Positions 1-64,000 of a DNA stretch of 64,000 nt are shown one piece after another. Source of the DNA: Mobula hypostoma (lineage: Eukaryota); contig NC_086097.1 in assembly GCF_963921235.1 (NCBI RefSeq), positions 17,980,001 to 18,044,000 on the forward strand, written 5' to 3'. The notes under the pieces are model-generated. The model saw nothing but the letters and a program-made list of their open reading frames with translations. It had not been told where the DNA came from and did not search any database. How positions within the stretch are numbered: the stretch's first letter is position 1; every line of letters starts with the position of its first letter. The translations under genes were made by a program, and so were the position numbers.

Positions 1-1109
1 CGCAGACCATTGGCGGTTGGCAGCGTTGTCTGCTTATGATTTCAAGCTGAAGTACTGGCCAGGGAGCCGGAACATCGATGCGGATGCTTTGTCCCAACGG
101 ATGCATGAGGGATTGGACAAAGACGAGGAGTGGGACAGCGTTCCTGCCCCTGGGGGGAAGGCCATGTGTCAGTTTGCGATCGCCGCGAAGGCCAAGGACA
201 AGGTGAGCAGTGAATCAATTGGGGGTTTCTGACAATGCTCTGCCCACTGTTTACTGTAATCTGTCTGCTCTGAGGACCAAACAGTTGCCCGAATTGAGTT
301 CTGAGGAGGTGGCAACTACTCGCGAGATGACCCAGGCATTGACACTATTTGGTACATGGTTAAAAAGGGGGACATGGCTCAGGCGGAGAAGACGAAACAC
401 ATTTTAGTGCCTTCACCACTGAAAGAATGGCCTCGGTTGAAGTTGAAGAACCAAATCCTATAACGGGTCATGTCACCCCCGGACCGACCTCGGCGTTGCC
501 AGCTGGTCCTGCCTGAGAAGTATCGGAAGATTGCGCTCAAGTCACTTCATGATGATTCCAGACATTTGGGGGTGGAGAAGACCTATGGATTGCTGAGAGA
601 CTGGTTTTACTGGCCCGAATGAAGTTGGAGGTTGAGGAATACTGCAAGTCTTGCATTCGTTGCATACGGCGGAAGACACTGCCTACACGGACAGCTCCTT
701 TGTCCCACTTGCAGAGTGCAGGGCCCCTGGACCTGGTGTGTATGGATTTCCTGTCCATAGAACCAGATGCCAGCAATACGGCGAATGCCTTAGTCATCAC
801 GGACCACTACACCCGATATGCTCAGGTTTTTCCTACCAAGGACCAAAGGGTGACTACGGTGGCAGAAGTGTTATGGGAGAAGTATTTTGTTCATTACGGC
901 CTTCGCAGGCGGATACATAGTGACCAGGGATGGGACTTCGAGAGCAGGCTCATTTATGAGTTACTGGGCATGCTGGGAGTTGAGAAATCGAGGACCACGC
1001 CCTATCACCCGCAGGCTGATCCCCAGTCTGAGAGGTTTAATTGGACCCTACTAGACATGCTCGGGACCCTGGAGATCAGCAGGAAGAGCAGGTGGAGTCA
1101 ACATATTGG

Positions 1110-1732
1110 CGGGAGGAGAAGATGGCAGCGTGCCGCGTGTGCGCAGCTCTCCGGTGAAAAATGATGTCATATCTGTTAAATAGGGGCCGTGGACAATTCT
1201 GATTTGATGGAGAATGGACGTGAAATCACAGAGGAACATCTGGAGAAATTTCTGAAACGCCCGTCTGCTGCTGTCGTTACTGAGTGGTCGGGAATCTTTC
1301 GGAGGGTAGGCCTCAAAATCCCCGGCCTTGCCTGCTTTTGGCGGCCGAGAAAGAGGTTGAATCGCTCGGACAGAGATGGCGCTCAGTACTCCGTGTCGGA
1401 GAGCTGATCAGAGCTCGAAGTTTTCTGATGACTCGGAGTCGGATTGTGGTCGGCATAGCAGGGAGAGTTTTTCTTCCCTCTCCCGTCTGCGTGAGATGTG
1501 GGACATTTGAGAAACTTTGAACTTTGCTGTGCTCACGGACTTTCTTCATCAAGTTATGGTATTGTGCACTGTTGTAACTATATGTATAATTATGTGGTTT
1601 TGTCAGTTTTTTCAGTCTTGGTTTGTCCTGTGCTTTGTGATATCACACCGGAGGAAATAATGTATCATTTCTTAATGCATGCATTACTAAATGACAATAA
1701 AAGGGGACTACGTGTCTTCATAATCTATCATT
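1110..1732 (+). mobile_element. Non-coding, non-autonomous retroposon inserted in the Gypsy integrase
   Basis: 7-bp TSD ATATTGG at 1103-1109 and 1733-1739; removing it restores ...SQHIGYLVHCYNCTRNDATGYSPY...; homologous to 7276-7953. Confidence 0.8.
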
Positions 1733-2807
1733 ATATTGGGTATTTGGTTCACTGTTACAACTGTACACGAAATGATGCTACTGGGTACTCGCCCTATTAT
1801 CTGATGTTTGGACGCAAGGCGAGGATGTCCATTGACCTTTATTTTGGGACTGATGCGGGTGACTTACCAATGAAGCTTTATCTGAAGTATGTGTCTGATA
1901 TAAGGAAAGAGCTGAAAAGAGCGTACAAGTTGGCTGGGGTGGCAGCCACCAAGCAGAATCGGGGAAATAAGAGGAGGCTGGGGTGGCGCCCAACTAGTAC
2001 CAGGAGACAGAGTCCTTGTACGGAATTTGGGAGTACGGGGAAAGCACAAGTTGGCTGATCGCTGGGCGGCCACACCCTATGTGGTGGAGAATCAGATGCC
2101 GAACCTACCGGTTTTCCAGGTGAGGCCTGAGGAGGGAAAGGGGCCTGTCAAGATTCTTCATCAGAACCACCTGTTGCCCCTGGGACAGGAGGAGCAGGTA
2201 GACCGAGAGCACGACTTGGAGCCTACACCTAGTACGAGGAATCTGCGGAACGACAGGGTGATGGATGAGCCCATCGCGGAAGAGACTGGGCTGGGACCAG
2301 TCCCGGAGAGGGATATTGATTCAGAGAATGATGATTTGGATGTGTGGTATATGCTGCCGTTCGCTAACTCCGCCGTGATGGAGAAAGTGACTCCTGACCC
2401 TTCTCCCACTGAGTCAGGTGAGACGAAGGGGGCTATTGGTGTGCAGCCTGGGGTACAGCACGGCTCTGAGGGAGAGGAGGTGGGGCCTGAACATGATACA
2501 GGGGGGTCCAAGTTGCCAAGGGGCTTGAGTGATAGCTAGTGGGAGGTTTTGCCTTTTAGGCCCAAAGAGTCTCCAGTAGTATCTGAGCCGGAAGAGTCAT
2601 GAGAGGAGGTACGGAGGTCTCAGAGAATTAGGAACCCCCCCGGATAGGTTGGCCTCTGTAGCGCCTGGGGAACAGGGTGTGATCTCTACTGTCTTGGGGA
2701 GTTATGTCACTGCTTTCTCCACCTGGATTGGGCTCTGTGTTTTGCAGGAAGGGTTGGCGAATTATCTTAATGCCATGAGGGCATGACTAAATTTGGTGGG
2801 GGGAGAG

Positions 2808-3368
2808 TGTAAAGGGGTTCTCTGTAGTGCTAACTGCTGAGGTAATGGGTTTTTCTGGTAGCTGCGATGTTTGGGTTATAACTACAGATAACGGGGAACT
2901 AACCAATGGGGGGACATGTTATTCTCTCTTGTATGTCTGGGAACCGAGCTCGTTCGCAGGCTTTTCGTCGAGGAGAGGAGAAGAGGAAGAACACGCTCGG
3001 AGCACTCTGGTAGACCACCGGGGGTTGATTCCAGCTGAGGGTCGTCAGAGTTCGGAGGAGATCGATTGGTGGAAAGGAGACCTGGTTCCGTGAGCTCCAG
3101 TGAATGTATTTGTGCACAGACTGTTTAAAACCAAATCTAAGTGGCGCCCTTTTCTTTTATATTTTGTTTCTCTACTAACCACATAGTCACAGTAAGATTT
3201 ATAAAGTGTAATTATTTAATCGCTTATTGTGTACTGTCTGTTTTTTGCATTGTGGGTCTGTACTGGGGTACATTACACAGTATCCACACAAACTTGATTA
3301 CACAGTTTGGTGGGGTTGAAGGCCGCTTCCCCTAGACGAACATGAGCTGAGCGAGTCTGAGGCTTACT
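2808..3368 (+). repeat. Gypsy 3' LTR
   Basis: Starts TGTAAAG directly after the PPT and ends CTTAC(T); CR1 sequence follows. Confidence 0.7.
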
Positions 3369-5991
3369 AGTCGATTGGGAAAATCAGGTTCATAATGAAT
3401 TTCATGAGTGTAAGCCTGTTAAATGCCTACGAGATGGTTTTTTTAGAGCGGTTTATCATTAACCCTATTAATGGATCAGCTATACTGGATTGGTTGTTAT
3501 GTAATAGAAACGTAGAAAACCTACAGCAAAATACAGGCCCTTCGGCCCACAAAGCAGTGCCAAACATGTCTTTACCTTAGAAATTACCTGAGGTTTCCCA
3601 TAGCCCTCTATTTTTCTGAGCTTCATGTACCTGTACAGGACATATCTTAAAAGACCCTATCGTATCGGCCTCCACCACTGTCGCCGGCAGCCCATTCCAT
3701 GCACTCACCACTCTCTGCATAAAAAAAACTTACCCCTGACATCTCCTCTGTACCTATGGACCAGAGGCAATTAGGGAGCTTAAGTTAAAGGAACCTTTAG
3801 GAGTTGGTGGTTACAATATGATTCAGTTCAACTTGCAATTTGATAGGGAGAAAGTAAAGTCTGATGTAGCAGAATTTCAGTGAAGTAAAGGAAATTACAA
3901 TGGTATGAGAGAGGAAATGGCCAAAGTAAACTGGAAGAAGCTACTGGCAGGGATGACAGTAGAACAGCAATGGCCTGAGTGTCTGAGGAAAAATGAGAAA
4001 GGTACAAGGTAGACGTACTCCAAAAATAAAGGAATACTCAAATGGGAAAATAGTACAACCATGGTGGACAAGAGAGGGCATACAACAAAAATCAGCAGGA
4101 AGACAGAGGATTGCAAAGCTTTTAAAAACCTACAGAAAGCAACTTAAAGAATTATTAGGAGGGAAATGTTGAAATATGAAAACAAGCTAGCAAACAATAT
4201 TGAAGTGGATAGTAAAAGTTTTTCAAGTATGTAAAAATTAAAAGAGAGTTGAGAGTGGATATAGGACTGCTAGAAAATGAAGCCGGAGAAATAATAGCGA
4301 AGGACAAAGAGATGGCAGATGAACTAAATTAGTATTTTGCATCAGTCTTCACTGTGGAAGCCAATAGCAGTGTGACTGATGTTGAAGGGTGTGAGAGAAA
4401 AGAGGTCAGTGCGGTTACTATTACAAGGGAGAAGATGTTCAAAAGCTGGAAGATCTAAAGGTACATAAGTCAACTGGAACAGATGAACTGCACCCTAGGG
4501 TTCTGAAAGAAGTAGAGGTAGAGATTGTGGAGACATTAGTAATGATCTTTCAAAAGTCATTGGACTCTGGCAGGGTGCCAGATGACTGGAAAATTGCAAA
4601 TATCACTCCACTCTTGAAGAAAGGAGGGAGGCAGCAGAAAGGAAATTATAGACCAGTTAGCTTCACCTCAGTGGTTGGGAAGATGTTGGAGTCAATTTTT
4701 AATGATGACATTATGGAGTACTTGGTGACTCAGGACAAGATAGGACAAAGACAACATGGTTTCCTTAAGGGAAAATCTTGTCTGACAAGCCCGTTGGAAG
4801 TCTTTGTGGAGATTAAAAGTAGAATAGATAAAGGGGATGCAGTGGATGTTGTATATTTGGGCTTTCAGAGGCCTTTGACAAGGTGCTACACATGAGGCTG
4901 CTTACTAAGTTAAGAGCCCATACTAGTACAGTAAAGTTATTAACATGAATACTGCATTGGCTGATTGGTAGGAGGCAACGAGTGGAAATAGAAGGATCCT
5001 TTTCTGGTTGGCTCCCAGTGACTAGTGGTGTTCTGCATTTCTTTTTATGCTGTATATCAATGACTTAGATGATGGAATAAATGGCTTTGTTGCCAAGTTT
5101 GCATATGATACAAAGATTGGTGGAGGGGCAGGTAGTGTTGAAGAAACAGGTAGGATGCAGAGGAGCTTGGATTAAGAGAAAGGGCAAGAAAGTGGCAAAT
5201 GAAATACAATGCTGGAAAATGCAATGTCATGCGCTTTGGTAGTAGAAATAAATGTGCAGACTATTTTCTAGATGGGGAGAAAATCTAAAAGTCGGAAATG
5301 CAAAGGGACTTGGGAGTCCTTGTGCAGAACATCCTAATGATTAACTTGCAGGCTGAGTCAGTGGTGAGAGAGGCGAATACAATGTCAGCATTTATTTCAA
5401 GGGATCTAGAATACAAGAGCACGGATGTGATGCTGAGGCTTTAAAAGGCACTGGTGAGGTCTCTCCTTATTGTGAACAGAGAAAATATGTGCTGGCATTG
5501 GAGAGGGTGCAGAGAAGGTTCACAGGGATGATTCTGGGAGTGAAAGAGTTATCATGTGAGAAACATTTAGCTGCTCTGGGTCTGTACTCGCTGGAATTTA
5601 GAAGGATGAGGGAGGTTCTCATTGACACCTTTCGAATGTTGAAAGTCCTAGACAGAGTAGATGTGCAAAGGATGTTTCCCATGGTGGGGAGTCTAGCACA
5701 GGAGGGCACAGCCTCAGGATAGAGGGGCGTCCATTTAAAACAGAGATGCAGAGAAATTTCTTTAGCCAGAGGGTGGTGAATTTGTGGAATTCGTTACCAC
5801 AGGCAACTGTGGAGGCCAGGTTGTTGGGAGTATTTAAAGCAGAGCCTGATAGGTTCTTGACTGGCCATGGTATCAAAGCTGATGGGGAGAAGGCCAGGGA
5901 GTGGAGCTGAGCAGGGGAGAAAATGATCAGCCATGGTTGAATGGCAGAGCAGACTTGGTGGCCCAAATGGCCTAATATGGTCTTATGATCT
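3369..5991 (+). mobile_element. CR1 LINE ORF2 + 3' UTR, degenerate; nested minus-strand CR1-type 3' end at ~3503-3755
   Basis: [51 protein letters not shown] fragments. Confidence 0.88.
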
Positions 5992-6329
5992 AGGTGGTTC
6001 AACTTAACTACTACTATCATGTTTTACTCTGTGTTCTAACACAATGAACGTCAATGCTGATGCTTTTTTTTTGCTGGTGGGGGGAGGGGGTATTGTTGCT
6101 TGCTGCCGCCTACGCACAGGAGGGAGTACAGCTGGGGGTTGACTTTGGGGTCTTTCATTCTTTGGGGACACTCTTCTGTTTTTGTGGATGGTTGCAAAAA
6201 AAGCATTTCTCTGACTTTAAATGCACCTTTGAAACCTTTGATTGAGTAGAAAAGGTAGTGACTGGCAACAGGTTGAAGCTTTGCGCAGCCCCCAATTAGC
6301 ATTGAGGATTGATTGGTGAACAGATTAAG

Positions 6330-8408
6330 TAGAGCGCCCAGTGTAGCAGCCACTATCAGAGTGGGCAGAGTTAGTGAGGGGATTTTGTGGCTTTAGATCT
6401 TCGAGGCTTCAATGAGGAGTGACTTCAGTCACAGAAGACAAAATAGCCGCAGGTACATTCCCCCCCCCCACCCCACCCCACCCCCCCCCACAGATTATTG
6501 TTCTTCCTTTTTTATATTTGCTCAGTTAGAACAGTAGAAATAGGATATCCAGCCAGGCAGGAATTCTCCTCTTGCGGGATGTGGGAGGGCAGGGAGACCT
6601 CCAATGTCTATGACAGCTACGCCTGAGAGAAGTGCACCCAGCTGCAACTTCTAACTCTCCATGTTAAGGAGTTGAAACTGGAACTGCGTGAACTCTCCGG
6701 AGGCTGAGGGGGTGATAAATAGGACACAGGAAGGTGCAGGACACAGGAAACTGGGTAACATTCAGGAAGGGGAAAGGGGTTAAACAGCCACTGCAAAGTA
6801 CTCCTATTGCCATCCCCTTCAACAACAGGTATACCACTCTAGATACTGTTGGGGGAGGGTGGAGGGGTAGAAGAGGAAAGTCACAGTGGTCAGGTCTCTG
6901 GCACCGAGTCTGAATCTGCGACTCAGAAGGGAAGGGGGAAGAAGAGGCAAGCTGTTGTGATAGGGGATTTGTTAGGGGAACAGAAAGGAAGTTCTGTGGA
7001 TGAGAACAAGATTGCCAGATGGTATGTTGCCTCTCAGTGCCAGGGTCCAGGACTTCTTGAATGGAGTCCTCAGCATTTTTAATTGGAGGGTGAACAGCCA
7101 GAGTCCATGTAGGTACCAGTGACATAGTTAGGAAGAGTAACAAGGTTCTGCATAGGGAGTTCAGGGAGTTAGATGCTGTTAAAGGGTAGGACCTCCAAGG
7201 TTGTGATCTCACGATTGCTACCCATGCCACGTGCTAGTGAGGCCAGAAGTAGGAATATTAGGAATATTGTACAGGAGGAGGAGAAGATGGCGGCACAACG
7301 CAGCTTGCGCGGCCTCTCCGGTGAATGATATCTGTAATCTGTCAAGTAGGGTGCCGTGCACAATCCTGATTTGATGGAGACAGATGTGAGAGAACAGAAG
7401 AACATCTGGAGAAACTTCTGAAATGCCTTTTTCGCTGCCGCTGCTACTGTGTGGTCCAGAATCTCCGGAGGGGAAGGCCCCGAGTCCTCGGCTTTGCTTG
7501 TTGCTCGGCGGTCGGGACGGGGTCAAAGCGCTCAGCAGGGATGGTGCTCAGTGCTCGGTGTCGAAGGGCTGGTCGGAGGCTCGAAGTTTTCAGACGGTCT
7601 CAGAGTCGGCTGTGGTCCGGTGCTTCCAATGCATCGGCAGTTGTCGGTGCCTGGAGGATTATGGCAGGAAGAGTTTCTCCCTTTTGCCGCCTGCTATCGG
7701 GGACTATCAGGAGTCGATCGGAACTTTGAGACTTTATCTTTACCATGCCCATAGTCTGCTCTTTATCAAATTATTGGTATTGCTCTGCACTGCTGTTACT
7801 TTATGTTATAATTATGTGGTCTTGACAGTGTTACTCTTTGGTTTGTCCTGTTTTTTTGTGATATCACTCTGGAGGAACATTGTATCATTTTTTTAATGCA
7901 TGCATGCATTAAGAAATGACAATAAATGAGGACTGAGTGTCCTCATAATCTAAATAATACATGGCTAAGGAGCTGGTGTAGGAGGGAGGGCATAAGATAT
8001 TAGGATTAGTGGACTCTCTTCCACGGAAGGTGGGACCTGCACAGAAGATACAGCTTGCATCTAAACTGGATGGGACTAATATCCTGGCAGGAATGTTTAC
8101 TAGTGCTACATGGTGGGGTTTAAACTAGTGTTTCAGGGGAATGGGAACCAGTGTGCCAGAACAGTTAGAGGGGAGGTTGTGAAGACATGTTGTTAAGTCC
8201 TCAGGCAAAGTCAGGAGCCAAAAGGTGAGTATGGCGAGACTAATGTCCTGAGCTGCATATATTTCAATGCAAGGAGTATTGCAGGAAAGGCAGATGAGAT
8301 CAATGCATGCATCAACACCTGGAATTATGACATTGTGAGACTTGGCTGCAGGAAGCGCAGGACTGGCAGCTCAATATTCTGCGGTGCCGTTGTTTTAGAG
8401 GCGACAGA
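6330..8408 (+). mobile_element. CR1 LINE 5' region (ORF1 zinc-finger/esterase remnants, start of APE domain), degenerate
   Basis: AVVIGD, VHVGT-D-like and VVISRLLP esterase motifs; YFNARS APE start near 8260. Confidence 0.7.
7276..7953 (+). mobile_element. Second copy of the same non-autonomous retroposon, inserted in CR1 ORF1
   Basis: Shared 5' GAGGAGAAGATGGC...CTCTCCGGTGAA head and 3' AATAAA-GAGGACTGAGTGTCCTC-ATAATCT tail. Confidence 0.8.
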
Positions 8409-8410
8409 TG

Positions 8411-11400
8411 TCACCCCTGAACAATAAGCACTCCATTTTGAGTACTGTTGGTGGGGTGGGGGGGGGGGGGGGGAGGGAGGCGGTGGGGAATAACCTGCCT
8501 GGGTGAAGCAACAGCAGTCGTGCCTCTGGCACTGAGTCTGGCCCTGTGGCTCAGAAGGGTAGGTAACTGAAGAGGATGGCAGCAGTAATAGGGGACTCTA
8601 TAGTTAGGACAGGCAGTTCTGTGGATGTGAAAAAGAAATACAGATGGTAGTTTGCCTCCCACTTGCCAGGGTCCGTGAGGGTTCTGAACACATCTGCAAT
8701 ATCCTGTAATGGGAGAGTGAGCAGCCAGAGGTCGTGGTACATATTGGTACCAACGACCGAGGAAGAAAAAGGAAGGAGGTTCGGAAAACAGAATACAGGA
8801 AGTCAGGAAGGAAACTGAGAAGCAGGACCTCAAGGGTAGTAATCCCGGGATTGCTGCCTGTGCCACGCAACAGTGAGGATAGGAATGGAATGAGATGGCA
8901 GATAAATGTGTGGCTGAAGAATTGGAGCAGGGAGCAGAGATTCAGATTTCTGGATCACTGGGACCTCTTCTGGGGCAGGTGTGGCCTGAATAAAAGGGAA
9001 GGGTTGCACTTGAATCTGAGGGGAAGCAATCTCCTTGCTGGCAGGTCTGAAAGAGCTGTTGGGGGTGGTTTAAACTAATATGGCAGGGGGATGGGAACCA
9101 GTAAGATAGAGATGAAGTTTACAAATAGATGATGGGTGTAGTATGAATTTAAGGAGGGAGAAGCCAATGATTGGGCACAAATGCAGACAGAGCAAAAAGT
9201 TAAATTGCACCACAGATACAAAATTCAAAAAGGGAAAAGAATGCAGAATAAGGTGGACGAACTCAGGGTGCAATTAGAGATTGGTCAGTATGATGTTGTG
9301 GGCATCACTGAGTCATGGCTAAAAAAAAAAGGGTCATAGTTGGGAGCTTAATAAACTTATTATCAAAGGATATACTTTTTATCGAAAGGACAGGCAGGAA
9401 GGCATTGGTGGTGGTGTAGTTCTGTTGGTAAGAAATGGAATTACATCTTTAGAAAGAGGTGACATATGGTCAGAGAATGTCGAATCTTTGTGGGTGGAGT
9501 TAAGAAACTGCAGAGGTAACAAAAACTTCATGGGAGTCACATATAGGTCTCCAAATAGTAGCCAAGTTGTGGGGTGGAGATTTCAAAGGGAGCTGGAAAG
9601 AGCATATAAGGGTCATGTCACAATTGTGATTGGGGACTTCAATATGCAAGGGGATTGGGAAAATCAGGTTGGTGTCCAATCACAAGAGAGGGGATTTGTT
9701 GAATCCACATATGATGGCTTTTTACAGCAGCTTGTGCTTGATCCTAAACAGGGAAAGGCTATCTTGAGTTGAGTGTTGTGCAAAAATCCAGATTTTATTA
9801 GGGAGCTTAAGGTAAAGGAACCCTTCGGATACAGTGATCATATGACTGAATTCATACTGCAGTTTGAGAGGGAGAGGCATAAGTCAGATTTATCAGTATT
9901 GCAATGGAATAAAATGAATTACAGAGGTATGAGAGAGGAGCTTTCCCAGGTGGATTGGAGGAGGATGCTGGCGGGGATGACGACAGAGCAGAGGTAGCTG
10001 AAGTTTCTGGGAATAGTTCACAAGGTGCAGCATAGAAATGTCCCACAGAAGTTCTCAAATTGCAGGGGTAGGCAATTATGGCTGATAAAGGAAGTTAAGG
10101 ACTGCATAAAAGCAAAGGGAAGGGAATATAATGCAGCAAAAGTGAGTGGTAATTTGGATGATTGGGATGTTTTTAAAATCCAATAACAGACAATGAAAAA
10201 ACTATAAGAACAGAAAAGATTGAAATATGAGGGCAAACTAGCCAGTAATATAAAGCAGGATACTAAAAGTTTTTTTCAGTTCTATGAAGAGTGGGGGGGG
10301 GGTGAAAGTTGATATTGGACCACTGGAAAATGATGTTGGTGAGGTAGTAATGGGAGACAAAGAAATGGTGGTTGAACTTAATAAGTACTTTGCATCAATC
10401 TTCCACTGTGGAAGACACTAGCAGTGTGCCAGGGAGCAGGAGGAGTGCCATTGCTTTTAGAAGGGGAAAAGTGCCTGGAAAACTGAAAGGTTTTAAGGTG
10501 GATAATTCACCTGGACCAGATGAACTACATCCCAGAGTTCTGAAAGAGGTTGCTGAAGAGACAGGATCTTTCAAGAATCACTTGATTCTAGCATGGTTTC
10601 AGAGGACTGAAAAATTGCAAATGTCACTCCAGTCTTTAAGAAGCGAGGAAGGCAAAAAAAAAAGGAAAATGTTTGACGGTTAGACTAACCTCAGTGTTTG
10701 GGAAAGTGATAGAGTCCATTATTAAAGATGAAGTTTCAGGGTATTTAGAGACTAATGATAAAATAAGTCAAAGTCAGCATGGTTTCTGTAAAGGGAAATC
10801 TTGCCTCACAAATCTGTTTTGAGTTCTTCTAGGAAATAACAAGCAGTGTGAACAGAGAGGTGGTGGATGTCATTTACTTGGATTTTTAGGCCTTTGACAA
10901 GGTGCCATACATGAGGCCACTGAACAAGATAAAATTCCATGGGACTACAGGAAAGATATTGGCATGGATAGAAGAATAGCTGACAGGCAGGAGGCAACCA
11001 GTAGTAATAAAGGGGTCTTTTCTGTTTGGCTACTGGAGACTAGTGGTTTTCCTCAGGGATCAGCATTGGGACTGCTACTTTTCACATTGTTAGTCAGTGA
11101 TTTAGATAATGGAATGAATGGCTTTGTGGCAAAGTTTGTGAATGATACAAAGATAGGTGGAGGGGCAGGTAGTGTCGAGGAAGCATTGGGATTGCAGAAG
11201 GATTTAGACAAAATGGAAGAATGGGCAAAACAGTGACAGAAGGAATACTGTGTTGGGAAATGTATGATAAGGCATTTTGGTAAAAGGAACAATGTGCGGC
11301 CTATTGTCTAATTGGAGAGAAAATTCAAACATCTGAGGTGCAGAGGAACTTAGGAGTCCCCATGCAAGACTCTTAGGTGCTTAATTTACAAGTTGAGTTT

Positions 11401-12013
11401 GTGGTAAAGAAGGCAAATGCAAGGTTGGTATTCATTTCAAGGGGAATAGAATATAAAATAATGCTGACGCTTTATAAGACACTAGTCAGGCTGCACTTGG
11501 AGTATTGTCAACAGTTTTGGAGCTCATATCTCAGAAGGGATGTGTTGTCATTGGAGAGAGTTCAGAGGAGGTTCACAAGAATGATTCCGGAAATGAAAGG
11601 TTTAACATGTGAAGTGTTTAGCAGCTTTGGGCCAATACTCACTGGAATTTAGCAGAATGCAGGGGGATCTCATTGAAACCTACTGACTGCTGAAAGGACT
11701 AGATAGGGTGGATGTGGAGAGGATGTTTCCTTTGTTGGGTTTGTCCAGAACTAAAGGGCACAGCCTCAAAATTGAGGGGAAACCTTTAGAACAGAGGTAT
11801 GGAGGAATTAGCCAGCGTGGTGAATCAGTGGAATGCCCTGTCACAGACAGTTGTGGAGGCCAAGACCATGGGTATATTTAGAGCAAAAATTGATAGTTTC
11901 CCAATTGGTCAGGGCATCAAAAGTTATGGCCAAATGACAGGTGTATGGGGTTGAGAGAGATCAGGGTTAGCTATGATGGAATGGCCTAATTCAGCTCCTA
12001 TGCCTTATGGTCT
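8411..12013 (+). mobile_element. CR1 LINE (ORF1 SGNH esterase + ORF2 APE/RT), degenerate
   Basis: VHIGTND..VVIPGLLPVP..GLHLN; IGDFN; [14 protein letters not shown]; PQGSALG; KFVNDTKIGG; 3' tail ccttatggtct. Confidence 0.88.
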
Positions 12014-13345
12014 AAAAATAAACCAGGAAATTATTGGCCAGTGAACCTGACATCAGTGGTGGGAAAGTTTTCAGAAGGTATCTGAGGAAAAGGTATTTAA
12101 TTATTTGGATAAACAAGTGCTGATTAAGGATAGTCAGGGTGGCTTTGTGTGTGGTAGGTCATGTCTAACCAATCTTGCAGAGTTTTTCGAGGAAGTTACC
12201 AGGAAAGTTGATGAAGGCAAGGCAGTGGATGTTCTCTACAAGGATTTTAGTAAGACATTCGACAAGGTCCTGCATGGGAGGTTGGTCAAAAAGGTTCAGT
12301 TGCTCAGCATTCAAGATGAGGTAGTGAACTGGATTAGACATTGGCTTTGTGGGAGAAGCCAGAGAGTGGTAGTAGATGGTGTCTATCTGACTGGAGGCAT
12401 CTGACTAGAGGAGTGCTGTAGGGATAAGTGCTGGGTCCATTGTTGTTTGACACATATATCAATGATCTCAATGATATGATTAGCTGGATCAGCAAATTTG
12501 TGGATGCCACATAGATTGGGGGTATAGTGGACAACAAGGCTATCATGGTTTGCAGCAGGATCTGGACCAGCTGGGAAAAAAAGGACTGAAAAACAGCAGA
12601 TGCAATTTAATGCAGACAAATGTAAGGTATTGCACTTTAGTAGCACCATTCAGGGTAGGTCCTTACACTGTGAATAGGTCACTAGCGAGTGTGGTAGAAC
12701 AAAGGAATCTGGGAATACAGATCCATAATTTGTTGAAAATGGCATCACAGGTAGATAAAGAAGTGTTGAAAAGGTAATTGTTCACATACTGTGTGTTATA
12801 TAATGAAGAATTAGGGAGCCATTAACCATAATGCAAGAAAGGTATTGGCACATTGGCCTGCATACATCTAAGTACTGAGACCAGGAAATGGGATGTTATG
12901 TTGACATTGGTGAGGCCTAATTTGGAGTATTGTGTGCAGTTTTGATCATCTACTGCCAGGAAAGGTGCAAACAAGGTTGAATAGGTTACATTATTTCTTA
13001 GAATGTAGAAGATTTGATACAGATATACAAAATTATGAGGGGTATGGATGGATTGGTAAATGCAAGCAAGTTTTTTCCCCGGAGGGTAGGTGGGACCACA
13101 ACCAGGGGCCATTGGTTAAAGGTGAAAGGTGAAAAATGTCAGGGGAACATGAGGGAAAAATTCATGCTAGTGGTGCACGTGGGTTTGATTGCAACATTTA
13201 AGAAAATTTGGATAGGTAGATGGATAGTAGGGATACGGAGGGCTATGGTCCAAGTGCAGGTCAATGGGAGTAAGCAGTTTAAATAGCTTGGTACAGACTG
13301 TGTAGACCAAAGGTTCTGTTTCTGTGTACTTTTCTACTATACCAT
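12014..13345 (+). mobile_element. CR1 LINE RT/3' fragment (second subfamily), degenerate
   Basis: GFVCGRSCLTNLAEFFEEVT..VDVLYKDFSKTFDKV. Confidence 0.82.
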
Positions 13346-15103
13346 GATATCCCATTAATAAGTCCTTCATCATTTTGCATTATGGTTAATGGCTTCCTAG
13401 TTCTTCATTATATAATACACAGTATGAACAATTCCCTTTCAACACTGTATTACAACAGCAAATTCAAAAACCTCTCCTCTGCTCTCACAGAATTTACAGG
13501 ACATGTAACTTGCACGGGGTCATCTGGAAGGCATCTAATGTACTTTATGTAATTAATTCACTCAGACTTATTTTTAATAAGGTAACTTGACAAAAATTTT
13601 AAGAGTTTATCTGTAGAAGCATGGAATAGAGAATAGATATTCAAGTTATGGCAAAACAAGTAACAAATGATCATTCCATGACTATTTCAAAATTTATTTT
13701 ACAAGTTAGCTCCTATTTGAAATTATATCAATTTAATCCTTTGTATTTTTATTTCCATATTTTGTCAGAATCGCATGGCTGAACTACAACAATTGTTCAA
13801 AAGATCGCATGGATGAACTACAATTGTTCATCCCAGTTTGGCAAAAGAATAAATTAAGGAAGGTAGTGCACCCATGGCTGACAAGGGAAATTAGGGATAG
13901 TATCAATTCCAAAGAAGAAGCATACAAATTAGCCAGAAAAAGTGGCTCACCTGAGGACCGGGAGAAATTCAGAGTTCAGCAAAGGAGGACAAAGGGCTTA
14001 ATTAGGAAAGGGAAAAAAGATTATGAGAGAAAACTGGCAGGGAACATAAAAACTGACTGTAAAAGCTTTTATAGATACGTGAAAAGAAAAAGATTGGTTA
14101 AGACAAATGTAGGTCCCCTACAGACAGAAAGAGGTGAATTGATTATAGGGAGCAAGGACATGGCAGACCAATTGAATAACTACTTTGGTTCTGTCTTCAC
14201 TAAAGAGGACATAAATCATCTTCTGGAAATAGTAGGGGACAGAGGGTCCAGTGAAATGGAGGAACTGAGGGAAATACATGTTAGTAGGGAAGTGGTGTTA
14301 GGTAAATTGAAGGGATGAAAGGCAGATAAATCCCCAGGGCCAGATGATCTGCATCCCAGAGTGCTTAAGGAAGTAGTCCAAGAAATAGTGGATGCATTAG
14401 TGATAATTTTTCAAAACTCTTTAGATTCTGGACTAGTTCCTGAGGATTGGAGGGTGGCTAATGTAACCCCACTTTTTAAAAAAGGAGGGAGAGAGACACC
14501 GGGGAATTATAGACCGGTTAGCCTAACATCGGTGGTGGGGAAACTGCTAGAGTCAGTTATCAAAGATGTGATAACAGTACATTTGGAAAGCGGTGAAATC
14601 ATCGGACAAAGTCAGCATGGATTTGTGAAAGGAAAATCATGTCTGACGAATCTCATAGAATCTTTTGAGGATGTAACTAGTAGAGTGGATAGGGGAGAAC
14701 CAGTGGATGTGGTATATTTGGATTTTCAAAAGGCTTTTGACAAGGTTCCACACAGGAGATTAGTGTGCAAACTTAAAGCACACGGTATTGGAGGTAAGGT
14801 ATTGATGTGGATAGAGAATTGGTTGGCAGACAGGAAGCAAAGAGTGGGAATAAACGGGACCTTTTCAGAATGGCAGGCAGTGACTAGTGGGGTACCGCAA
14901 GGCTCAGTGCTGGGACCCCAGTTGTTTACAATATATATTAATGACTTGGATGAGGGAATTAAATGCAGCATCTCCAAGCTTGTGTATGACACGAAGCTGG
15001 GTGGCAGTGTTAGCTGGGAGGAGGATGCAGGGTGACTTGGATAGGTTAGGTGAGTGGGCAAAGTCATGGCAGATGCAATTTAATGTGGATAGATGTGAGG
15101 TTA

Positions 15104-15240
15104 ACAACAGGAATTCTGCAGATGCTGGAAATTCAAGCAACACACATCAAAGTTGCTGGTGAACGCAGCAGGCCAGGCAGCATCTGTAGGAAGAGGTGCA
15201 GTCGACGTTTCAGGCCGAGACCCTTCGTCAGGACTCACTT
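15104..15240 (-). mobile_element. Short PLE pseudo-LTR insertion (hammerhead + tail) nested in a young CR1
   Basis: Near-identical to 18319-18451; 10-bp TSD TGTGAGGTTA at 15094-15103 and 15241-15250; interrupts CR1 ORF2. Confidence 0.9.
15200..15235 (-). ncRNA. Minimal type I hammerhead ribozyme
   Basis: 36-nt motif identical to 18416-18451. Confidence 0.78.
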
Positions 15241-16129
15241 TGTGAGGTTATCCACTTTGGTGGCAAAAACAGGAAAACAGATTATTATCTGAATGGTGGC
15301 AGATTAGGAAAAGGGGAGGTGCAACGAGACCTGGGTGTCTTTATACACCAGTCATTGAAAGTGGGCATGCAGGTACAGCAGGCAGTGAAAAAGGCGAATG
15401 GTATGCTGGCATTCATAGCGAGAGGATTCGAGTACAGGAGCAGAGAGGTACTACTGCAGTTGTACAAGGCCTTGGTGAGACCACACCTGGAGTATTGTGT
15501 GCAGTTTTGGTCCCCTAATCTGAGGAAAGACATCCTTGCCATAGAGGGAGTACAAAGAAGGTTCACCAGATTGATTCCTGGGATGGCAGGACTTTCATAT
15601 GAAGAAAGACTGGATGAATTGGGCTTATACTCGTTGGAATTTAGAAGATTGAGGGGGGATCTTATTGAAACGTATAAAATCCTAAAGGGATTGGACAGGC
15701 TAGATGCAGGAAGATTGTTCCCGATGTTGGGGAAGTCCAGAACGAGGGGGTCACAGTTTGAGGATAAAGGGGAAGCCTTTTAGGACTGAGATTAGGAAAA
15801 ACTTCTTCACACAGAGAGTGGTGAGTCTGTGGAATTCTCTGCCACAGGAAACAGTTGAGGCCAGTTCATTGGCTATATTTAAGAGGGAGTTAGATATGGC
15901 CCTTGTGGCTGAAGGGATCAGGGGGTATGGAGGGAAGGCTGGTACAGGGTTCTGAGTTGGATGATCAGCCATGATCATACTGAATGGCGGTGCAGGCTCA
16001 AAGGGCTGAATGGCCTACTCCTGCACCTATTTTCTATGTTTCTATGTCAGATAATGGAAATCACATGATGAAATTGATGTTACTGCCAAAGTTTCTGGAT
16101 TCACACAAGTTGTACAATTCACCCTCTGC

Positions 16130-17650
16130 ACATAGAACAGTAGAACACCCCCACAATGTTGTGCTGACCAATAGAAACACACTCCACAATCCTCCTAACA
16201 TTTTCTTCTCACACAACCTATAATGTTCTGTTCTTCTTACTTCCTCATGCCTAGTTAAGAGACTTAATTGTCCCTATTGTATCAGCCACCCCCAGCAGTA
16301 CATTTCAGGCACTCACCACTCTATGCAAAACTGCTCCCTAACCTTTTCTTCACTCATCTTATTGCCCTACAGTATTGGCCATTGCTGCCCTGGGAAAAAG
16401 GCACTTACTGTCCACTCTATCTACACCAAGTTGTTTCTATCCTCCTTCGCTCCAATGAAAACAGCCCAAGTTCACTCAATCTTTCCTCATCAACCATTCT
16501 CTGTCCAGGTTGCCTCCTGGTAAATCTCCTCTGTCCCCTCTCTAAGGCTTCCTTGTCCTTCCTAGGGTGACCAGCATTGAACGTAATTCCCATAGCAGTT
16601 AGCGTGATGCTATCACAGATCGGGGCATTCCAGAGTTCAATTCCAGCCCAATCTGCAAGGAGTTTGCAGGTGCTCCCCATGGAAGGCACAGGTTTTCCCC
16701 CAGGTCCTCACATAGTCCAAAGATGTACCAGGTAGGTTAACAGTCATTGAAATTGCCACAGAATTAGGTTAGGGTTGCACTGTATCTCTAAATTAGTAAA
16801 TCCAAATGTGGTCTAACCTGTGTTTATAGAGCCATATTACCTCACAACCCTGACCTCAATCCCCTGTCAAACCCAATGAAGGCCAGCACACCACCTACCT
16901 TCTTAACCACACCTTTATCAACTTCCAAGGCAACTTTGAGTAATTATGGAATTTGGCACCAAGATCCCTCTGTTCCTCCACACTGCAAAGAATCCTGCAT
17001 TAAACCTGTACTCTGCCAAAGCCTATCACTTCACATATTATGGGAATAAAATGCATCATCATAAACTATGAAAACCTTCTACACAATCCACAACATCTCC
17101 AACCTTTGTGTTATCTGCAAACTGAGAACCCACCCCTCCACTTCCCCAAGTCATTTATAACAAAAAAGACCCAGAGCAGATCCCTTCAGAACACCAGTAG
17201 AACCAACTTCCAGGCAGGCAGAATAGACTCCACCTCATGCCACAATTCCTATGCTTTGAGTCACTGAATGAGTTTAACATGGAAACCTTGCTAAACTTTA
17301 CTAAAATCCATATATACCACATCCAACACTTTACCTTCATCAATTTCTCCTGACACTTCCTTTGAGAAGCTCTATTATCCACTTGCCTGCTACTTGATCC
17401 GGTGTGGTGGAGGTTCCCCAACCTGGGGGCCACAGACTCCGCAGTTGAAGATCAAGGTCCATGGTATTTAAAAAAAAGAGTTAGGAACTCCTGTAGTATG
17501 GCTTCTCTTCTAGTTTGCCTATGCATATACTGTGTCAGGAATCCTTCCTAGACACAAATTTTACCTCATCTAAACCTTTTGCACTAAGGTGCCAATCATT
17601 ATTAAGGACATTGAAGTCACTCGTGCCAACAACCCTCTTATTTTTGTACC
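16130..17650 (-). mobile_element. Highly decayed CR1 fragments with a nested tRNA-derived SINE (~16590-16790)
   Basis: ALERGQRRFTR..ERLSELGLFSLERRR on the minus strand. Confidence 0.6.
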
Positions 17651-17779
17651 TTTCCAGAATTTGACTATTGGCTACTCAGGGTCCTTTTGGCTATTGGAGG
17701 GCCTATAGCAAATAGATACTAAAATGAAACCTCATGTCTCAGACTAAAATGGATTTAAGCACAAACATAGTTGTCTTAT

Positions 17780-17785
17780 TTTATT
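17780..17785 (-). terminator. Candidate polyadenylation signal (AATAAA) of NPC2-A
   Basis: AATAAA on the minus strand ~220 nt after the stop, in unique AT-rich sequence. Confidence 0.5.
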
Positions 17786-18004
17786 ATTGGTCCATGCAGG
17801 GTTAGTTTACAAAATTGATCTATATTAAAAGTCAAGAACATGTCACAGAATTTCTAAAAAAATGACATTATGAAATTACAAATTTGTTCAAGTTCTTAAA
17901 TGAAAATTGTTCTTTTGTACAGTTTGGCTTAATTTTCCATTGTGCAGTTGATTAAACAATCTTCAAAATGAAAAAAAAAATCAGCTGTTATTAGAGCTGG
18001 TGAT

Positions 18005-18091
18005 TTAGCTGGAAATCTCAATGGGAATCTCCCAACAGAAGATGTCTCTGTCCTTATCGTCCTGCAGCTGCCATTTAACCAGCAATTTAAC
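18005..18091 (-). CDS. NPC2: NPC2-A exon 4 (last coding exon)
   Basis: tccctgcag acceptor, [31 protein letters not shown]. Confidence 0.93.
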
Positions 18092-21000
18092 CTGCAGGGA
18101 TAGAAAGGAAATGCTGTCATATAAGCATATCACAAAGAACCATCTGCAACAATCAAAACTTTTCAATTTCATGCCTCACTCCATTGGTGACCTCACATAT
18201 TCAGAGACAACAGACACTTAACAGCTAAAACCATATCCGGTAACACTATTAAATGCACTAGCCATTTTCCAGAAAGTTCTGGAAATAATCACCAGTCTCC
18301 AACTGATAACGATATGGAAACAACAGGAATTCTGCAGATGCTGGAAATTCAAGCAACATACATCAAAGTTGCTGGTGAACGCAGCAGGCCAGGCAGCATC
18401 TATAGGAAGAGGCGCAGTCGACGTTTCAGGCCGAGACCCTTCGTCAGGACTAACTGAAGGAAGAGTGAGTAAGGGATTTGAAAGCTGGAGGGGGAGGGGG
18501 AGATGCAAAATGATAGGAGAAGACAGGAGGGGGAGGGATGGAGCCGAGAGCTGGACAGGTGATTGGCAGAAGGGGATACGAGAGGATCATGGGACAGGAG
18601 GTCCGGGAAGAAAGACGGGGGGGGGGGGTGACCCAGAGGATGGGCAAGAGGTATATTCAGAGGGACAGAGGGAGAAAAAGGAGCGTGAGAGAAAGAATGT
18701 GTGCATTAAAAAGAGTAACAGATGGGGTACGAGGGGGAGGTGGGGCCTAGCGGAAGTTAGAGAAGTCAATGTTCATGCCATCAGGTTGGAGGCTACCCAT
18801 ACGGAATATAAGGTGTTGTTCCTCCAACCTGAGTGTGGCTTCATCTTTACAGTAGAGGAGGCCGTGGATAGACATGTCAGAATGGGAATGGGATGTGGAA
18901 TTAAAATGTGTGGCCACTGGGAGATCCTGCTTTCTCTGGCGGACAGAGCGTAGATGTTCAGCAAAGCGGTCTCCCAGTCTGCGTCGGGTCTCACCAATAT
19001 ATAAAAGGCCACATCGGGAGCACCGGACGCAGTATATCACCCCAGTCGACTCACAGGTGAAGTGATGCCTCACCTGGAAGGACTGTTTGGGGCCCTGAAT
19101 GGTGGTAAGGGAGGAAGTGTAAGGGCATGTGTAGCACTTGTTCCGCTTACATGGATAAGTGCCAGGAGGGAGATCAGTGGGGAGGGATGGGGGGGACGAA
19201 TGGACAAGGGAGTTGTGTAGGGAGCGATCCCTGCGGAATGCAGAGAGAGGGGGGGAGGGAAAGATATGCTTAGTGGTGGGATCCCGTTGGAGGTGGCGGA
19301 AGTTACGGAGAATAATATGTTGGACCCGGAGGCTGGTGGGGTGGTAGGTGAGGACCAGGGGAACCCTATTCCTAGTGGGGTGGTGGGAGGATGGAGTGAG
19401 AGCAGATGTACGTGAAATGGGGGAGATGCGTTTAAGAGCAGAGTTGATAGTGGAGGAAGGGAAGCCCCTTTCTTTAAAAAATGAAGACATCTCCCTCGTC
19501 CTAGAATGAAAAGCCTCATCCTGAGAGCAGATGCGGCGGAGACGGAGGAATTGCGAGAAGGGGATGGCGTTTTTGCAAGAGACAGGGTGAGAAGAGGAAT
19601 AGTCCAGATAGTTGTGAGAGTCAGTAGGCTTATAGTAGACATCAGTGGATAAGCTGTCTCCAGAGACAGAGACAGAAAGATCTAGGAAGGGGAGGGAGGT
19701 GTCAGAAATGGACCAGGTAAACTTGAGGGCAGGGTGAAAGTTGGAGGCAAAGTTAATAAAGTCAACGAGTTCTGCATGCGTGCAGGGAGCAGCGCCAATG
19801 CAGTCGTCGATGTAGCGAAGGAAAAGTGGTGGACAGATACCAGAATAGGCACGGAACATAGATTGTTCCACAAACCCAACAAAAAGGCAGGCATAGCTAG
19901 GACCCATACGGGTGCCCATAGCTACACCTTTAGTTTGGAGGAAATGGGAGGAGCAAAAGGAGAAATTATTAAGAGTAAGGACTAATTCTGCTAGACGGAG
20001 CAGAGTGGTGGTAGAGGGGAACTGATTAGGTCTGGAATCCAAAAAGAAGCGTAGAGCTTTGAGACCTTCCTGATGGGGGATGGAAGTATATAGGGACTGG
20101 ACATCCAAGGTGAAAATAAAGCGGTGGGGGCCAGGGAACTTAAAATCATCGAAAAGTTTAAGAGCGTGAGAAGTGTCACGAACATAGGTCGGAAGGGATT
20201 GAACAAGGGGTGATAAAACAGTGTCGAGGTATGCAGAAACGAGTTCGGTGGGGCAGGAGCAAGCTGAGACAATAGGTCGGCCAGGACAGGCAGGTTTGTG
20301 GATCTTGGGTAGGAGGTAGAAACGGGAAGTGCGGGGTGTGGGAACTATAAGGTTGGTAGCAGTGGATGGGAGATCCCCTGAGCGGATAAAGTCGTTGATA
20401 GTGTGGGAGACAATGGCCTGGTGCTCCTTAGTGGGGTCACGATCGAGGGGTAAATAAGAGGAGGTATATGGGTTTGTTATTGTTACAGGTACTGATCCAG
20501 ACAGATCATGCCAAGCATAATTATGCAAGACAGTACAAAGAAAAAAGTATTGTGTAGCTTAATCTTGACATCCAAAAATCACAAGATTTATAACCACCAG
20601 AACCCCCGTTTGCCAGAATTTAACCTATGGCCTTAATTAATCCCCCCTCCCCACCACCAGAGATCACTGCAGACCCAACGAATTCAGAAACCACAACTAC
20701 CTGACAGAGGTTACAGTCTACAGTTTCCCCTTATTAATAGCTAAAGATGCCAAATGCAGAAGAGAAACCAGAACAGATGAGTGGGGTATAGTGAACAAAT
20801 AGTATCAGGACAGGGACCTCTAGCTATCAACAGCAAAAGGTGTTTTTCTTGTCCCCTCTGTTTCCCAAAAGAATTTTACACATTGCAAATCAGACTTTAG
20901 AAAGTTCAATTACTTTTCACTATTCTTTTATTTGTAGCAAGCAACTTGGGAAATCATTTACTCCTGACTCCCTTCTTCCATAAACACACACAATTGTTAA

Positions 21001-24000
21001 TTTTCTATTCCATGTATTTATGGCACAAAGGAGGTCTTTCAGTCCCATATGTCTGATCTCACCTTCCAACTCCAGGTCTAAAGCCTGTAGGTCATGGACC
21101 TCCAAACATTTTTTAAATTATGAAATTTTATGGCTCCACTGACCTTCAAGGAACCAAGTTCCAAATTCCCACCATCCATTCAGAAGAAATTTTATTCACT
21201 TGATCCCTGATCTTTCAACTAATTACTTTAAAATCTACAGCCGTTCCCCCCAACTCCTTTGCCAAGGGGTTATAATTATTCCATCAAGGCCAATTAATTA
21301 TGAACACATCAATCACACCTCTCTTCAGCTAATCTTTTCCAGCCTATCCGATCTTCCCTCATAGCTAATAGCTTTAGTGGGAAGAAATTCCACATTATGA
21401 GTAAGCCTGGCTACTCCTGCAGTTTTATAACACAGACCACAAGATATAAGACCAGAATTAGGCCATTCAGCCCATCGAGTCCACTCCACCATTTCATCAT
21501 GGCTGATCCCAGATCCCATTTGACCCCATACACCTGCCCACTCACTATATCCCCAGTCAACCAGGAATCTTTCAACATCCGCTTTAAAAACACCCACAGA
21601 CTTGGCCTCCACCAGTCCGTGGCAAAATATTCCACAGATTCACTTCGGCTTAAAAATCCTCCTTACCTCTGTTCTAAAAGGTCACCCCTCGATTTTGAGG
21701 TCTGCCCTCTAGTTTTGGATAACCCCACCAGAGGAAACATCCTCTCCACATCCACCTTATCAAGTCCTTTCAAATTTCAGTAGGTTTCAATGAGATCACT
21801 CCCCACCCCACCATTCTACAAAGCTGCCAAACACTCATGTTAATCCCTTCATTCCCGGAATCATCCTTGTGAACCTCCTCTGGACTCTATGACAACACAT
21901 CCTTTCTGAGATAAGGGACCCAAAACTGTCGACAACACTCCAACTGCAGTCTGACCAGTGTCTTATAAAGTTTCATCAATAACCTCTTGTTTCTATTCCC
22001 CTTGAAGGCAAATGCAATGTTGGCATTTATTTCTTTACCACAGACTCAACCTGCTAATTAACCTTCTGGGAGTCTTGCAGGAGGACTCTCAAGTCCCTCT
22101 GCACCTCTGATGTTTGAACCTTTTCCCCCATTTAGATAATAGTCTGCATTATTGTTCCTTTTACCAAAATGCATTATCACATATTTCCCAACATTTTAAT
22201 CCATCTGCCATTTTTTTGCCCATTCTTCTAATTTGTCCAAGTCCTGCTGCAATTGCATTGCCTCCTCATCACTACCTATACCCCTCCATCCATCTTTGTA
22301 GCATCCACGAACTTTGCCACAACCTCATCACTACACCTTGTTACAGTTTTTAAAAAGTTCAATCAAACTAATGATACGGGATTCCCCCCCCCCCCCAACA
22401 AAACCATGCTGACCATTTGACTGATCCATGGCTTTCCAAGTGCAACTTAATCTTTCTTGTTCTACAGAACATCATCTGATAACTTTGTTCCTGCTGACAT
22501 TAAGCTGGGCATTTAAGGACCTGGGAGTTTATTTCCATAGCCTCTTTTGAATAAAAACATCACATTTGCTGCCATTCAGTTATCAAACAATAGTTTGTCT
22601 ACCTGAACTTTCTCTGCAACTGTAATATTATTATCTGCATTCTAATTTCCTATTACTTCCTCAATGTGATTATGTATGGCATGGAAAACAGATGTTATTC
22701 TCTGTATCTAGGTGCACATGACTGTAATAAATCAATGGCTGATATCGCATCTGTGACTAGCAAAAATTTCAGAATCTGTCAGAGCCCCAGCAATTCCCCA
22801 TCCTCACCTCCCATTGAAGTTTTAAAATACATCTCATTAGTCTCTAGGACTCTGTCCACAGTTAACCTCTACCAGCCAAGAGTCACAGGAGTGAGGCTGC
22901 GGAAGTCGTGGTAAGGCAAGGATTACCTGGAGCAGTTTTAGTCAAGTGAGACCACCAGAGACACCTGTGCTTACTACAGCTGAGATAAACTGCAGCAAGA
23001 TGAGTGAAACCTTTCCTGAAAGATCTTCCTGAGGCATAGCCTCGATGTTGGGGGGGGTGGGGAGGTACTCAGATGAGTATCGGAGGGATGTGAAACATAC
23101 CCAACTATGGCTCTATTGTCTTTAACTTTGGTAGTCCTCTCAAAGTTTCCACTAACTGTTAAAACTTCTATTGTGAGTGGCGATTGATCTTGCAAGTTAA
23201 GAAATTCAAACTATACAATTTACAATGACCAATATCGGTAAATGATAAGCCAATTCTGAATAAAAATAGCAGTTTTCTGTTCAAATTTCAGACTAGTGTG
23301 TTCTCTCCTTGTGCACAAGTAAAATAAAAAGAATCTTAAGAATACATGTGTTCTGGGGCTAATTATTTCTACTTTGTTTTATTATCGGTAAAGAGTTACT
23401 TCGACAACGCTCAGCACATGTTGGTTGGATTCTGGGCAGCTGATGAATGTATACATTTCATGAGTTCCATCGTGAATTGGCAACATTTGTCATTTTTCTA
23501 GTATTCAGGAGAGGATAGATCCATTGGAAAGATCCCCAAACTGCATCCTTATTCCAAATGACTACATACATATGGTTAGTTGGCCCACAAGTTATTTAGC
23601 CTGACATTCAACAAGCACGCACATAAAGTCAGGACATTTCACTATCAATTCTGAGGATACTTACTGAGGGATATTCCTCTTTGATCTCCAAAGAATTGAT
23701 GTAGTTGTACTGCTGACCTACTCGAATAGGGCACTGAATTCCAGATTTACAACCATCATCATTAGGGAGATGGAAAGGAAGTGGAATGCCAGACAGGATA
23801 CCATGAACCACAGCTTTGCTCGTTTTGCTTGTAGTTACTGAAAGATAAGAAGTAGTTCAGTTAGAAAGATATTCCAATTTGGACACAAAAATAGCACAAC
23901 AAAAGCCCTATTCACAATCCAACTCTCCCACATCTCTGAGCTTGAGATAAAACAGGAGTGGGCAGAAATGAGGAGTTGGGGAGAAAATGGCCGTGCCCAT

Positions 24001-27000
24001 CCCCGCAAGTGACCATGATATCAATTCACCAGAATCTATGCACTTAATTGTAATATACGTTACCAATCTCTACACGAGTCATACAGGAATTTACACCTTG
24101 AGGAATTCTTGACATAGAAGTTGTTTATCCTTTTGAATCTACAGCAGGTCTCGGAACAATCCAACCCCCTTACTTTTATTCTCGCACACCCATCAACTTG
24201 ACTTCAATTTCCACTGCACCTGCCTACACAAGGGCCAATTGACCAAGTTGTGAGGTAGTAGTAGGTTCATCTGTTGAACTGCCCATAGCTTTGCTGCATG
24301 AATTAAGCTCCTAATTATTGATCACATGTTGTGACAATCCAACTTAACTTCAAGACTCAGCTAGCAATGCAGCAAGTGTAGACTACAGCTGTAGCTGGCT
24401 CGGAACTCCAAACAGGTAAGTAAAGAGGAGAGCAGGGTTAACATGTTTTCTTGTTCCAGTCTCAGAATGTAATCATTTCAATTTACAGTTGCAAGAAAAA
24501 GTCTGAACCCTTTGCAGTAACCTGATGTTCTGCATTACTCATAAAATGTGGCCTGATCTTCATCCAAGTCACAATAATAGACAAACACAATCTGCCTAAA
24601 CAAATAACACACAAACAATTGTACTTTTCGTGTCTTTATTGAACACATTGTTTAATCATTCACAGTCTAGACTACAATGTGAACCCTTGTATTTAATAAC
24701 TGATAGAACCCCCTTTAGCAGCAAACCCTCTACTGAACATTTCATAGTTATACTTTATTGATCCCGGGGGAAATCGGTTTTCATTACAGTTGCACCATAA
24801 ATAATTAGTAATAAAACCATAAATAGTAATATGTAAATTATGCCAGTAAAGTATGAAATAAGTCCAGGACCAACCTATTGGCTCAGCGTGTCTGACCCTC
24901 CATGGGAGGAGTTGTAAAGTTTGATGGCCACAGGCAGGAATAACTTCCTATGATGCTCTGTGTTGGTGTCTGCTACCCTCAGCCTGCTGCCCCAGCACAC
25001 AACAGCAAACATGACAGCACTGGCCACCACAGACTCGTAGAACATCCTCAGCATCGTCCGGCAGATGTTAAAGGACCTCAGTCTCCTCAGGAAATAGAGA
25101 TTGCTCTGACCCTTCTTGTAGACAGCCTCAGTGTTCTTTGACCAGTCCAGTTTATTGTCAATTCGTATCCCCAGGTATTTGTAATCCTCCACCATGTCCA
25201 CACTGACCCCCTGGATGGAAACAGCTCTCCTCAGCTCTACCACCAGCTCCTTAGTCTTTTTCACATTAAGCTGCAGATAATTCTGCTCACACCATGTGAC
25301 AAAGTTTCCTACTGTAGCCCTGTACTCAGCCTCATCTCCCTTGCTGATGCATCCAACTATGGCAGAGTCATCCAAAAACTTCTGAAGATGACAAGACTCT
25401 GTGCAGTAGTTGAAGTCCAAGGTGTAAATGGTGAAGAGAAAGGGAGACAAGACAGTCCCCTGTGGAGCCCCAGTGCTGCTGATCATTCTGTCGGACACAC
25501 ACTGTTGCAAGCACACGTACTGTGGTCTGCCAGTCAGGTAATCAAGAATCCATGACACCGGGAAAGCATCCACCTGCATCGCTGTCAGCTTCTCCCCCAG
25601 CAGAGCAGGGCGGATGGTGTTGAACGCACTGGAGAAGTCAAAAAACATGACCCTCACAGTGCTCGCTGGCTTGTAGCTGATCAGATTTGCACAATGGCGA
25701 GGAGGAACTGTAGACGATTCCTTCATACAAAACTGTTGCAGTTCATCAATATTTCTGGGATACCTTGTATGAACAGCTCTCTTCAGGACATGCCACACCA
25801 TCTCAATCGGGTTAAGATCTGGACTGACTTGGTCATTCCAAAAAGACAAATTTTCTTTTTATACCATTGTTGTTGACTTTTGGATCATTATGTTGTTGCA
25901 TTATGCAACTTCTATTAAACTTCAGGTGACAGACCGCTACCTTGATATCCTCCTGTAAAGTGGCCTTCAGACAATTTTGAATTTATTGTTCCCTCAACGA
26001 TTGCAAGCTGTCCAGGCCCTGAGGCAGCAAAGCAGTCCCAAACCACGATGCTCTTTCCACCATGCTTCACAGTTGGGATGAGGATGAGGGTTGGTGTGCA
26101 GTGTCCTTTCTTCTCCAAACAATGTGGCGTGCATTTCTGTCAAAAAGTTCAACTTTTGTCTCACCTGTCCACAAAACGTTGCCCCAGAAACATTGTGAAA
26201 CATCCAGGTGGTCTTTTGCAAATTTGAGACAAGCAACAATGCTTTTGTGTTGGACAGCAGCATTTTCCTCTGTGGTGTCCTTCCATGAACACCATTCTTG
26301 TTCCTTACTTTTCTTGTAGTGGATACATGGACAGAGACTTTAGCAAGTTTAGAGATTTTGGCAAGTCTTTTGCTGTTACACTTCGGTTCTTTTCAGTTCC
26401 TTCAGCATTGCACATTGTGCTCTTGGTGTGACCTTTGCAGGGTGCCCACTCCTAGGGAGTACTGAGTTTCCTTCATTTCTAGACAATTTCTCTTACTGCG
26501 GACTGATGAACACTCAGGTCTTTAGAAATGCTTTTGTACCTTTTCAACTTCATGCATCTCTACAATTATTCTTCTAAAGGTCCTCTGAAAATTGTTTTAA
26601 TTGAGGTATGGTCTTTCTTGGGAAGAGCAGGCTCTATCAGTAACCTGACTGGGTGTCTTTATTTTAAACAATAGGGTAGGGCACCTCCATAACCCACACC
26701 TTCAATCTCATTGTTTGGAACACCTGACTCCAAATAGCTTTTGCACAAGGACATTTCCCCATAGGTTCACATACTTTTTTGAACTTAGACTGAGACTGTT
26801 TAAATGGAGTACTCAGTATTGATAAGTAGTACAATGGTTTGTGTGTTTTTAGTTTAGGTAGACTGCATTTGTTTATTATTGGGACAGATGAAGATCAGAC
26901 CACACAGTAATTAATGTAGAAAACCAGTAATTGCAAAGAGTTCATAAACTTTTTCGCAACGGTAGTTTCAAAGAAAACTATACAGAAAGTTGTAAATATA

Positions 27001-30000
27001 TAAATATTGGAAACTACAGCACGAGATAACAATGCAGTTCATTCACCTCCAGTACAACCCCACTTCAGAGACCATATCACATAAAGCTGGACAGAGCTAC
27101 GGAGAAATGAATTGGTTAAGATCGAAAGAAACCAGAGAGCTGCCACTCCAAAAACGAAGACTATGCTTCCTCTCTTGTAGCCACTTCCCACTCAACTACG
27201 ACAGCCACAACCACCAGCAGGAATTACAAAAAACAGCTTTCGCAAAGTCCAAATCGCTCTTTAGTACCAATGCTTTATAAATGGTTAGATTCCCTGAGGT
27301 TGTCATAGCTGGGTGTGGTCGTGGGGAATAAGCTCCCACTATATTGAATGCTCCCAATGGCTTATGCCTCAAATAGCTTGTGACAACCAAGTCCAGCTGC
27401 TGGCCCTCACATGTAGCTAGTTACCAAGCCCAGTGGAACCACGGGTGCACAGGCTGGAGCACGAGAACCAGTCGCATCAGGCAGGTGGGGATCATCACCC
27501 ACGGTTGGTAGCTCATCTAACAGGAAAACTCTACTGCCTTGCGGCTATACCCACTCAAGGGGTAGGCTTCAGGAGTAAAAATAGAAGAAACACCTGGAGC
27601 TCGAGTCCCTAATTCAGTTCAACGATGACTGGCAGCTCCTGCGACGCTGCTGGGGCTAAACTGCATCGGTCTCTGCCGTTCCTTTGGATTCATCAGCTGC
27701 GTGGAGAGGGGGGAGCCTGGTATCTGGGCAACAGCTTGTTCCCCATATGGCACTACCCTGACCTGTTTGTGTACAGGCGTGCATGTTACATAGACAGCTG
27801 GCACACAACATCCATGGTTGACCGTGACCAACGAACTGCCTCAAAGAGATAAATGGTTGTTTCTGCATTTTCCCTTCATCTCATTTCTTTCTTGTGATTT
27901 TTGCAATAGTGTCTAATGCATCCAATCCAATTACACTTGTTTTTTTTTAAGATTAGCTTTATTTGTCACATGCACATCAAGGCATGGAGTGAACTACACT
28001 GCTTTGGTTCAAATCAAATCAGCAGACTGCGCTGAAGTAGCAACTGATGGCTGCCACGTTTCTGGCACCAACATAACATGCACACAACTCACAGCCCCTA
28101 ATCCATACATCTTCTGAACATGGGAGGAAACCCAAGCATCTGAGAGCAAACCTGCCCTTTTATGGGGAAAACTTACAAACTCCTTGGAGAGTAGTACAAA
28201 TCAAACATCAAACCCTGATTGCAAAAACGCCATCCCCTTCTCGCAATTCCTCCGTCTCCGCCGCATCTGCTCTCAGGATGAGGCTTTTCATTCTAGCACA
28301 AGGGAGATGTCCTCCTTTTTTAAAGAAAGGGGCTTCCCTTCCTCCACTATCAACTCTGCTCTTAAACGCATCTCCCCCATTTCATGTACATCTGCTCTCA
28401 CTCCATCCTCCCGCCACCCCACTAGGAATAGGGTTCCCCTGGTCTTCACCTACCACCCCACCAGCCTCCGGGTCCAACATATTATTTTCTGTAACTTCCG
28501 CCACCTCCAACGGGATCCCACCACTAAGCACATCTTCCCCTCCCCCACTTTCCGCAGGGATCGCTCCCTACGCGACTCCCTTGTCCATTCGTCCCCCCCA
28601 TCCCTCCCCACTGATCTCCCTCCTGGCACTTATCCGTGTAAGCGGAACAAGTGCTACACATGCCCTTACACTTCCTCCCTTACCACCATTCAGGGCCCCA
28701 AACAGTCCTTCCAGGTGAGGCGACACTTCACCTGTGAGTCAGCTGGGGTGATATACTGCGTCTGGTGCTCCCGATGTGGCCTTTTATATATTGGCGAGAC
28801 CCGACGCAGACTGGGAGACCGCTTTGCTGAACACCTACGCTCTGTTCGCCAGAGAAAGCAGGATCACCCAGTGGCCACATATTTTAATTCCACATCCCAT
28901 TCTGACATGTCTATCCACGGCTTCCTCTGCTGTAAAGATGAAGCCACACTCAGGTTGGAGGAACAACACCTTATATTCCGTCTGGGTAGCCTCCAACCTG
29001 ATGGCATGAACATCGACTTCTCTAACTTCCGCTAATACCCCACCTCCCCCTCGTACCCCATCTGTTATTTATTTTTATACACACATTCTTTCTCCTTTTT
29101 CTTCCTCTGTCCCTCTGAATATACCCCTTGCCCATCCTCTGGGTCCCCCCCCCCGTCTTTCTTCCCAGGAGGTCCCATGATCCTCTCGTATCCCTTTTGC
29201 CTATCACCTGTCCAGCTCTTGGCTCCATCCCTCCCCCTCCTGTCTTCTCCTATCATTTTGGATCTCCCCTTCCCCCTCCAACTTTCAAATCCCTTACTCA
29301 CTCTTCCTTCAGTTAGTCCTGACGAAGGGTCTTGGCCTGAAACGTCGACTGTACCTCTTCCTAGAGATGCTGCCTGGCCTGCTGCGTTCACCAGCAACTT
29401 TGATGTGTGTTGATCAAACCCTGATCTTCATTTGTCTGTATAAAGCATTGCACTAACCGCCATGCTGCCTGACCTTATTTGGGGGGGGGGGGCGCGGAGG
29501 GGCTACTGCACAAAATCAAAGTTGCAGAAACTTGTAAAATTAGTCAACTCCATCATGGATACTAGCCTCTGTAATATCTAAGACATCTTGAAGGAGCGGT
29601 GCCTTACGAAGGCAGCATCCATCAAGGGCCCCCACCACCCAGGTTATGCCCCATTCTCACTGTTACCATACGGTAGGAGGTACAGAAGCCCGAAGGCACA
29701 CACTCAGCTATTCAGGAACAGCTTCTTTCCTTCTGCCAAATAATTCATAATTGGCCATTGAGCCCATGAACACCCTATCGCTACTTTCTTAAAATTCCTT
29801 TTTTTGCATTATTTATTTTATCTTAACTATTTAATAGACATATTTATACTTACTATAATTCAGTTTCTTAATATTCATAATGTATTTCATTTCACTGCTT
29901 GCTGTAAAGTTAACAATTTTATGACATACCTTTGATATTAAAACTGATGTGGATGTATTTTACTACTTTACTATTTTAAAGTAATGAATAAAGTTTAGAT

Positions 30001-33000
30001 CTTTATCCAATTTATCAGTTACATAGAAGGTTGGTTTAGCCATGCAAGTTATCAACTGCATTCCGGCTTCTGTCCCTTGTTTCCAGTCGGGAAGAGTCCC
30101 AACCCAAAACATTTATTCTACTCCATAGATGCTGTTTGACTTGCTGAGTTCATCCAGCATTTTGTGTTACACAGGGTGAAAACAGCTCACTTGTATTGGA
30201 CAAGTTCTTTCTGAACAGAAATGGACTCCACAGAACAGAGCATGGCTTCCATACACAGGCGGTTGAGCACAGCAACCTCACTTACAGCTAATGAAGGTGA
30301 CGTTCACACCATACGTTTTTCCTTTGTGAAGTTGACATGGCAAGGAAGGACAGGCAGTGATATCCACCATGGTAAGATTCCCTGATTTTGAACCTGAAAC
30401 AACAAGAGTTAATGTCAGTTATTTCAGAGATATCCCAGATAAGTAATGAGAGATCGAAGCAGAACACCAACAGGGATTCTGCACGTACAGCAACAGGCCA
30501 TGTCCAGAATGAACTTTAGCCCTCAGACAGTTCCCACCCGAACCACTGGCTTTCAAACAATGAACAGCAACCTTCCCTCACATGAGTGGAATTGCACAAA
30601 TAGTTTTGAAGCATGTGATAGCTGCAGTGAAGAGCTAACAGCTCTCATTTCCAGACCATTTCCCCATAAAACTTAGGAAATGAAAATAATGACAAATACA
30701 GTTGAGGTTCAGTGAAGGGAAATGGTGAACAGGCAGTTTTGAAGAGCACACTGCGAGGAATCACGTGTAGATTAGGCACAGCAAGAAAGGGAACCTTCAA
30801 GAATCTGACATGTTAACGAAAACATTTCAGAATGAACTACCAAAAAGTCTTTACTAAGCTTCAAAGACAAATTTGCTTGTTGAACAGTTCTGTTCAATTC
30901 TGGGGGAAAAGACTCAAGTTATATGAAGAGTACTTTAAATGTAACAAGTGTTTAAACATTGCAATGCAGCAACTCTGTTTCAACAATTAGCCAGCGTTCC
31001 CCAGTGAGGCAGGGCTGTATTCTGCATGACTATTCCGTATGGAAGAGACCAGGGAATAACACCAGAAACCAGATTGATTACGTGCTTATAAGGAGGCATA
31101 GAAATACTCTGAAATCATGCAAAACATATCCAGGTGCAGACTGCTACAGTGATCACGTACCAATAATCAGCGTGATGTACCTGGGACACAGAAAGCTTAA
31201 AAAGACCAAGAGTAGAGCCAAAGCTGAATTTGGGACTTTTGAGGGAAAAAAAGACATCAAAAATGAATTCCAAATAACAGTGAAGAACAAATTCGAGGCT
31301 CTACAAAACATCACTATTATAGAACAACAATGGGAAAACCTCAGACAGCATAACACAAGCAGCAGAAGTGATTCCCAAAAACAACAGAAAAAGGTATAAA
31401 GAATTGGATGACAGAAGAAATTCTGAATCTTATGGAACAAAGAAGAAAATGTAAGGAAAACGAAAAAGCCTATGTATCCTTGCATGCACAGATAACAACC
31501 AAGTGCAAGGAAGCAAAAGAGAAGTGGCTGAAGGACAAATGTGAGTTAATAGAAAAATTGCAGAAGACCAACAACAGCAAACGAGATCAAAGAGGTCACA
31601 AATCGGAAGAAAAGTGGGGTAACAAAAGGATGTATAAAAGCAAAAGACTGCTCTACAATTATGGAAAAAGGAAAAATAATGCAAAAGTAGTCAGAATACA
31701 TCAAAGACCTATACGACGACAAAGACCGAGAGGCCAACTTTGATATTGGCAACAACGAGGGCCCAGCAGTACTGAAAGAAGAAGTGGAACATGTTATGAA
31801 AATGCGAAAGGGGAAATCATCAGGACCAGATAACATTCCAGTTGAACTGCATGAAGCACCAGAAGATTTTGATGTAGAGAAATTACCATTCTTATTGAAT
31901 AGAATATACAGTGGTAAAGTACCAGAATATCTTTTAAAGACAATATTCATTGCACTACCAAAGAAACCAGGTGCAACAGAGTGTGGACAACACAGAACAA
32001 TTAGTTTAATGAACCACCTCACAAAAATTCTACTTAGAATCATCATGCTCAGAATAAGACACAGAATTAAACCAGAGATCAGTGAAGAACAGGTTGGCTT
32101 TGTTGAAAGCAGGGGAACATCAAACAGCACTTGTATTCTCAGGAATATTATCAAAAGGTCAATAGAAGTACAACAAGACCTATACTTCTGTTTCATTGAC
32201 TACACAAAAACCTTTGACACAGTGAAACACCAAGTCATCATGAAAATGCTTAAAAATATTATTATTGATGGAAAAGATCTCAGAATAATCAGGAAGCTCT
32301 ACTGGCAAAGTACAGTCATACGGATAGACAACGAGATGGGTGAGTATCAGCCAATAAAGCGAGGAGTCAGACAGGGTTGTGTTCTATCACCAGACCTGTT
32401 CTCCCTGTACAGTGAAAACATCATGAGAACCATACAAGACCTACCTGGAGGATACAATATCAACAACCTCCACTATGCAATGATACAGTACTGATAGCAA
32501 ACAGTGAAGTAAATTTACAGAAACTAGTATCTACCATCAACACAGAGACCGAAAGACTTGGCCTAACCTTAAACAAAAAGAAAACTGAAGTAATGGTAAT
32601 ATCAAAGAAACCTGATATCCCAAACTGTAGGATTGTATTGGCAAATGAAATCCTGAAACAAGTCCACAACTTCAAGCACCTTGGATCATGGGTAACATCT
32701 GATGGCAAATGCGAAAGAGACATAAAAGCAAGAATAGCAATGGCAAGAACAGCATTTACAGAAATGAGAAACATCCTAATGAACAGGAAGATAGCGATTG
32801 ACATCTGCCTTAGAACTCTCAGCTGCTACATTCTTCCTATATTGATGTACGGCTGCGAGTCATGGACCATCACAAACGCAATGGAAAAACGAATCAATGC
32901 AGCAGAGATGTGGTTCCTCAGAAGAATGCTACGCATATCATATACGGACAGGATAACCAATGAAGAAGTTCTACAGAGAACGAAAACAAAACGTACATTA

Positions 33001-36000
33001 CTTAAAAAAAAATCAGAAAACAGCAATCAAAATTCTTTGGACACCACATGCGAAGAGACACATTTGAACATTTAGTTACAACTGGAAAGCTGGAAGGAAA
33101 AAGCAGAGGCAGAGAATGAAAATGAAAGGCGGAATAACATCATGGTTAGAAACAGGGGAGGCATCAACTACAATTCGGAGGGTTAGGGACTGCGACGGAT
33201 GAAGAGACAAGATCGCGCACGCCGAACAGCAAGGCACCTGAATGAATGAGTTCCGTACGATGGGTGTCTTCACACTCTCACACACAGGCAGTGGGTCCCA
33301 GCACAGCCCTTAACATTCCCCAACCCTCAAACCACCCTCACCAATGAGCAGCTGCACCCCCTCACAACCACTGCAAGTATTTGCCAACCACAAAACATTT
33401 GTGATGGGGCCAAATATCAAGAACTGTAGAATGTCCACACAATGGCAGGCTCCCACATTTCCTCAGTCTAGAATCAGTCATGATCTTGGACACATCTTCT
33501 AATGGTCGCACATACACCCTGCAGCATTGAGAACTGCCTCCACAACTCCTTGAGTCTATCACAGAACAGAGACCATAGAACATTAAAGTACAGGAAGGCC
33601 CTCCAGCCCAAGATGTTGCACTGAACTTTTAATCTATGCTAAGATTAATCCAGGCTTTTGTCCCAAGTCATGAGGTTGAAAGAATAATGGAGTCTCTAAT
33701 GTATCTGCCTCTGGCACAATCTGTGGCAGCACGTTTCACCCACAAACCACTGCGTAAAATCCTACCTCTGAAACCCCATCCTACTTTCCTTCAAATGCCT
33801 TTAAATTATACCCTCTGTTAGTCATTTCAGCCCCAGGAGAAAGTCTCTGGCTGTCCACCATCTCTGCCTCTCATCTTATCCACCTGCAGCCCTCTCACCA
33901 GGCTCATGAAAAGTTGGCTCATTAGCTAACTCTGCTAACAGCCACATGACTCAGCGGTGAGGCCACCATTCATAAACGATATACGTCCACAGTCAGTATG
34001 ATTTGGGGTTCAACCTAACAGGAACGCTATGATGTTCCAATTAAAGAAACTTCAATTGAGTGAATGCTGTGTGAATACTGCCCATACACAATTATCAGTC
34101 AGCAAGAAATAGCAGATCACATACCACAAAATTATAACAAAAATATATTTACTAATTAAGCCGGCTAGTGGCATAGTGGCATCAGCGCCAGACTTCGGAG
34201 CGAAGGCTCCCAAATTCAAATCCAGCCGGCTCCCTTGCACGCTTTCCATCCCTGCGGGGTTGAGCGTCGAGCTAGCAACTCGGCCTCATAAAAATAAGAA
34301 AGCCTGCTAAAAACTGTCATGACGGCGTCCCGATGACTCCACTCGGAGTTAAGGGCTTTCTTCTTCTTCTTTATATTTACTAATTGCAGCTTTATCAAAC
34401 CAACTGGAAGGTGGTACAATGCAGGATCCTCAGAACTCCTCAACCATCAGGATCTTGATCCAGTGGGGCAACTTCATTTGCCCCATCACTGAACTGCTGC
34501 TACAACCTATGAACTCAATTTCACGGACTCTTCAACTCAAGTCCTCGATATTTATTGTTGTTATTTCTTCCTTTTTGTATCTTTAACTCAAACCCTTTCT
34601 ACCCTTTAGGTAGGAATTCCTTTTCTCTGGAGACCACACAGAAGGCCACCACGTCACTGCAGTTCAGACAGAAGCTTACCTTTACTGAATTCAAATTCCT
34701 ACAAATATCTGGGACATGGAATAAATTTCACTTTTTGTCTGAAGCAAACTATTTTTTTAAACTTTAATTTCAGCAGCGGCGGGGGGGGGGGGCATACATC
34801 AAACTACAGTGCCTAAGACTTCTGCATAGTACTGAATATACAGACATTGTTCCTCTTGACTGAACATTTCTCTGTAGAAGACGGAAAAGATTCAGATTCA
34901 ATCACATGTAATTCAAAACACAGCGAAGTGTCAACAACCTACACACCAAAGTTTGTGCTGGGGGCAGCCCACAAGTGTTGTCACTTATGCTGGGGCCAAC
35001 ATAGGGTGTTGAGCAGAACACAAGCAACAAAACAAGCCTCTTCTTCCCTTCCATCCACACAGTCTTCCAACTCCAACGATACATGGCAGCAAAATTAAAG
35101 AGCTATGAAAAAGCTATTATAAGTTTTGCTTCTGTGTCTGCCTAGTCCCGCTCGCTTGGGCAGTTACACATTTGCTAATATACTAGAAAACAAACAACTG
35201 CTGACACGTGGGCTTTGCATGTCATATCTTGAACAAACACCAGAGGCCAATAGAAGAAAATGCGTGGGGTGTGCCAAAACACTACATTTGAAATAACTGA
35301 AATACAGGTCACCGTAGTTATGCACGAAGTTCTAGCCAATTTGCATACCCAAAGATCCCATTGACGCAAGAGATGGAAGTACTGTAATAAAGCAACAGAT
35401 CCAATGCCCTAACAAAAAAGGCTTCTCTTCACTATGTCAACACCATGTCTACTGAAAAGTAAAGAGCGATGGCTGCTATTGGCACTTCCTAAACTGCCAC
35501 CAGGGAGGAAAACAGCGAGCAATGGAGCATCTTGCCATTAGCAGGCTCACCGAGTAACAAGCCACCTGAACTAGGAAATACACTGGAACTCCATATGTAA
35601 GCAAACTCTGAGATTGCTTTCCTCACGTGTTAAAGGAGGGAGCAGCACGTTTAGTGGCAGACAAAGCAATAAGAATGCAGGTCCTGGGACATTCACCATG
35701 ACAAAACAAACACCCCCCCCGCCCTTATTCTTCCCCCTTCCTTCTCAGTCTTGAAGCATCTCAGCCTGACTTGTTGACTATTCCTCTCGACAGGTGCTAC
35801 CTGACCTGCTGAGTTCATCCACTTTAGCATTTTGCTCTGGATTTCAGGCATCTGCAGAATCTGCATTTATGATTTACTTTAATAAATTCTAGAGTCTCTC
35901 AGCATTGTTCTCTATTTTGGGCATTTGACAACAGCGTCTCATCTAAAACCTAAATAAAAGTAATCAAAAGCAAATGTATCCAGACAGTCTCTGCAGAGAG

Positions 36001-38693
36001 AAAACAAGACGAATGGTACCAAATGAGGATCTATCATTAGAACATTCTAATCCCACACAAATTGAAAAGGTGGATTTATCTGAAATTGTTGAATCCTAAT
36101 GGCGGTAAAATGCCAAAACAAACTGGCTTTCCTTAAAACAAGAGGTCAAAGACTTGGGTTAGACTTGAGAATCCTTGTGCAGAACACCCTGAAGGTTAAC
36201 TTGCAGGTTGAGTCAGTGGTGAGGAAGGCAGATGCAATGTTAGCATTCATTTCAAGAGATCTAGAATACAAGAGCAGGGATATGATGCTGAGGCTTTATA
36301 AGGGACTGATGAGGCCTCACCTTGAGTATGGTAAATAGTTTTGGGCCCCTTGTCATAGAAAAGATGTGCTGGCATTGGACAGGGTCCAGAGGAAGTTCAC
36401 AAGGATGATTCAAGGAATGAAAAAATTATCATACAGGGCCCATTTGATGGCTCTGGGTCTGTACTCACTGGAATTCAGAAGGATGAGGGGGGATCTCATT
36501 GAAACCTTTTGAATGTTGAAAGGCCTAGACAGAGTAGATGTGGAAAGGATGTTTCCCACAGTGGGAGAGTCTAGGACAAGAGGGCACAGCCTCAGGATAG
36601 AAGGACACCCTTTCAAAACCAATGCAGAGAAATTTCTTTAGCCAAAGGGTGGTGAATTTGTGGAATTTGTTGCCACATGCAGCTGGTTGTTGGGTGTATT
36701 TAAGGCAGAGATTTATAGGTTCTTGATTGGACATGGCATCAAAGGTTACAGGGAGAAGGCTGAGAACTGGGGTTCAGGAGGAGAAAAAAAAGGATCAGCC
36801 AGGATTGAAATATCAAGCAGACTCGATGGGCCAGATGGCCTAATTCTATTCCTGTGTCTTACGGTCAGAACAGGAGAGGGACACAGCCCACTGACTGGAC
36901 TTTGCACCTTTTTGCTGTGAAGTTCCCAAGTGTACCAGGTTCCTCCCACACCCCAACGACATACTGGCAGGTTAGCTGGGCTCTGTAAACTGCCTGGTGT
37001 GGGCGGGTGGCAGGAGAAGCAGGGGAAGTTGATGGGCATCGAGATAGATTTCTTTACAAGCAAATATGTGGGGAATAGGACTCATAAGATTGGTCTCAGA
37101 GACAGCATGGACTTGAGCTGAGTGGCCTTCCTCGCAAGCTCCTGGCAAACCGGACAGAGGGATTTCTACACATTCAGACCCCGCTCAAAGGCGAGGATGA
37201 GTCCCTCAGGGGTGGGGCAGTATGTAAATCAGCGATATGCAGGGTCATTATAACATTATGTAAATGAACATGTGTGCCCGATTAAAAGAATCAAAGTGAG
37301 ATACATCATATATTATTTTATGTATACACAGTAATTCGCGGAGCAAATAGGTCAAACTTGTACAGCCGTGGAGCAGCAGCAGCAACGGGGGGAAGCGGGT
37401 GGTGATCACATCTTAGAGGGGGGGCCAGGCTGAAGGTCCTCCTCTAACTCTCTGGCTCCTTCTTCAAGTATTTGTTGAGATTTGACTGCCCTTTCTTAAG
37501 TTTCCTCTCATGAATCAGTTCTTGGTAGCAGGAAATGATGTTGAGAACACCTTTCTTTGCCTTATTGCTCCGCTCCCAGTCAGGGTTATTATCGATGAAT
37601 CCACGACTTGCGCGATCGCGGTGAAGCCAGTGCTGAAGAATATTGTGGTGAGGTGTCCTGCTGGCGTTTCCTCTTCTCCATCCGTGCCCTCAGATTCATC
37701 CAGGATACGTTGCTCTGCCAATTCTCGAAGCTCTTCATTATTAAGGCACTCCCCATGAGAAGCTGATAGGGTGGGAGAGGGAAGGCAACAATACTAACCT
37801 TATTGTAGGTGGGAAAGGAAGTGGCTGTGGACGTGCAGAAAATGGAACAATGTCTTAAAACTGCCAGCTGTAGAGGAAACTATCTCCGGTTAACACCACT
37901 AATATCACTCCTATTCTAGGGTCTCCACCCGAAACAATTTCTTCACCCCCACTCGCCATAGATACTGCTCCACTCGCGGAGTTCCTCCCACACTCCAGAT
38001 TCCAGCATTTTTGCAGTCTCGTACGTCTATCTCCCAAGTACTGATGTGAAACAAACGTTACATCAAATTAGTCAAAATGACGAAGAATGAACTAGAATCT
38101 GTACAAATGCGACTCAGTGCCAATTAATTGTTTTGAACAAGTCTGTTATCAGCAGTAACTCCATAAAGAAACATTTGTCTGGAGCCCACTCAGTCTGCAT
38201 CACATGAAAGTGAATCACACACACCATCACCCCGCCGATCCACCACAGGAAAGTTAGCGTTCTTCTCATCCTTTATGCACGCTAAAGGTAATGGCAATAA
38301 CTACAGAGAGCACCCGACATGCCATTTCAATCCTATTATTAAAGTAGAGACCGGTCGAATCAGCCAGCACACTCTCGCACCGTATTCAGTGGGTGGCCCG
38401 CGTTTACTCTTGTCTTCCTGGAAATTAAAGAGAGGGGCGCAAAGTCCAGATGAAGCATTTTAATTTCACCGGTAAATAAAACACATGCGGTTAATAAACT
38501 TTTCAAGAGAACCGGAAGGGAGTGAAACTCTGTAAGTTTGGTGGGAGCACGGGAAGCAAATCACCATACCAAAAGTTTTCACCAGGTCCCACCACTCACC
38601 GCAGTCCATGAACTTCACCGGGTCAGCAGCCGACAGGGCCCATAAGCCCAGGAAGACGAGCAGACCAGCAAACACACAACACCCGCGCTCCAT
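18005..38693 (-). CDS. NPC2: NPC intracellular cholesterol transporter 2, paralogue A; spliced CDS join(38693-38600,30393-30286,23837-23665,18091-18005), 153 aa
   Basis: Four GT-AG exons of 94+108+173+87=462 nt with compatible phases 1,1,0. Translation: [153 protein letters not shown]. Signal peptide, six ML-domain cysteines and the NVT sequon are present, colinear with mammalian NPC2. Confidence 0.95.
18416..18451 (-). ncRNA. Minimal type I hammerhead ribozyme in PLE pseudo-LTR
   Basis: AGUC-CUGACGA-AGG(GUCUCGG)CCU-GAA-ACGU-C^GACU: intact core, stem I AGUC/GACU, stem II AGG/CCU, palindromic ACGU stem III, GUC cleavage triplet. Confidence 0.8.
18747..20465 (-). CDS. Penelope-like RT/GIY-YIG polyprotein, N-terminally truncated (~570 aa open)
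   Basis: ORF 18747..20528; the first ~21 codons are flanking intron sequence, and the element-derived part has no stop or frameshift. Confidence 0.8.
   Translation of the reverse strand, partial: TSSYLPLDRDPTKEHQAIVSHTINDFIRSGDLPSTATNLIVPTPRTSRFYLLPKIHKPACPGRPIVSACSCPTELVSAYLDTVLSPLVQSLPTYVRDTSHALKLFDDFKFPGPHRFIFTLDVQSLYTSIPHQEGLKALRFFLDSRPNQFPSTTTLLRLAELVLTLNNFSFCSSHFLQTKGVAMGTRMGPSYACLFVGFVEQSMFRAYSGICPPLFLRYIDDCIGAAPCTHAELVDFINFASNFHPALKFTWSISDTSLPFLDLSVSVSGDSLSTDVYYKPTDSHNYLDYSSSHPVSCKNAIPFSQFLRLRRICSQDEAFHSRTREMSSFFKERGFPSSTINSALKRISPISRTSALTPSSHHPTRNRVPLVLTYHPTSLRVQHIILRNFRHLQRDPTTKHIFPSPPLSAFRRDRSLHNSLVHSSPPSLPTDLPPGTYPCKRNKCYTCPYTSSLTTIQGPKQSFQVRHHFTCESTGVIYCVRCSRCGLLYIGETRRRLGDRFAEHLRSVRQRKQDLPVATHFNSTSHSHSDMSIHGLLYCKDEATLRLEEQHLIFRMGSLQPDGMNIDFSNFR
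21436..22322 (-). mobile_element. CR1 LINE 3' end
   Basis: Reverse complement of the CR1 3' regions at 5100-5990 and 58740-60120. Confidence 0.82.
23665..23837 (-). CDS. NPC2: NPC2-A exon 3
   Basis: ctttcag acceptor, 173 nt, ...[15 protein letters not shown]...[11 protein letters not shown]...EEYPS, GTAAGT donor. Confidence 0.95.
24486..26962 (-). mobile_element. Tc1/mariner DNA transposon with long (~200 bp) TIRs, degenerate
   Basis: TA|CAGTTGCAAGAAAAAGTCTGAACCCTTTGCA ... TGCAAAGAGTTCATAAACTTTTTCGCAACGG|TA; transposase motifs [16 protein letters not shown] and [11 protein letters not shown]. Confidence 0.85.
24743..25671 (-). mobile_element. Rex1/Babar LINE 3' part nested in the Tc1 element
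   Basis: [50 protein letters not shown]; internal deletions; AATAAA + CTATGA-type tail. Confidence 0.88.
27290..27850. repeat. Probable interspersed repeat (RTE-UTR-like non-autonomous element); family not established
   Basis: GC-richer block with sharp edges in an AT-rich intron; pattern recognition only. Confidence 0.35.
28220..29412 (+). mobile_element. Penelope-like element, 5'-truncated (thumb/linker + GIY-YIG + pseudo-LTR); in NPC2-A intron 2, antisense
   Basis: ORF 28184..29035 is nearly identical to the C-terminal half of the 18747 ORF; 13-bp TSD ATCAAACCCTGAT at 28207-28219 and 29413-29425. Confidence 0.93.
29315..29350 (+). ncRNA. Minimal type I hammerhead ribozyme
   Basis: AGTC CTGACGA AGG GTCTTGG CCT GAAACGTC GACT; differs from the other copies by one loop II base. 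Confidence 0.78.
29500..29950 (+). mobile_element. Rex1/L2-type LINE 3' fragment (same family as 61165-61947)
   Basis: KAASI...[28 protein letters not shown] remnants. Confidence 0.75.
30286..30393 (-). CDS. NPC2: NPC2-A exon 2
   Basis: ttgtttcag acceptor, 108 nt, (G)[41 protein letters not shown] donor; the correct frame is absent from the ORF track. Confidence 0.93.
31040..33250 (+). mobile_element. RTE (BovB-like) LINE, 5'-truncated and frameshifted; NPC2-A intron 1, antisense
   Basis: [17 protein letters not shown] (APE end); [49 protein letters not shown]; (TGAA)n tail; TSD TTCCGTA at 31033-31039 and 33251-33257. Confidence 0.92.
34158..34371 (+). mobile_element. tRNA-Arg(TCG)-derived SINE, probably RTE-mobilised
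   Basis: Head GCCGGCT...AGCCGGC acceptor-like stem, A box TGGCATAGTGG, GACTTCGGA anticodon loop, B-box variant ATTCAAATCC; (TTC)n tail; 14-bp TSD TATATTTACTAATT at 34144-34157 and 34372-34385. Confidence 0.85.
36160..36865 (+). mobile_element. CR1 LINE 3' end
   Basis: [32 protein letters not shown]; homologous to 5310-5990. Confidence 0.85.
37480..37770 (-). mobile_element. Possible Tigger/pogo transposase C-terminal remnant
   Basis: [19 protein letters not shown]..acidic stretch resembles Tigger C-termini; a similar weak remnant (NFERTTKV) lies at ~23050-23195. Confidence 0.4.
38600..38693 (-). CDS. NPC2: NPC2-A exon 1 (signal peptide + DPVKFMDCG)
   Basis: ATG at 38693; donor G|GTGAGT at 38600/38599; phase 1. 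Confidence 0.93.
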
Positions 38694-38774
38694 GTCCTTT
38701 CCCTATCCGGCCGAGTCAAGGCAAGGAGCAACAGCGGATCCAACTCCGAGGCCTCATATGACTCCGCTGCCCCC

Positions 38775-39010
38775 ACCTCACCCAATCTTGTCCAGAGCTT
38801 TCTCCGCCTCACCCAATCCTGTCCAGAGCTTTCTCCGCCTCACCCAATCCTGTCCAGAGATTTCTCCGCCTCACCCAATCCTGTCCTGAGCTTTCTCCGC
38901 TTCAGCCAATCCCGATGCAAATCCTTTCGAATTTCATCCAATCCCGATTTGGGATTCGCCTACTTCACCCAATCCCGACACGGACTCCTTCCCTCCTCGC
39001 CCAATCCTGA
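38775..39010. promoter_or_regulatory. 31-bp minisatellite / array of eight phased CCAAT boxes upstream of NPC2-A
   Basis: Unit CACCCAATCCTGTCCAGAGCTTTCTCCGCCT; CCAAT starts at 38782, 38813, 38844, 38875, 38906, 38938, 38969, 39001. Confidence 0.8.
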
Positions 39011-39044
39011 CGCGGGCTCCTCCTTCGCTTCCAGTTCCTCATTC

Positions 39045-39420
39045 TCAGGGAGGAGGAGCTGTACTTCTGGATATTTTCCAACCTAATGGCATGGAAATCA
39101 CTTCTCCTTTCGGTAATGCTCTCCTCTCCTTTATTTCGCCACTTTGTTCTCTAGCTGTTCTCCTCCCCTACCGCCTCATCCTTCCAATGTTCCACTCTCC
39201 TCTCCTATCAGATTCCTTCCACTCAGCCTTTCACTCAGCCTTTTCCACCTATCACCTCCCGGCTTCTATTTGAATGCCTCTCGCCTGACTTCACCTACCA
39301 CCTCTAGCTTGTCCTCCTTCCCTTCCCCTGCAGTCCCGAAGAAGCATCTTGGCTCGAAACAACTGTTCACTCACTTCTATAGTTGCTGAGTTCCTCCAGC
39401 ATGTTGTGGGTGTTGCTGTG
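39045..39420 (+). mobile_element. Old degenerate Penelope 3' end + pseudo-LTR
   Basis: Remnant QPNGMEI...FR* resembles the C-terminus [13 protein letters not shown]; followed by a pyrimidine-rich tract, a decayed hammerhead (cagtcccgaagaagcatcttggctcgaaac) and the standard tail. Confidence 0.6.
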
Positions 39421-39711
39421 AAACATTTTAACTGTTTCCCCTACCCACTGATGTGCCTCCATCCACTGAGCGTTTCTATAATTTTATCACCCGTATCCCC
39501 AGTTTAAATATTACGCCCCCTGTCACCGATTTCTCCCCTACCCCATCCTCCCTACCACCGGGCTTGGAGGCTGCTCCAATGTAATAACCTCACAAATGAT
39601 TGTGTGGCTTGTTGATTATTGTAAGCAAATATGATAGCATATCTTTAATTTTACATAGGAATGGAAATATCACATTAATTAAAAGCCAATAGATTTGTGT
39701 AAATATGCCCT

Positions 39712-41370
39712 TAGACGTAAGAGCAGAATTAGGCCATTCAGCCAATTGAGTCTGCTCCACCATTCCATCATGACTGATTTATTTCCCCCCAGCCCCATTT
39801 TCCTGCTTTCTCCCTATAACCTTTGACACGCTGAATTATCACCCTCCACTTTAAATATGGTCAATGATGGCCTCCACAGCCATCCGTGGCAACAAATTTC
39901 ACAGCTTCACCACCCACTTACTACAGCAATTCCTCATCTCTGTTCTAAAAGGAAATCTTCATGAACTGATTCTATGCCTTCTGATCCTAAACTTGCCAAC
40001 TATTGGGAATGTTCCACTCTATCTAGGCCTTTTAATATTCAGTAAGTTTCAATGAGATCCTCACATTCTCCCAATCTTCAGTGAGTATAGGCACAGAGCC
40101 ATCAAACTCTTCTCATACATTAACCCTTTCATTCCTAGGATCATCCTCTGGATACTCTCCAATACCAGCAGATCCTTTCTTAGAGATAGGGTCCCAAAAA
40201 GAGCTCACAATATTCAAAATATGACCTTATAAAATCTCAGCATTACATCCTTGCTTCTATATTCTAGTCCTCTGACTTGCTTTCCTTACTACTAACACAA
40301 TCTGAAAGTTAAACTTTAGGGAACCTTGCACTAGGACTCCAAAGCCCCTATGCATCTCCAATTTCTCAATTCACTCACATTTAATGGTTTACACTTTTAT
40401 TCCTTCTACCAAAGTACACGATAAATCACTTTCCTGCACAGTATTCCATCTACTGGCTCTTTGCCCATTCTCCTAATCTGTCAGAGTCCCACAGACTGCT
40501 TTCCTCAACACTGTCTGCCCCATAACCATCTTCACATCATCTGCAAACTTGGCTACAGAGTCGTTAATTCTATCCAGATTATTAACATATAAAAAATAGT
40601 GGACCCAACACCAACCCCTGTAGAAAACCACTAGTCACTGGAAGACAAACCAGATAAGACTCACTTTATTCCCACCCTCTGCTCTCTGCCAGTCAGTCAG
40701 AGCTAGTACCTTTCCTGTAATATTATAGGCTCTTACAGTATCTTGCTCAGCAGCCTCATGTGCAGCAGCTTGTCAAAAGCCTTCTGAAAAAACCAACAGT
40801 ATCCAATGTCTCTTCCGCCTGTTATTTCCTCAAAGAATTCCAACGGATTTGTCAGATAAGATTTCTCCTCAAGGAAACCATGCTGACTTCAGCCTATTTT
40901 GTCATGTGCTTCAAAGTACCCTGAAACTTAACCCTTAATAATGTAAAATCTTCCCAACCACTGAGGGCTGACTAACTGGACTATAATTTACTTTCTTGTG
41001 CCTCTCTCCATTCTTAAAGACTGGAGTGACATTTGCAATTTTCCAGCCCACTGGAACCATTCCAGAACCTAGTGATTCTTGAAAGATGACTACTAATGTC
41101 TCCAACAATCTTTTCAGCTGCCCCTTTCAGAACCCTGGGTGACTTATCTACCCTCAGACCTTTCAGCTTCCCCAGCACTTCCTCCTGTAATAGCACTCAC
41201 TTCTGTCCACTGACATGCTTGTATTTCTGGCATGCTGCTGGTGCCTTCGCAGTGAAGACTGATGCAAAATACCTTAGTTTTACTGCCATTTCGTTGTTCT
41301 CCATGACCAACCAGCATCACTTTCCATCTGTTCAATGTCTACTTTTGCTTCTTACTCTTTAAACAGATCT
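39712..41370 (-). mobile_element. CR1 LINE RT/3' part, degenerate (plus a small + strand CR1 piece at 41385-41685)
   Basis: VLGKLKGLRVDKSP..; reverse complement of the CR1 3' UTR at 39715-39900. Confidence 0.82.
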
Positions 41371-42324
41371 GGGGGAAAAATCCTCATGTACGATTCCCTG
41401 AAGATTAACTGACAGGTTGAGATGATGGTAAGGAGGGAAAATGCGATGTCAGTATTCGTTTCTAGAGGACTATAATAGAAAAGCAAAACTGTAATACTGA
41501 GGCTTCATTAGGCGCTTGTGAAGCCTCACTTGGCGTATTGTGGGCAGTTTTTGACCCCTTATCCCCCCCAAAAAAGGTTGTGCTGACTTTGGAGAGGGTT
41601 GAGAGGATGTTCACAAGAATGATTCTGGTTATTGTATGAGGAGCATTTGATGGCTCTGGACCTGTACTCATTGGAATTTAAAAGGTGTTATTAATGATGT
41701 TTTTAGTCATGTTGTTGCCTTTTGAGCTACTAGTAAGCTATCACCCAGCTTCATTAGTGCCAGCTTAAACAAGTTCATAGGGTGGATTTTGTCCATCAAG
41801 AGACACTATGGAGATCATTTTGCCTTTGTGTGACAACCCTAGGAGAAATGCAGGGAGCAGAACTGTTATATCTTTGGTAGCATTTTACAACCTCATTAAA
41901 TCTTGATTACATCAAACAGGAGGAAGTAGTGAACTTTCCATAATTCAACAACGTGTACAAATTCATTTCCCTCTGACCACAAGTTCGTGCCAATTCATGC
42001 TACCATTAAACAAGTACACATCACAGCCAGTTGCACTGCTGCCTGCTGTTACAAAGCTGCATCAGTGAGAAAGATTACCATGTGTGGAAATGCTTCACCT
42101 CACCTCCTCCAACAATTTTTCTAATTAACTGGAACAAATCTACGGGGCTAATGGAAGGAAAACTTTAAGACTTGTCACCTCCTCCACAACATACAGTAAA
42201 CAAGGTCCTCCACCAACTGCTGCTACTATACAAAGCCTCTGACAATGTTTCATGGAGAGACCCCGGAAGAGTGAACCACTCCCATTTCTCAGGAGCCAAC
42301 TCTCAAAAGCAGACTTTGCTGAAA

Positions 42325-42525
42325 TTCTGAGAAATTCAGCAGGTCAGGAAGCATCTGTAGAGGAATAAACAGTTGACGTTTCAAGCACAGACCCTTTATC
42401 ATGACTGATGAAGGATCTTGGCCTGAAACATTGATAGTTTCCTCTCCATAGGTGCTGACTGATATCTTGAGTTCCTCCAGCATCTTAAGTGTTGCTCTGG
42501 ATTTCCAGTACCTGTAGAATCTCTA
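42325..42525. repeat. Old degenerate inverted PLE-tail dimer joined at the hammerhead
   Basis: cagttgacgtttcaagcacagaccctttatca-tga-ctgatgaaggatcttggcctgaaacattga, with mirrored gcagcatct/ctgctgagttcctccagc-type tails. Confidence 0.65.
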
Positions 42526-43594
42526 TGTTTCGGCATTGCTGAAATTCAATTATTTTTAGTACATGAACAATGTCCTTTGTACACTGAAGATAAAGGACCA
42601 AGATCGCCCAGGACTTGTGTTCTATGAATTGGCAGTGATTCCTGCCCTCCATTACATTTCCTGGATTTGGACTACTGACAATAGGTGCCTCAAAGCACTA
42701 GCAAGAAGATACTGATCTCCCTGTGATATCCTCCAAATCCATTAGAAACACAAGTGAACCGGTATTGCCCCAGAAGCCAAGTTGCACTGTGCTAGCTCTG
42801 TTAGGCAGGTGTCATTGTTTGCCTCTCAAAAGAAACACACTTCCAAGCCTAGGAAAAGACTACCTCAGAGGGAGGAAAGGATTCAAGGATGTGGTCAAAG
42901 CTTCCTTCGGTTAAAAAAAAATTGCACTATGCCACAGGCTGCAGGGTACTTCTGATCACGACTGTTGTTGCATGAAAGTAGTCATGGTGGGGGAGTACTG
43001 GTAGTTATGAAGCAGCCTCTGTACTTGACAAAGCAGCATCAAATGGAGACCCTTTTGGTGGAAAAAGATCTGCATCGTCCACACTATTCAACATTTTATG
43101 CGCCAAAGATCAAAGAAAAATTCAGGACAATTCAAGCAAATCCATATTTACAATGGTTTATTTAAACCCTACACCACTTTCACACTTTCCTCCTTCGTAC
43201 CCATACTACAGACACACAAACAACGCATTTAAGTCAGCATTGTCTGGTTTTCCAATTAACTGTGATGTCTTCCAATTAGCTTAGTTCTTAGGAACCCATT
43301 GTTCAGAGTTGCACTTCAGATTTAATCTTCAATGCATATTCGGATCTGAAGGTTGGTCACTGACGTCAATATTCACTTTATGCCCTAACCCCAAAAATAC
43401 CCCAACAATGACCGTGCTGCAGAGGATAGCAAGATTAATATACCACCTCAAACTGCCCACTTACCCATCCTGTTAAGGCTGCCCCAATGGCTCAATGCCA
43501 AGACCCAAAGAACCAAAATGAAAGCCACCCATCTTTCCTGATAGATCTCCCATTAAGAACCTCAGACATTAAAAATTCACATTCATCTGCAATT

Positions 43595-44113
43595 CATAGT
43601 CATAGTAGTCATAATCATACTTTATTGATCCTGGGGGAAATTGGTTTTCATTACAGTTGCACCGAAAATAATTAAATAGTAATAAAACCATAAATAATTA
43701 AATAGTAATATGTGAATTATGCCAGGAAATAAATCCAGGACCAGCCTATTGGCTCAGGGTATCTGATCCTCCAAGGGAGAAGTTGTAAAGTTTGATGGCC
43801 ACAGGCAGGAATGACTTCCTATGACGCTCTGTGCTGCATCTCGGTGGAATGAGTCTCTGGCTGAATGTACTCCTGTGCCCAACCAGTACATTATGTAGTG
43901 GATGGGAGACATTGTCCAAGATGGCATGCAACTTGGACAGCATCCTCTTTTCAGACACCATCGTCAGAGAGTCCAGTTCCATCCCCACAACATCACTGGC
44001 CTTACAAATGAGTTTGTTGATTCTGGTGGTGTCTGCTACCCTCAGCCTGCTGCCCCAGCACACAACAGCAAACATGATCGCACTGGCCACCACAGACTTG
44101 TAGAACGTCCTCA
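43595..44113 (-). mobile_element. Rex1/Babar LINE 3' fragment directly behind the NPC2-B poly(A) hexamer
   Basis: [37 protein letters not shown]; same family as 24743-25671 and the tail at 63848-63980. Confidence 0.88.
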
Positions 44114-44119
44114 TTTATT
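44114..44119 (-). terminator. Candidate polyadenylation signal (AATAAA) of NPC2-B
   Basis: AATAAA ~200 nt after the stop; directly abuts a LINE insertion. Confidence 0.5.
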
Positions 44120-44319
44120 GATCCATTCAATTGTTTACAAAAGGCAATAGTGGGACAAATCATTGTTTAGAAATGCATGTTCAAAACTTACAAATTTAAG
44201 TAAATGTTATTTGCATTAATTTGGCTTAGTCCTTAAATAAATAGGTGATAGAAACTTCTTGGTTACATGGATAAAAGGACATGGATACTGTTGTAGCAGT
44301 AAGGAATACAGAACCTAAT

Positions 44320-44406
44320 TTAATTGGAAATCTGTACAGGGATCCTGCAGCAAAAGAGGTCTCGATCAAGCTCATCCTTCAGCTCCCATTCAACCATCAA
44401 TTTAAT
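44320..44406 (-). CDS. NPC2: NPC2-B exon 4 (last coding exon)
   Basis: ttttcccag acceptor, [31 protein letters not shown]. Confidence 0.93.
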   Translation of the reverse strand: MKLMVEWELKDELDRDLFCCRIPVQISN

Positions 44407-47400
44407 CTGGGAAAAGAAAAAAAAATGTCATAATCATAGAATTGTTATGACCTGGAACAGACCGAACTGGATTCTCGTTGAGCAAACCCATTTTCCTGCA
44501 TGTTCATTACAGCTCTTAAATTCTCGAAACAATTCACTTTGATGCAATGATTGGCCATGTTTCCATGGCGCAGCAGTCAGTTCAACCCAACCTTCAGTGC
44601 TGTCTGTGTGCACATTTTCACCTACTTTCAAGGTGCTCCAATTCCTTCAACATCTCAAAAGATGTACGATAGATTAACTGGCTACTATTAATTATCCCTA
44701 GTGTAGGTGGGTCACACACAATAGGGGAGAGTTGATAGGCATGTATAATACAATAGATTACAGAGAAAATGAGAGAATGAGAATGCTTAAAGATGGCTGA
44801 GTACTGGGCAGAACAGTCTCAGATGTCATCAGAAAACAAAGCAGAAAAACTTGAGCAAAAAAAAAAATCTCCCTCATTTTCCTTTTATCTTTTGGCTAAA
44901 ATTTAAAATTTGTTCCCTGATCCTGGAATAGTTCATTAATGATTTCCTTTCATTTACCCCAAAACATTTCTCAATCCTGACTCTAGAGCAGGATTCTCTA
45001 CTTCTCCCATCTAAACTTATAGCTCCCATCCCAGGAAATCTAATAAATCACTTAATTATATTAAATGGTGTGTGCTGATTAACTAGACATAGTGGAGTGA
45101 ATGTATTTTTTCATTCTTTTAGTATATTTCTCACAGAAGATGAGCAGATATAGATGATAAAACAAGTTATCACAAATTCAATTTCACTGAATCACTTCAA
45201 AGGCTGGCATTCCTAAAAGCAGATTTAGATTCATTTTTTCCTATTCATCTGCTGTCTAACATTATGCAAAAATGGATACAGTGTGCAAACCTGCAAGCTA
45301 TAGAATTTAGCTTAATAGCAGCTTCAGAAACAGAATTGTCCTTGCTGGGATGATGAAAGTGCATGACTTCACATTTCTGTTTGAGATACAAGCTAGCAGA
45401 CCAGGAAGTGTGTTGGTTAACCCTTGTGAACTTAGACCTACATTTTCTGAATGACCAAATATGCAGATCTTGCTGATAACTGGCCATATGCCAGAGCAAG
45501 ATCCACCAAAAAGTACTAAAGCAAAAGGCACCCATCCATGATTTAGCACAACATGGCATTTAAGCATTCTGCACCTACCCAGAAAGTGAACTTGCTACGT
45601 GCAAGTAGTAAGTTTAAATACTTTCCACTTCAACTATTCCAAATTATTCATAGTGATAGCTTAGATGTCTAAAGCAAAAGCAGTATCACAAGATATACAA
45701 CCATCTGGATACCTTGTTTTAAGAGATAAATGATGTACCCTTTCCTCACTAAACTTATTCCATGAAGACTATTCAACTTAAGATTTTAAATACCTGATAG
45801 AGCAACTAGTTTAAAAATGTTAATTGCTCATCACAGCCTTGTTTTATTGCTTGTGGCAATCGTACAATGCCAACAACATGGTTTCTCACATCAAGGAAAT
45901 GCAAACTAGAAAGTTCTCTAATATTCTGCTATTAAGAAATTAATTTAAGGAAATTGAAGCTCTTGCATTAATCAGGAGGACAGCACTACTAATACTGAAA
46001 GACTGGCGAGAGCTGCTGGAATTGTTGAAGTGTTATTTTAAACTAATTAAGACAGATTTTGGAATCAAACAGTTTACTTAAAATTTTTAAATAGTAAGAC
46101 AAGGAAGTGTACACACATCTTAAATTTCAATGTTCTAAGTTTATTACACAATATCCTCACTGAATGGAGCAGAGCTCAGCATCAACCTGCATTCTAAAGG
46201 ACTTGTATAAAAATGCCTTTTGTTAAAGTATATAACATACAAGGCTTAGACAAACAATGATTAAGTTGAAGATATCAGAATTCATTCATGTTTTATGACA
46301 CTTACTGATGGGTATTCCTTTTTTATTGGTAAGTAGTTGAGGTAGTGGTAGTTCTGATTATTCTGAATGGGACACTGAATCCCAGATTGACAACCATCAG
46401 CATTAGGAATATTAAATGGGATTGCAATGCCATTCATAATGCCATAAACCGCAGCCACAGTTTTTTGACTCGATGTTTCTGCGAAGAAATTATAACAGTT
46501 AGCCTTCATTGATTCAAGGCCAGGTTTCAGAGGAAGGGCAGTACATAGAGTCATAATTTCTGCTAACTGGGACAAAGGGCATATTTCACAATAGAAGTTG
46601 CAACGCTCACACTTTACATTTCCAAGCAATCCATTACTGTTACATTTTGAAAAGCTTAAATATTGTTCTAGCACTCAGAAGCCTAAAAGGCTCTTCAATT
46701 TCATCCAGAATTTTAAATACATGACAAAACTTGTAATGAAAAGTGAAAATATGTTGGTGAATATTAAAAATTAGAGTATGCAAGTTTGGCATTGGTAGTG
46801 CTGATAATGAGCAGTACATGGAATCTAGATTAATTGATTGAGCCTTTTAAAGTCAGACAAAGCTGCCTTTATTACTGTATCAAATCTAGTTTATTTAATT
46901 TTACAGTAGTGGGTTTTCTAAGTTTCCCTTAATAACAATTTTGCTTTTCCCAAAACTTTCCTCCAGGTCAATTTACTAATCTGCTCAAGAAAGACTTGCT
47001 TCCACCTGCATTTCCTCTCTCCACTCTGCAAATCTCCCTTGAAATTGTCATCCATGCTTTTATCTGGACACCCAGCTATTACAGAACACTCTCTACCTTC
47101 GCCCTCATTCTATTCACCATAAAGTTGACTGAAAACTCTTTTGTTCATAATACATGTCATAAATGCACCTTATTTGTTCATTTATTTGTGGTAATATTAC
47201 TATGCTTTGTGTGTACAAGTTGTATGTACTGTGTTGTGCACCTTGGCCCAGAGGAACGTTGTTTTATTTAATGGTATACATGTGTATGGTTGAATGACAA
47301 TAACTTGAAACTGAACATGAACAAAGTGGACTTCCCACCATTTTCCCTTAAGTTTCTGGAAAGATGACAGTATGTTCAAACGCAACGACTTCTACAGGGC

Positions 47401-50400
47401 CAACCAAAGGTATTGTCCTTTTTAAACATTTTATTATTATTATTTTTTTTTTACGATCACAGGACTCTGCTGGTCATTAAGAACTGCAGGTCTATCCCAT
47501 CACAGAGTTACTCGCTGGCTGAGAAACTGAAGGAGCTGAACTTGGATGTGGAATATGCACCAGAGAGGCGTCGGAGGAATCGGTGTGCAGTCTAACAGCA
47601 AGTGATCATCTTAGTAACTCATCTTGTGATAGCAAGACTCTGTTGGACATTGTTAATGTGGAATGCTGCAAATCCGATTCACTAATTTATTAGCAGACGG
47701 CAAGGAAGCAGTGTAGGCTCAGCCGCAGCGAGGACTCCGTCTCAAGCCACGGTGTTACCGTTTACAGCTGCCCATGAGAGATGGCCCATCGGAGGCAGTG
47801 TGACACAGTGTCCAAGCTGCAGTCAGTGGTGCCCCCCGCCCCGTCCCAGCGTTTGCTTGGCAGAAGTCAAGCTGTATTGTGTTCAACTGCAGACTGTTCC
47901 AACATTCATGTGCTCAGGGACATTTTTTTTGTGACTATGTCTTACTGATATCTTGTATGTGCTACATGTGCCTTGTGCTGTGTATGTCAATTGGTACTGT
48001 GTTTTGCACCTTGGCTCCGAAGTAATACTGTTTCGTTTGGCTGCATTCATATGTATTTATGTATGGTTCAATGACAATTAAACTTGAACTTGATAGCAAA
48101 CTACCCTGGCTCCCAGTTCAGCAGTACCTCAATTTCAAAATTCTAACCTTCATTTTCAGAGCCATCCCGTTCCTCAAGCCTACAGTACATCTCTCTGATT
48201 GCCTCAAAATCTCAACCTGCCAAGATGCACAGCCACGAACAACCTGCGAATTTTGTTTCGTTACTTATCCAAGCTTAAAATACTGGTCAGGCATGTCTTT
48301 AGTTCCAAATCTCCAGAGTTCACTTCCTACCCTCCTCCCCACCTCCAAATGCTCTTAAGCTATGGCCATCTCTCCTCCAACTTTCAATCCAGATGAAGGG
48401 TCTCTATCTGAAACACTGGATATCCACTTCTATCCGTAGGTGCTGCCCGATACCCCAGCTCTTCCTTGTAATTATTTTCTCAATTCTATTTTAAAATCCC
48501 TGAATGAATTTTGAGAATCCTTGCAGACAAGAATTTTTCAATGAACAAACGATGATGAGGAAGCAGTATGCATGTGGCAAAATCTGCAAGGACGATCGCG
48601 GCTTGACGATCCACCAAGCATGGATGAAGTGTTTAGCAGGAGCGGCACAACGCGCAGGTAACCAACCTGGTGAGACGAAGGAGGGGCCAGGCCCGGGGTC
48701 ACCGCATAGTGCCCGGAACCTCCAAGTGTTGCAAACTAATCCCTCTAAAATGAAGTCTAACAGGAGGCGGATCAAATGGCCTGCAGCTAACATGACTTCA
48801 CTGTGGAAGCAGTTTGATGAAGATGTTAACCAAATTCTGGAGGAAATGGTGAAGGAAAGGATTGATAGGAAGCTGGAAGCCATGACAACAATTATTGTCA
48901 GTATCGCCCAGTGGAGGTTGGTTGTAGGGGTTTTGCAACCCGTTCCTTAGTTAGAGCCTTCAGCAATTTGGGCTTCGAGGGAGAGAGGAAGAGGAGAGCC
49001 ATCCACAGTACCACCGATGCGGCAGAGAGGGCCTCAAGATGGTTGTGGCTCAAAGAGGGGAGCCATGGAGTCATAAGTAGCTAGCCATCTGGACACAAGC
49101 TGGGGTCTGATCAGCCCCGCTGGGTCACCTGGAGGAGGTTGTATGATGTTGAAAGACCCGAAACACTCAATGATTCCAGGAACATCACTGAAGCTGTGTC
49201 CAGAAGCATCAGTAGATGTATGTACACAGTTTCCATCCCCACACATCTTCCACTTTTTAAAATTTATGTCCCCCATCAATCCCACTTCATCGCATGTGTG
49301 AACTATCAAGAGGAACAATTTTCTCAAGCAATCAGGCACAATATTTTAAAAGTCCTGTTGTCTCATTTAATTTGTCTGAAGGAGAATACCTCAGCTTCCC
49401 TTGCAAGCAAAAATCCTTCACCCCCAGAATCATTAGTAACCTAATGGGTTGATGACAATATTTGGAAAATGCTGAAACAGTTAATTTAAGGTAGTGGCTA
49501 GTGTAATGCTTTATAGTATCCTCACCTGTCTCCCCAAATCAAAAATTTCACTTTTCCCATATTTGCCACCTGTCTGGCTATTCTACAAAATGATTTCCTT
49601 ACTATGTTTTACAATTGGTGTCATTTACACATTATTCACACTTGTGCCAGTTATTGATAAGCAAGAAAAAAACCAGCAGCACACTGGTCTTTACATGTAC
49701 CCTGGGAGACACCACAATCTCCCTCCAACTTCAAAGACTACCATTTCATATTTTCTTAGGTACCCAAGGAGGCCATTCACTTCATGTCCATGCTAGTCCT
49801 CACAGCAATCCCATTCCTCAAATTACCTCCCTGTAATCTATTCTCTCTCGTGTGTCTATTAGTTCCACACCCTCCAGCTCTCCTACCACCACCCCAGCAG
49901 TAATTTGTGTGTGCAAATTAAGAACCACTAGCATACTTTTGGGACGTGGGGAGAAACAACATCCAGAAGGAAAACTCACATCACAGTGAGAACTTGAGAC
50001 AAATCTTAGGGCTGAGCCCAGGTCACTGCACTGAGAGGCAGCACCCAAGTGTTTGGACCACTGTTTTACCATTGCCTCTTATTCCATGAGCCTGAATTTG
50101 AGGATATAGAATTTGAAAAGGTACAACGAAAGGGATCAGATTGCTTTGCAGGAACATTCAATAGACTGCTTTCCTTCTGAGCTGAAGGATTCTCATCTGT
50201 GCTGAGGTTTCTCCTTTGCCAATTTTACACTTTAAAATCAAGACTTACTGCTAGCAAAAGTCACGTTCACAGCATAAGATTGTCCTTTGCGGAGTATACA
50301 CGGCAGCGAGGGGCAAGGTGTGATATCCACTATTAAAATTTTTCCGGATGTAGATCCTGCAATACAATGAATACAGATAGAGATTAACTATAGCTAGTAC

Positions 50401-51755
50401 CAGAAGTTAGTGTTGCACTGGTATACTGTTAAAGCACTAACCTTTATAATTCACAGCAACACACATCAAAGTTGCTGGTGAACGCAGCAGGCCAGGCAGC
50501 ATCTCTAGGAAGGGGTACAGTCGACGTTTCAGGCCGAGACCCTTCGTCAGGACTAACTGAAGGAAGAGTTAGTAAGAGATTTGAAAGTGGGAGGGGGAGG
50601 GGGAGATCCAAAATGATAGGAGAAGACAGGAGAGCTGGGATCTTGGCTCCATCCCTCCCTCTCCTGTCTTCTCCTATCATTTTGGATCTCCCCCTCCCCC
50701 TCCCACTTTCAAATCTCTTACTAACTCTTCCTTCAGTTAGTCCTGACGAAGGGTCTCGTTCTGAATCGTCGACTGTACCCCTTCCTAGAGATGCTGCCTG
50801 GCGTGCTGCGTTCACCAGCAACTTTGATGTGTGTTGCCTGAATTTCCAGCATCTGCAGAATTCCTGTTGTTTGCATTTATAATTCACCAACTTGATTTTT
50901 GTTTAGGATTAATGGCCCTTTATCCCATCCCCCAGCCCACTGGCCCAATTGCCCAGAAATGTATAATCAAAGCAAAAAGCTTGCTCAAACCAGCTTTTGG
51001 AAAGAGAAACAGTTAATGTGCTAGGTCAGACATCCTTCACCAAAACTGAATTACTAGTAGATACTAGATGCAATTAGTCACACAAAACCAAGTTAGAGAA
51101 TGACAATAACGTACCAATAAAACATCAATCTAGGATGTAAATTAGATCAAGCAACACACATCAAAGTTGCTGATGAACGCAGCAGGCCAGGCAGCATCTC
51201 TAGGAAGAGGTACAGTCGACATTTCAGGCCGAGACCCTTCTACTCCAACAGCCACTTTCTCTCAAAGGTGACTTTAATTACAATGGCACATTCAGACTTT
51301 AAAGCACAATAACCAAAACGAAGTTTGTTTTTAAGAGTTAAAGAGCTAATCATGGTTACACTTCAAAAATCGTAGCACGTGGAAAAACTACTAACTCTGA
51401 ATTTTAAGGAGGAAAATAAAATGCTTCGATGACAGTATTATGGCGTCGACGTTTCGGGCTGAGATCTCATCGGGATCTCCAGAATGGATGTTGCCTCCTC
51501 CATCACTTTCAGTGTGTTGCCCAAGATTTTCAGCATCTGCAGAATCTCACGTGTTTGTGCACCAATAACAACAATACTCAAACTTTAGGGCAAATGGATC
51601 ATGCAAAGTATTTTTCTTGTATTTCTACTGAACTGCCGAATAGACCGTAGGATGTTTTAGACAGACTTACCGCAGTCTTTAAACTTCACCGGCTGTGCCG
51701 CACACAACGCGGCCAGGAGCACGAAGCCGAAAGCCACCTGACACCTCAGCTCCAT
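44320..51755 (-). CDS. NPC2: NPC intracellular cholesterol transporter 2, paralogue B (ISCA2-proximal); spliced CDS join(51755-51671,50356-50249,46478-46306,44406-44320), 150 aa
   Basis: Four GT-AG exons of 85+108+173+87=453 nt, phases 1,1,0. Translation: [150 protein letters not shown]. Confidence 0.95.
46306..46478 (-). CDS. NPC2: NPC2-B exon 3
   Basis: ttcttcgcag acceptor, 173 nt, ...[11 protein letters not shown]...[11 protein letters not shown]...KEYPS, GTAAGT donor. Confidence 0.95.
48500..49221 (+). mobile_element. Internally deleted HERO-like (restriction-like endonuclease) non-LTR element; NPC2-B intron 2, antisense
   Basis: N-terminal zinc-finger remnant [20 protein letters not shown] and RRRIKWP joined at ~48908 directly to C-terminal [10 protein letters not shown]...[12 protein letters not shown]; the RT domain is missing. 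Confidence 0.7.
50249..50356 (-). CDS. NPC2: NPC2-B exon 2
   Basis: tattgcag acceptor, 108 nt, (G)[41 protein letters not shown] donor. Confidence 0.93.
50455..50875. mobile_element. Inverted (tails-outward) PLE pseudo-LTR dimer forming a long palindrome in NPC2-B intron 1
   Basis: Arms 50456-50634 and 50659-50837 (179 bp, 4 mismatches), 24-nt spacer; 12-bp TSD TTTATAATTCAC at 50443-50454 and 50876-50887. Confidence 0.92.
50519..50554 (-). ncRNA. Minimal type I hammerhead ribozyme, sense to NPC2-B pre-mRNA
   Basis: Intact 36-nt motif; the mirror copy on + (50739-50774) has GAAA->GAAT and an altered stem II/loop II. Confidence 0.78.
51147..51240 (-). mobile_element. PLE pseudo-LTR fragment truncated inside the hammerhead core
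   Basis: Matches 50455-50545; lacks CUGAC but keeps GAAAUGUC^GACUG. Confidence 0.85.
51671..51755 (-). CDS. NPC2: NPC2-B exon 1 (signal peptide + QPVKFKDCG)
   Basis: ggcATGG start at 51755; G|GTAAGT donor. Confidence 0.93.
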
Positions 51756-52406
51756 GCCTCACCGTCCTACAGTGAGCGGCCCGCCGCCGCCGAGAGATGG
51801 TTTTAAAGCCCTGCCATCCATCCCGGCCGGTGGGCGAACTCCCCGCCCCACAGGGCGGACCCGGACCCGGACCCCACCTTCTTGTTCACACCGGCATCCC
51901 ATCACCCCTCAGGGTACACGTCTGCTTTCTGCATTAAACACCGCCTTCCTTTATTTGGAAAACACCTACTCACAGAGAATTTCAGAATATTTTTATTGAC
52001 AGTCACTCAACTGTACTACCACCTTCCCAACTACAAAGTCAAGAACGCTGGGGCAGGTCGCATCCTTGATTGACAAAAGGGAAAACCAATAAAACCGTAG
52101 CGCTCTAAAACTAGCCAATCAGATGCTTAAAATTGTTTTCTGCGTCATTGGAACGCCTTCCTGATTATGACAGACACTTTTAATCTCCAATGTAGACGAT
52201 AGGTTGTGAAAAATATGCAACTCACGTTGCACCAATGGGCGTAGTGAGTAGGTGGGGCAAGGGGCTGTTTATGATAGACGTGTTCTTCAGCTAATGAAGT
52301 TGGCGGTTTCTGGTACAAACGGGTGGGAGTACGCCAATGGGGAAAAGGGCTGAAGGCGGTACTTCCGATGACATTTGATCCGCCTCCACCGGGCACCGGA
52401 ACGAAG
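51756..52406. promoter_or_regulatory. NPC2-B/ISCA2 bidirectional promoter
   Basis: ~650 bp between divergent ATGs; CpG-rich; GC boxes at 51841-51858; CCAAT/ATTGG at 52086, 52115, 52147, 52187, 52232, 52334; ETS-type ACTTCCG at 52361; YY1-like AAGATGG over the ISCA2 ATG; TATA-like TTTAAAA ~50 nt upstream of the NPC2-B ATG. Confidence 0.75.
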
Positions 52407-52468
52407 ATGGTAGTGAGTGGGTTGCTGAGGAGATCTCTGTTAGTTGCCGTTGGATTTTGCTGCAGGAG
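52407..52468 (+). CDS. ISCA2: ISCA2 exon 1 (start of mitochondrial presequence)
   Basis: Strong Kozak aagATGG, Arg/Leu/Ser-rich peptide with no acidic residues, AG|GTGAGC donor. Confidence 0.8.
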
Positions 52469-55400
52469 GTGAGCAAGCAACAATGCGCGTCAGTAGTCAT
52501 TAACGAGTGCTGTCAGCTAGAATAACATCCAAATTTCTGATGAAGGGCCTCAGCCCGAAAGGTCGACTATATTGTTGCCTAACCTGCTGAGTTCCTCAAC
52601 TATTTGCGTGTCTTCCTCCTGGGTTGTCTTTTTAATGAGTTCCTGACGTCCAGTTAATCATATTAAACCAACTGTGTTTCTCATTAGGGATGGCTAAATG
52701 CCCTGGGATCAGCTGTCATTCGGGACTAACACCAAATATGCTTTTCATTTTTTTTACACGAGGATATCAACTTATGTGTTCGCCCTGTTATTTTTTAATG
52801 ATATACAGTATTGTTTATCATCCTGATTAATATTGTTAGGATTATCATTCAGCTAGAAGTGAATATGTGAGTTATTTACAAGCCATTTTACACAGATACA
52901 ACACCAAAGCTTAAATTACCTTTTGTTTATGTATACTTTGGAATTGCGAATATTAGATAATTTTTTTCATGAATACCGATGTGGATCCTTAAACCAAATT
53001 ATCTTTCCACAGTTTCTTGGTGACTTAGTTATGCAGGCGTGAGTAGTACTTTGTCTCCCTGTTGTCAATAATTGCCATTTGCTTGCCATAAATGTTCAAA
53101 CTTGACAGTTCATGCTTCGTCAATGAAACCAAACCATTCTGAAAAACATTGGTGGTTGTTCGTCGTGTTCAACGATGACAAGAAAGCTTGTTTAGGAGTT
53201 TCAAAGATTCAAAGAACATTTATTATCAAAATATATGTGCAGTACACAACCCTGAGATTCGTCTTGCCACTGACAGCCACGAAACAAAGAAACTCCATGG
53301 AACCTTTTCAAAGAAAACAACAAACACCCAACGTGCAAAAAAAAAAACCCAAACGGCAAAAAAAAAGCGAATAACATAGCATATTAAACGCCAAACCGCA
53401 CAGCCTTGAAACAGTCTGGGAATGTTCAGTTTAGTTCAGTTTAGCGCTGTGTGGTACGTTGACTGCAGGCTGTAGAGCCAGGCCACCCCGATTAAAATAG
53501 CAATAAAAAGGGAGTCACCAGAAACACATATAAGGTGACCTGCAGATTCATCTAAATTAGTCCAAACCATAAATTGTGTGGATCAAACCTTGCCCAAGAC
53601 CCAAGACTCCAGCAGCAGAGAGGGAGACAGCGAACTAGGGCTGTTCCATTCTTTCAACCCCAGTGGCCTGGGTTCAGAATTCCCAACTGGGTTTTCCTTG
53701 GTTGCAGTGGATGGCCAATACTACTTCTGTGCCTTGTCACCCCCTCCGCTCTTCACGGAGTGTTGCAGTACTGCCTTGCTGGATGAAATACCATATATAA
53801 ATATGATTGGGTTTTATGCTGTTTGCAAATCGAGCGACATCGGCAACAACACGGTTTCACTTCCAGATGAGCTCATTGTGTTATGTGCTCATTTGACCGT
53901 CAGAACATGGGGAAAATATCATGAACTCCCACAGGCCCCAGTGATGCTACTTTAGTCTCTTGAGGCTGACACGCGAGCAGCCTTCAGGAGGGTGAAAGCA
54001 TGAAAACCACTTGACCCAGCTGGTGCATCTGGCCAAGTACTAGAGACCTGCTGTGGCTGGAGTGCTCACGGAAATCCTTAACCACTTGCTTCGGCAGTCT
54101 GACGTACCCAACTGCTTCAAGCAGGCTTCATTTGCATTGGTGCCCAAGTAGAACGTGGTGACCCGCCTCTGTGACTATCATCCAGTAGCGCTTACACCCA
54201 CAGTGATTAAGTGTTTTAAGAGTTTGGTGATGAAACATATCAACTCCTGCTTGAGAAGCGACTTAAATACGCTCTAATTTTCCTACTGAAGCAACAGGTC
54301 AATAGCAGATGCCATCTCACTGGCTCTTCACTCAACCCTGGTACACCTGGACAGCAAAGATGCAGACTGTACATCAGGATGTTCGTTTTCAACTACAGTT
54401 CAGCACTCAATACCATCGTCCTCTCAAAACTAATCAATACGCTCCAAGACCTTGGCTCAATACCTCCTTGTGCAATTGGATCCCCGATTTCCTCACTTGC
54501 AGACTCTAGTTCGCTCAGACTGGCAGCAACATCTCCTCCATGATCTGCATCAGCACAGGTGCACCAGAAGTCTGTGTGCTTAGTGCCCTGCTCTACTCAC
54601 GTTTCACTTGTGACTGTGTGGCTAAGCACAGCTCCGATGCCATATTCAAGTTTGCTGATGGCACCACTGTCACAGGCTGAGTCAAAGGTGGTGATGGATC
54701 AGCATTCAGGAAGGAGACTGAAAATCTGGCTGAGTGGTGCCATAACGAAGGGAACATTGACTCAGACCATGAGAGGCCTGCGTCGGGCATTTTCATGCCT
54801 TACAAGGCGCAGATTGGAAGTCTGTGTGGGGCGCCACTCCTCTCACAGACCAGAGCAATATGTGATTAAGTGCCTTGCTCAAGGACACAAACGCTGCCAC
54901 AGCTGAGTCTCGAACTAGCGACCTTGAGATAACTACATGAACGCCTTAACCACTTGCTATGTGCCATAACACCAACCTGTTACTCAATGTCAACAAGACG
55001 AAGGAGCTGATTATTGACTTAAGAAGGAAAGCAGAGGTCCATGAGCTAGTCCTCATCAGGGGATCAGAGGTGGAGAAGGTCAGCAATATTAATTTCCTTG
55101 GTATTATCATTTTGTAGGACCTATCCTGGGCCCAGCACCTAAGTGCAATTACAATGAGGGCACGGTAGTGCCTCTACTTCCTTAGAGGTTTGCAAAGATT
55201 TGGCGTGACATCTCAAACTTTGAAAAACTTCTATAGATTGACTGGCTGCATCATAGCCTGGTGTGGAAATACTAATGCCCATGAAAGGAAAATCCTAGTG
55301 GATACAGCCCAGTCCATCACAGGTAAAGTCCTCCCCATGATTGTGCACACCCACATGGAGGGTGGGAGGGTGTCACAGGAAAGCAACATCCATCATCAGG

Positions 55401-58400
55401 GATTCCCTCCTCCACCTAGGATATGCTCTCTTCTCACTGTAGCCATCAAGGAAGAAGGTACAGGAGCCTCGGCTCCATCAGACTCTTGAACTAAATGGGA
55501 TAACTTCACCTGCCCCATCATTGAAATCTTCCCACAACCAATGGACTCACCTTCAAGGACTCTTCATCTCATATTCTTGATATTTATTTATTTATTTATT
55601 ATTTATTATTGCTTTCTTTTTGTATTGACACAGTTTGTTGTCTTTTGGACACTGGTTGAATGCCTAGTTTGGTGTGGTTTTTTATTGATTCTGTTATGGT
55701 TATTATTCTATGGATTTATTGAGTATGCCACTAGAAAATGAATCTTAGGGTTGTATATGGTGATGTATATGTATTTTGACAATAAAGTTTCTTTAAATTT
55801 TGTAGTTTAAAAGAGTCAGTCAGTCAGATAACTGACCAAGTTATCAGTTGATCTTGTTTTTATCATGGGGCCTTCAACAGTGCTGAATCTGAACTTGAAT
55901 TTTTATTTCAGTCTGCAGCTTGTGTAATGCAATGTAGATTTTTTTTCTAGGTTACTGGACAAATTAAAACGTTGAGGTTTTCAAACTTATGTTTGTGAAA
56001 ATTAATTTGTGCATACTAATTCATTTTCTTGTTTGAGTTATAAAACTGTAGTTGTTATTTTCTACAAATAGATGGCTATGGAGGCCAAGTCATTGGGCAT
56101 ATTTAAAGCAGAAGTTGTTAGGTTCTTGATTATGGGGGGCAGGCAGGAGGGGTTGAGAGGGATAATAAATCAGCCATGATGGATTGGCAGAGATGACTTA
56201 ATGGGCCGAAGGGCCTAATTCTGCTCCTATGTCTTATGGTCTTATAATGAGGTCTTTGCTGATAAAGTCAGCAATTATTGTTCATGCTGAACTGTTCTTG
56301 CAAAAATGCTATTTATTCCTCGAACTCTTGAAGGTACTTTAGTGGTCAGTTGACTGAGTTGTTCTGGAACTTTCCAACACTATTAACAAAGAAATGTCAG
56401 TGTATTTCCAAGCTTGGATGCTGTGTGACTTGGAAGCGTGGCCAGATTCCCTGCAGCTGTGATAAATCTGAAATACAAACAGAAAATGCTGAAAACGTGC
56501 AGCAGGTCAGGCATCATCTGTGTAGAGTTAACAGATTGTGCCGAAGACTCTTTGGCAGAACTGAGAAAGAGAAAATAATGTTAATTTTAAATTCCAGAGA
56601 GTAAGGGGCAATGGGTAGGACAAAGAAAATGTCTCTGAGGGTGATACCAGAATTGCTGTGCTCTGGTTAATGGATTAGTAAAGTTAGTTTAAAAAAAGGG
56701 AACAAAGGCTATGATATGAACCAGTATTAGGTTTGTTACCACTGACTTGTATAAATTGAAATGTGTTGTTTTGTGGCAGCATTAGAGTGCAAAGAGATTA
56801 AAAAATTACTAAAACTACAAAATAAACAGTGAAAATATAACTCACGAAACAATGACTCGTGACAATGGAGGGGGAGAATAGTTGAGTGTGTGTCTTTACT
56901 TTCCTCTACCTTCTCCCCAATGATAGTAAAACGAAGAGGGTATGACCCAGGTGGCCAGGATTCTTAGTAATTAACGTCTTCTTGAGATACTGGCTCTTGA
57001 AAATGTCCTCAATGGTGGGAAGAGTTGCACCTATGATAAAGCTGGCTTAAGTCTACAAACCCTCTGCAGCTACTTGTGATCCTAGGTATTGGATTTTCCA
57101 TACCAGGCGGTGATGCAACCAGCCAGAATGCTGTTCATGGTATGCCTATAGAAATTTGCAAGTTTCTTTGGTGACTCAGACTCCACTGGTGTGCTTTCTT
57201 CATGAATCCATCAAAGTATTGCACCCAGGAACGTGAAGCTGCTCGCCTTCATCCAGCACTGACTGTTCAGTGCAGATTTGTATATGTTCTCCCAGCCTCC
57301 TGACCTGAGAGCAGATAGGGATTGAAAATACAGAGAATGGATTATGAAAAGATATAAAACGCAGGGCTGAAAGATGAGCAGGTAGGTTAAGGTGTGGAGA
57401 AAAGAATCTGAACCAAGATGGCATTTAGATGACTTGCAGCCCAAAAGGTCAGTCTGATATAGATAGAAATAAGCAAGTTGTGATATTGGGTCCAAGATAC
57501 TGCAGTGTGCTCAAACAGATGGTAAGGTGATATTCCTCATGTTTACGTTTTGCTTTGTTATATAAATGTGCAGGAAGCCATAGATCACAATAGGATAAAG
57601 AACTAAAGCACAGTCATGTAGAAAACTTGAGGTCCTCCTTCCTGCACGCTCTGCAAATTAGTAAATCAATTTGTGATTAGCTTCTTAAATATTAGAGAAG
57701 ACCACATTGCCTATCACGTGATTTGGAGATGGAAAGATCTTCTTTTCACATTATATGTCAGTGATCTGGATGAGCGAATTGATGACTTTGTGGCCAAGTT
57801 TGTGAACAATATGAAGATGGGTAGAGGGGCAGGTAGCATTGAGGAAACAGGGAGGCTGCAGAAGACTTGAACAGATTAGGAGAATGGGCAAAGAAGTGGC
57901 AGCATTCATTTCGAGAGGACTAGAATAAAAAAGCAAGGATATAATACTGAGGCTTTATAAGGCACTAGTCAGGTGGCCGTTGGAGAATTGTGAGCAGTTT
58001 TGAATCTCTTATCTAAGAAAAAATGTGCTGGCATTGGAGAGGGTCCAGAGGAGATTCACGTAAATGATTCCAGGGATAAAAGGGTTAATATATGAGGAGC
58101 GTTTGATGGCTCTGAGCCTGTACTCGCTGGAGTTTTGAAGAATGAGGGGGGGACCTCATTGAAAGCCATCGAATATTGAAAAGCCTAAATAGAGTGGATA
58201 CGGAGAGTATGTTTCTTGTAGTGGGGGAGTCTCGGACCGAAGGGCACAGCTTCTGAATAGAGGGATGCTCCTTTAGAGCAGAGATGAGGAATTTCTTTCA
58301 CCAGAGAGTGGTGAACCTGTGGAATTCATTGTCACGGACAGCTGTGGAAGCCAAGTCATTGGGTATATTTAAAGCAGATGTCGATGAGTATTTGATTAGT

Positions 58401-61400
58401 AAGACATCAAAGATTATGGGTAGAAGGCAGGAAAATAGGGTTGAGAGGGAATATAAATCAGGCATGATGGAATGACAGAGAATTGTCTAATTCTGCTTCA
58501 ATGAGCTGAATGTCCTAATTCTGCTCTTATGTCTTATGATCTTACCTAGGAAGGGAAGGAAATAGTCAAAGATGGACCATGTGAGGGTGAGAGGTAAAGC
58601 TGGGTGGAGAGATGGGTTCAGCAGAAAGTGGAAGGAGAGAATGACTAGGAGGGCATTCTATATCAAGAATTATGAGAGCTTGGAAACTTTCCTACTTGAT
58701 AGCAGATCTGAGGTAGAGTGAGTCGGTGTTGTTGCAGTATTGGGACTACTACTTTTCACATTGTCACTGATTTGGATAATGGAGTTGATGGCTTTCTGGG
58801 AAGTTTGTAGGTGATACAAAGATAGGTGGAGGGGTAGGTAGTGCTGAGGAAGCAATGTGATTGCAGCAGGACTTAGATGAATTGGAAGGATGGGCAAAAA
58901 AGTGGCAGATGGAATACAGGATTGGGAAACACAGGATAATGCATTTTGATAAAAGGAACAACAGTGCGGACTATTGTCTAAATGGGAAGAAGGTTCAAAC
59001 ATCACAGGTGCAGAGGGACTTAGGAGTCCTCGTGCAAGACTCCCAGGTTAATTCACAGTTTGAGTCTGTGGTAGCGAAGGCAAATGGCATTTATTTCAAG
59101 GAAAATAGAATATAAAGGCAAAGAGATAATGCTGAGGCTTTATAAGACACTAGTCAGGCTGCACTTGGAGAAATTGTTAACTGTTTTGGGCCCCATATCT
59201 TAGAAAGATTTGTTGTCATTGGAAGGAGTCCGGAGGAGGTTCACGAGGATGATTCCGAGAATGAAGGGGTTAACACGAGGATCATTTGGCAGCTATGGGC
59301 CTGTACTCACTGGAATTTAGAAGATTCCAGTGAGTTGAATTTTTTGCGGGGTATCTCATTGAAACCTACCAAATATTTTAAGGCTAGATGTGGAGATGTT
59401 TCTAATGGTGAGGGTATTCAGAACTAGAGAGCACAGCCTTAAAATTGAGGGGTGATCTTTTAGATTAGAGGTAAGGAGGTTTTTTTTCAGCCAGAGAACA
59501 GTGAATCTATGGAATGCTCTGCCGCAGACTGCGGTGGAGGCCAAGTCCACGGGTATATTTAAGGTAGAAGTTGATAATTTCCTGATTGGTCAGGGCATCA
59601 AAAGATATGGCGTCTTAGTTTGGAGAAAATTAGAAGTTGAACTTTTGAACCTACGTGTGATTTTGAGAAAAGATGGGGTTCATTTGCTCATTACTATCAT
59701 TTGAGTTAATTGATAGATTTCCTCCACGATCTAATTGTAAATCTTTGATATATTTTTTTTCTTGCTGGCGGTTTGATGTTTATCTTTAGAAGCTTTTTGT
59801 ATGACGCATGGCTCCGGGGTTGAACACCTAATGGTTTTTTTTCTCACTTTTCCTTGCTTAGTAGGGTTTTTTTTTTCTCTTTCTTTTTGTCACCAAATTT
59901 TTTTCAATCTTTAAAACAATGTTTTTTTCGTGAGACATTGTAAGTGTTGCCTACTTCGAGATACTCTTGTTAATTTTGGATAATAATAAAAAAAAGATTT
60001 GAAAAGAGAAAAAAAGGCAGGTGAATGGGGTTGAGTGGGATCCAGGATCAGCCATGATAGAATGGCACAGCAGACTCGATGGGCTGGATGGCCTAATTCT
60101 GCTCCTATGATTTATGGTCTAATTCCAGATATTAGAAATCTAAATTAAAAGTTACAAAGTAGCATGTAACACACTTTAATACAGAAATGTTGACAATTTG
60201 CTCACTAAGTGGCAATAGGAAGAAACAATGTTTGCTCTATTGATGACTGGAAGCCTGTATGTTCCTGGATTTACCTTGAGGTTTCAACTTTGCTTTAATG
60301 TGGGCCATTGGTGCTGCTACTGTATTCTGTAAGATGCAAAACAAATGAACAAAGCAAAGGCTAAACGGAAAGCAACTGAGTGTTTGTCAGAGGATACTGT
60401 TAAAGTGGAGCAGATATAATTTGTATTCCTTCTTGGTTATAACTTCTCAAATTTGGTATTACTTTCATGCTGCTTGTTTCTTAATTGACTTTTAACTTAG
60501 TTAACCAACTTTCCCTCCTCCCATTCCCAAGTGGGTAGTTATGAAATTTGAAGATCAGATCCAAACCTTCCCTGTGCCATATACTTAATTGGAAATCCAT
60601 GGTGTTTCTAAGAGTACTAGATATAACAAATAACTATTGATTGCTCAATTTTAACTTTTCGTTTGGATTACTGAAGAGACATCACTTTTTGAAGGGTGTA
60701 GAATAGGGTAAGTGCAAGCAAGCTTTTTTCGCTAAGGTGGATGAGACTAGAGCTAGAGGTCATGGGTTCCAGGTGAAAGGTGAAATGTTTAAGGGGAACG
60801 TGAGGAAGGTCTTCTTCGTTCAGAGGGTGGTGAGAATGTGGAACAAGCTGCCAGGTGGAAGTGATGGATACAGGTTTGATTTCAACATGTAAGAGAGATT
60901 TCGATAGGTACATGGATGGGAGCGGTATGGAGGGCTCTGGTCCAGGTGCAGGTCTACAGGACTAGGCAGGATAATAGTTTAGCACAGACAAGACGGGCTG
61001 AAGGGCCTCCTTCTGTACTGTGGTGCTCTGTGACTTTAAAAGGTATTTGTAATAGGTGGGACTTCTTTGTAAGGGGGCACTGGAATCTGAAGCAGTAGAG
61101 TAACTCAGTAGGTCAGGTGTGTCTATGCAGGGAAATGGACAGTCAGTGTTTCAGGTACAACGTCTGGGTACTGGCACTCAATGTCAGTAAGACAAAAGAG
61201 CTAATTGTGGACTTCAGGAAGGGTAACATATACCAACCCTCATAGAGGGATCAGAAGTGGAGAGTGATCAGCTTCAAGTTCCTGGGTGTCAAGATCCCTG
61301 AAGATCTAACCTGGTCCCAACATATCGATATAGTTATAAAGAAGTCAAGACAGCGGCTATACTTCATTAGGAGTTTGAAGAGATTTGGCATGTCAACAAA

Positions 61401-63062
61401 TACACTCAAAAATTTCTATAGTTGTACTGTGGAGAGTATTCTGACAGGCTGCATCACTGTCTGGTATGGAGGGGCGACTGCACAGGACCAAAAGATGCTG
61501 CAGAAGGTTGTAGATCTAGTCAACTCTGTCTTGGGTACTAGCCTACAAAATACCCGGGACATCTTCAGGGAGCAGTGTCTCAGAAAGGCAGCGTCCATTA
61601 TTGAGGACCACCAGCACCCAGGGCATGCCCTTTTCTCACTGTTACCATCAGGTAGGAGGTACAGAAGCCTGAAGGCACACACTCAGCGACTCAAGAACAG
61701 TTTCTTCCCCTCTGTCATCCGATTCCCAAATAGACATTGAATCTCACTTTTTTTTTAATATACAGTATGTTTTTTAAAAATCTATTCAATATACGTAATT
61801 GATTTATTTGATTGTTTATTATTTTTTATTTTATTTATTATTTTTTTCTCTCTGCTAGATTATGTATTGCATTGAACTGCTGCCGCTAAGTTAACAAATT
61901 TCACATCACATGCCAATGATAATAAACCTGATTCTGATTCTAATTCTGAGGTTGAGACTCTCCACCTTGGCCAGTATAAAACAGGGGAGGGGATAGAGCA
62001 AGAAGCGTGAATTTATAAGTTGTTAGACTCCTAATAGAAATATATTTTTCTTCTCAGCAGGAGCCTTTCATGTAATTATATTTCATCATAGCTTAACCTG
62101 GTACTTGAGATAATGTTGCATGACTTTTAGGTGTAATCTTGTTCCATTTACTTATTGAGATGAATCTAATATATTCAGTAGCATTAGTTGAAAATGAATA
62201 GGGATTCCTTCACATTGAGGCCAATTATTGCCTTTCAAGTAATACCAGCTATATATAAATTAGTCATTATTGTATGTTACACCATGTGTTATTTTGGCTG
62301 CTATTAGTCCTAAAGAGCTGGAAGTGCTTTGAATACAAGTTTCTTTCATCCCTAACTTGCCTGATGAAATGAGTAAAGTTTGTGGTCTAACATTCAAATA
62401 GAATAATCCATAACCACTGACCCTCAACTGCTGTTACTAACTCGTTATGGTGAAGTGCTGACATAATTGGAAGTTCTGCCACCTTTGGAGTCAAAGAGAA
62501 TTAATACCAGCACACGGTGAAAGTGAACAGGTTGCTGATGTATGCTTGAGATTAATGGCAGGTTAATTCAGGGCCAACTGTCATTTCTCAAGTGTGTTCA
62601 CACTGACTATTTAAGGAATCAGTGAGATCAGTCTGAATTCCTACAGTATTTTTTGTTGTTTGCTGGCTGTGGTGTGCCGAACAGTGCACTTTCAAAATTT
62701 GTGTACTCCATGTAGGCTTCTGGTAAGTGCAGCAAGCTTCTTCCACAATTGACACAGGGCTCTTTAATAGACTTGAGTAAAGGGTAAAACTGCATTAGTT
62801 ACTTATACTTGTCGGGATGTTTTCTGTTTTGTCCACTCTTCTGCTAACTATTTTAATTTTTGTGTTTTTTAACAGGGTGCAATGTTGGCCCACTTCTTTG
62901 CAGAGCCAACCTCTGTTATTAGCTAATGTATCTCGCCTTGTGGCATGCCAACAATTATTAAACACTCGATTAAATAGAAGGTGCTTCTCAGCTGGTCAAG
63001 AAACTGAATCAAAGTCTGGTACATCCCAGGATACAGTGACACTCAGTGATAGCTGTGTTAAG
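52407..63062 (+). CDS. ISCA2: Iron-sulfur cluster assembly 2, mitochondrial; partial, exons 1-2 join(52407-52468,62876-63062); the gene continues beyond the window
   Basis: Exon 1 MVVSGLLRRSLLVAVGFCCR ends AG|GTGAG (phase 2). It splices in frame to exon 2 (tttttaacag|G) RVQCWPT...NRRCFSAGQETESKSGTSQDTVTLSDSCVK|GTAAAG. The motif (V/I)xL(S/T)DSCV closes exon 2 in ISCA2 orthologues, and the position head-to-head with NPC2 matches mammalian synteny. Confidence 0.88.
53960..55790 (+). mobile_element. Rex1/Babar-type LINE, degenerate
   Basis: DYHPVALTPTVIKCF, WIPDFLT, STGAP, KFADGTTV, NVNKTKELIID remnants; AATAAA tail near 55781. Confidence 0.8.
54747..54965 (-). mobile_element. tRNA-derived CORE-type SINE nested in the LINE
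   Basis: A box TAGCAAGTGG, B box GTTCGAGAC, CORE-like GTGTCCTTGAGCAAGGCACTTAA; TSD GTGCCATAAC at 54737-54746 and 54961-54970. Confidence 0.75.
57735..58545 (+). mobile_element. CR1 LINE 3' end with internal deletion
   Basis: FTLYVSDLDE..VAKFVNNMK; [15 protein letters not shown]; CTTATG-type tail. Confidence 0.82.
58735..60120 (+). mobile_element. CR1 LINE 3' end interrupted by a T-rich, A-tailed (L1/Tx1-like) 3' fragment at ~59612-60015
   Basis: QQDLDELEGWAKKWQMEY; the CR1 3' UTR resumes at aaggcaggtgaatggggttgag after an A-rich tail. Confidence 0.78.
60690..61035 (+). mobile_element. CR1 LINE 3' terminal fragment (second subfamily)
   Basis: Homologous to 13030-13345. Confidence 0.75.
61165..61947 (+). 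mobile_element. Rex1/L2-type LINE 3' part
   Basis: LNVSKTKELIVDFR, FKFLGV, RQRLYFIR.LK, ESILTGCITVWYG, HPGHALFSLLPSGRRYRS; AATAAA + (GATTCT)n tail. Confidence 0.85.
62876..63062 (+). CDS. ISCA2: ISCA2 exon 2
   Basis: Branch-like ctaac, polypyrimidine tract and aacag acceptor; ends TLSDSCVK, AAG|GTAAAG; R-3-type processing motif RCF|S. Confidence 0.88.
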
Positions 63063-63309
63063 GTAAAGTTCAAAAGATGCCGAAGATCGGTTTCAATAGC
63101 CATTTGTCACTGGTATCGCACTATTTCCCTTTATGTTTAGAGATTCTTTTTCCAAGTAGGATAGCTGTAGGAAGTGAAGAAAATACCAGTTGCAAATATA
63201 GGGGATACCAGTTAAACGTAGCCCAATATCATGTTTATAACTCAGAGGAAATCGATTTTCCGACTTTAGACCTATATCCATAACTTAAACATAAAACCTA
63301 AACATGTTG

Positions 63310-64000
63310 AGCTCCTGGTTAAGTGAAGGAAGGAGGTGCCTAGAGGTATATATAGGTAGGTAGGAACGAATAAGATACTTCAGGAGTATAAGAAATGCAA
63401 GAGAACACTTAAGAAGGAAATCAGGAAGACTAAAAGAAGGCATGAGTTTGCTCCAGCTGACAAGGTGAAGGAAAACCCGAAGGGCTTCAACAGATATGTT
63501 AAGAGCAGAAGGATAACAAGGGACAAAATTAGTCCTCTGGAAGATCAGAGTGGTGATCTATGTGTGGAGCTGAAAGAGATGTGGAGGAGATCTTAAATGG
63601 AGTTTCTGCATCTGTATTTACTCGGCAGACAGAAGTGTTTGCTGCCTTGAGGTAAATTAGGGTGGATAAATCCCCAGGGCCGGACAAGGCATTCCCTCGG
63701 AGCCTGTGGCAGGCTAGCGCAGAATTTACAGGAGCCCTAGCAGAGATATTTAAAGCATCCTTAGTCATGTGTGAGTTGCTTCAGGATTCGAGGCTAGCTA
63801 ATGTTGTTCTGTTGCTTAAGAAAGGCTCTAAAAATAAGCCAGGAAATCATAGTCATAATCATACTTTATTGATCCCGGGGGAAATGGTTTTCGTTACAGT
63901 TGCACCATAAATAATAAATAGTAATAGAACCATAAATAGTTAAATAGTAATATGTAAATTATGCCAGTAAATTATGAAATAATTGAGCCTGACATCAGTA
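63310..64000 (+). mobile_element. CR1 LINE fragment with nested minus-strand Rex1 tail (63848-63980); runs off the window
   Basis: DKSPGPDK..PR.L..ANVV.L.KKG.K.KPGN; the tail matches 43595-43735. Confidence 0.78.

What the first reader, a model, noticed from the sequence alone, without database searches (positions are those of the whole stretch)
15200..52570. A family of minimal hammerhead ribozymes spread through the locus by a young Penelope-like element
Seen: every young PLE pseudo-LTR contains AGUC-CUGACGA-AGG[7 nt]CCU-GAA-ACGU-C^GACU. Core-intact copies are at 15200-15235(-), 18416-18451(-), 29315-29350(+) and 50519-50554(-). Broken or decayed copies are at 50739(+), 51214(-), 51445(-), 52537(+), ~42370/42403, ~39332, ~48388, ~35745 and ~30085. 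Known: CUGANGA/GAAA/NUH is the hammerhead core. PLE pseudo-LTRs carry minimal type I hammerheads whose palindromic stem III is thought to require dimerisation. Inference: a very abundant short repeat of this genome is a ribozyme-bearing PLE tail, with more than 10 copies of several ages in 64 kb. That would make a large, probably unannotated ribozyme population.
Basis: partly seen in the sequence, partly recalled or inferred. Interest (0 to 1): 0.85.

Follow-up and report, generated by a model that had tools for sequence, protein, structure and literature searches.

The report
Penelope retrotransposon hammerhead ribozymes in ray
The repeated 36-base motif is real and is the small "hammerhead" self-cutting RNA motif already known to sit in the end repeats of Penelope-like retrotransposons, here found in a devil-ray genome, so it is a correct but ordinary identification.

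Summary
A 36-nt motif occurs exactly at 15200-15235(-), 18416-18451(-) and 50519-50554(-). It has one change at 29315-29350(+) and three at 50739-50774(+). Shuffled sequence gives none.

It lies about 300 nt downstream of a Penelope-like (PLE) reverse transcriptase plus GIY-YIG ORF, on the sense strand, 60-105 nt before the element's 3' end. Best hits are Mobula hypostoma.

All hammerhead core positions are present: CUGANGA, GAA, A15.1-U16.1 and the GUC cleavage triplet. Helix III is only the palindrome ACGU, as in the published minimal, dimer-dependent PLE hammerheads (Cervera and de la Pena 2014).

Related PLEs from two sharks and four metagenome contigs carry the same architecture with compensatory changes. 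A covariance model built only from non-Mobula copies finds eight window copies at E<0.01. Rfam finds none, so standard annotation misses them.

The older copies are decayed.

Cleavage could not be tested: no RNA runs were available, and the active fold is not the predicted minimum-energy fold.

This is a new member of a known kind. The scan has already noted the same family on other DNA of this genome.

The parts
18416..18451 (-). Core-intact minimal type I hammerhead motif; predicted cleavage after C at 18420
   Evidence: external-model hit of 32.7 bits
15200..15235 (-). Core-intact hammerhead motif inside a 137-bp solo 'hammerhead plus tail' insertion (15104-15240)
   Evidence: 10-bp target-site duplication TGTGAGGTTA at 15094-15103 and 15241-15250
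29315..29350 (+). Core-intact hammerhead motif (loop II C>U), in the 3' region of 5'-truncated PLE copy B
   Evidence: external-model hit of 35.9 bits
50519..50554 (-). Core-intact hammerhead motif, in the left arm of a head-to-head inverted pair
   Evidence: external-model hit of 35.3 bits
50739..50774 (+). Broken hammerhead in the right arm of the inverted pair. Two helix II bases and A15.1 are changed.
   Evidence: 3 mismatches; 18.9 bits; 3 of the 4 arm mismatches lie in this motif
50455..50877 (.). Single insertion made of two 5'-truncated PLE tails head to head (arms 50456-50634 and 50659-50837, 98% complementary)
   Evidence: I5; one 10-bp target-site duplication TATAATTCAC at 50445-50454 and 50878-50887
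18747..20528 (-). PLE ORF, copy A. 593 codons open, 5'-truncated, covering about aa 296-887 of an 889-aa homologue. Has RT (YIDD at aa 239), the CKRNKCYTC linker (aa 460) and GIY-YIG (about aa 498-515).
18452..18746 (-). 3' untranslated / pseudo-LTR stretch between the stop codon and the hammerhead. Pyrimidine-rich and poorly conserved between subfamilies.
   Evidence: depth falls 5-20 fold upstream of 18459; many fixed differences
18314..18415 (-). Tail downstream of the hammerhead. It holds a roughly 27-nt block (GAUGCUGCYUGGCCUGCUGYGUUCAYC) conserved between ray and sharks, and a GCAAC/GUUGC hairpin where the short 3' ends fall.
   Evidence: alternative short and long 3' ends
28160..29035 (+). 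PLE ORF remnant, copy B (about aa 619-887 of a full-length homologue). About 96% DNA identity to copy A, in inverted orientation.
   Evidence: (I1, I2)
51147..51240 (-). Young tail copy truncated inside the hammerhead. It starts in helix II and has no CUGANGA box.
   Evidence: (D4); partial model hit at 51218-51240
52533..52568 (+). Old copy with intact core and a GGGC/GCCC helix II. The helix III palindrome and helix I are lost.
   Evidence: 30.2 bits
42337..42519 (.). Old head-to-head inverted pair of tails, both with decayed hammerheads (42369-42408(-) and 42399-42450(+))
48369..48447 (+). Old decayed copy (CAGAUGA box)
   Evidence: marginal model hit at E 0.16
51445..51544 (.). Old small inverted pair: decayed hammerhead at 51445-51475(-) and tail-only arm at 51489-51544(+)
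35732..35859 (+). Old tail copy with a deletion in the first core box
30091..30159 (+). Very decayed tail copy
39312..39418 (+). Very decayed tail copy (approximate limits)
56451..56608 (-).

Best explanation
These are copies of the minimal type I hammerhead ribozyme motif that Penelope-like retroelements carry in their terminal repeats. Here it belongs to a fairly young PLE family of the devil ray Mobula hypostoma. [quoted passage not shown]

Shown: the motif is transcribed as part of the element's sense strand. It lies about 300 nt after the stop codon and 60-105 nt before the 3' end at which reverse transcription starts. It is therefore copied into every insertion that is not truncated beyond it. 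These include 137-bp solo 'hammerhead plus tail' units and head-to-head inverted pairs made in one insertion event.

Inferred from the published class: a single copy cannot form helix III. Two copies, in one tandem transcript or on two RNAs, pair their ACGU tetranucleotides and swap helix I strands. This forms a double hammerhead that cuts after GUC, probably slowly and with help from the element's protein or other factors.

Most of the roughly 15 copies in this window are dead insertions, not working ribozymes.
For: The motif is exact or near exact at five places, with 0 expected by chance.

PLE identity of the host element is shown.

All core positions are present, with the palindromic 15.2-16.2 and the unpaired nucleotide between A9 and 10.1 that Cervera and de la Pena list as class features.

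Homologous motifs occur in both pLTRs of full-length related PLEs: L003 at 329 and 3319, L004 at 2847 and 6138, L007 at 1118 and 5069. They also occur in shark copies L001 and L002.

Covariation supports the structure:
- Helix I changes on both sides in 5 of 6 pairs.
- Helix II has G-C to A-U and U.G to C-G changes.
- Helix III reads ACGU, AUAU or AAUU and is always palindromic.
- 78.9% of cells are paired against 15-41% for slid controls. No shuffle out of 500 reached the observed covariation score.

A covariance model built without any Mobula sequence finds 8 window copies at E<0.01.

In contigs of three other species, only 2 of the 36 motif positions vary at 20% or more. One of these is U11.1 to C, which turns G.U into G-C. 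Each 36-nt flank has 5-6 such positions.

Target-site duplications show true retrotransposition, and one event for both arms of an inverted pair. This fits the PLE enzyme cutting and extending both DNA strands (PMC11167929) and the inverted 5'-truncated partners described for PLEs (PMC8557442).
Against: There is no direct evidence of cleavage. No RNA run holds the sequence, and only assembled contigs were available, which cannot show RNA ends.

The nearest-neighbour model does not favour the active fold. The 36-mer's minimum-energy fold pairs GACG of the core with CGUC at the cleavage site (-10.0 kcal/mol). The double-hammerhead structure scores -9.5, against -28.3 for the best dimer. Z-scores are unremarkable.

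Rfam hammerhead models give no hit even on an 81-nt stretch.

The young Mobula family has G.U rather than the usual G10.1-C11.1.

In the literature these minimal motifs cleave poorly in vitro. In the one PLE reconstituted in vitro, the hammerhead needed protein, was dispensable for insertion, and no RNA-seq reads ended at its cut site.

The comparative set is small, 6-8 sequences, some from decayed copies.
Confidence: 0.85

Rival explanations
1. The motif is a hammerhead by descent and shape, but in this lineage it is kept for something other than self-cleavage. It might be a binding or positioning signal for the element's RT/endonuclease, or a fold that stalls or marks the RNA. In vivo cleavage would then be negligible.
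For: In the Anolis PLE reconstituted in vitro, catalytic hammerhead mutants did not change insertion, and no RNA-seq reads began or ended at the cut site. Minimal PLE hammerheads cleave weakly in vitro. HHR-less Naiad PLEs proliferate very well. Here the active fold is not thermodynamically favoured. A neighbouring tail block is at least as conserved as the hammerhead.
Against: The catalytic nucleotides themselves are what is conserved. Helix sequences drift with compensation, as expected for a working ribozyme. The only frequent change inside the motif across species keeps a pair. Fungal and plant PLE hammerheads are efficient ribozymes.
Confidence: 0.25
2. The abundant form is not simply a 5'-truncated PLE. 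It is a dedicated short non-autonomous element, SINE-like or retrozyme-like, of about 125-140 nt. It consists of the hammerhead plus the tail and is mobilised in trans by the PLE enzyme.
For: The solo 137-bp insertion at 15104-15240 starts 5 nt before the motif and has a clean 10-bp duplication. The scan notes a 124-bp unit of the same make-up elsewhere in the genome (unchecked). Contig depth over hammerhead plus tail is 5-20 times that of the upstream pLTR, with many alignment ends exactly at 18451. A 2026 preprint argues that animal retrozymes derive from PLE pLTRs.
Against: 5' ends in the window are not uniform. Copies start at query positions 12, 32, 106 and 119 of the tail, as expected for ordinary 5' truncation. 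No tandem arrays of the unit occur in the window. The sequences beyond the alignment ends at 18451 resemble diverged pLTR rather than random flanks, so subfamily divergence explains part of the depth step.
Confidence: 0.15
3. The resemblance to a hammerhead is a chance feature of one repeat family.
For: All window copies descend from one ancestral sequence, so the count of 4-5 copies is a single evolutionary observation. Rfam does not recognise them.
Against: The generic descriptor gives 0.01 hits per shuffled 64-kb window on both strands. The motif sits on the expected strand and in the expected place of the very element class known to carry it. It recurs with covariation in PLEs of about 50% protein identity.
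Confidence: 0.01

Closest known systems
Minimal hammerhead ribozymes (min-HHR) of metazoan Penelope-like elements (Cervera and de la Pena 2014, PMC4209133; Lunse, Weinberg and Breaker, cited in PMC6765202)
   Same: It has a type I topology, a full CUGANGA / GAA / A15.1-U16.1 / H17 core and no loop III. Positions 15.2-16.2 are palindromic, implying a dimer. There is an unpaired nucleotide between A9 and 10.1, and helix I is short at 4-5 bp. It lies on the sense strand in the PLE terminal repeat. Most genomic copies are single motifs in truncated elements, with some pairs on opposite strands 100-700 bp apart.
   Different: Helix II is only 4 bp with two wobble pairs, where 6-8 bp was reported for the schistosome families. 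The amplified Mobula subfamily has G.U at 10.1-11.1, whereas relatives and other batoid-like runs have G-C. The host is a cartilaginous fish, a group for which I found no specific description in the papers searched.
Hammerhead of the Anolis Poseidon element PAc (Frangieh et al. 2024, PMC11167929)
   Same: It is a vertebrate PLE with the hammerhead near the repeat/ORF boundary. A 'tail' downstream of it ends at variable RT initiation sites. Insertions are consistent with cutting and extending both DNA strands.
   Different: In PAc the ORF starts inside the ribozyme. In the ray element and in L003 the motif lies about 100-300 nt after the stop codon and, in L003, about 175 nt before the next start codon. 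PAc belongs to the Poseidon clade, whereas the ray ORF has the extra CX4CX2C linker of the Neptune/Nematis type.
Non-LTR retrozymes of animals (Cervera and de la Pena 2020, PMC7229834; Li et al. 2026 preprint)
   Same: They are short non-coding units carrying type I hammerheads with a weak, palindromic helix III. They are thought to depend on PLE enzymes.
   Different: Retrozymes are tandem arrays of 170-400-nt units that give circular RNAs. In this window the motif occurs only in dispersed or inverted PLE 3' ends, never in tandem.
Rfam Hammerhead_1 (RF00163) and the other Rfam hammerhead families
   Same: The catalytic core is the same.
   Different: No Rfam model reports these copies, even at E up to 10 on an 81-nt stretch. 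The likely reason is that the models expect a closed helix III and canonical loop contacts.

Membership tests
Hammerhead ribozyme, minimal PLE type | Core box C3-U4-G5-A6-N7-G8-A9 | tested here: met
   CUGACGA is present in the four intact copies.
Hammerhead ribozyme, minimal PLE type | G12-A13-A14, then A15.1 paired with U16.1, then a non-G at 17 (cleavage site) | tested here: met
   The sequence reads GAA-ACGU-C, then GACU.
Hammerhead ribozyme, minimal PLE type | Type I topology: helix I formed by the sequences directly 5' of C3 and 3' of N17 | tested here: met
   AGUC pairs with GACU, plus a fifth U.G pair. In relatives, 5 of 6 helix I pairs change on both sides.
Hammerhead ribozyme, minimal PLE type | Helix II hairpin with an unpaired nucleotide after A9 and a G10.1-C11.1 closing pair | tested here: inconclusive
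   The unpaired A is invariant in all 8 sequences compared. The closing pair is G.U in the young Mobula family, but G-C in old copy 52533, in sharks, in metagenome PLEs and in most contigs of three other species.
Hammerhead ribozyme, minimal PLE type | No loop III; positions 15.1-16.1 form a 4-nt palindrome, so helix III can form only between two copies | tested here: met
   Helix III is ACGU here, AUAU in L004, AAUU in L007 and GAUC in L006. All are self-complementary.
Hammerhead ribozyme, minimal PLE type | Located in the terminal repeat of a PLE, on the element's sense strand | tested here: met
   It lies about 300 nt downstream of the RT/GIY-YIG ORF on the same strand. It is present in both pLTRs of L003, L004 and L007.
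Hammerhead ribozyme, minimal PLE type | Site-specific Mg2+-dependent self-cleavage | not testable with these tools
   No RNA reads were available; only contigs were, and these cannot show RNA ends.
Rfam Hammerhead_1 (RF00163) | Score at or above the family's gathering threshold | tested here: not met
   There was no hammerhead hit at the gathering threshold, at E<=10 on the whole window, or on 18395-18475.
Penelope-like element (canonical, C-terminal endonuclease) | A single ORF with an RT followed by a GIY-YIG endonuclease | tested here: met
   RVT_1 at aa 84-244 and GIY-YIG at aa 496-570, both just below the Pfam cut-offs. The strong homologues carry DUF8422, RVT_1, HTH_animal and GIY-YIG.
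Penelope-like element (canonical, C-terminal endonuclease) | CX2-5CxxC linker before the endonuclease (Neptune/Nematis clades) | tested here: met
   CKRNKCYTC is at aa 460. The clade criterion is from PMC8557442. No phylogeny was made.
Penelope-like element (canonical, C-terminal endonuclease) | Tandem or partial-tandem copies giving pseudo-LTRs | tested here: inconclusive
   No tandem unit is in the window; both ORF copies are 5'-truncated. Related contigs L003, L004, L006 and L007 show the arrangement.
Penelope-like element (canonical, C-terminal endonuclease) | Inverted 5'-truncated partner copies and a variable 3' tail | tested here: met
   There are three head-to-head pairs. The young one is flanked by a single 10-bp duplication. 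Two alternative 3' ends are seen.
Non-LTR retrozyme | Tandem arrays of short hammerhead-bearing units | tested here: not met
   No tandem copies of the unit occur in the window.

The most novel reading that the evidence does not exclude
The roughly 125-140-nt 'hammerhead plus tail' unit may be an independently amplifying, PLE-dependent mini-element. If so, devil-ray and related batoid genomes could hold one of the largest populations of core-intact hammerheads known in a vertebrate, tens of thousands or more. Many would sit in introns on the sense strand, where two nearby copies could pair and cut host pre-mRNA.
Probability: 0.12. Interest if true: 0.55.

Novelty: new member of a known kind. 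Interest (0 to 1): 0.28.

Why it matters
It adds a cartilaginous-fish lineage, and a very copy-rich one, to the known link between Penelope-like elements and minimal dimeric hammerheads.

It shows that standard Rfam-based annotation leaves these motifs unmarked. A small model built from PLE hammerheads of other species recovers them cleanly.

The cross-clade comparison is a compact, independent confirmation of the dimer model. Helix I and helix II show compensation, and the helix III tetranucleotide is always palindromic.

It does not settle what these ribozymes do for the element, which remains the open question in the field.

Tried and rejected
- **Rfam.** I searched the whole window at gathering thresholds and at E<=10, and the 81-nt stretch around 18416-18451. 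No hammerhead hit appeared. The only strong sub-threshold hits were microRNA models on the 50456-50837 palindrome, an artefact of the inverted tails.
- **Thermodynamic folding.** I folded the monomer, the dimer and the tail. The active fold is not the minimum-energy fold and z-scores are between -0.4 and -1.4, so energy alone gives no support.
- **RNA evidence for cleavage.** No run on record as RNA holds the sequence. All available runs are assembled contigs, which cannot show molecule ends.
- **Copy number.** I did not estimate it from contig depth. The tool warns that the figure is not a copy number, and single-copy depth could not be calibrated.
- **Loci that could not be fetched.** Chiloscyllium, Hypanus and one metagenome locus were unavailable because the sample files were too large or the protein was not on record.
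- **L005.** It showed no motif in the parts inspected.
- **Strict descriptor on other loci.** It found nothing in L001-L003 because of a C at core position 4 or a short helix I. Relaxed patterns and inspection were needed.
- **MAFFT alignment.** It misaligned L006 and L007 by one column after helix II. I left these two out of the model and the pair counts and parsed them by script instead.
- **Copies A and B as one insertion.** I looked for a shared target-site duplication around copies A (18314-20528) and B (28160-29412). None was evident.
- **Lunse et al.** The paper is not held in the library.

Full report
**1. The observation**

The 36-nt string AGUC-CUGACGA-A-GGGUCUCGGCCU-GAA-ACGU-C-GACU is present exactly at 15200-15235(-), 18416-18451(-) and 50519-50554(-). 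It has one loop change at 29315-29350(+) and three changes at 50739-50774(+). None is expected in dinucleotide shuffles.

A generic minimal-hammerhead descriptor that I wrote finds these four copies and nothing else in the window. Shuffled windows give 0.01 hits on average. The descriptor requires:
- a helix I of 4 bp;
- the CUGANGA box;
- an optional unpaired base;
- a helix II of at least 3 bp;
- GAA;
- A, a palindromic inner sequence, then U;
- a non-G at position 17.

Because the copies descend from one sequence, the meaningful statistic is that one repeat family carries the motif. That is itself unlikely by chance for a 3-kb element.

**2. What carries the motif**

On the minus strand, 18747-20528 is an open frame of 593 codons with RVT_1 and GIY-YIG matches. 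It contains YIDD, a CKRNKCYTC linker and the GIY-YIG block.

A database search gives 1060 homologues. The best, at 94%, are Mobula hypostoma models. Full-length relatives of about 890-930 aa carry DUF8422, RVT_1, HTH_animal and GIY-YIG.

Copy A covers about aa 296-887 of such a protein. A second, inverted copy at 28160-29035(+) covers about aa 619-887. No other PLE coding remnants are in the window.

The motif lies about 300 nt after the stop codon on the coding strand. A tail of 60-105 nt follows it, ending at one of two alternative 3' ends.

**3. The copies**

BLAST with the tail finds about 15 copies.

Young copies are 90-98% alike:
- The two ORF-linked 3' ends.
- A 137-bp solo unit at 15104-15240, flanked by a 10-bp duplication.
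- A 423-bp insertion at 50455-50877 made of two tails head to head, flanked by a single 10-bp duplication.
- A copy truncated inside the motif at 51147-51240.

Older copies are decayed. They include two more head-to-head pairs, at 42337-42519 and 51445-51544.

One-event inverted pairs fit two published observations. The PLE enzyme cuts and extends both DNA strands in vitro (PMC11167929). Inverted 5'-truncated partners are typical of PLEs (PMC8557442).

**4. Is it a hammerhead?**

Every conserved core nucleotide is present. Helix III is reduced to the self-complementary ACGU. This is the defining trait of the minimal PLE hammerheads, thought to act as dimers (PMC4209133; PMC6765202).

I fetched related PLE loci by their proteins:
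- *Whale shark (L001) and zebra shark (L002).* Their copies keep the block from the core box to GUC almost unchanged, while the flanks diverge.
- *Metagenome contigs L003, L004 and L007.* These hold full elements of about 50% protein identity, with the motif in both terminal repeats.

Parsed structurally:
- Helix I is AGUC/GACU in the ray, UACU/AGUA in L003, ACA/UGU in L004 and GCAC/GUGC in L007.
- Helix II always follows an unpaired A. It changes G-C to A-U or C-G, and U.G to C-G or U-A.
- Helix III reads ACGU, AUAU, AAUU or GAUC, always a palindrome.

On a six-sequence alignment, 78.9% of cells pair, against 15-41% when partners are slid. Seven of 12 pairs show changes on both sides, and no shuffle out of 500 reaches the observed covariation score.

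A covariance model built from the four non-Mobula sequences alone finds the ray copies at 29-36 bits, with E from 1e-8 to 1e-6. It finds eight window copies at E<0.01.

**5. Conservation against flanks**

Assembled contigs of seven coded organisms were laid on 18300-18760 at 80% likeness. Thousands of contigs match.

Depth is highest over the tail and high over the motif. It is 5-20 times lower upstream of 18459. Many alignments end exactly at 18451 or 18415/6, the two edges of the motif.

In three more distant organisms, the only frequent changes within the 36 nt are these:
- U11.1 to C, which restores G-C.
- The outermost helix I base.

The 36 nt on either side carry 5-6 frequent changes each (13 rows were not shown by the tool).

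A 27-nt block further down the tail is equally conserved. It may be the enzyme's recognition or initiation region, by analogy with PAc. That is inference only.

**6. What could not be shown**

No RNA data exist for this sequence in the runs offered, so cleavage is untested.

Energy models do not favour the active fold. The monomer's best fold pairs part of the core with the cleavage site. The double hammerhead scores -9.5 kcal/mol, against -28.3 for the best dimer. Z-scores are ordinary.

This agrees with the weak in vitro activity and protein dependence reported for such motifs. It leaves open the rival view that in vivo cleavage is minor.

**7. Comparison with the known, and novelty**

The association of minimal dimeric hammerheads with PLE terminal repeats is established. 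It is described as universal for canonical PLE clades. A 2026 preprint extends it to retrozymes and includes one cartilaginous fish. I found no paper on elasmobranch PLE hammerheads.

The ray family differs only in detail: a short wobble-rich helix II, and G.U at 10.1-11.1. It is a new member of a known kind.

The practical point that Rfam misses all copies is worth recording.

The scan had already noted this family in other windows of the same genome. Those notes are unchecked and were not used as evidence. Exceptions are the arm-mismatch observation and the one-event origin of the palindrome, which I re-derived, and the species lead, which I confirmed.

Noticed in passing
window 50456-50837: The head-to-head PLE tails form a near-perfect 179-bp-arm hairpin. 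It scores up to 100 bits against several microRNA precursor models in Rfam, all below their gathering scores. It would be a likely false positive in permissive miRNA annotation.
   Followed up: partly
window 50739-50774 versus 50519-50554: Of the 4 mismatches between the two 179-nt arms of the single-event palindrome, 3 fall inside the hammerhead of the + arm (GC>TT in helix II, and A15.1>T). None is a CpG transition. The chance of 3 or more out of 4 landing in 36 of 179 nt is about 0.03. This could be reverse-transcription error in a structured stretch, or coincidence.
   Followed up: partly
L003:329-372 and L003:3319-3362; L001:4675-4718; window ~51445 and ~39332: Several copies have C instead of U at core position 4 (CCGA, not CUGA). 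They include both terminal repeats of an apparently intact 889-aa metagenome PLE. U4 is normally invariant. Either this is a tolerated natural variant or that element's ribozyme is inactive. CpG decay runs from CCGA towards CTGA, so the direction of change is not obvious.
   Followed up: no
L007:1118-1158 and L007:5069-5109: This PLE's hammerhead has the U3-A8 covarying core (UUGAUAA) that Cervera and de la Pena reported as an exceptional variant. Helix III is AAUU and helix I is GCAC/GUGC.
   Followed up: partly
L006:3249-3288: The inter-ORF repeat of a tandem PLE carries a hammerhead-shaped motif with a 6-nt first box (CUUUGA) and G-C at 15.1-16.1 (GAUC). Helices I and II are kept, but the core is non-canonical.
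   Followed up: no
window 18382-18408(-) and the same block in L001 and L002: A roughly 27-nt block of the tail (GAUGCUGCYUGGCCUGCUGYGUUCAYC) is conserved between ray and shark PLE tails as strongly as the hammerhead itself. The linker between the two diverges. It is a candidate recognition or initiation signal for the RT.
   Followed up: partly
window 18314-18352, 29405-29412, 50448-50456: Tails end at two alternative points: a short form just after a GCAAC/GUGUUGC hairpin, and a long form about 45 nt further on. This fits internal, variable initiation of reverse transcription as described for PAc.
   Followed up: partly
one search hit list (P0002, P0004): Some NCBI gene models of Mobula hypostoma and Hypanus sabinus named as host proteins match this PLE ORF at 78-88% identity. 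Examples are chitinase domain-containing protein 1 isoform X1 and divergent protein kinase domain 1C isoform X2. This suggests transposon ORF pieces were merged into host gene models.
   Followed up: no
window 38766-38920: A 31-bp minisatellite with about five copies lies here (family D15). It is unrelated to the PLE.
   Followed up: no
window 4500-6000, 10500-11950, 14500-15950, 21400-22300, 36150-36870, 57700-60150: Several other interspersed repeat families occur in direct and inverted copies of 60-85% identity (D1-D14, I8-I25). They are not PLE-related by protein search and were not identified.
   Followed up: no

What the first reader, a model, noticed from the sequence alone, without database searches (positions are those of the whole stretch)
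38775..39010. NPC2-A upstream region built from a 31-bp minisatellite: eight CCAAT boxes phased at three helical turns
Seen: CCAAT spacing is 31,31,31,31,32,31,32 bp, starting ~90 bp upstream of the ATG. The four to five ATG-proximal units are near-perfect repeats, most with TCCGCC (GC-box-like). The three distal units have diverged almost everywhere except CCAATCC and the spacing. Known: NF-Y binds CCAAT in either orientation, and ~31-33-bp spaced multi-CCAAT arrays occur in vertebrate cell-cycle promoters. NF-Y and Sp1 are also SREBP co-factors at sterol genes. Inference: motif and phase kept despite spacer decay suggests selection. This paralogue lacks the ISCA2-shared promoter and may use a copy-number-tunable NF-Y array that has recently re-expanded.
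Basis: partly seen in the sequence, partly recalled or inferred. Interest (0 to 1): 0.72.

Follow-up and report, generated by a model that had tools for sequence, protein, structure and literature searches.

The report
Amplified CCAAT-box promoter of ray NPC2-A
In the devil ray, one old CCAAT promoter box in front of a cholesterol-transport gene copy (NPC2-A) has been multiplied in place into eight boxes spaced 31-32 bp apart, and the gene's transcripts start at the edge of this repeat; it is a clean natural example of a known promoter design, not a new kind of element.

Summary
Eight same-strand CCAAT pentamers lie at 38782-39005 with spacings 31,31,31,31,32,31,32. They start 89 bp upstream of the ATG (38693, minus strand) of a spliced, expressed NPC2 paralogue.

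- **Not a transposon or dispersed satellite.** DNA of a sister species shows single-copy depth across it.
- **Amplified in place.** The sawfish orthologue has exactly one copy of the same extended box (GGGATTGGGTGAAG). The sawfish box's upstream and downstream flanks match the two ends of the Mobula array.
- **Constraint.** Four units are 94-97% alike and four are old (42-65%). Yet GATTGG is invariant, which is far from chance (P<5e-6).
- **Transcription start.** RNA contigs run from the exon 1 splice donor into units 1-3 and no further. The start sites therefore sit at or inside the proximal edge, not upstream of the array.
- **Spacing.** A 31-bp direct CCAAT spacing is the published preferred NF-Y dimer geometry in human promoters.

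Best reading: an NF-Y array promoter, with binding inferred and not shown. It is a new member of a known kind. Unchecked notes in this scan report similar phased CCAAT arrays at two other promoters of the same genome (MAP10, XRCC4/TMEM167A).

The parts
38776..39025 (-). Whole array: eight 31-32-bp units. Each has an inverted CCAAT box relative to the gene (CCAAT reads on the + strand, ATTGG on the gene's sense strand).
   Evidence: alignment A1. CpG observed/expected is about 0.9 here, against 0.17-0.45 in 4-kb windows away from the promoters.
38776..38899 (-). Four young, near-identical proximal units (consensus on + strand CCTCACCCAATCCTGTCCAGAGCTTTCTCCG).
   Evidence: TRF period 31, 94% matches. 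Four matches at 1 mismatch or fewer. Pairwise identity 94-97%. In the sister species' DNA the k-mer depth is about 3-4 times the single-copy level.
38900..39025 (-). Four old, diverged distal units. Units 5-7 are of type YTTCANCCAATCCCGA. Unit 8 is of type CCTCGCCCAATCCTGA.
   Evidence: They are present in the sister species with 6 substitutions, none inside a CCAAT. Unit 7 matches the single sawfish box at 86% over 28 bp and unit 5 at 94% over 18 bp.
39026..39042 (-). Ancestral upstream flank of the box (sense ATGAGGAACTGGAAGCG...). It is conserved with sawfish.
   Evidence: Pristis L002 2842-2893 aligns to window 39042-38991 at 81% over 53 bp, E 1.6e-8.
38694..38849 (-). 5' UTR as far as RNA contigs reach. 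High depth to 38818/38819. The next stretch to 38849 has 1-3% of that depth.
   Evidence: records 5, 6, 9, 24 and 25. The stop at 38818 is a k-mer branching point of the repeat, not a mapped start. There is no RNA depth in the bins 38863-39066 or in the intron at 38200-38556. No RNA holder was listed for 38850-39165.
38744..38765 (-). Conserved block GGAGTCATATGAGGCCTCGGAG holding an E-box (CATATG). Sawfish has CACCTG at the same place. Sevengill and whale sharks have TCATGTGA.
38716..38757 (-). Upstream ORF (MRPRSWIRCCSLP, then stop) in the 5' UTR. The same ATG is annotated as the start codon, in frame, in two stingrays.
   Evidence: for the sequence. P0164 and P0299 begin MRPRSWIRC.
38600..38693 (-). 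NPC2-A coding exon 1 (signal peptide up to ...PVKFMDCG).
   Evidence: The RNA contig's loose end at 38598 is the reverse complement of the start of exon 2. The protein equals P0298.
30286..30393 (-). NPC2-A exon 2. Exon 3 is at 23665-23832 and exon 4 at 18005-18091.
   Evidence: Pfam ML domain PF02221 on exon 3, E 5.7e-12.
39043..39462 (.). Inserted repetitive DNA between the promoter and the next conserved block (39463-39497). It is absent from sawfish.
   Evidence: Pristis 2769-2803 aligns to window 39497-39463, while only 38 bp separate the two blocks in Pristis. Segments 39169-39270 and 39373-39423 have k-mer depth of 1e5-1e6 in sister-species DNA.

Best explanation
The array is the proximal promoter of NPC2-A. 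It arose in the devil-ray lineage by tandem amplification, in place, of a 31-bp piece of the ancestral promoter.

**What was amplified.** The piece holds one inverted CCAAT box and its flanks (sense ...AGGAGCCCGGCGAC-GGGATTGGGTGAAG). An early amplification gave the now diverged units 5-8. A later one gave the four near-identical units next to the gene.

**Proposed mechanism (inferred).** Each unit is one binding site for the CCAAT factor NF-Y, a histone-fold trimer. Its footprint of about 24 bp fits one per unit. The 31-32-bp period, three helical turns, puts all trimers on one face of the DNA, and this is the spacing NF-Y dimers prefer in human promoters. Bound NF-Y would keep the CpG-rich region open and recruit the transcription machinery. 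Initiation is spread over the gene-proximal edge of the array, so boxes 3-8 lie about 55-215 bp upstream of the bulk of starts. Boxes 1-3 are transcribed in some or all mRNAs.

**Shown here:** the array, its single-locus nature, its origin from one conserved box, non-random conservation of the core, expression and splicing of the gene, and 5' ends inside the array.

**Inferred:** NF-Y as the binder, an additive or cooperative effect of copy number, and selection for the expansion.
For: 1. **Structure.**
2. **Origin.** The sawfish orthologue (L002) has one ATTGG, at -122 from its ATG, and no tandem repeat.
   - Pristis 2873-3096 aligns to window 38823-38598 at 75% over 227 bp, E 2e-38. This covers box, 5' UTR and exon 1.
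   - Pristis 2842-2893 aligns to window 39042-38991 at 81%, E 1.6e-8. This covers the upstream flank and unit 8.
   - The flanks of the single box therefore sit at the two ends of the array. All eight units align to the sawfish box with GATTGG invariant.
3. **Not a dispersed repeat.** Depth in the sister species' genomic contigs is 4.2-4.7 over the flanks and distal units and 12-16 over the proximal units. Real transposon pieces 200 bp further on reach 1e5-1e6. There is no other copy in the window.
4. **Constraint.** P<5e-6 for the invariant block. None of the 6 substitutions between the species in the distal units falls in a CCAAT (not significant alone).
5. **Promoter position.** RNA contigs of three runs start at the spliced exon 1 and end in units 2-3. 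Nothing lies upstream and nothing in the intron. CpG observed/expected is 0.9.
6. **Geometry, from the literature.**
   - Direct CCAAT repeats peak at 31 bp, first C to first C, in NF-Y-bound human promoters. They lie on the same helical face. The minimum spacing is 24 bp, and NF-Y bends DNA by about 80 degrees (PMC4982600).
   - NF-Y sits at -40 to -100 from start sites in either orientation, and all five core bases are critical (PMC3730095).
Against: - No binding or reporter data exist for any ray.
- The flanks are not the textbook NF-Y optimum. C is at -1 in six units and C at +2 in seven, where purines are preferred. That preference is from my memory of the Mantovani consensus and was not checked here.
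- ENCODE-wide analysis finds 24-28 and 35-37 bp as the commonest distances (PMC4889920), so 31 bp is one preferred class, not the only one.
- The constant period is inherent to tandem duplication.
- The exact start site is not mapped. Contigs break at repeated 31-mers, and a rough depth model puts most 5' ends near 38760-38820.
- One RNA contig (X11, record 9) carries 30 letters beyond 38819 that do not match the window. I could not read them.
Confidence: 0.6

Rival explanations
1. Mostly neutral minisatellite. One or two boxes do the work, as in sawfish. The other copies are slippage products that are tolerated, not selected, and copy number has little effect on expression.
For: - Sawfish and whale shark run the orthologous gene with a single box.
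- Tandem repeats keep their period without selection.
- The scan's other notes suggest that promoters in this genome often carry minisatellites, which could reflect a mutational tendency.
- The proximal units are too young to show constraint.
Against: - In the four old units everything has decayed to 42-65% identity except the box, P<5e-6. This is hard to get without purifying selection on each copy.
- Unit lengths stayed at 31-32 bp despite that much substitution.
Confidence: 0.2
2. The repeated site is read by another factor than NF-Y, or by NF-Y in competition with one. The conserved core is longer than CCAAT (sense CGGGATTGGGTGAAGCGG). It holds a CACCC/GT box (KLF/Sp type). On the CCAAT strand, TCACCCAAT is close to the sterol element TCACNCCAC.
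For: - The 18-nt core is shared by sawfish and Mobula units.
- TC at -4/-3 is invariant.
- A GGGTGAGG GT-box without ATTGG stands at about the same place in the sevengill shark (by eye, not statistically supported).
- Overlapping SREBP and CCAAT-complex sites inside a promoter tandem repeat of a sterol gene are documented in Aspergillus cyp51A (PMC4954732).
Against: - Within the array the GT-box part varies: GGCTGA, GGATGA and GGGCGA in units 5, 6 and 8. GATTGG never varies.
- The SRE likeness is 7 of 9 bases and comes from my memory of the consensus.
- Sites that overlap cannot be co-occupied.
Confidence: 0.12
3. The array is part of a transposon, for example an LTR or Penelope-like element with internal CCAAT repeats as in human ERV9/LTR12. 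It only happens to lie before the gene.
For: - Transposon DNA abuts the promoter at 39043-39462.
- In sawfish a Penelope-like hammerhead-tail remnant ends about 15 bp before the box.
- NF-Y-bound CCAAT repeats in LTR12 are known (PMC3730095).
Against: - The array has single-copy depth in genomic DNA.
- It shows no similarity to the Penelope-like copies in the window. Similarity to these elements beyond the hammerhead tail is not better than shuffles.
- Both flanks are orthologous to a single-box promoter.
Confidence: 0.03
4. The repeat acts mainly at the RNA level, as a structured or protein-binding 5' UTR together with the upstream ORF, and not as DNA.
For: Units 1-3 are transcribed in some mRNAs, and a 13-codon uORF follows.
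Against: - Only 1-3% of the RNA depth reaches beyond 38819, and none reaches units 4-8.
- The conserved units 5-8 are not transcribed.
Confidence: 0.03

Closest known systems
Direct CCAAT-box dimers at 31 bp in NF-Y/c-Fos-bound human promoters (Haubrock et al. 2016, PMC4982600). TOP2B has two inverted boxes 32 bp apart plus an Sp1 site.
   Same: Same-strand CCAAT boxes 31-32 bp apart (first C to first C), promoter-proximal, with GC-rich spacers. The same-face geometry is three helical turns.
   Different: The human modules have two boxes, rarely three, and are not tandem duplications of one another. Here there are eight boxes made by amplifying one unit, and the start sites lie at or inside the array. 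Binding is not shown here.
Multi-CCAAT arrays of G2/M genes (cyclin B2, CDC25C) and the four-box array of the mouse Mrps12/Sarsm bidirectional promoter (PMC1802594).
   Same: Several precisely spaced CCAAT boxes on one strand, bound by NF-Y, make up the core of a TATA-less promoter.
   Different: Those arrays have 3-4 boxes with unrelated spacers, and many act with CDE/CHR cell-cycle elements. NPC2-A is a lysosomal cholesterol carrier, and no CHR was looked for or seen.
Human ABO upstream minisatellite with CBF/NF-Y motifs (Kominato 1997, Irshaid 1999 and Yu 2000, as cited in PMC2988417).
   Same: A minisatellite in which every unit carries an NF-Y site. In ABO the unit number (1 or 4) is allele-specific, and four units are linked with higher reporter activity.
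   Different: The ABO repeat lies about 4 kb upstream and acts as an enhancer. From my memory, not checked here, its unit is 43 bp. This array is the promoter itself, with a 31-bp unit, and polymorphism is unknown.
ERV9/LTR12 U3 repeats with CCAAT and GATA motifs (PMC3730095).
   Same: Tandem units each with a CCAAT box, bound by NF-Y, able to drive or enhance transcription.
   Different: Those are retroviral LTRs present in many copies. This array is single-locus and derived from the gene's own old promoter.
TR34 tandem repeat in the Aspergillus fumigatus cyp51A promoter (PMC4954732).
   Same: A roughly 30-bp promoter tandem duplication in a sterol-pathway gene. It multiplies transcription-factor sites (SREBP, with an overlapping CCAAT-complex site) and raises expression.
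   Different: It is fungal, has two copies, and the CCAAT complex acts there as a repressor. It is an analogy only.

Membership tests
NF-Y multi-CCAAT promoter module | Intact CCAAT pentamer in every site | tested here: met
   8 of 8 units. The pentamer is also kept in the sawfish single box.
NF-Y multi-CCAAT promoter module | Spacing of at least 24 bp that allows co-occupancy, with same-face phasing (31, 41, 52 bp) | tested here: met
   Spacings are 31-32 bp throughout. The criterion is from PMC4982600.
NF-Y multi-CCAAT promoter module | Flanking bases that fit the NF-Y matrix | tested here: inconclusive
   C at -3, A at -2 and C at +1 fit. C/T at -1 in seven units and C at +2 do not fit the purine preference as I recall it. 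No matrix was available to score them.
NF-Y multi-CCAAT promoter module | Position about 40-100 bp upstream of the transcription start | tested here: inconclusive
   RNA contigs end in units 1-3. The ends are set by repeated k-mers, so the start is known only to about 38760-38850. With that range, boxes 3-5 fall in the canonical window.
NF-Y multi-CCAAT promoter module | NF-Y occupancy and loss of activity on CCAAT mutation | not testable with these tools
   Needs EMSA or ChIP and reporter assays.
Minisatellite / VNTR | Head-to-tail units of 10-100 bp | tested here: met
   TRF period 31. Eight units align.
Minisatellite / VNTR | Length polymorphism between alleles or individuals | not tested
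   Contigs of short-read runs break inside the repeat. The sister species has a similar multi-copy proximal part, at depth ratio about 3.5, but no exact count was possible.
Dispersed satellite or transposon family | Many copies elsewhere in the genome | tested here: not met
   Single-copy k-mer depth in genomic contigs of the sister species. No other copy in the 64-kb window. Orthologous single-box locus in sawfish.
SREBP/NF-Y sterol-regulated composite promoter | A sterol regulatory element (TCACNCCAC) about 15-20 bp from a CCAAT box | tested here: not met
   Only an overlapping 7-of-9 likeness (TCACCCAAT) exists, with no separate SRE in the 26-bp spacer. The consensus is from memory.

The most novel reading that the evidence does not exclude
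In mobulid rays, promoters repeatedly grow by amplifying a single factor site at a fixed three-turn phase. For NPC2-A this would have moved and broadened transcription initiation.

- Sharks keep a TFE-type E-box (TCATGTGA), and the whale shark also has a TATA-like box downstream of it. In rays that E-box has decayed and is transcribed.
- Eight in-phase histone-fold NF-Y trimers, each bending DNA by about 80 degrees, would wrap roughly 250 bp into a nucleosome-like superstructure. That structure would replace the -1 nucleosome and fix the start zone at its edge.
- Other notes of this scan, unchecked, report CCAAT arrays at MAP10 and XRCC4/TMEM167A and a CTCF-motif array at SRP72 in the same genome.
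Probability: 0.15. Interest if true: 0.7.

Novelty: new member of a known kind. Interest (0 to 1): 0.45.

Why it matters
**Promoter evolution caught in the act.** The ancestral state (one box, in sawfish) and the derived state (eight boxes, in devil rays) are both available. Old and young duplication layers sit in the same array. This makes it a ready natural series for asking how the number of NF-Y sites at the preferred 31-bp phase scales promoter output and positions the start site. That question has so far been addressed mostly with two-box human promoters.

**Promoter fate after gene duplication.** NPC2-B keeps the shared CpG promoter with the ISCA2-like gene. NPC2-A has its own promoter in sharks, sawfish and Mobula. 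In the one skate examined I found no first exon for it, and the annotated product starts from B's exon 1.

**A possible genome-wide habit.** If the other phased CCAAT arrays noted in this genome are real and independent, the shared period would be evidence for selection on helical phase. That would be of wider interest than this single locus.

Tried and rejected
- **Transposon or satellite origin.** Rejected.
- **Homology between the NPC2-A and NPC2-B promoters**, that is, an array built from the paralogue's promoter. None was found beyond 8-mers.
- **Splice-acceptor reading of the contig end at 38818 (CAG|G).** Rejected. The end is exactly the first repeated 31-mer, the pyrimidine tract is poor, and every unit has the same sequence.
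- **Rfam scan of 38000-40200.** No hit, so there is no intact hammerhead next to the array.
- **Fetching the promoters of the closest relatives.** The tool returned no DNA because the files are too large for Mobula birostris, Hypanus sabinus, Hemitrygon akajei, Mustelus asterias and M. hypostoma itself. The age of the expansion within stingrays and mobulids therefore stays open.
- **The Logan transcript of a related ray (L001).** It has only 19 nt of 5' UTR.
- **Second RNA search on 38850-39165.** No RNA holder was listed. This is weak negative evidence only.
- **The 30 unmatched letters on the X11 contig.**
- **Other points.** The N run in the whale-shark locus was left as it is.

Full report
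**Observation**

The + strand of 38776-39025 holds eight CCAAT pentamers, at 38782, 38813, 38844, 38875, 38906, 38938, 38969 and 39001. The spacings are 31,31,31,31,32,31,32. This is the densest CCAAT/ATTGG cluster in the window: 8 in 250 bp against a mean of 0.70. Tandem Repeats Finder reports 38776-38912 as period 31, 4.4 copies, 94% matches. The 31-nt consensus occurs four times at 3 or fewer mismatches, only here, against 0 expected from shuffles.

Units 1-4 are 94-97% identical to each other. Units 5-8 are 42-65% identical to them, and units 7 and 8 are 81% alike. The invariant columns are TC, CCAATC and one G. Uniform scattering of the observed mismatches never produced an invariant run of 7 columns in 200,000 trials. 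With units 5 and 6 alone, P = 1.3e-4.

**The gene**

The array lies upstream of a minus-strand gene.
- Exon 1 runs from the ATG at 38693 to 38600 ([32 protein letters not shown]).
- Exon 2 is at 30393-30286, exon 3 at 23832-23665 and exon 4 at 18091-18005.
- Exon 3 carries the ML domain, PF02221, E 5.7e-12.
- The joined product equals P0298, named NPC intracellular cholesterol transporter 2-like of Mobula hypostoma. This identifies the genome.

A second paralogue, NPC2-B, lies upstream on the same strand, with exons at 51755-51669, 50357-50247, 46473-46306 and 44406-44320. NPC2-B is head-to-head with a + strand first exon (ATG 52407, MVVSGLLRRSLLVAVGFCCRR, followed by a GT donor). That exon is orthologous to exon 1 of a skate gene whose product carries Pfam Fe-S_biosyn. 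The same neighbour stands next to B in a stingray. Both paralogue types occur in sharks and rays, so the duplication is old. The two promoters show no homology.

**Transcription**

Contigs of three runs of the same species lie on the stretch with no mismatch, from 38598 to 38818 or 38819. The depths are 487, 803 and 144. Two of the contigs continue into the rest of the mRNA. The loose end at 38598 is the reverse complement of the start of exon 2. These are therefore spliced RNAs and the exon 1-2 junction is verified.

The end at 38818 is not a mapped start. The first 31-mer that recurs inside the repeat begins at 38789, so the assembly graph branches exactly there. A 61-nt unitig covers 38789-38849 at 1-3% of the main depth. 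No RNA lies in the depth bins 38863-39066, nor in the intron at 38200-38556. No RNA holder was listed for 38850-39165.

A rough linear-decline model of the X10 depths (2065 before 38645, mean 803 after) puts most 5' ends near 38760-38820. I treat this only as an indication. The conclusion is that transcripts start at or inside the gene-proximal edge of the array. One to three boxes are transcribed and five to seven are upstream. One contig (X11, record 9) has 30 further letters that do not fit the window, and these stay unexplained.

**Not a dispersed repeat**

Genomic contigs of a close relative (about 2-4% divergent, coded organism B) cover the whole region.
- Depth is 4.2-4.7 over the flanks and the distal units.
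- Depth is 12-16 over the proximal units. That is about 3.5 copies of the shared k-mers, so the relative also has several young units.
- Depth is 1e5-1e6 over two transposon pieces at 39169-39270 and 39373-39423.

The six substitutions between the two species within 38900-39025 all fall outside the CCAATs. This is not significant alone.

**Origin**

The orthologous locus of the smalltooth sawfish (L002, ATG at 3001) has no tandem repeat. It has exactly one ATTGG, at -122, inside GACGGGATTGGGTGAAGCGGG. Three alignments define the relationship:
- Pristis 2873-3096 aligns to window 38823-38598 at 75% over 227 bp, E 2e-38. This covers box, 5' UTR and exon 1.
- Pristis 2842-2893 aligns to window 39042-38991 at 81% over 53 bp, E 1.6e-8. 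This covers the upstream flank plus unit 8.
- Pristis 2769-2803 aligns to window 39497-39463.

The two flanks of the single sawfish box thus sit at the two ends of the Mobula array. All eight units align to the sawfish segment with GATTGG invariant. The stretch 39043-39462 is an insertion in Mobula. The array is therefore an in-place amplification of a 31-bp piece of the old promoter.

The whale shark has one forward CCAAT at -120 and a TATA-like box at -55. The sevengill shark has no CCAAT within 440 bp. The inverted box may therefore be a batoid feature, and a single box, or none, is the older state. Contraction in sawfish cannot be excluded with two batoid points.

**Mechanism**

From the literature:
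- In human promoters bound by NF-Y, direct CCAAT repeats peak at 31 bp (first C to first C), with further peaks every 10-11 bp. This places both trimers on one face. NF-Y contacts span -7 to +17, which gives a minimum of 24 bp, and each trimer bends DNA by about 80 degrees (PMC4982600).
- NF-Y sits at -40 to -100 from start sites in either orientation, and all five core bases matter (PMC3730095).
- Arrays of 3-4 spaced boxes drive cyclin B2, CDC25C and the Mrps12/Sarsm promoter (PMC1802594).
- Minisatellites whose units carry NF-Y sites are known at ABO (PMC2988417) and in ERV9 LTRs (PMC3730095).

The devil-ray array fits this design unit for unit. Its CpG observed/expected of 0.9 also fits an active, unmethylated promoter. 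I therefore read it as an NF-Y array promoter, with confidence 0.6.

Points against:
- No binding data exist.
- The flanks are not optimal by my recollection of the consensus.
- ENCODE-wide, the commonest distances are 24-28 and 35-37 bp (PMC4889920).
- A constant period is built into any tandem repeat.

**Rivals**

| Rival | Confidence |
|---|---|
| Largely neutral minisatellite with one working box | 0.2 |
| Another reader of the longer core, a KLF/Sp-type GT box or an SRE-like TCACCCAAT | 0.12 |
| Transposon origin | 0.03 |
| RNA-level role | 0.03 |

The second rival is weakened because the GT-box bases vary among the old units while GATTGG does not.

**Context in this scan**

Unchecked first-reader notes report seven phased CCAAT boxes at the MAP10 promoter and a phased CCAAT minisatellite at XRCC4/TMEM167A in the same genome. 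A followed-up note reports a CTCF-motif minisatellite forming the SRP72 promoter. I could not read those places. If they are independent arrays with the same period, that would be the stronger evidence for selection on phase.

**Verdict**

The feature is real and correctly located. It is a lineage-specific eight-fold amplification of a conserved promoter CCAAT box at the NF-Y-preferred spacing, with transcription starting at its edge. It is a new member of a known kind and of moderate interest.

Noticed in passing
window 38716-38757 (minus strand): A 13-codon upstream ORF (MRPRSWIRCCSLP, then stop) lies in the NPC2-A 5' UTR, 22 nt before the main ATG. In Hemitrygon akajei and Hypanus sabinus the same ATG is in frame and annotated as the start codon, giving 167-aa products that begin MRPRSWIRC.
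   Followed up: partly
window 38744-38765; L002 2925-2945; L004 about 2900-2940; L005 about 1387-1424: A block GAGTCA-E-box-GAGG.C.CGGA is conserved before NPC2-A in sharks and rays. The E-box is TCATGTGA in the sevengill and whale sharks, which to my recollection is the MITF/TFE (lysosomal CLEAR-like) type. It is CACCTG in sawfish and CATATG in Mobula, where it is transcribed. This may record a shift of the start site and loss of a lysosomal-gene control element in rays.
   Followed up: partly
P0153 (Hemitrygon akajei) and P0009 with locus L003 (Rhinoraja longicauda): Annotated isoforms join NPC2-B exons 1-2 (stingray) or exon 1 (skate) to NPC2-A exons 2-4, as read-through chimeras. In the skate locus no NPC2-A exon 1 could be found between the two genes, so A may there depend on B's promoter.
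   Followed up: partly
window 38819 and beyond, run X11 record 9: One 837-nt RNA contig carries 30 letters past 38819 that do not match the window, while the other two runs do not show this. It may be an adapter, a chimera or a variant allele.
   Followed up: no
L002 2818-2861; window 39043-39462: In sawfish a Penelope-like hammerhead-tail remnant (ACGTTTCAGGTCGGAGACCCTTCATGAG...) ends about 15 bp before the CCAAT box, and Mobula shares its last roughly 20 nt. In Mobula a further roughly 420-bp repetitive insertion with extremely high-copy pieces sits directly upstream of the promoter.
   Followed up: partly
window 51756-52406: The NPC2-B / ISCA2-like bidirectional region (652 bp ATG to ATG) holds five CCAAT and one ATTGG on the + strand, without periodicity. 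It also has GGGGCGGGG boxes and a TTTAAAA element about 45 bp before the NPC2-B ATG.
   Followed up: partly
window 38257-38352 and 38694-38735: The sister species' genomic contig skips 38257-38352 in intron 1 (a 96-bp indel). It shows 5 substitutions within 38706-38730 of the 5' UTR, several times the local average of about 2%.
   Followed up: no
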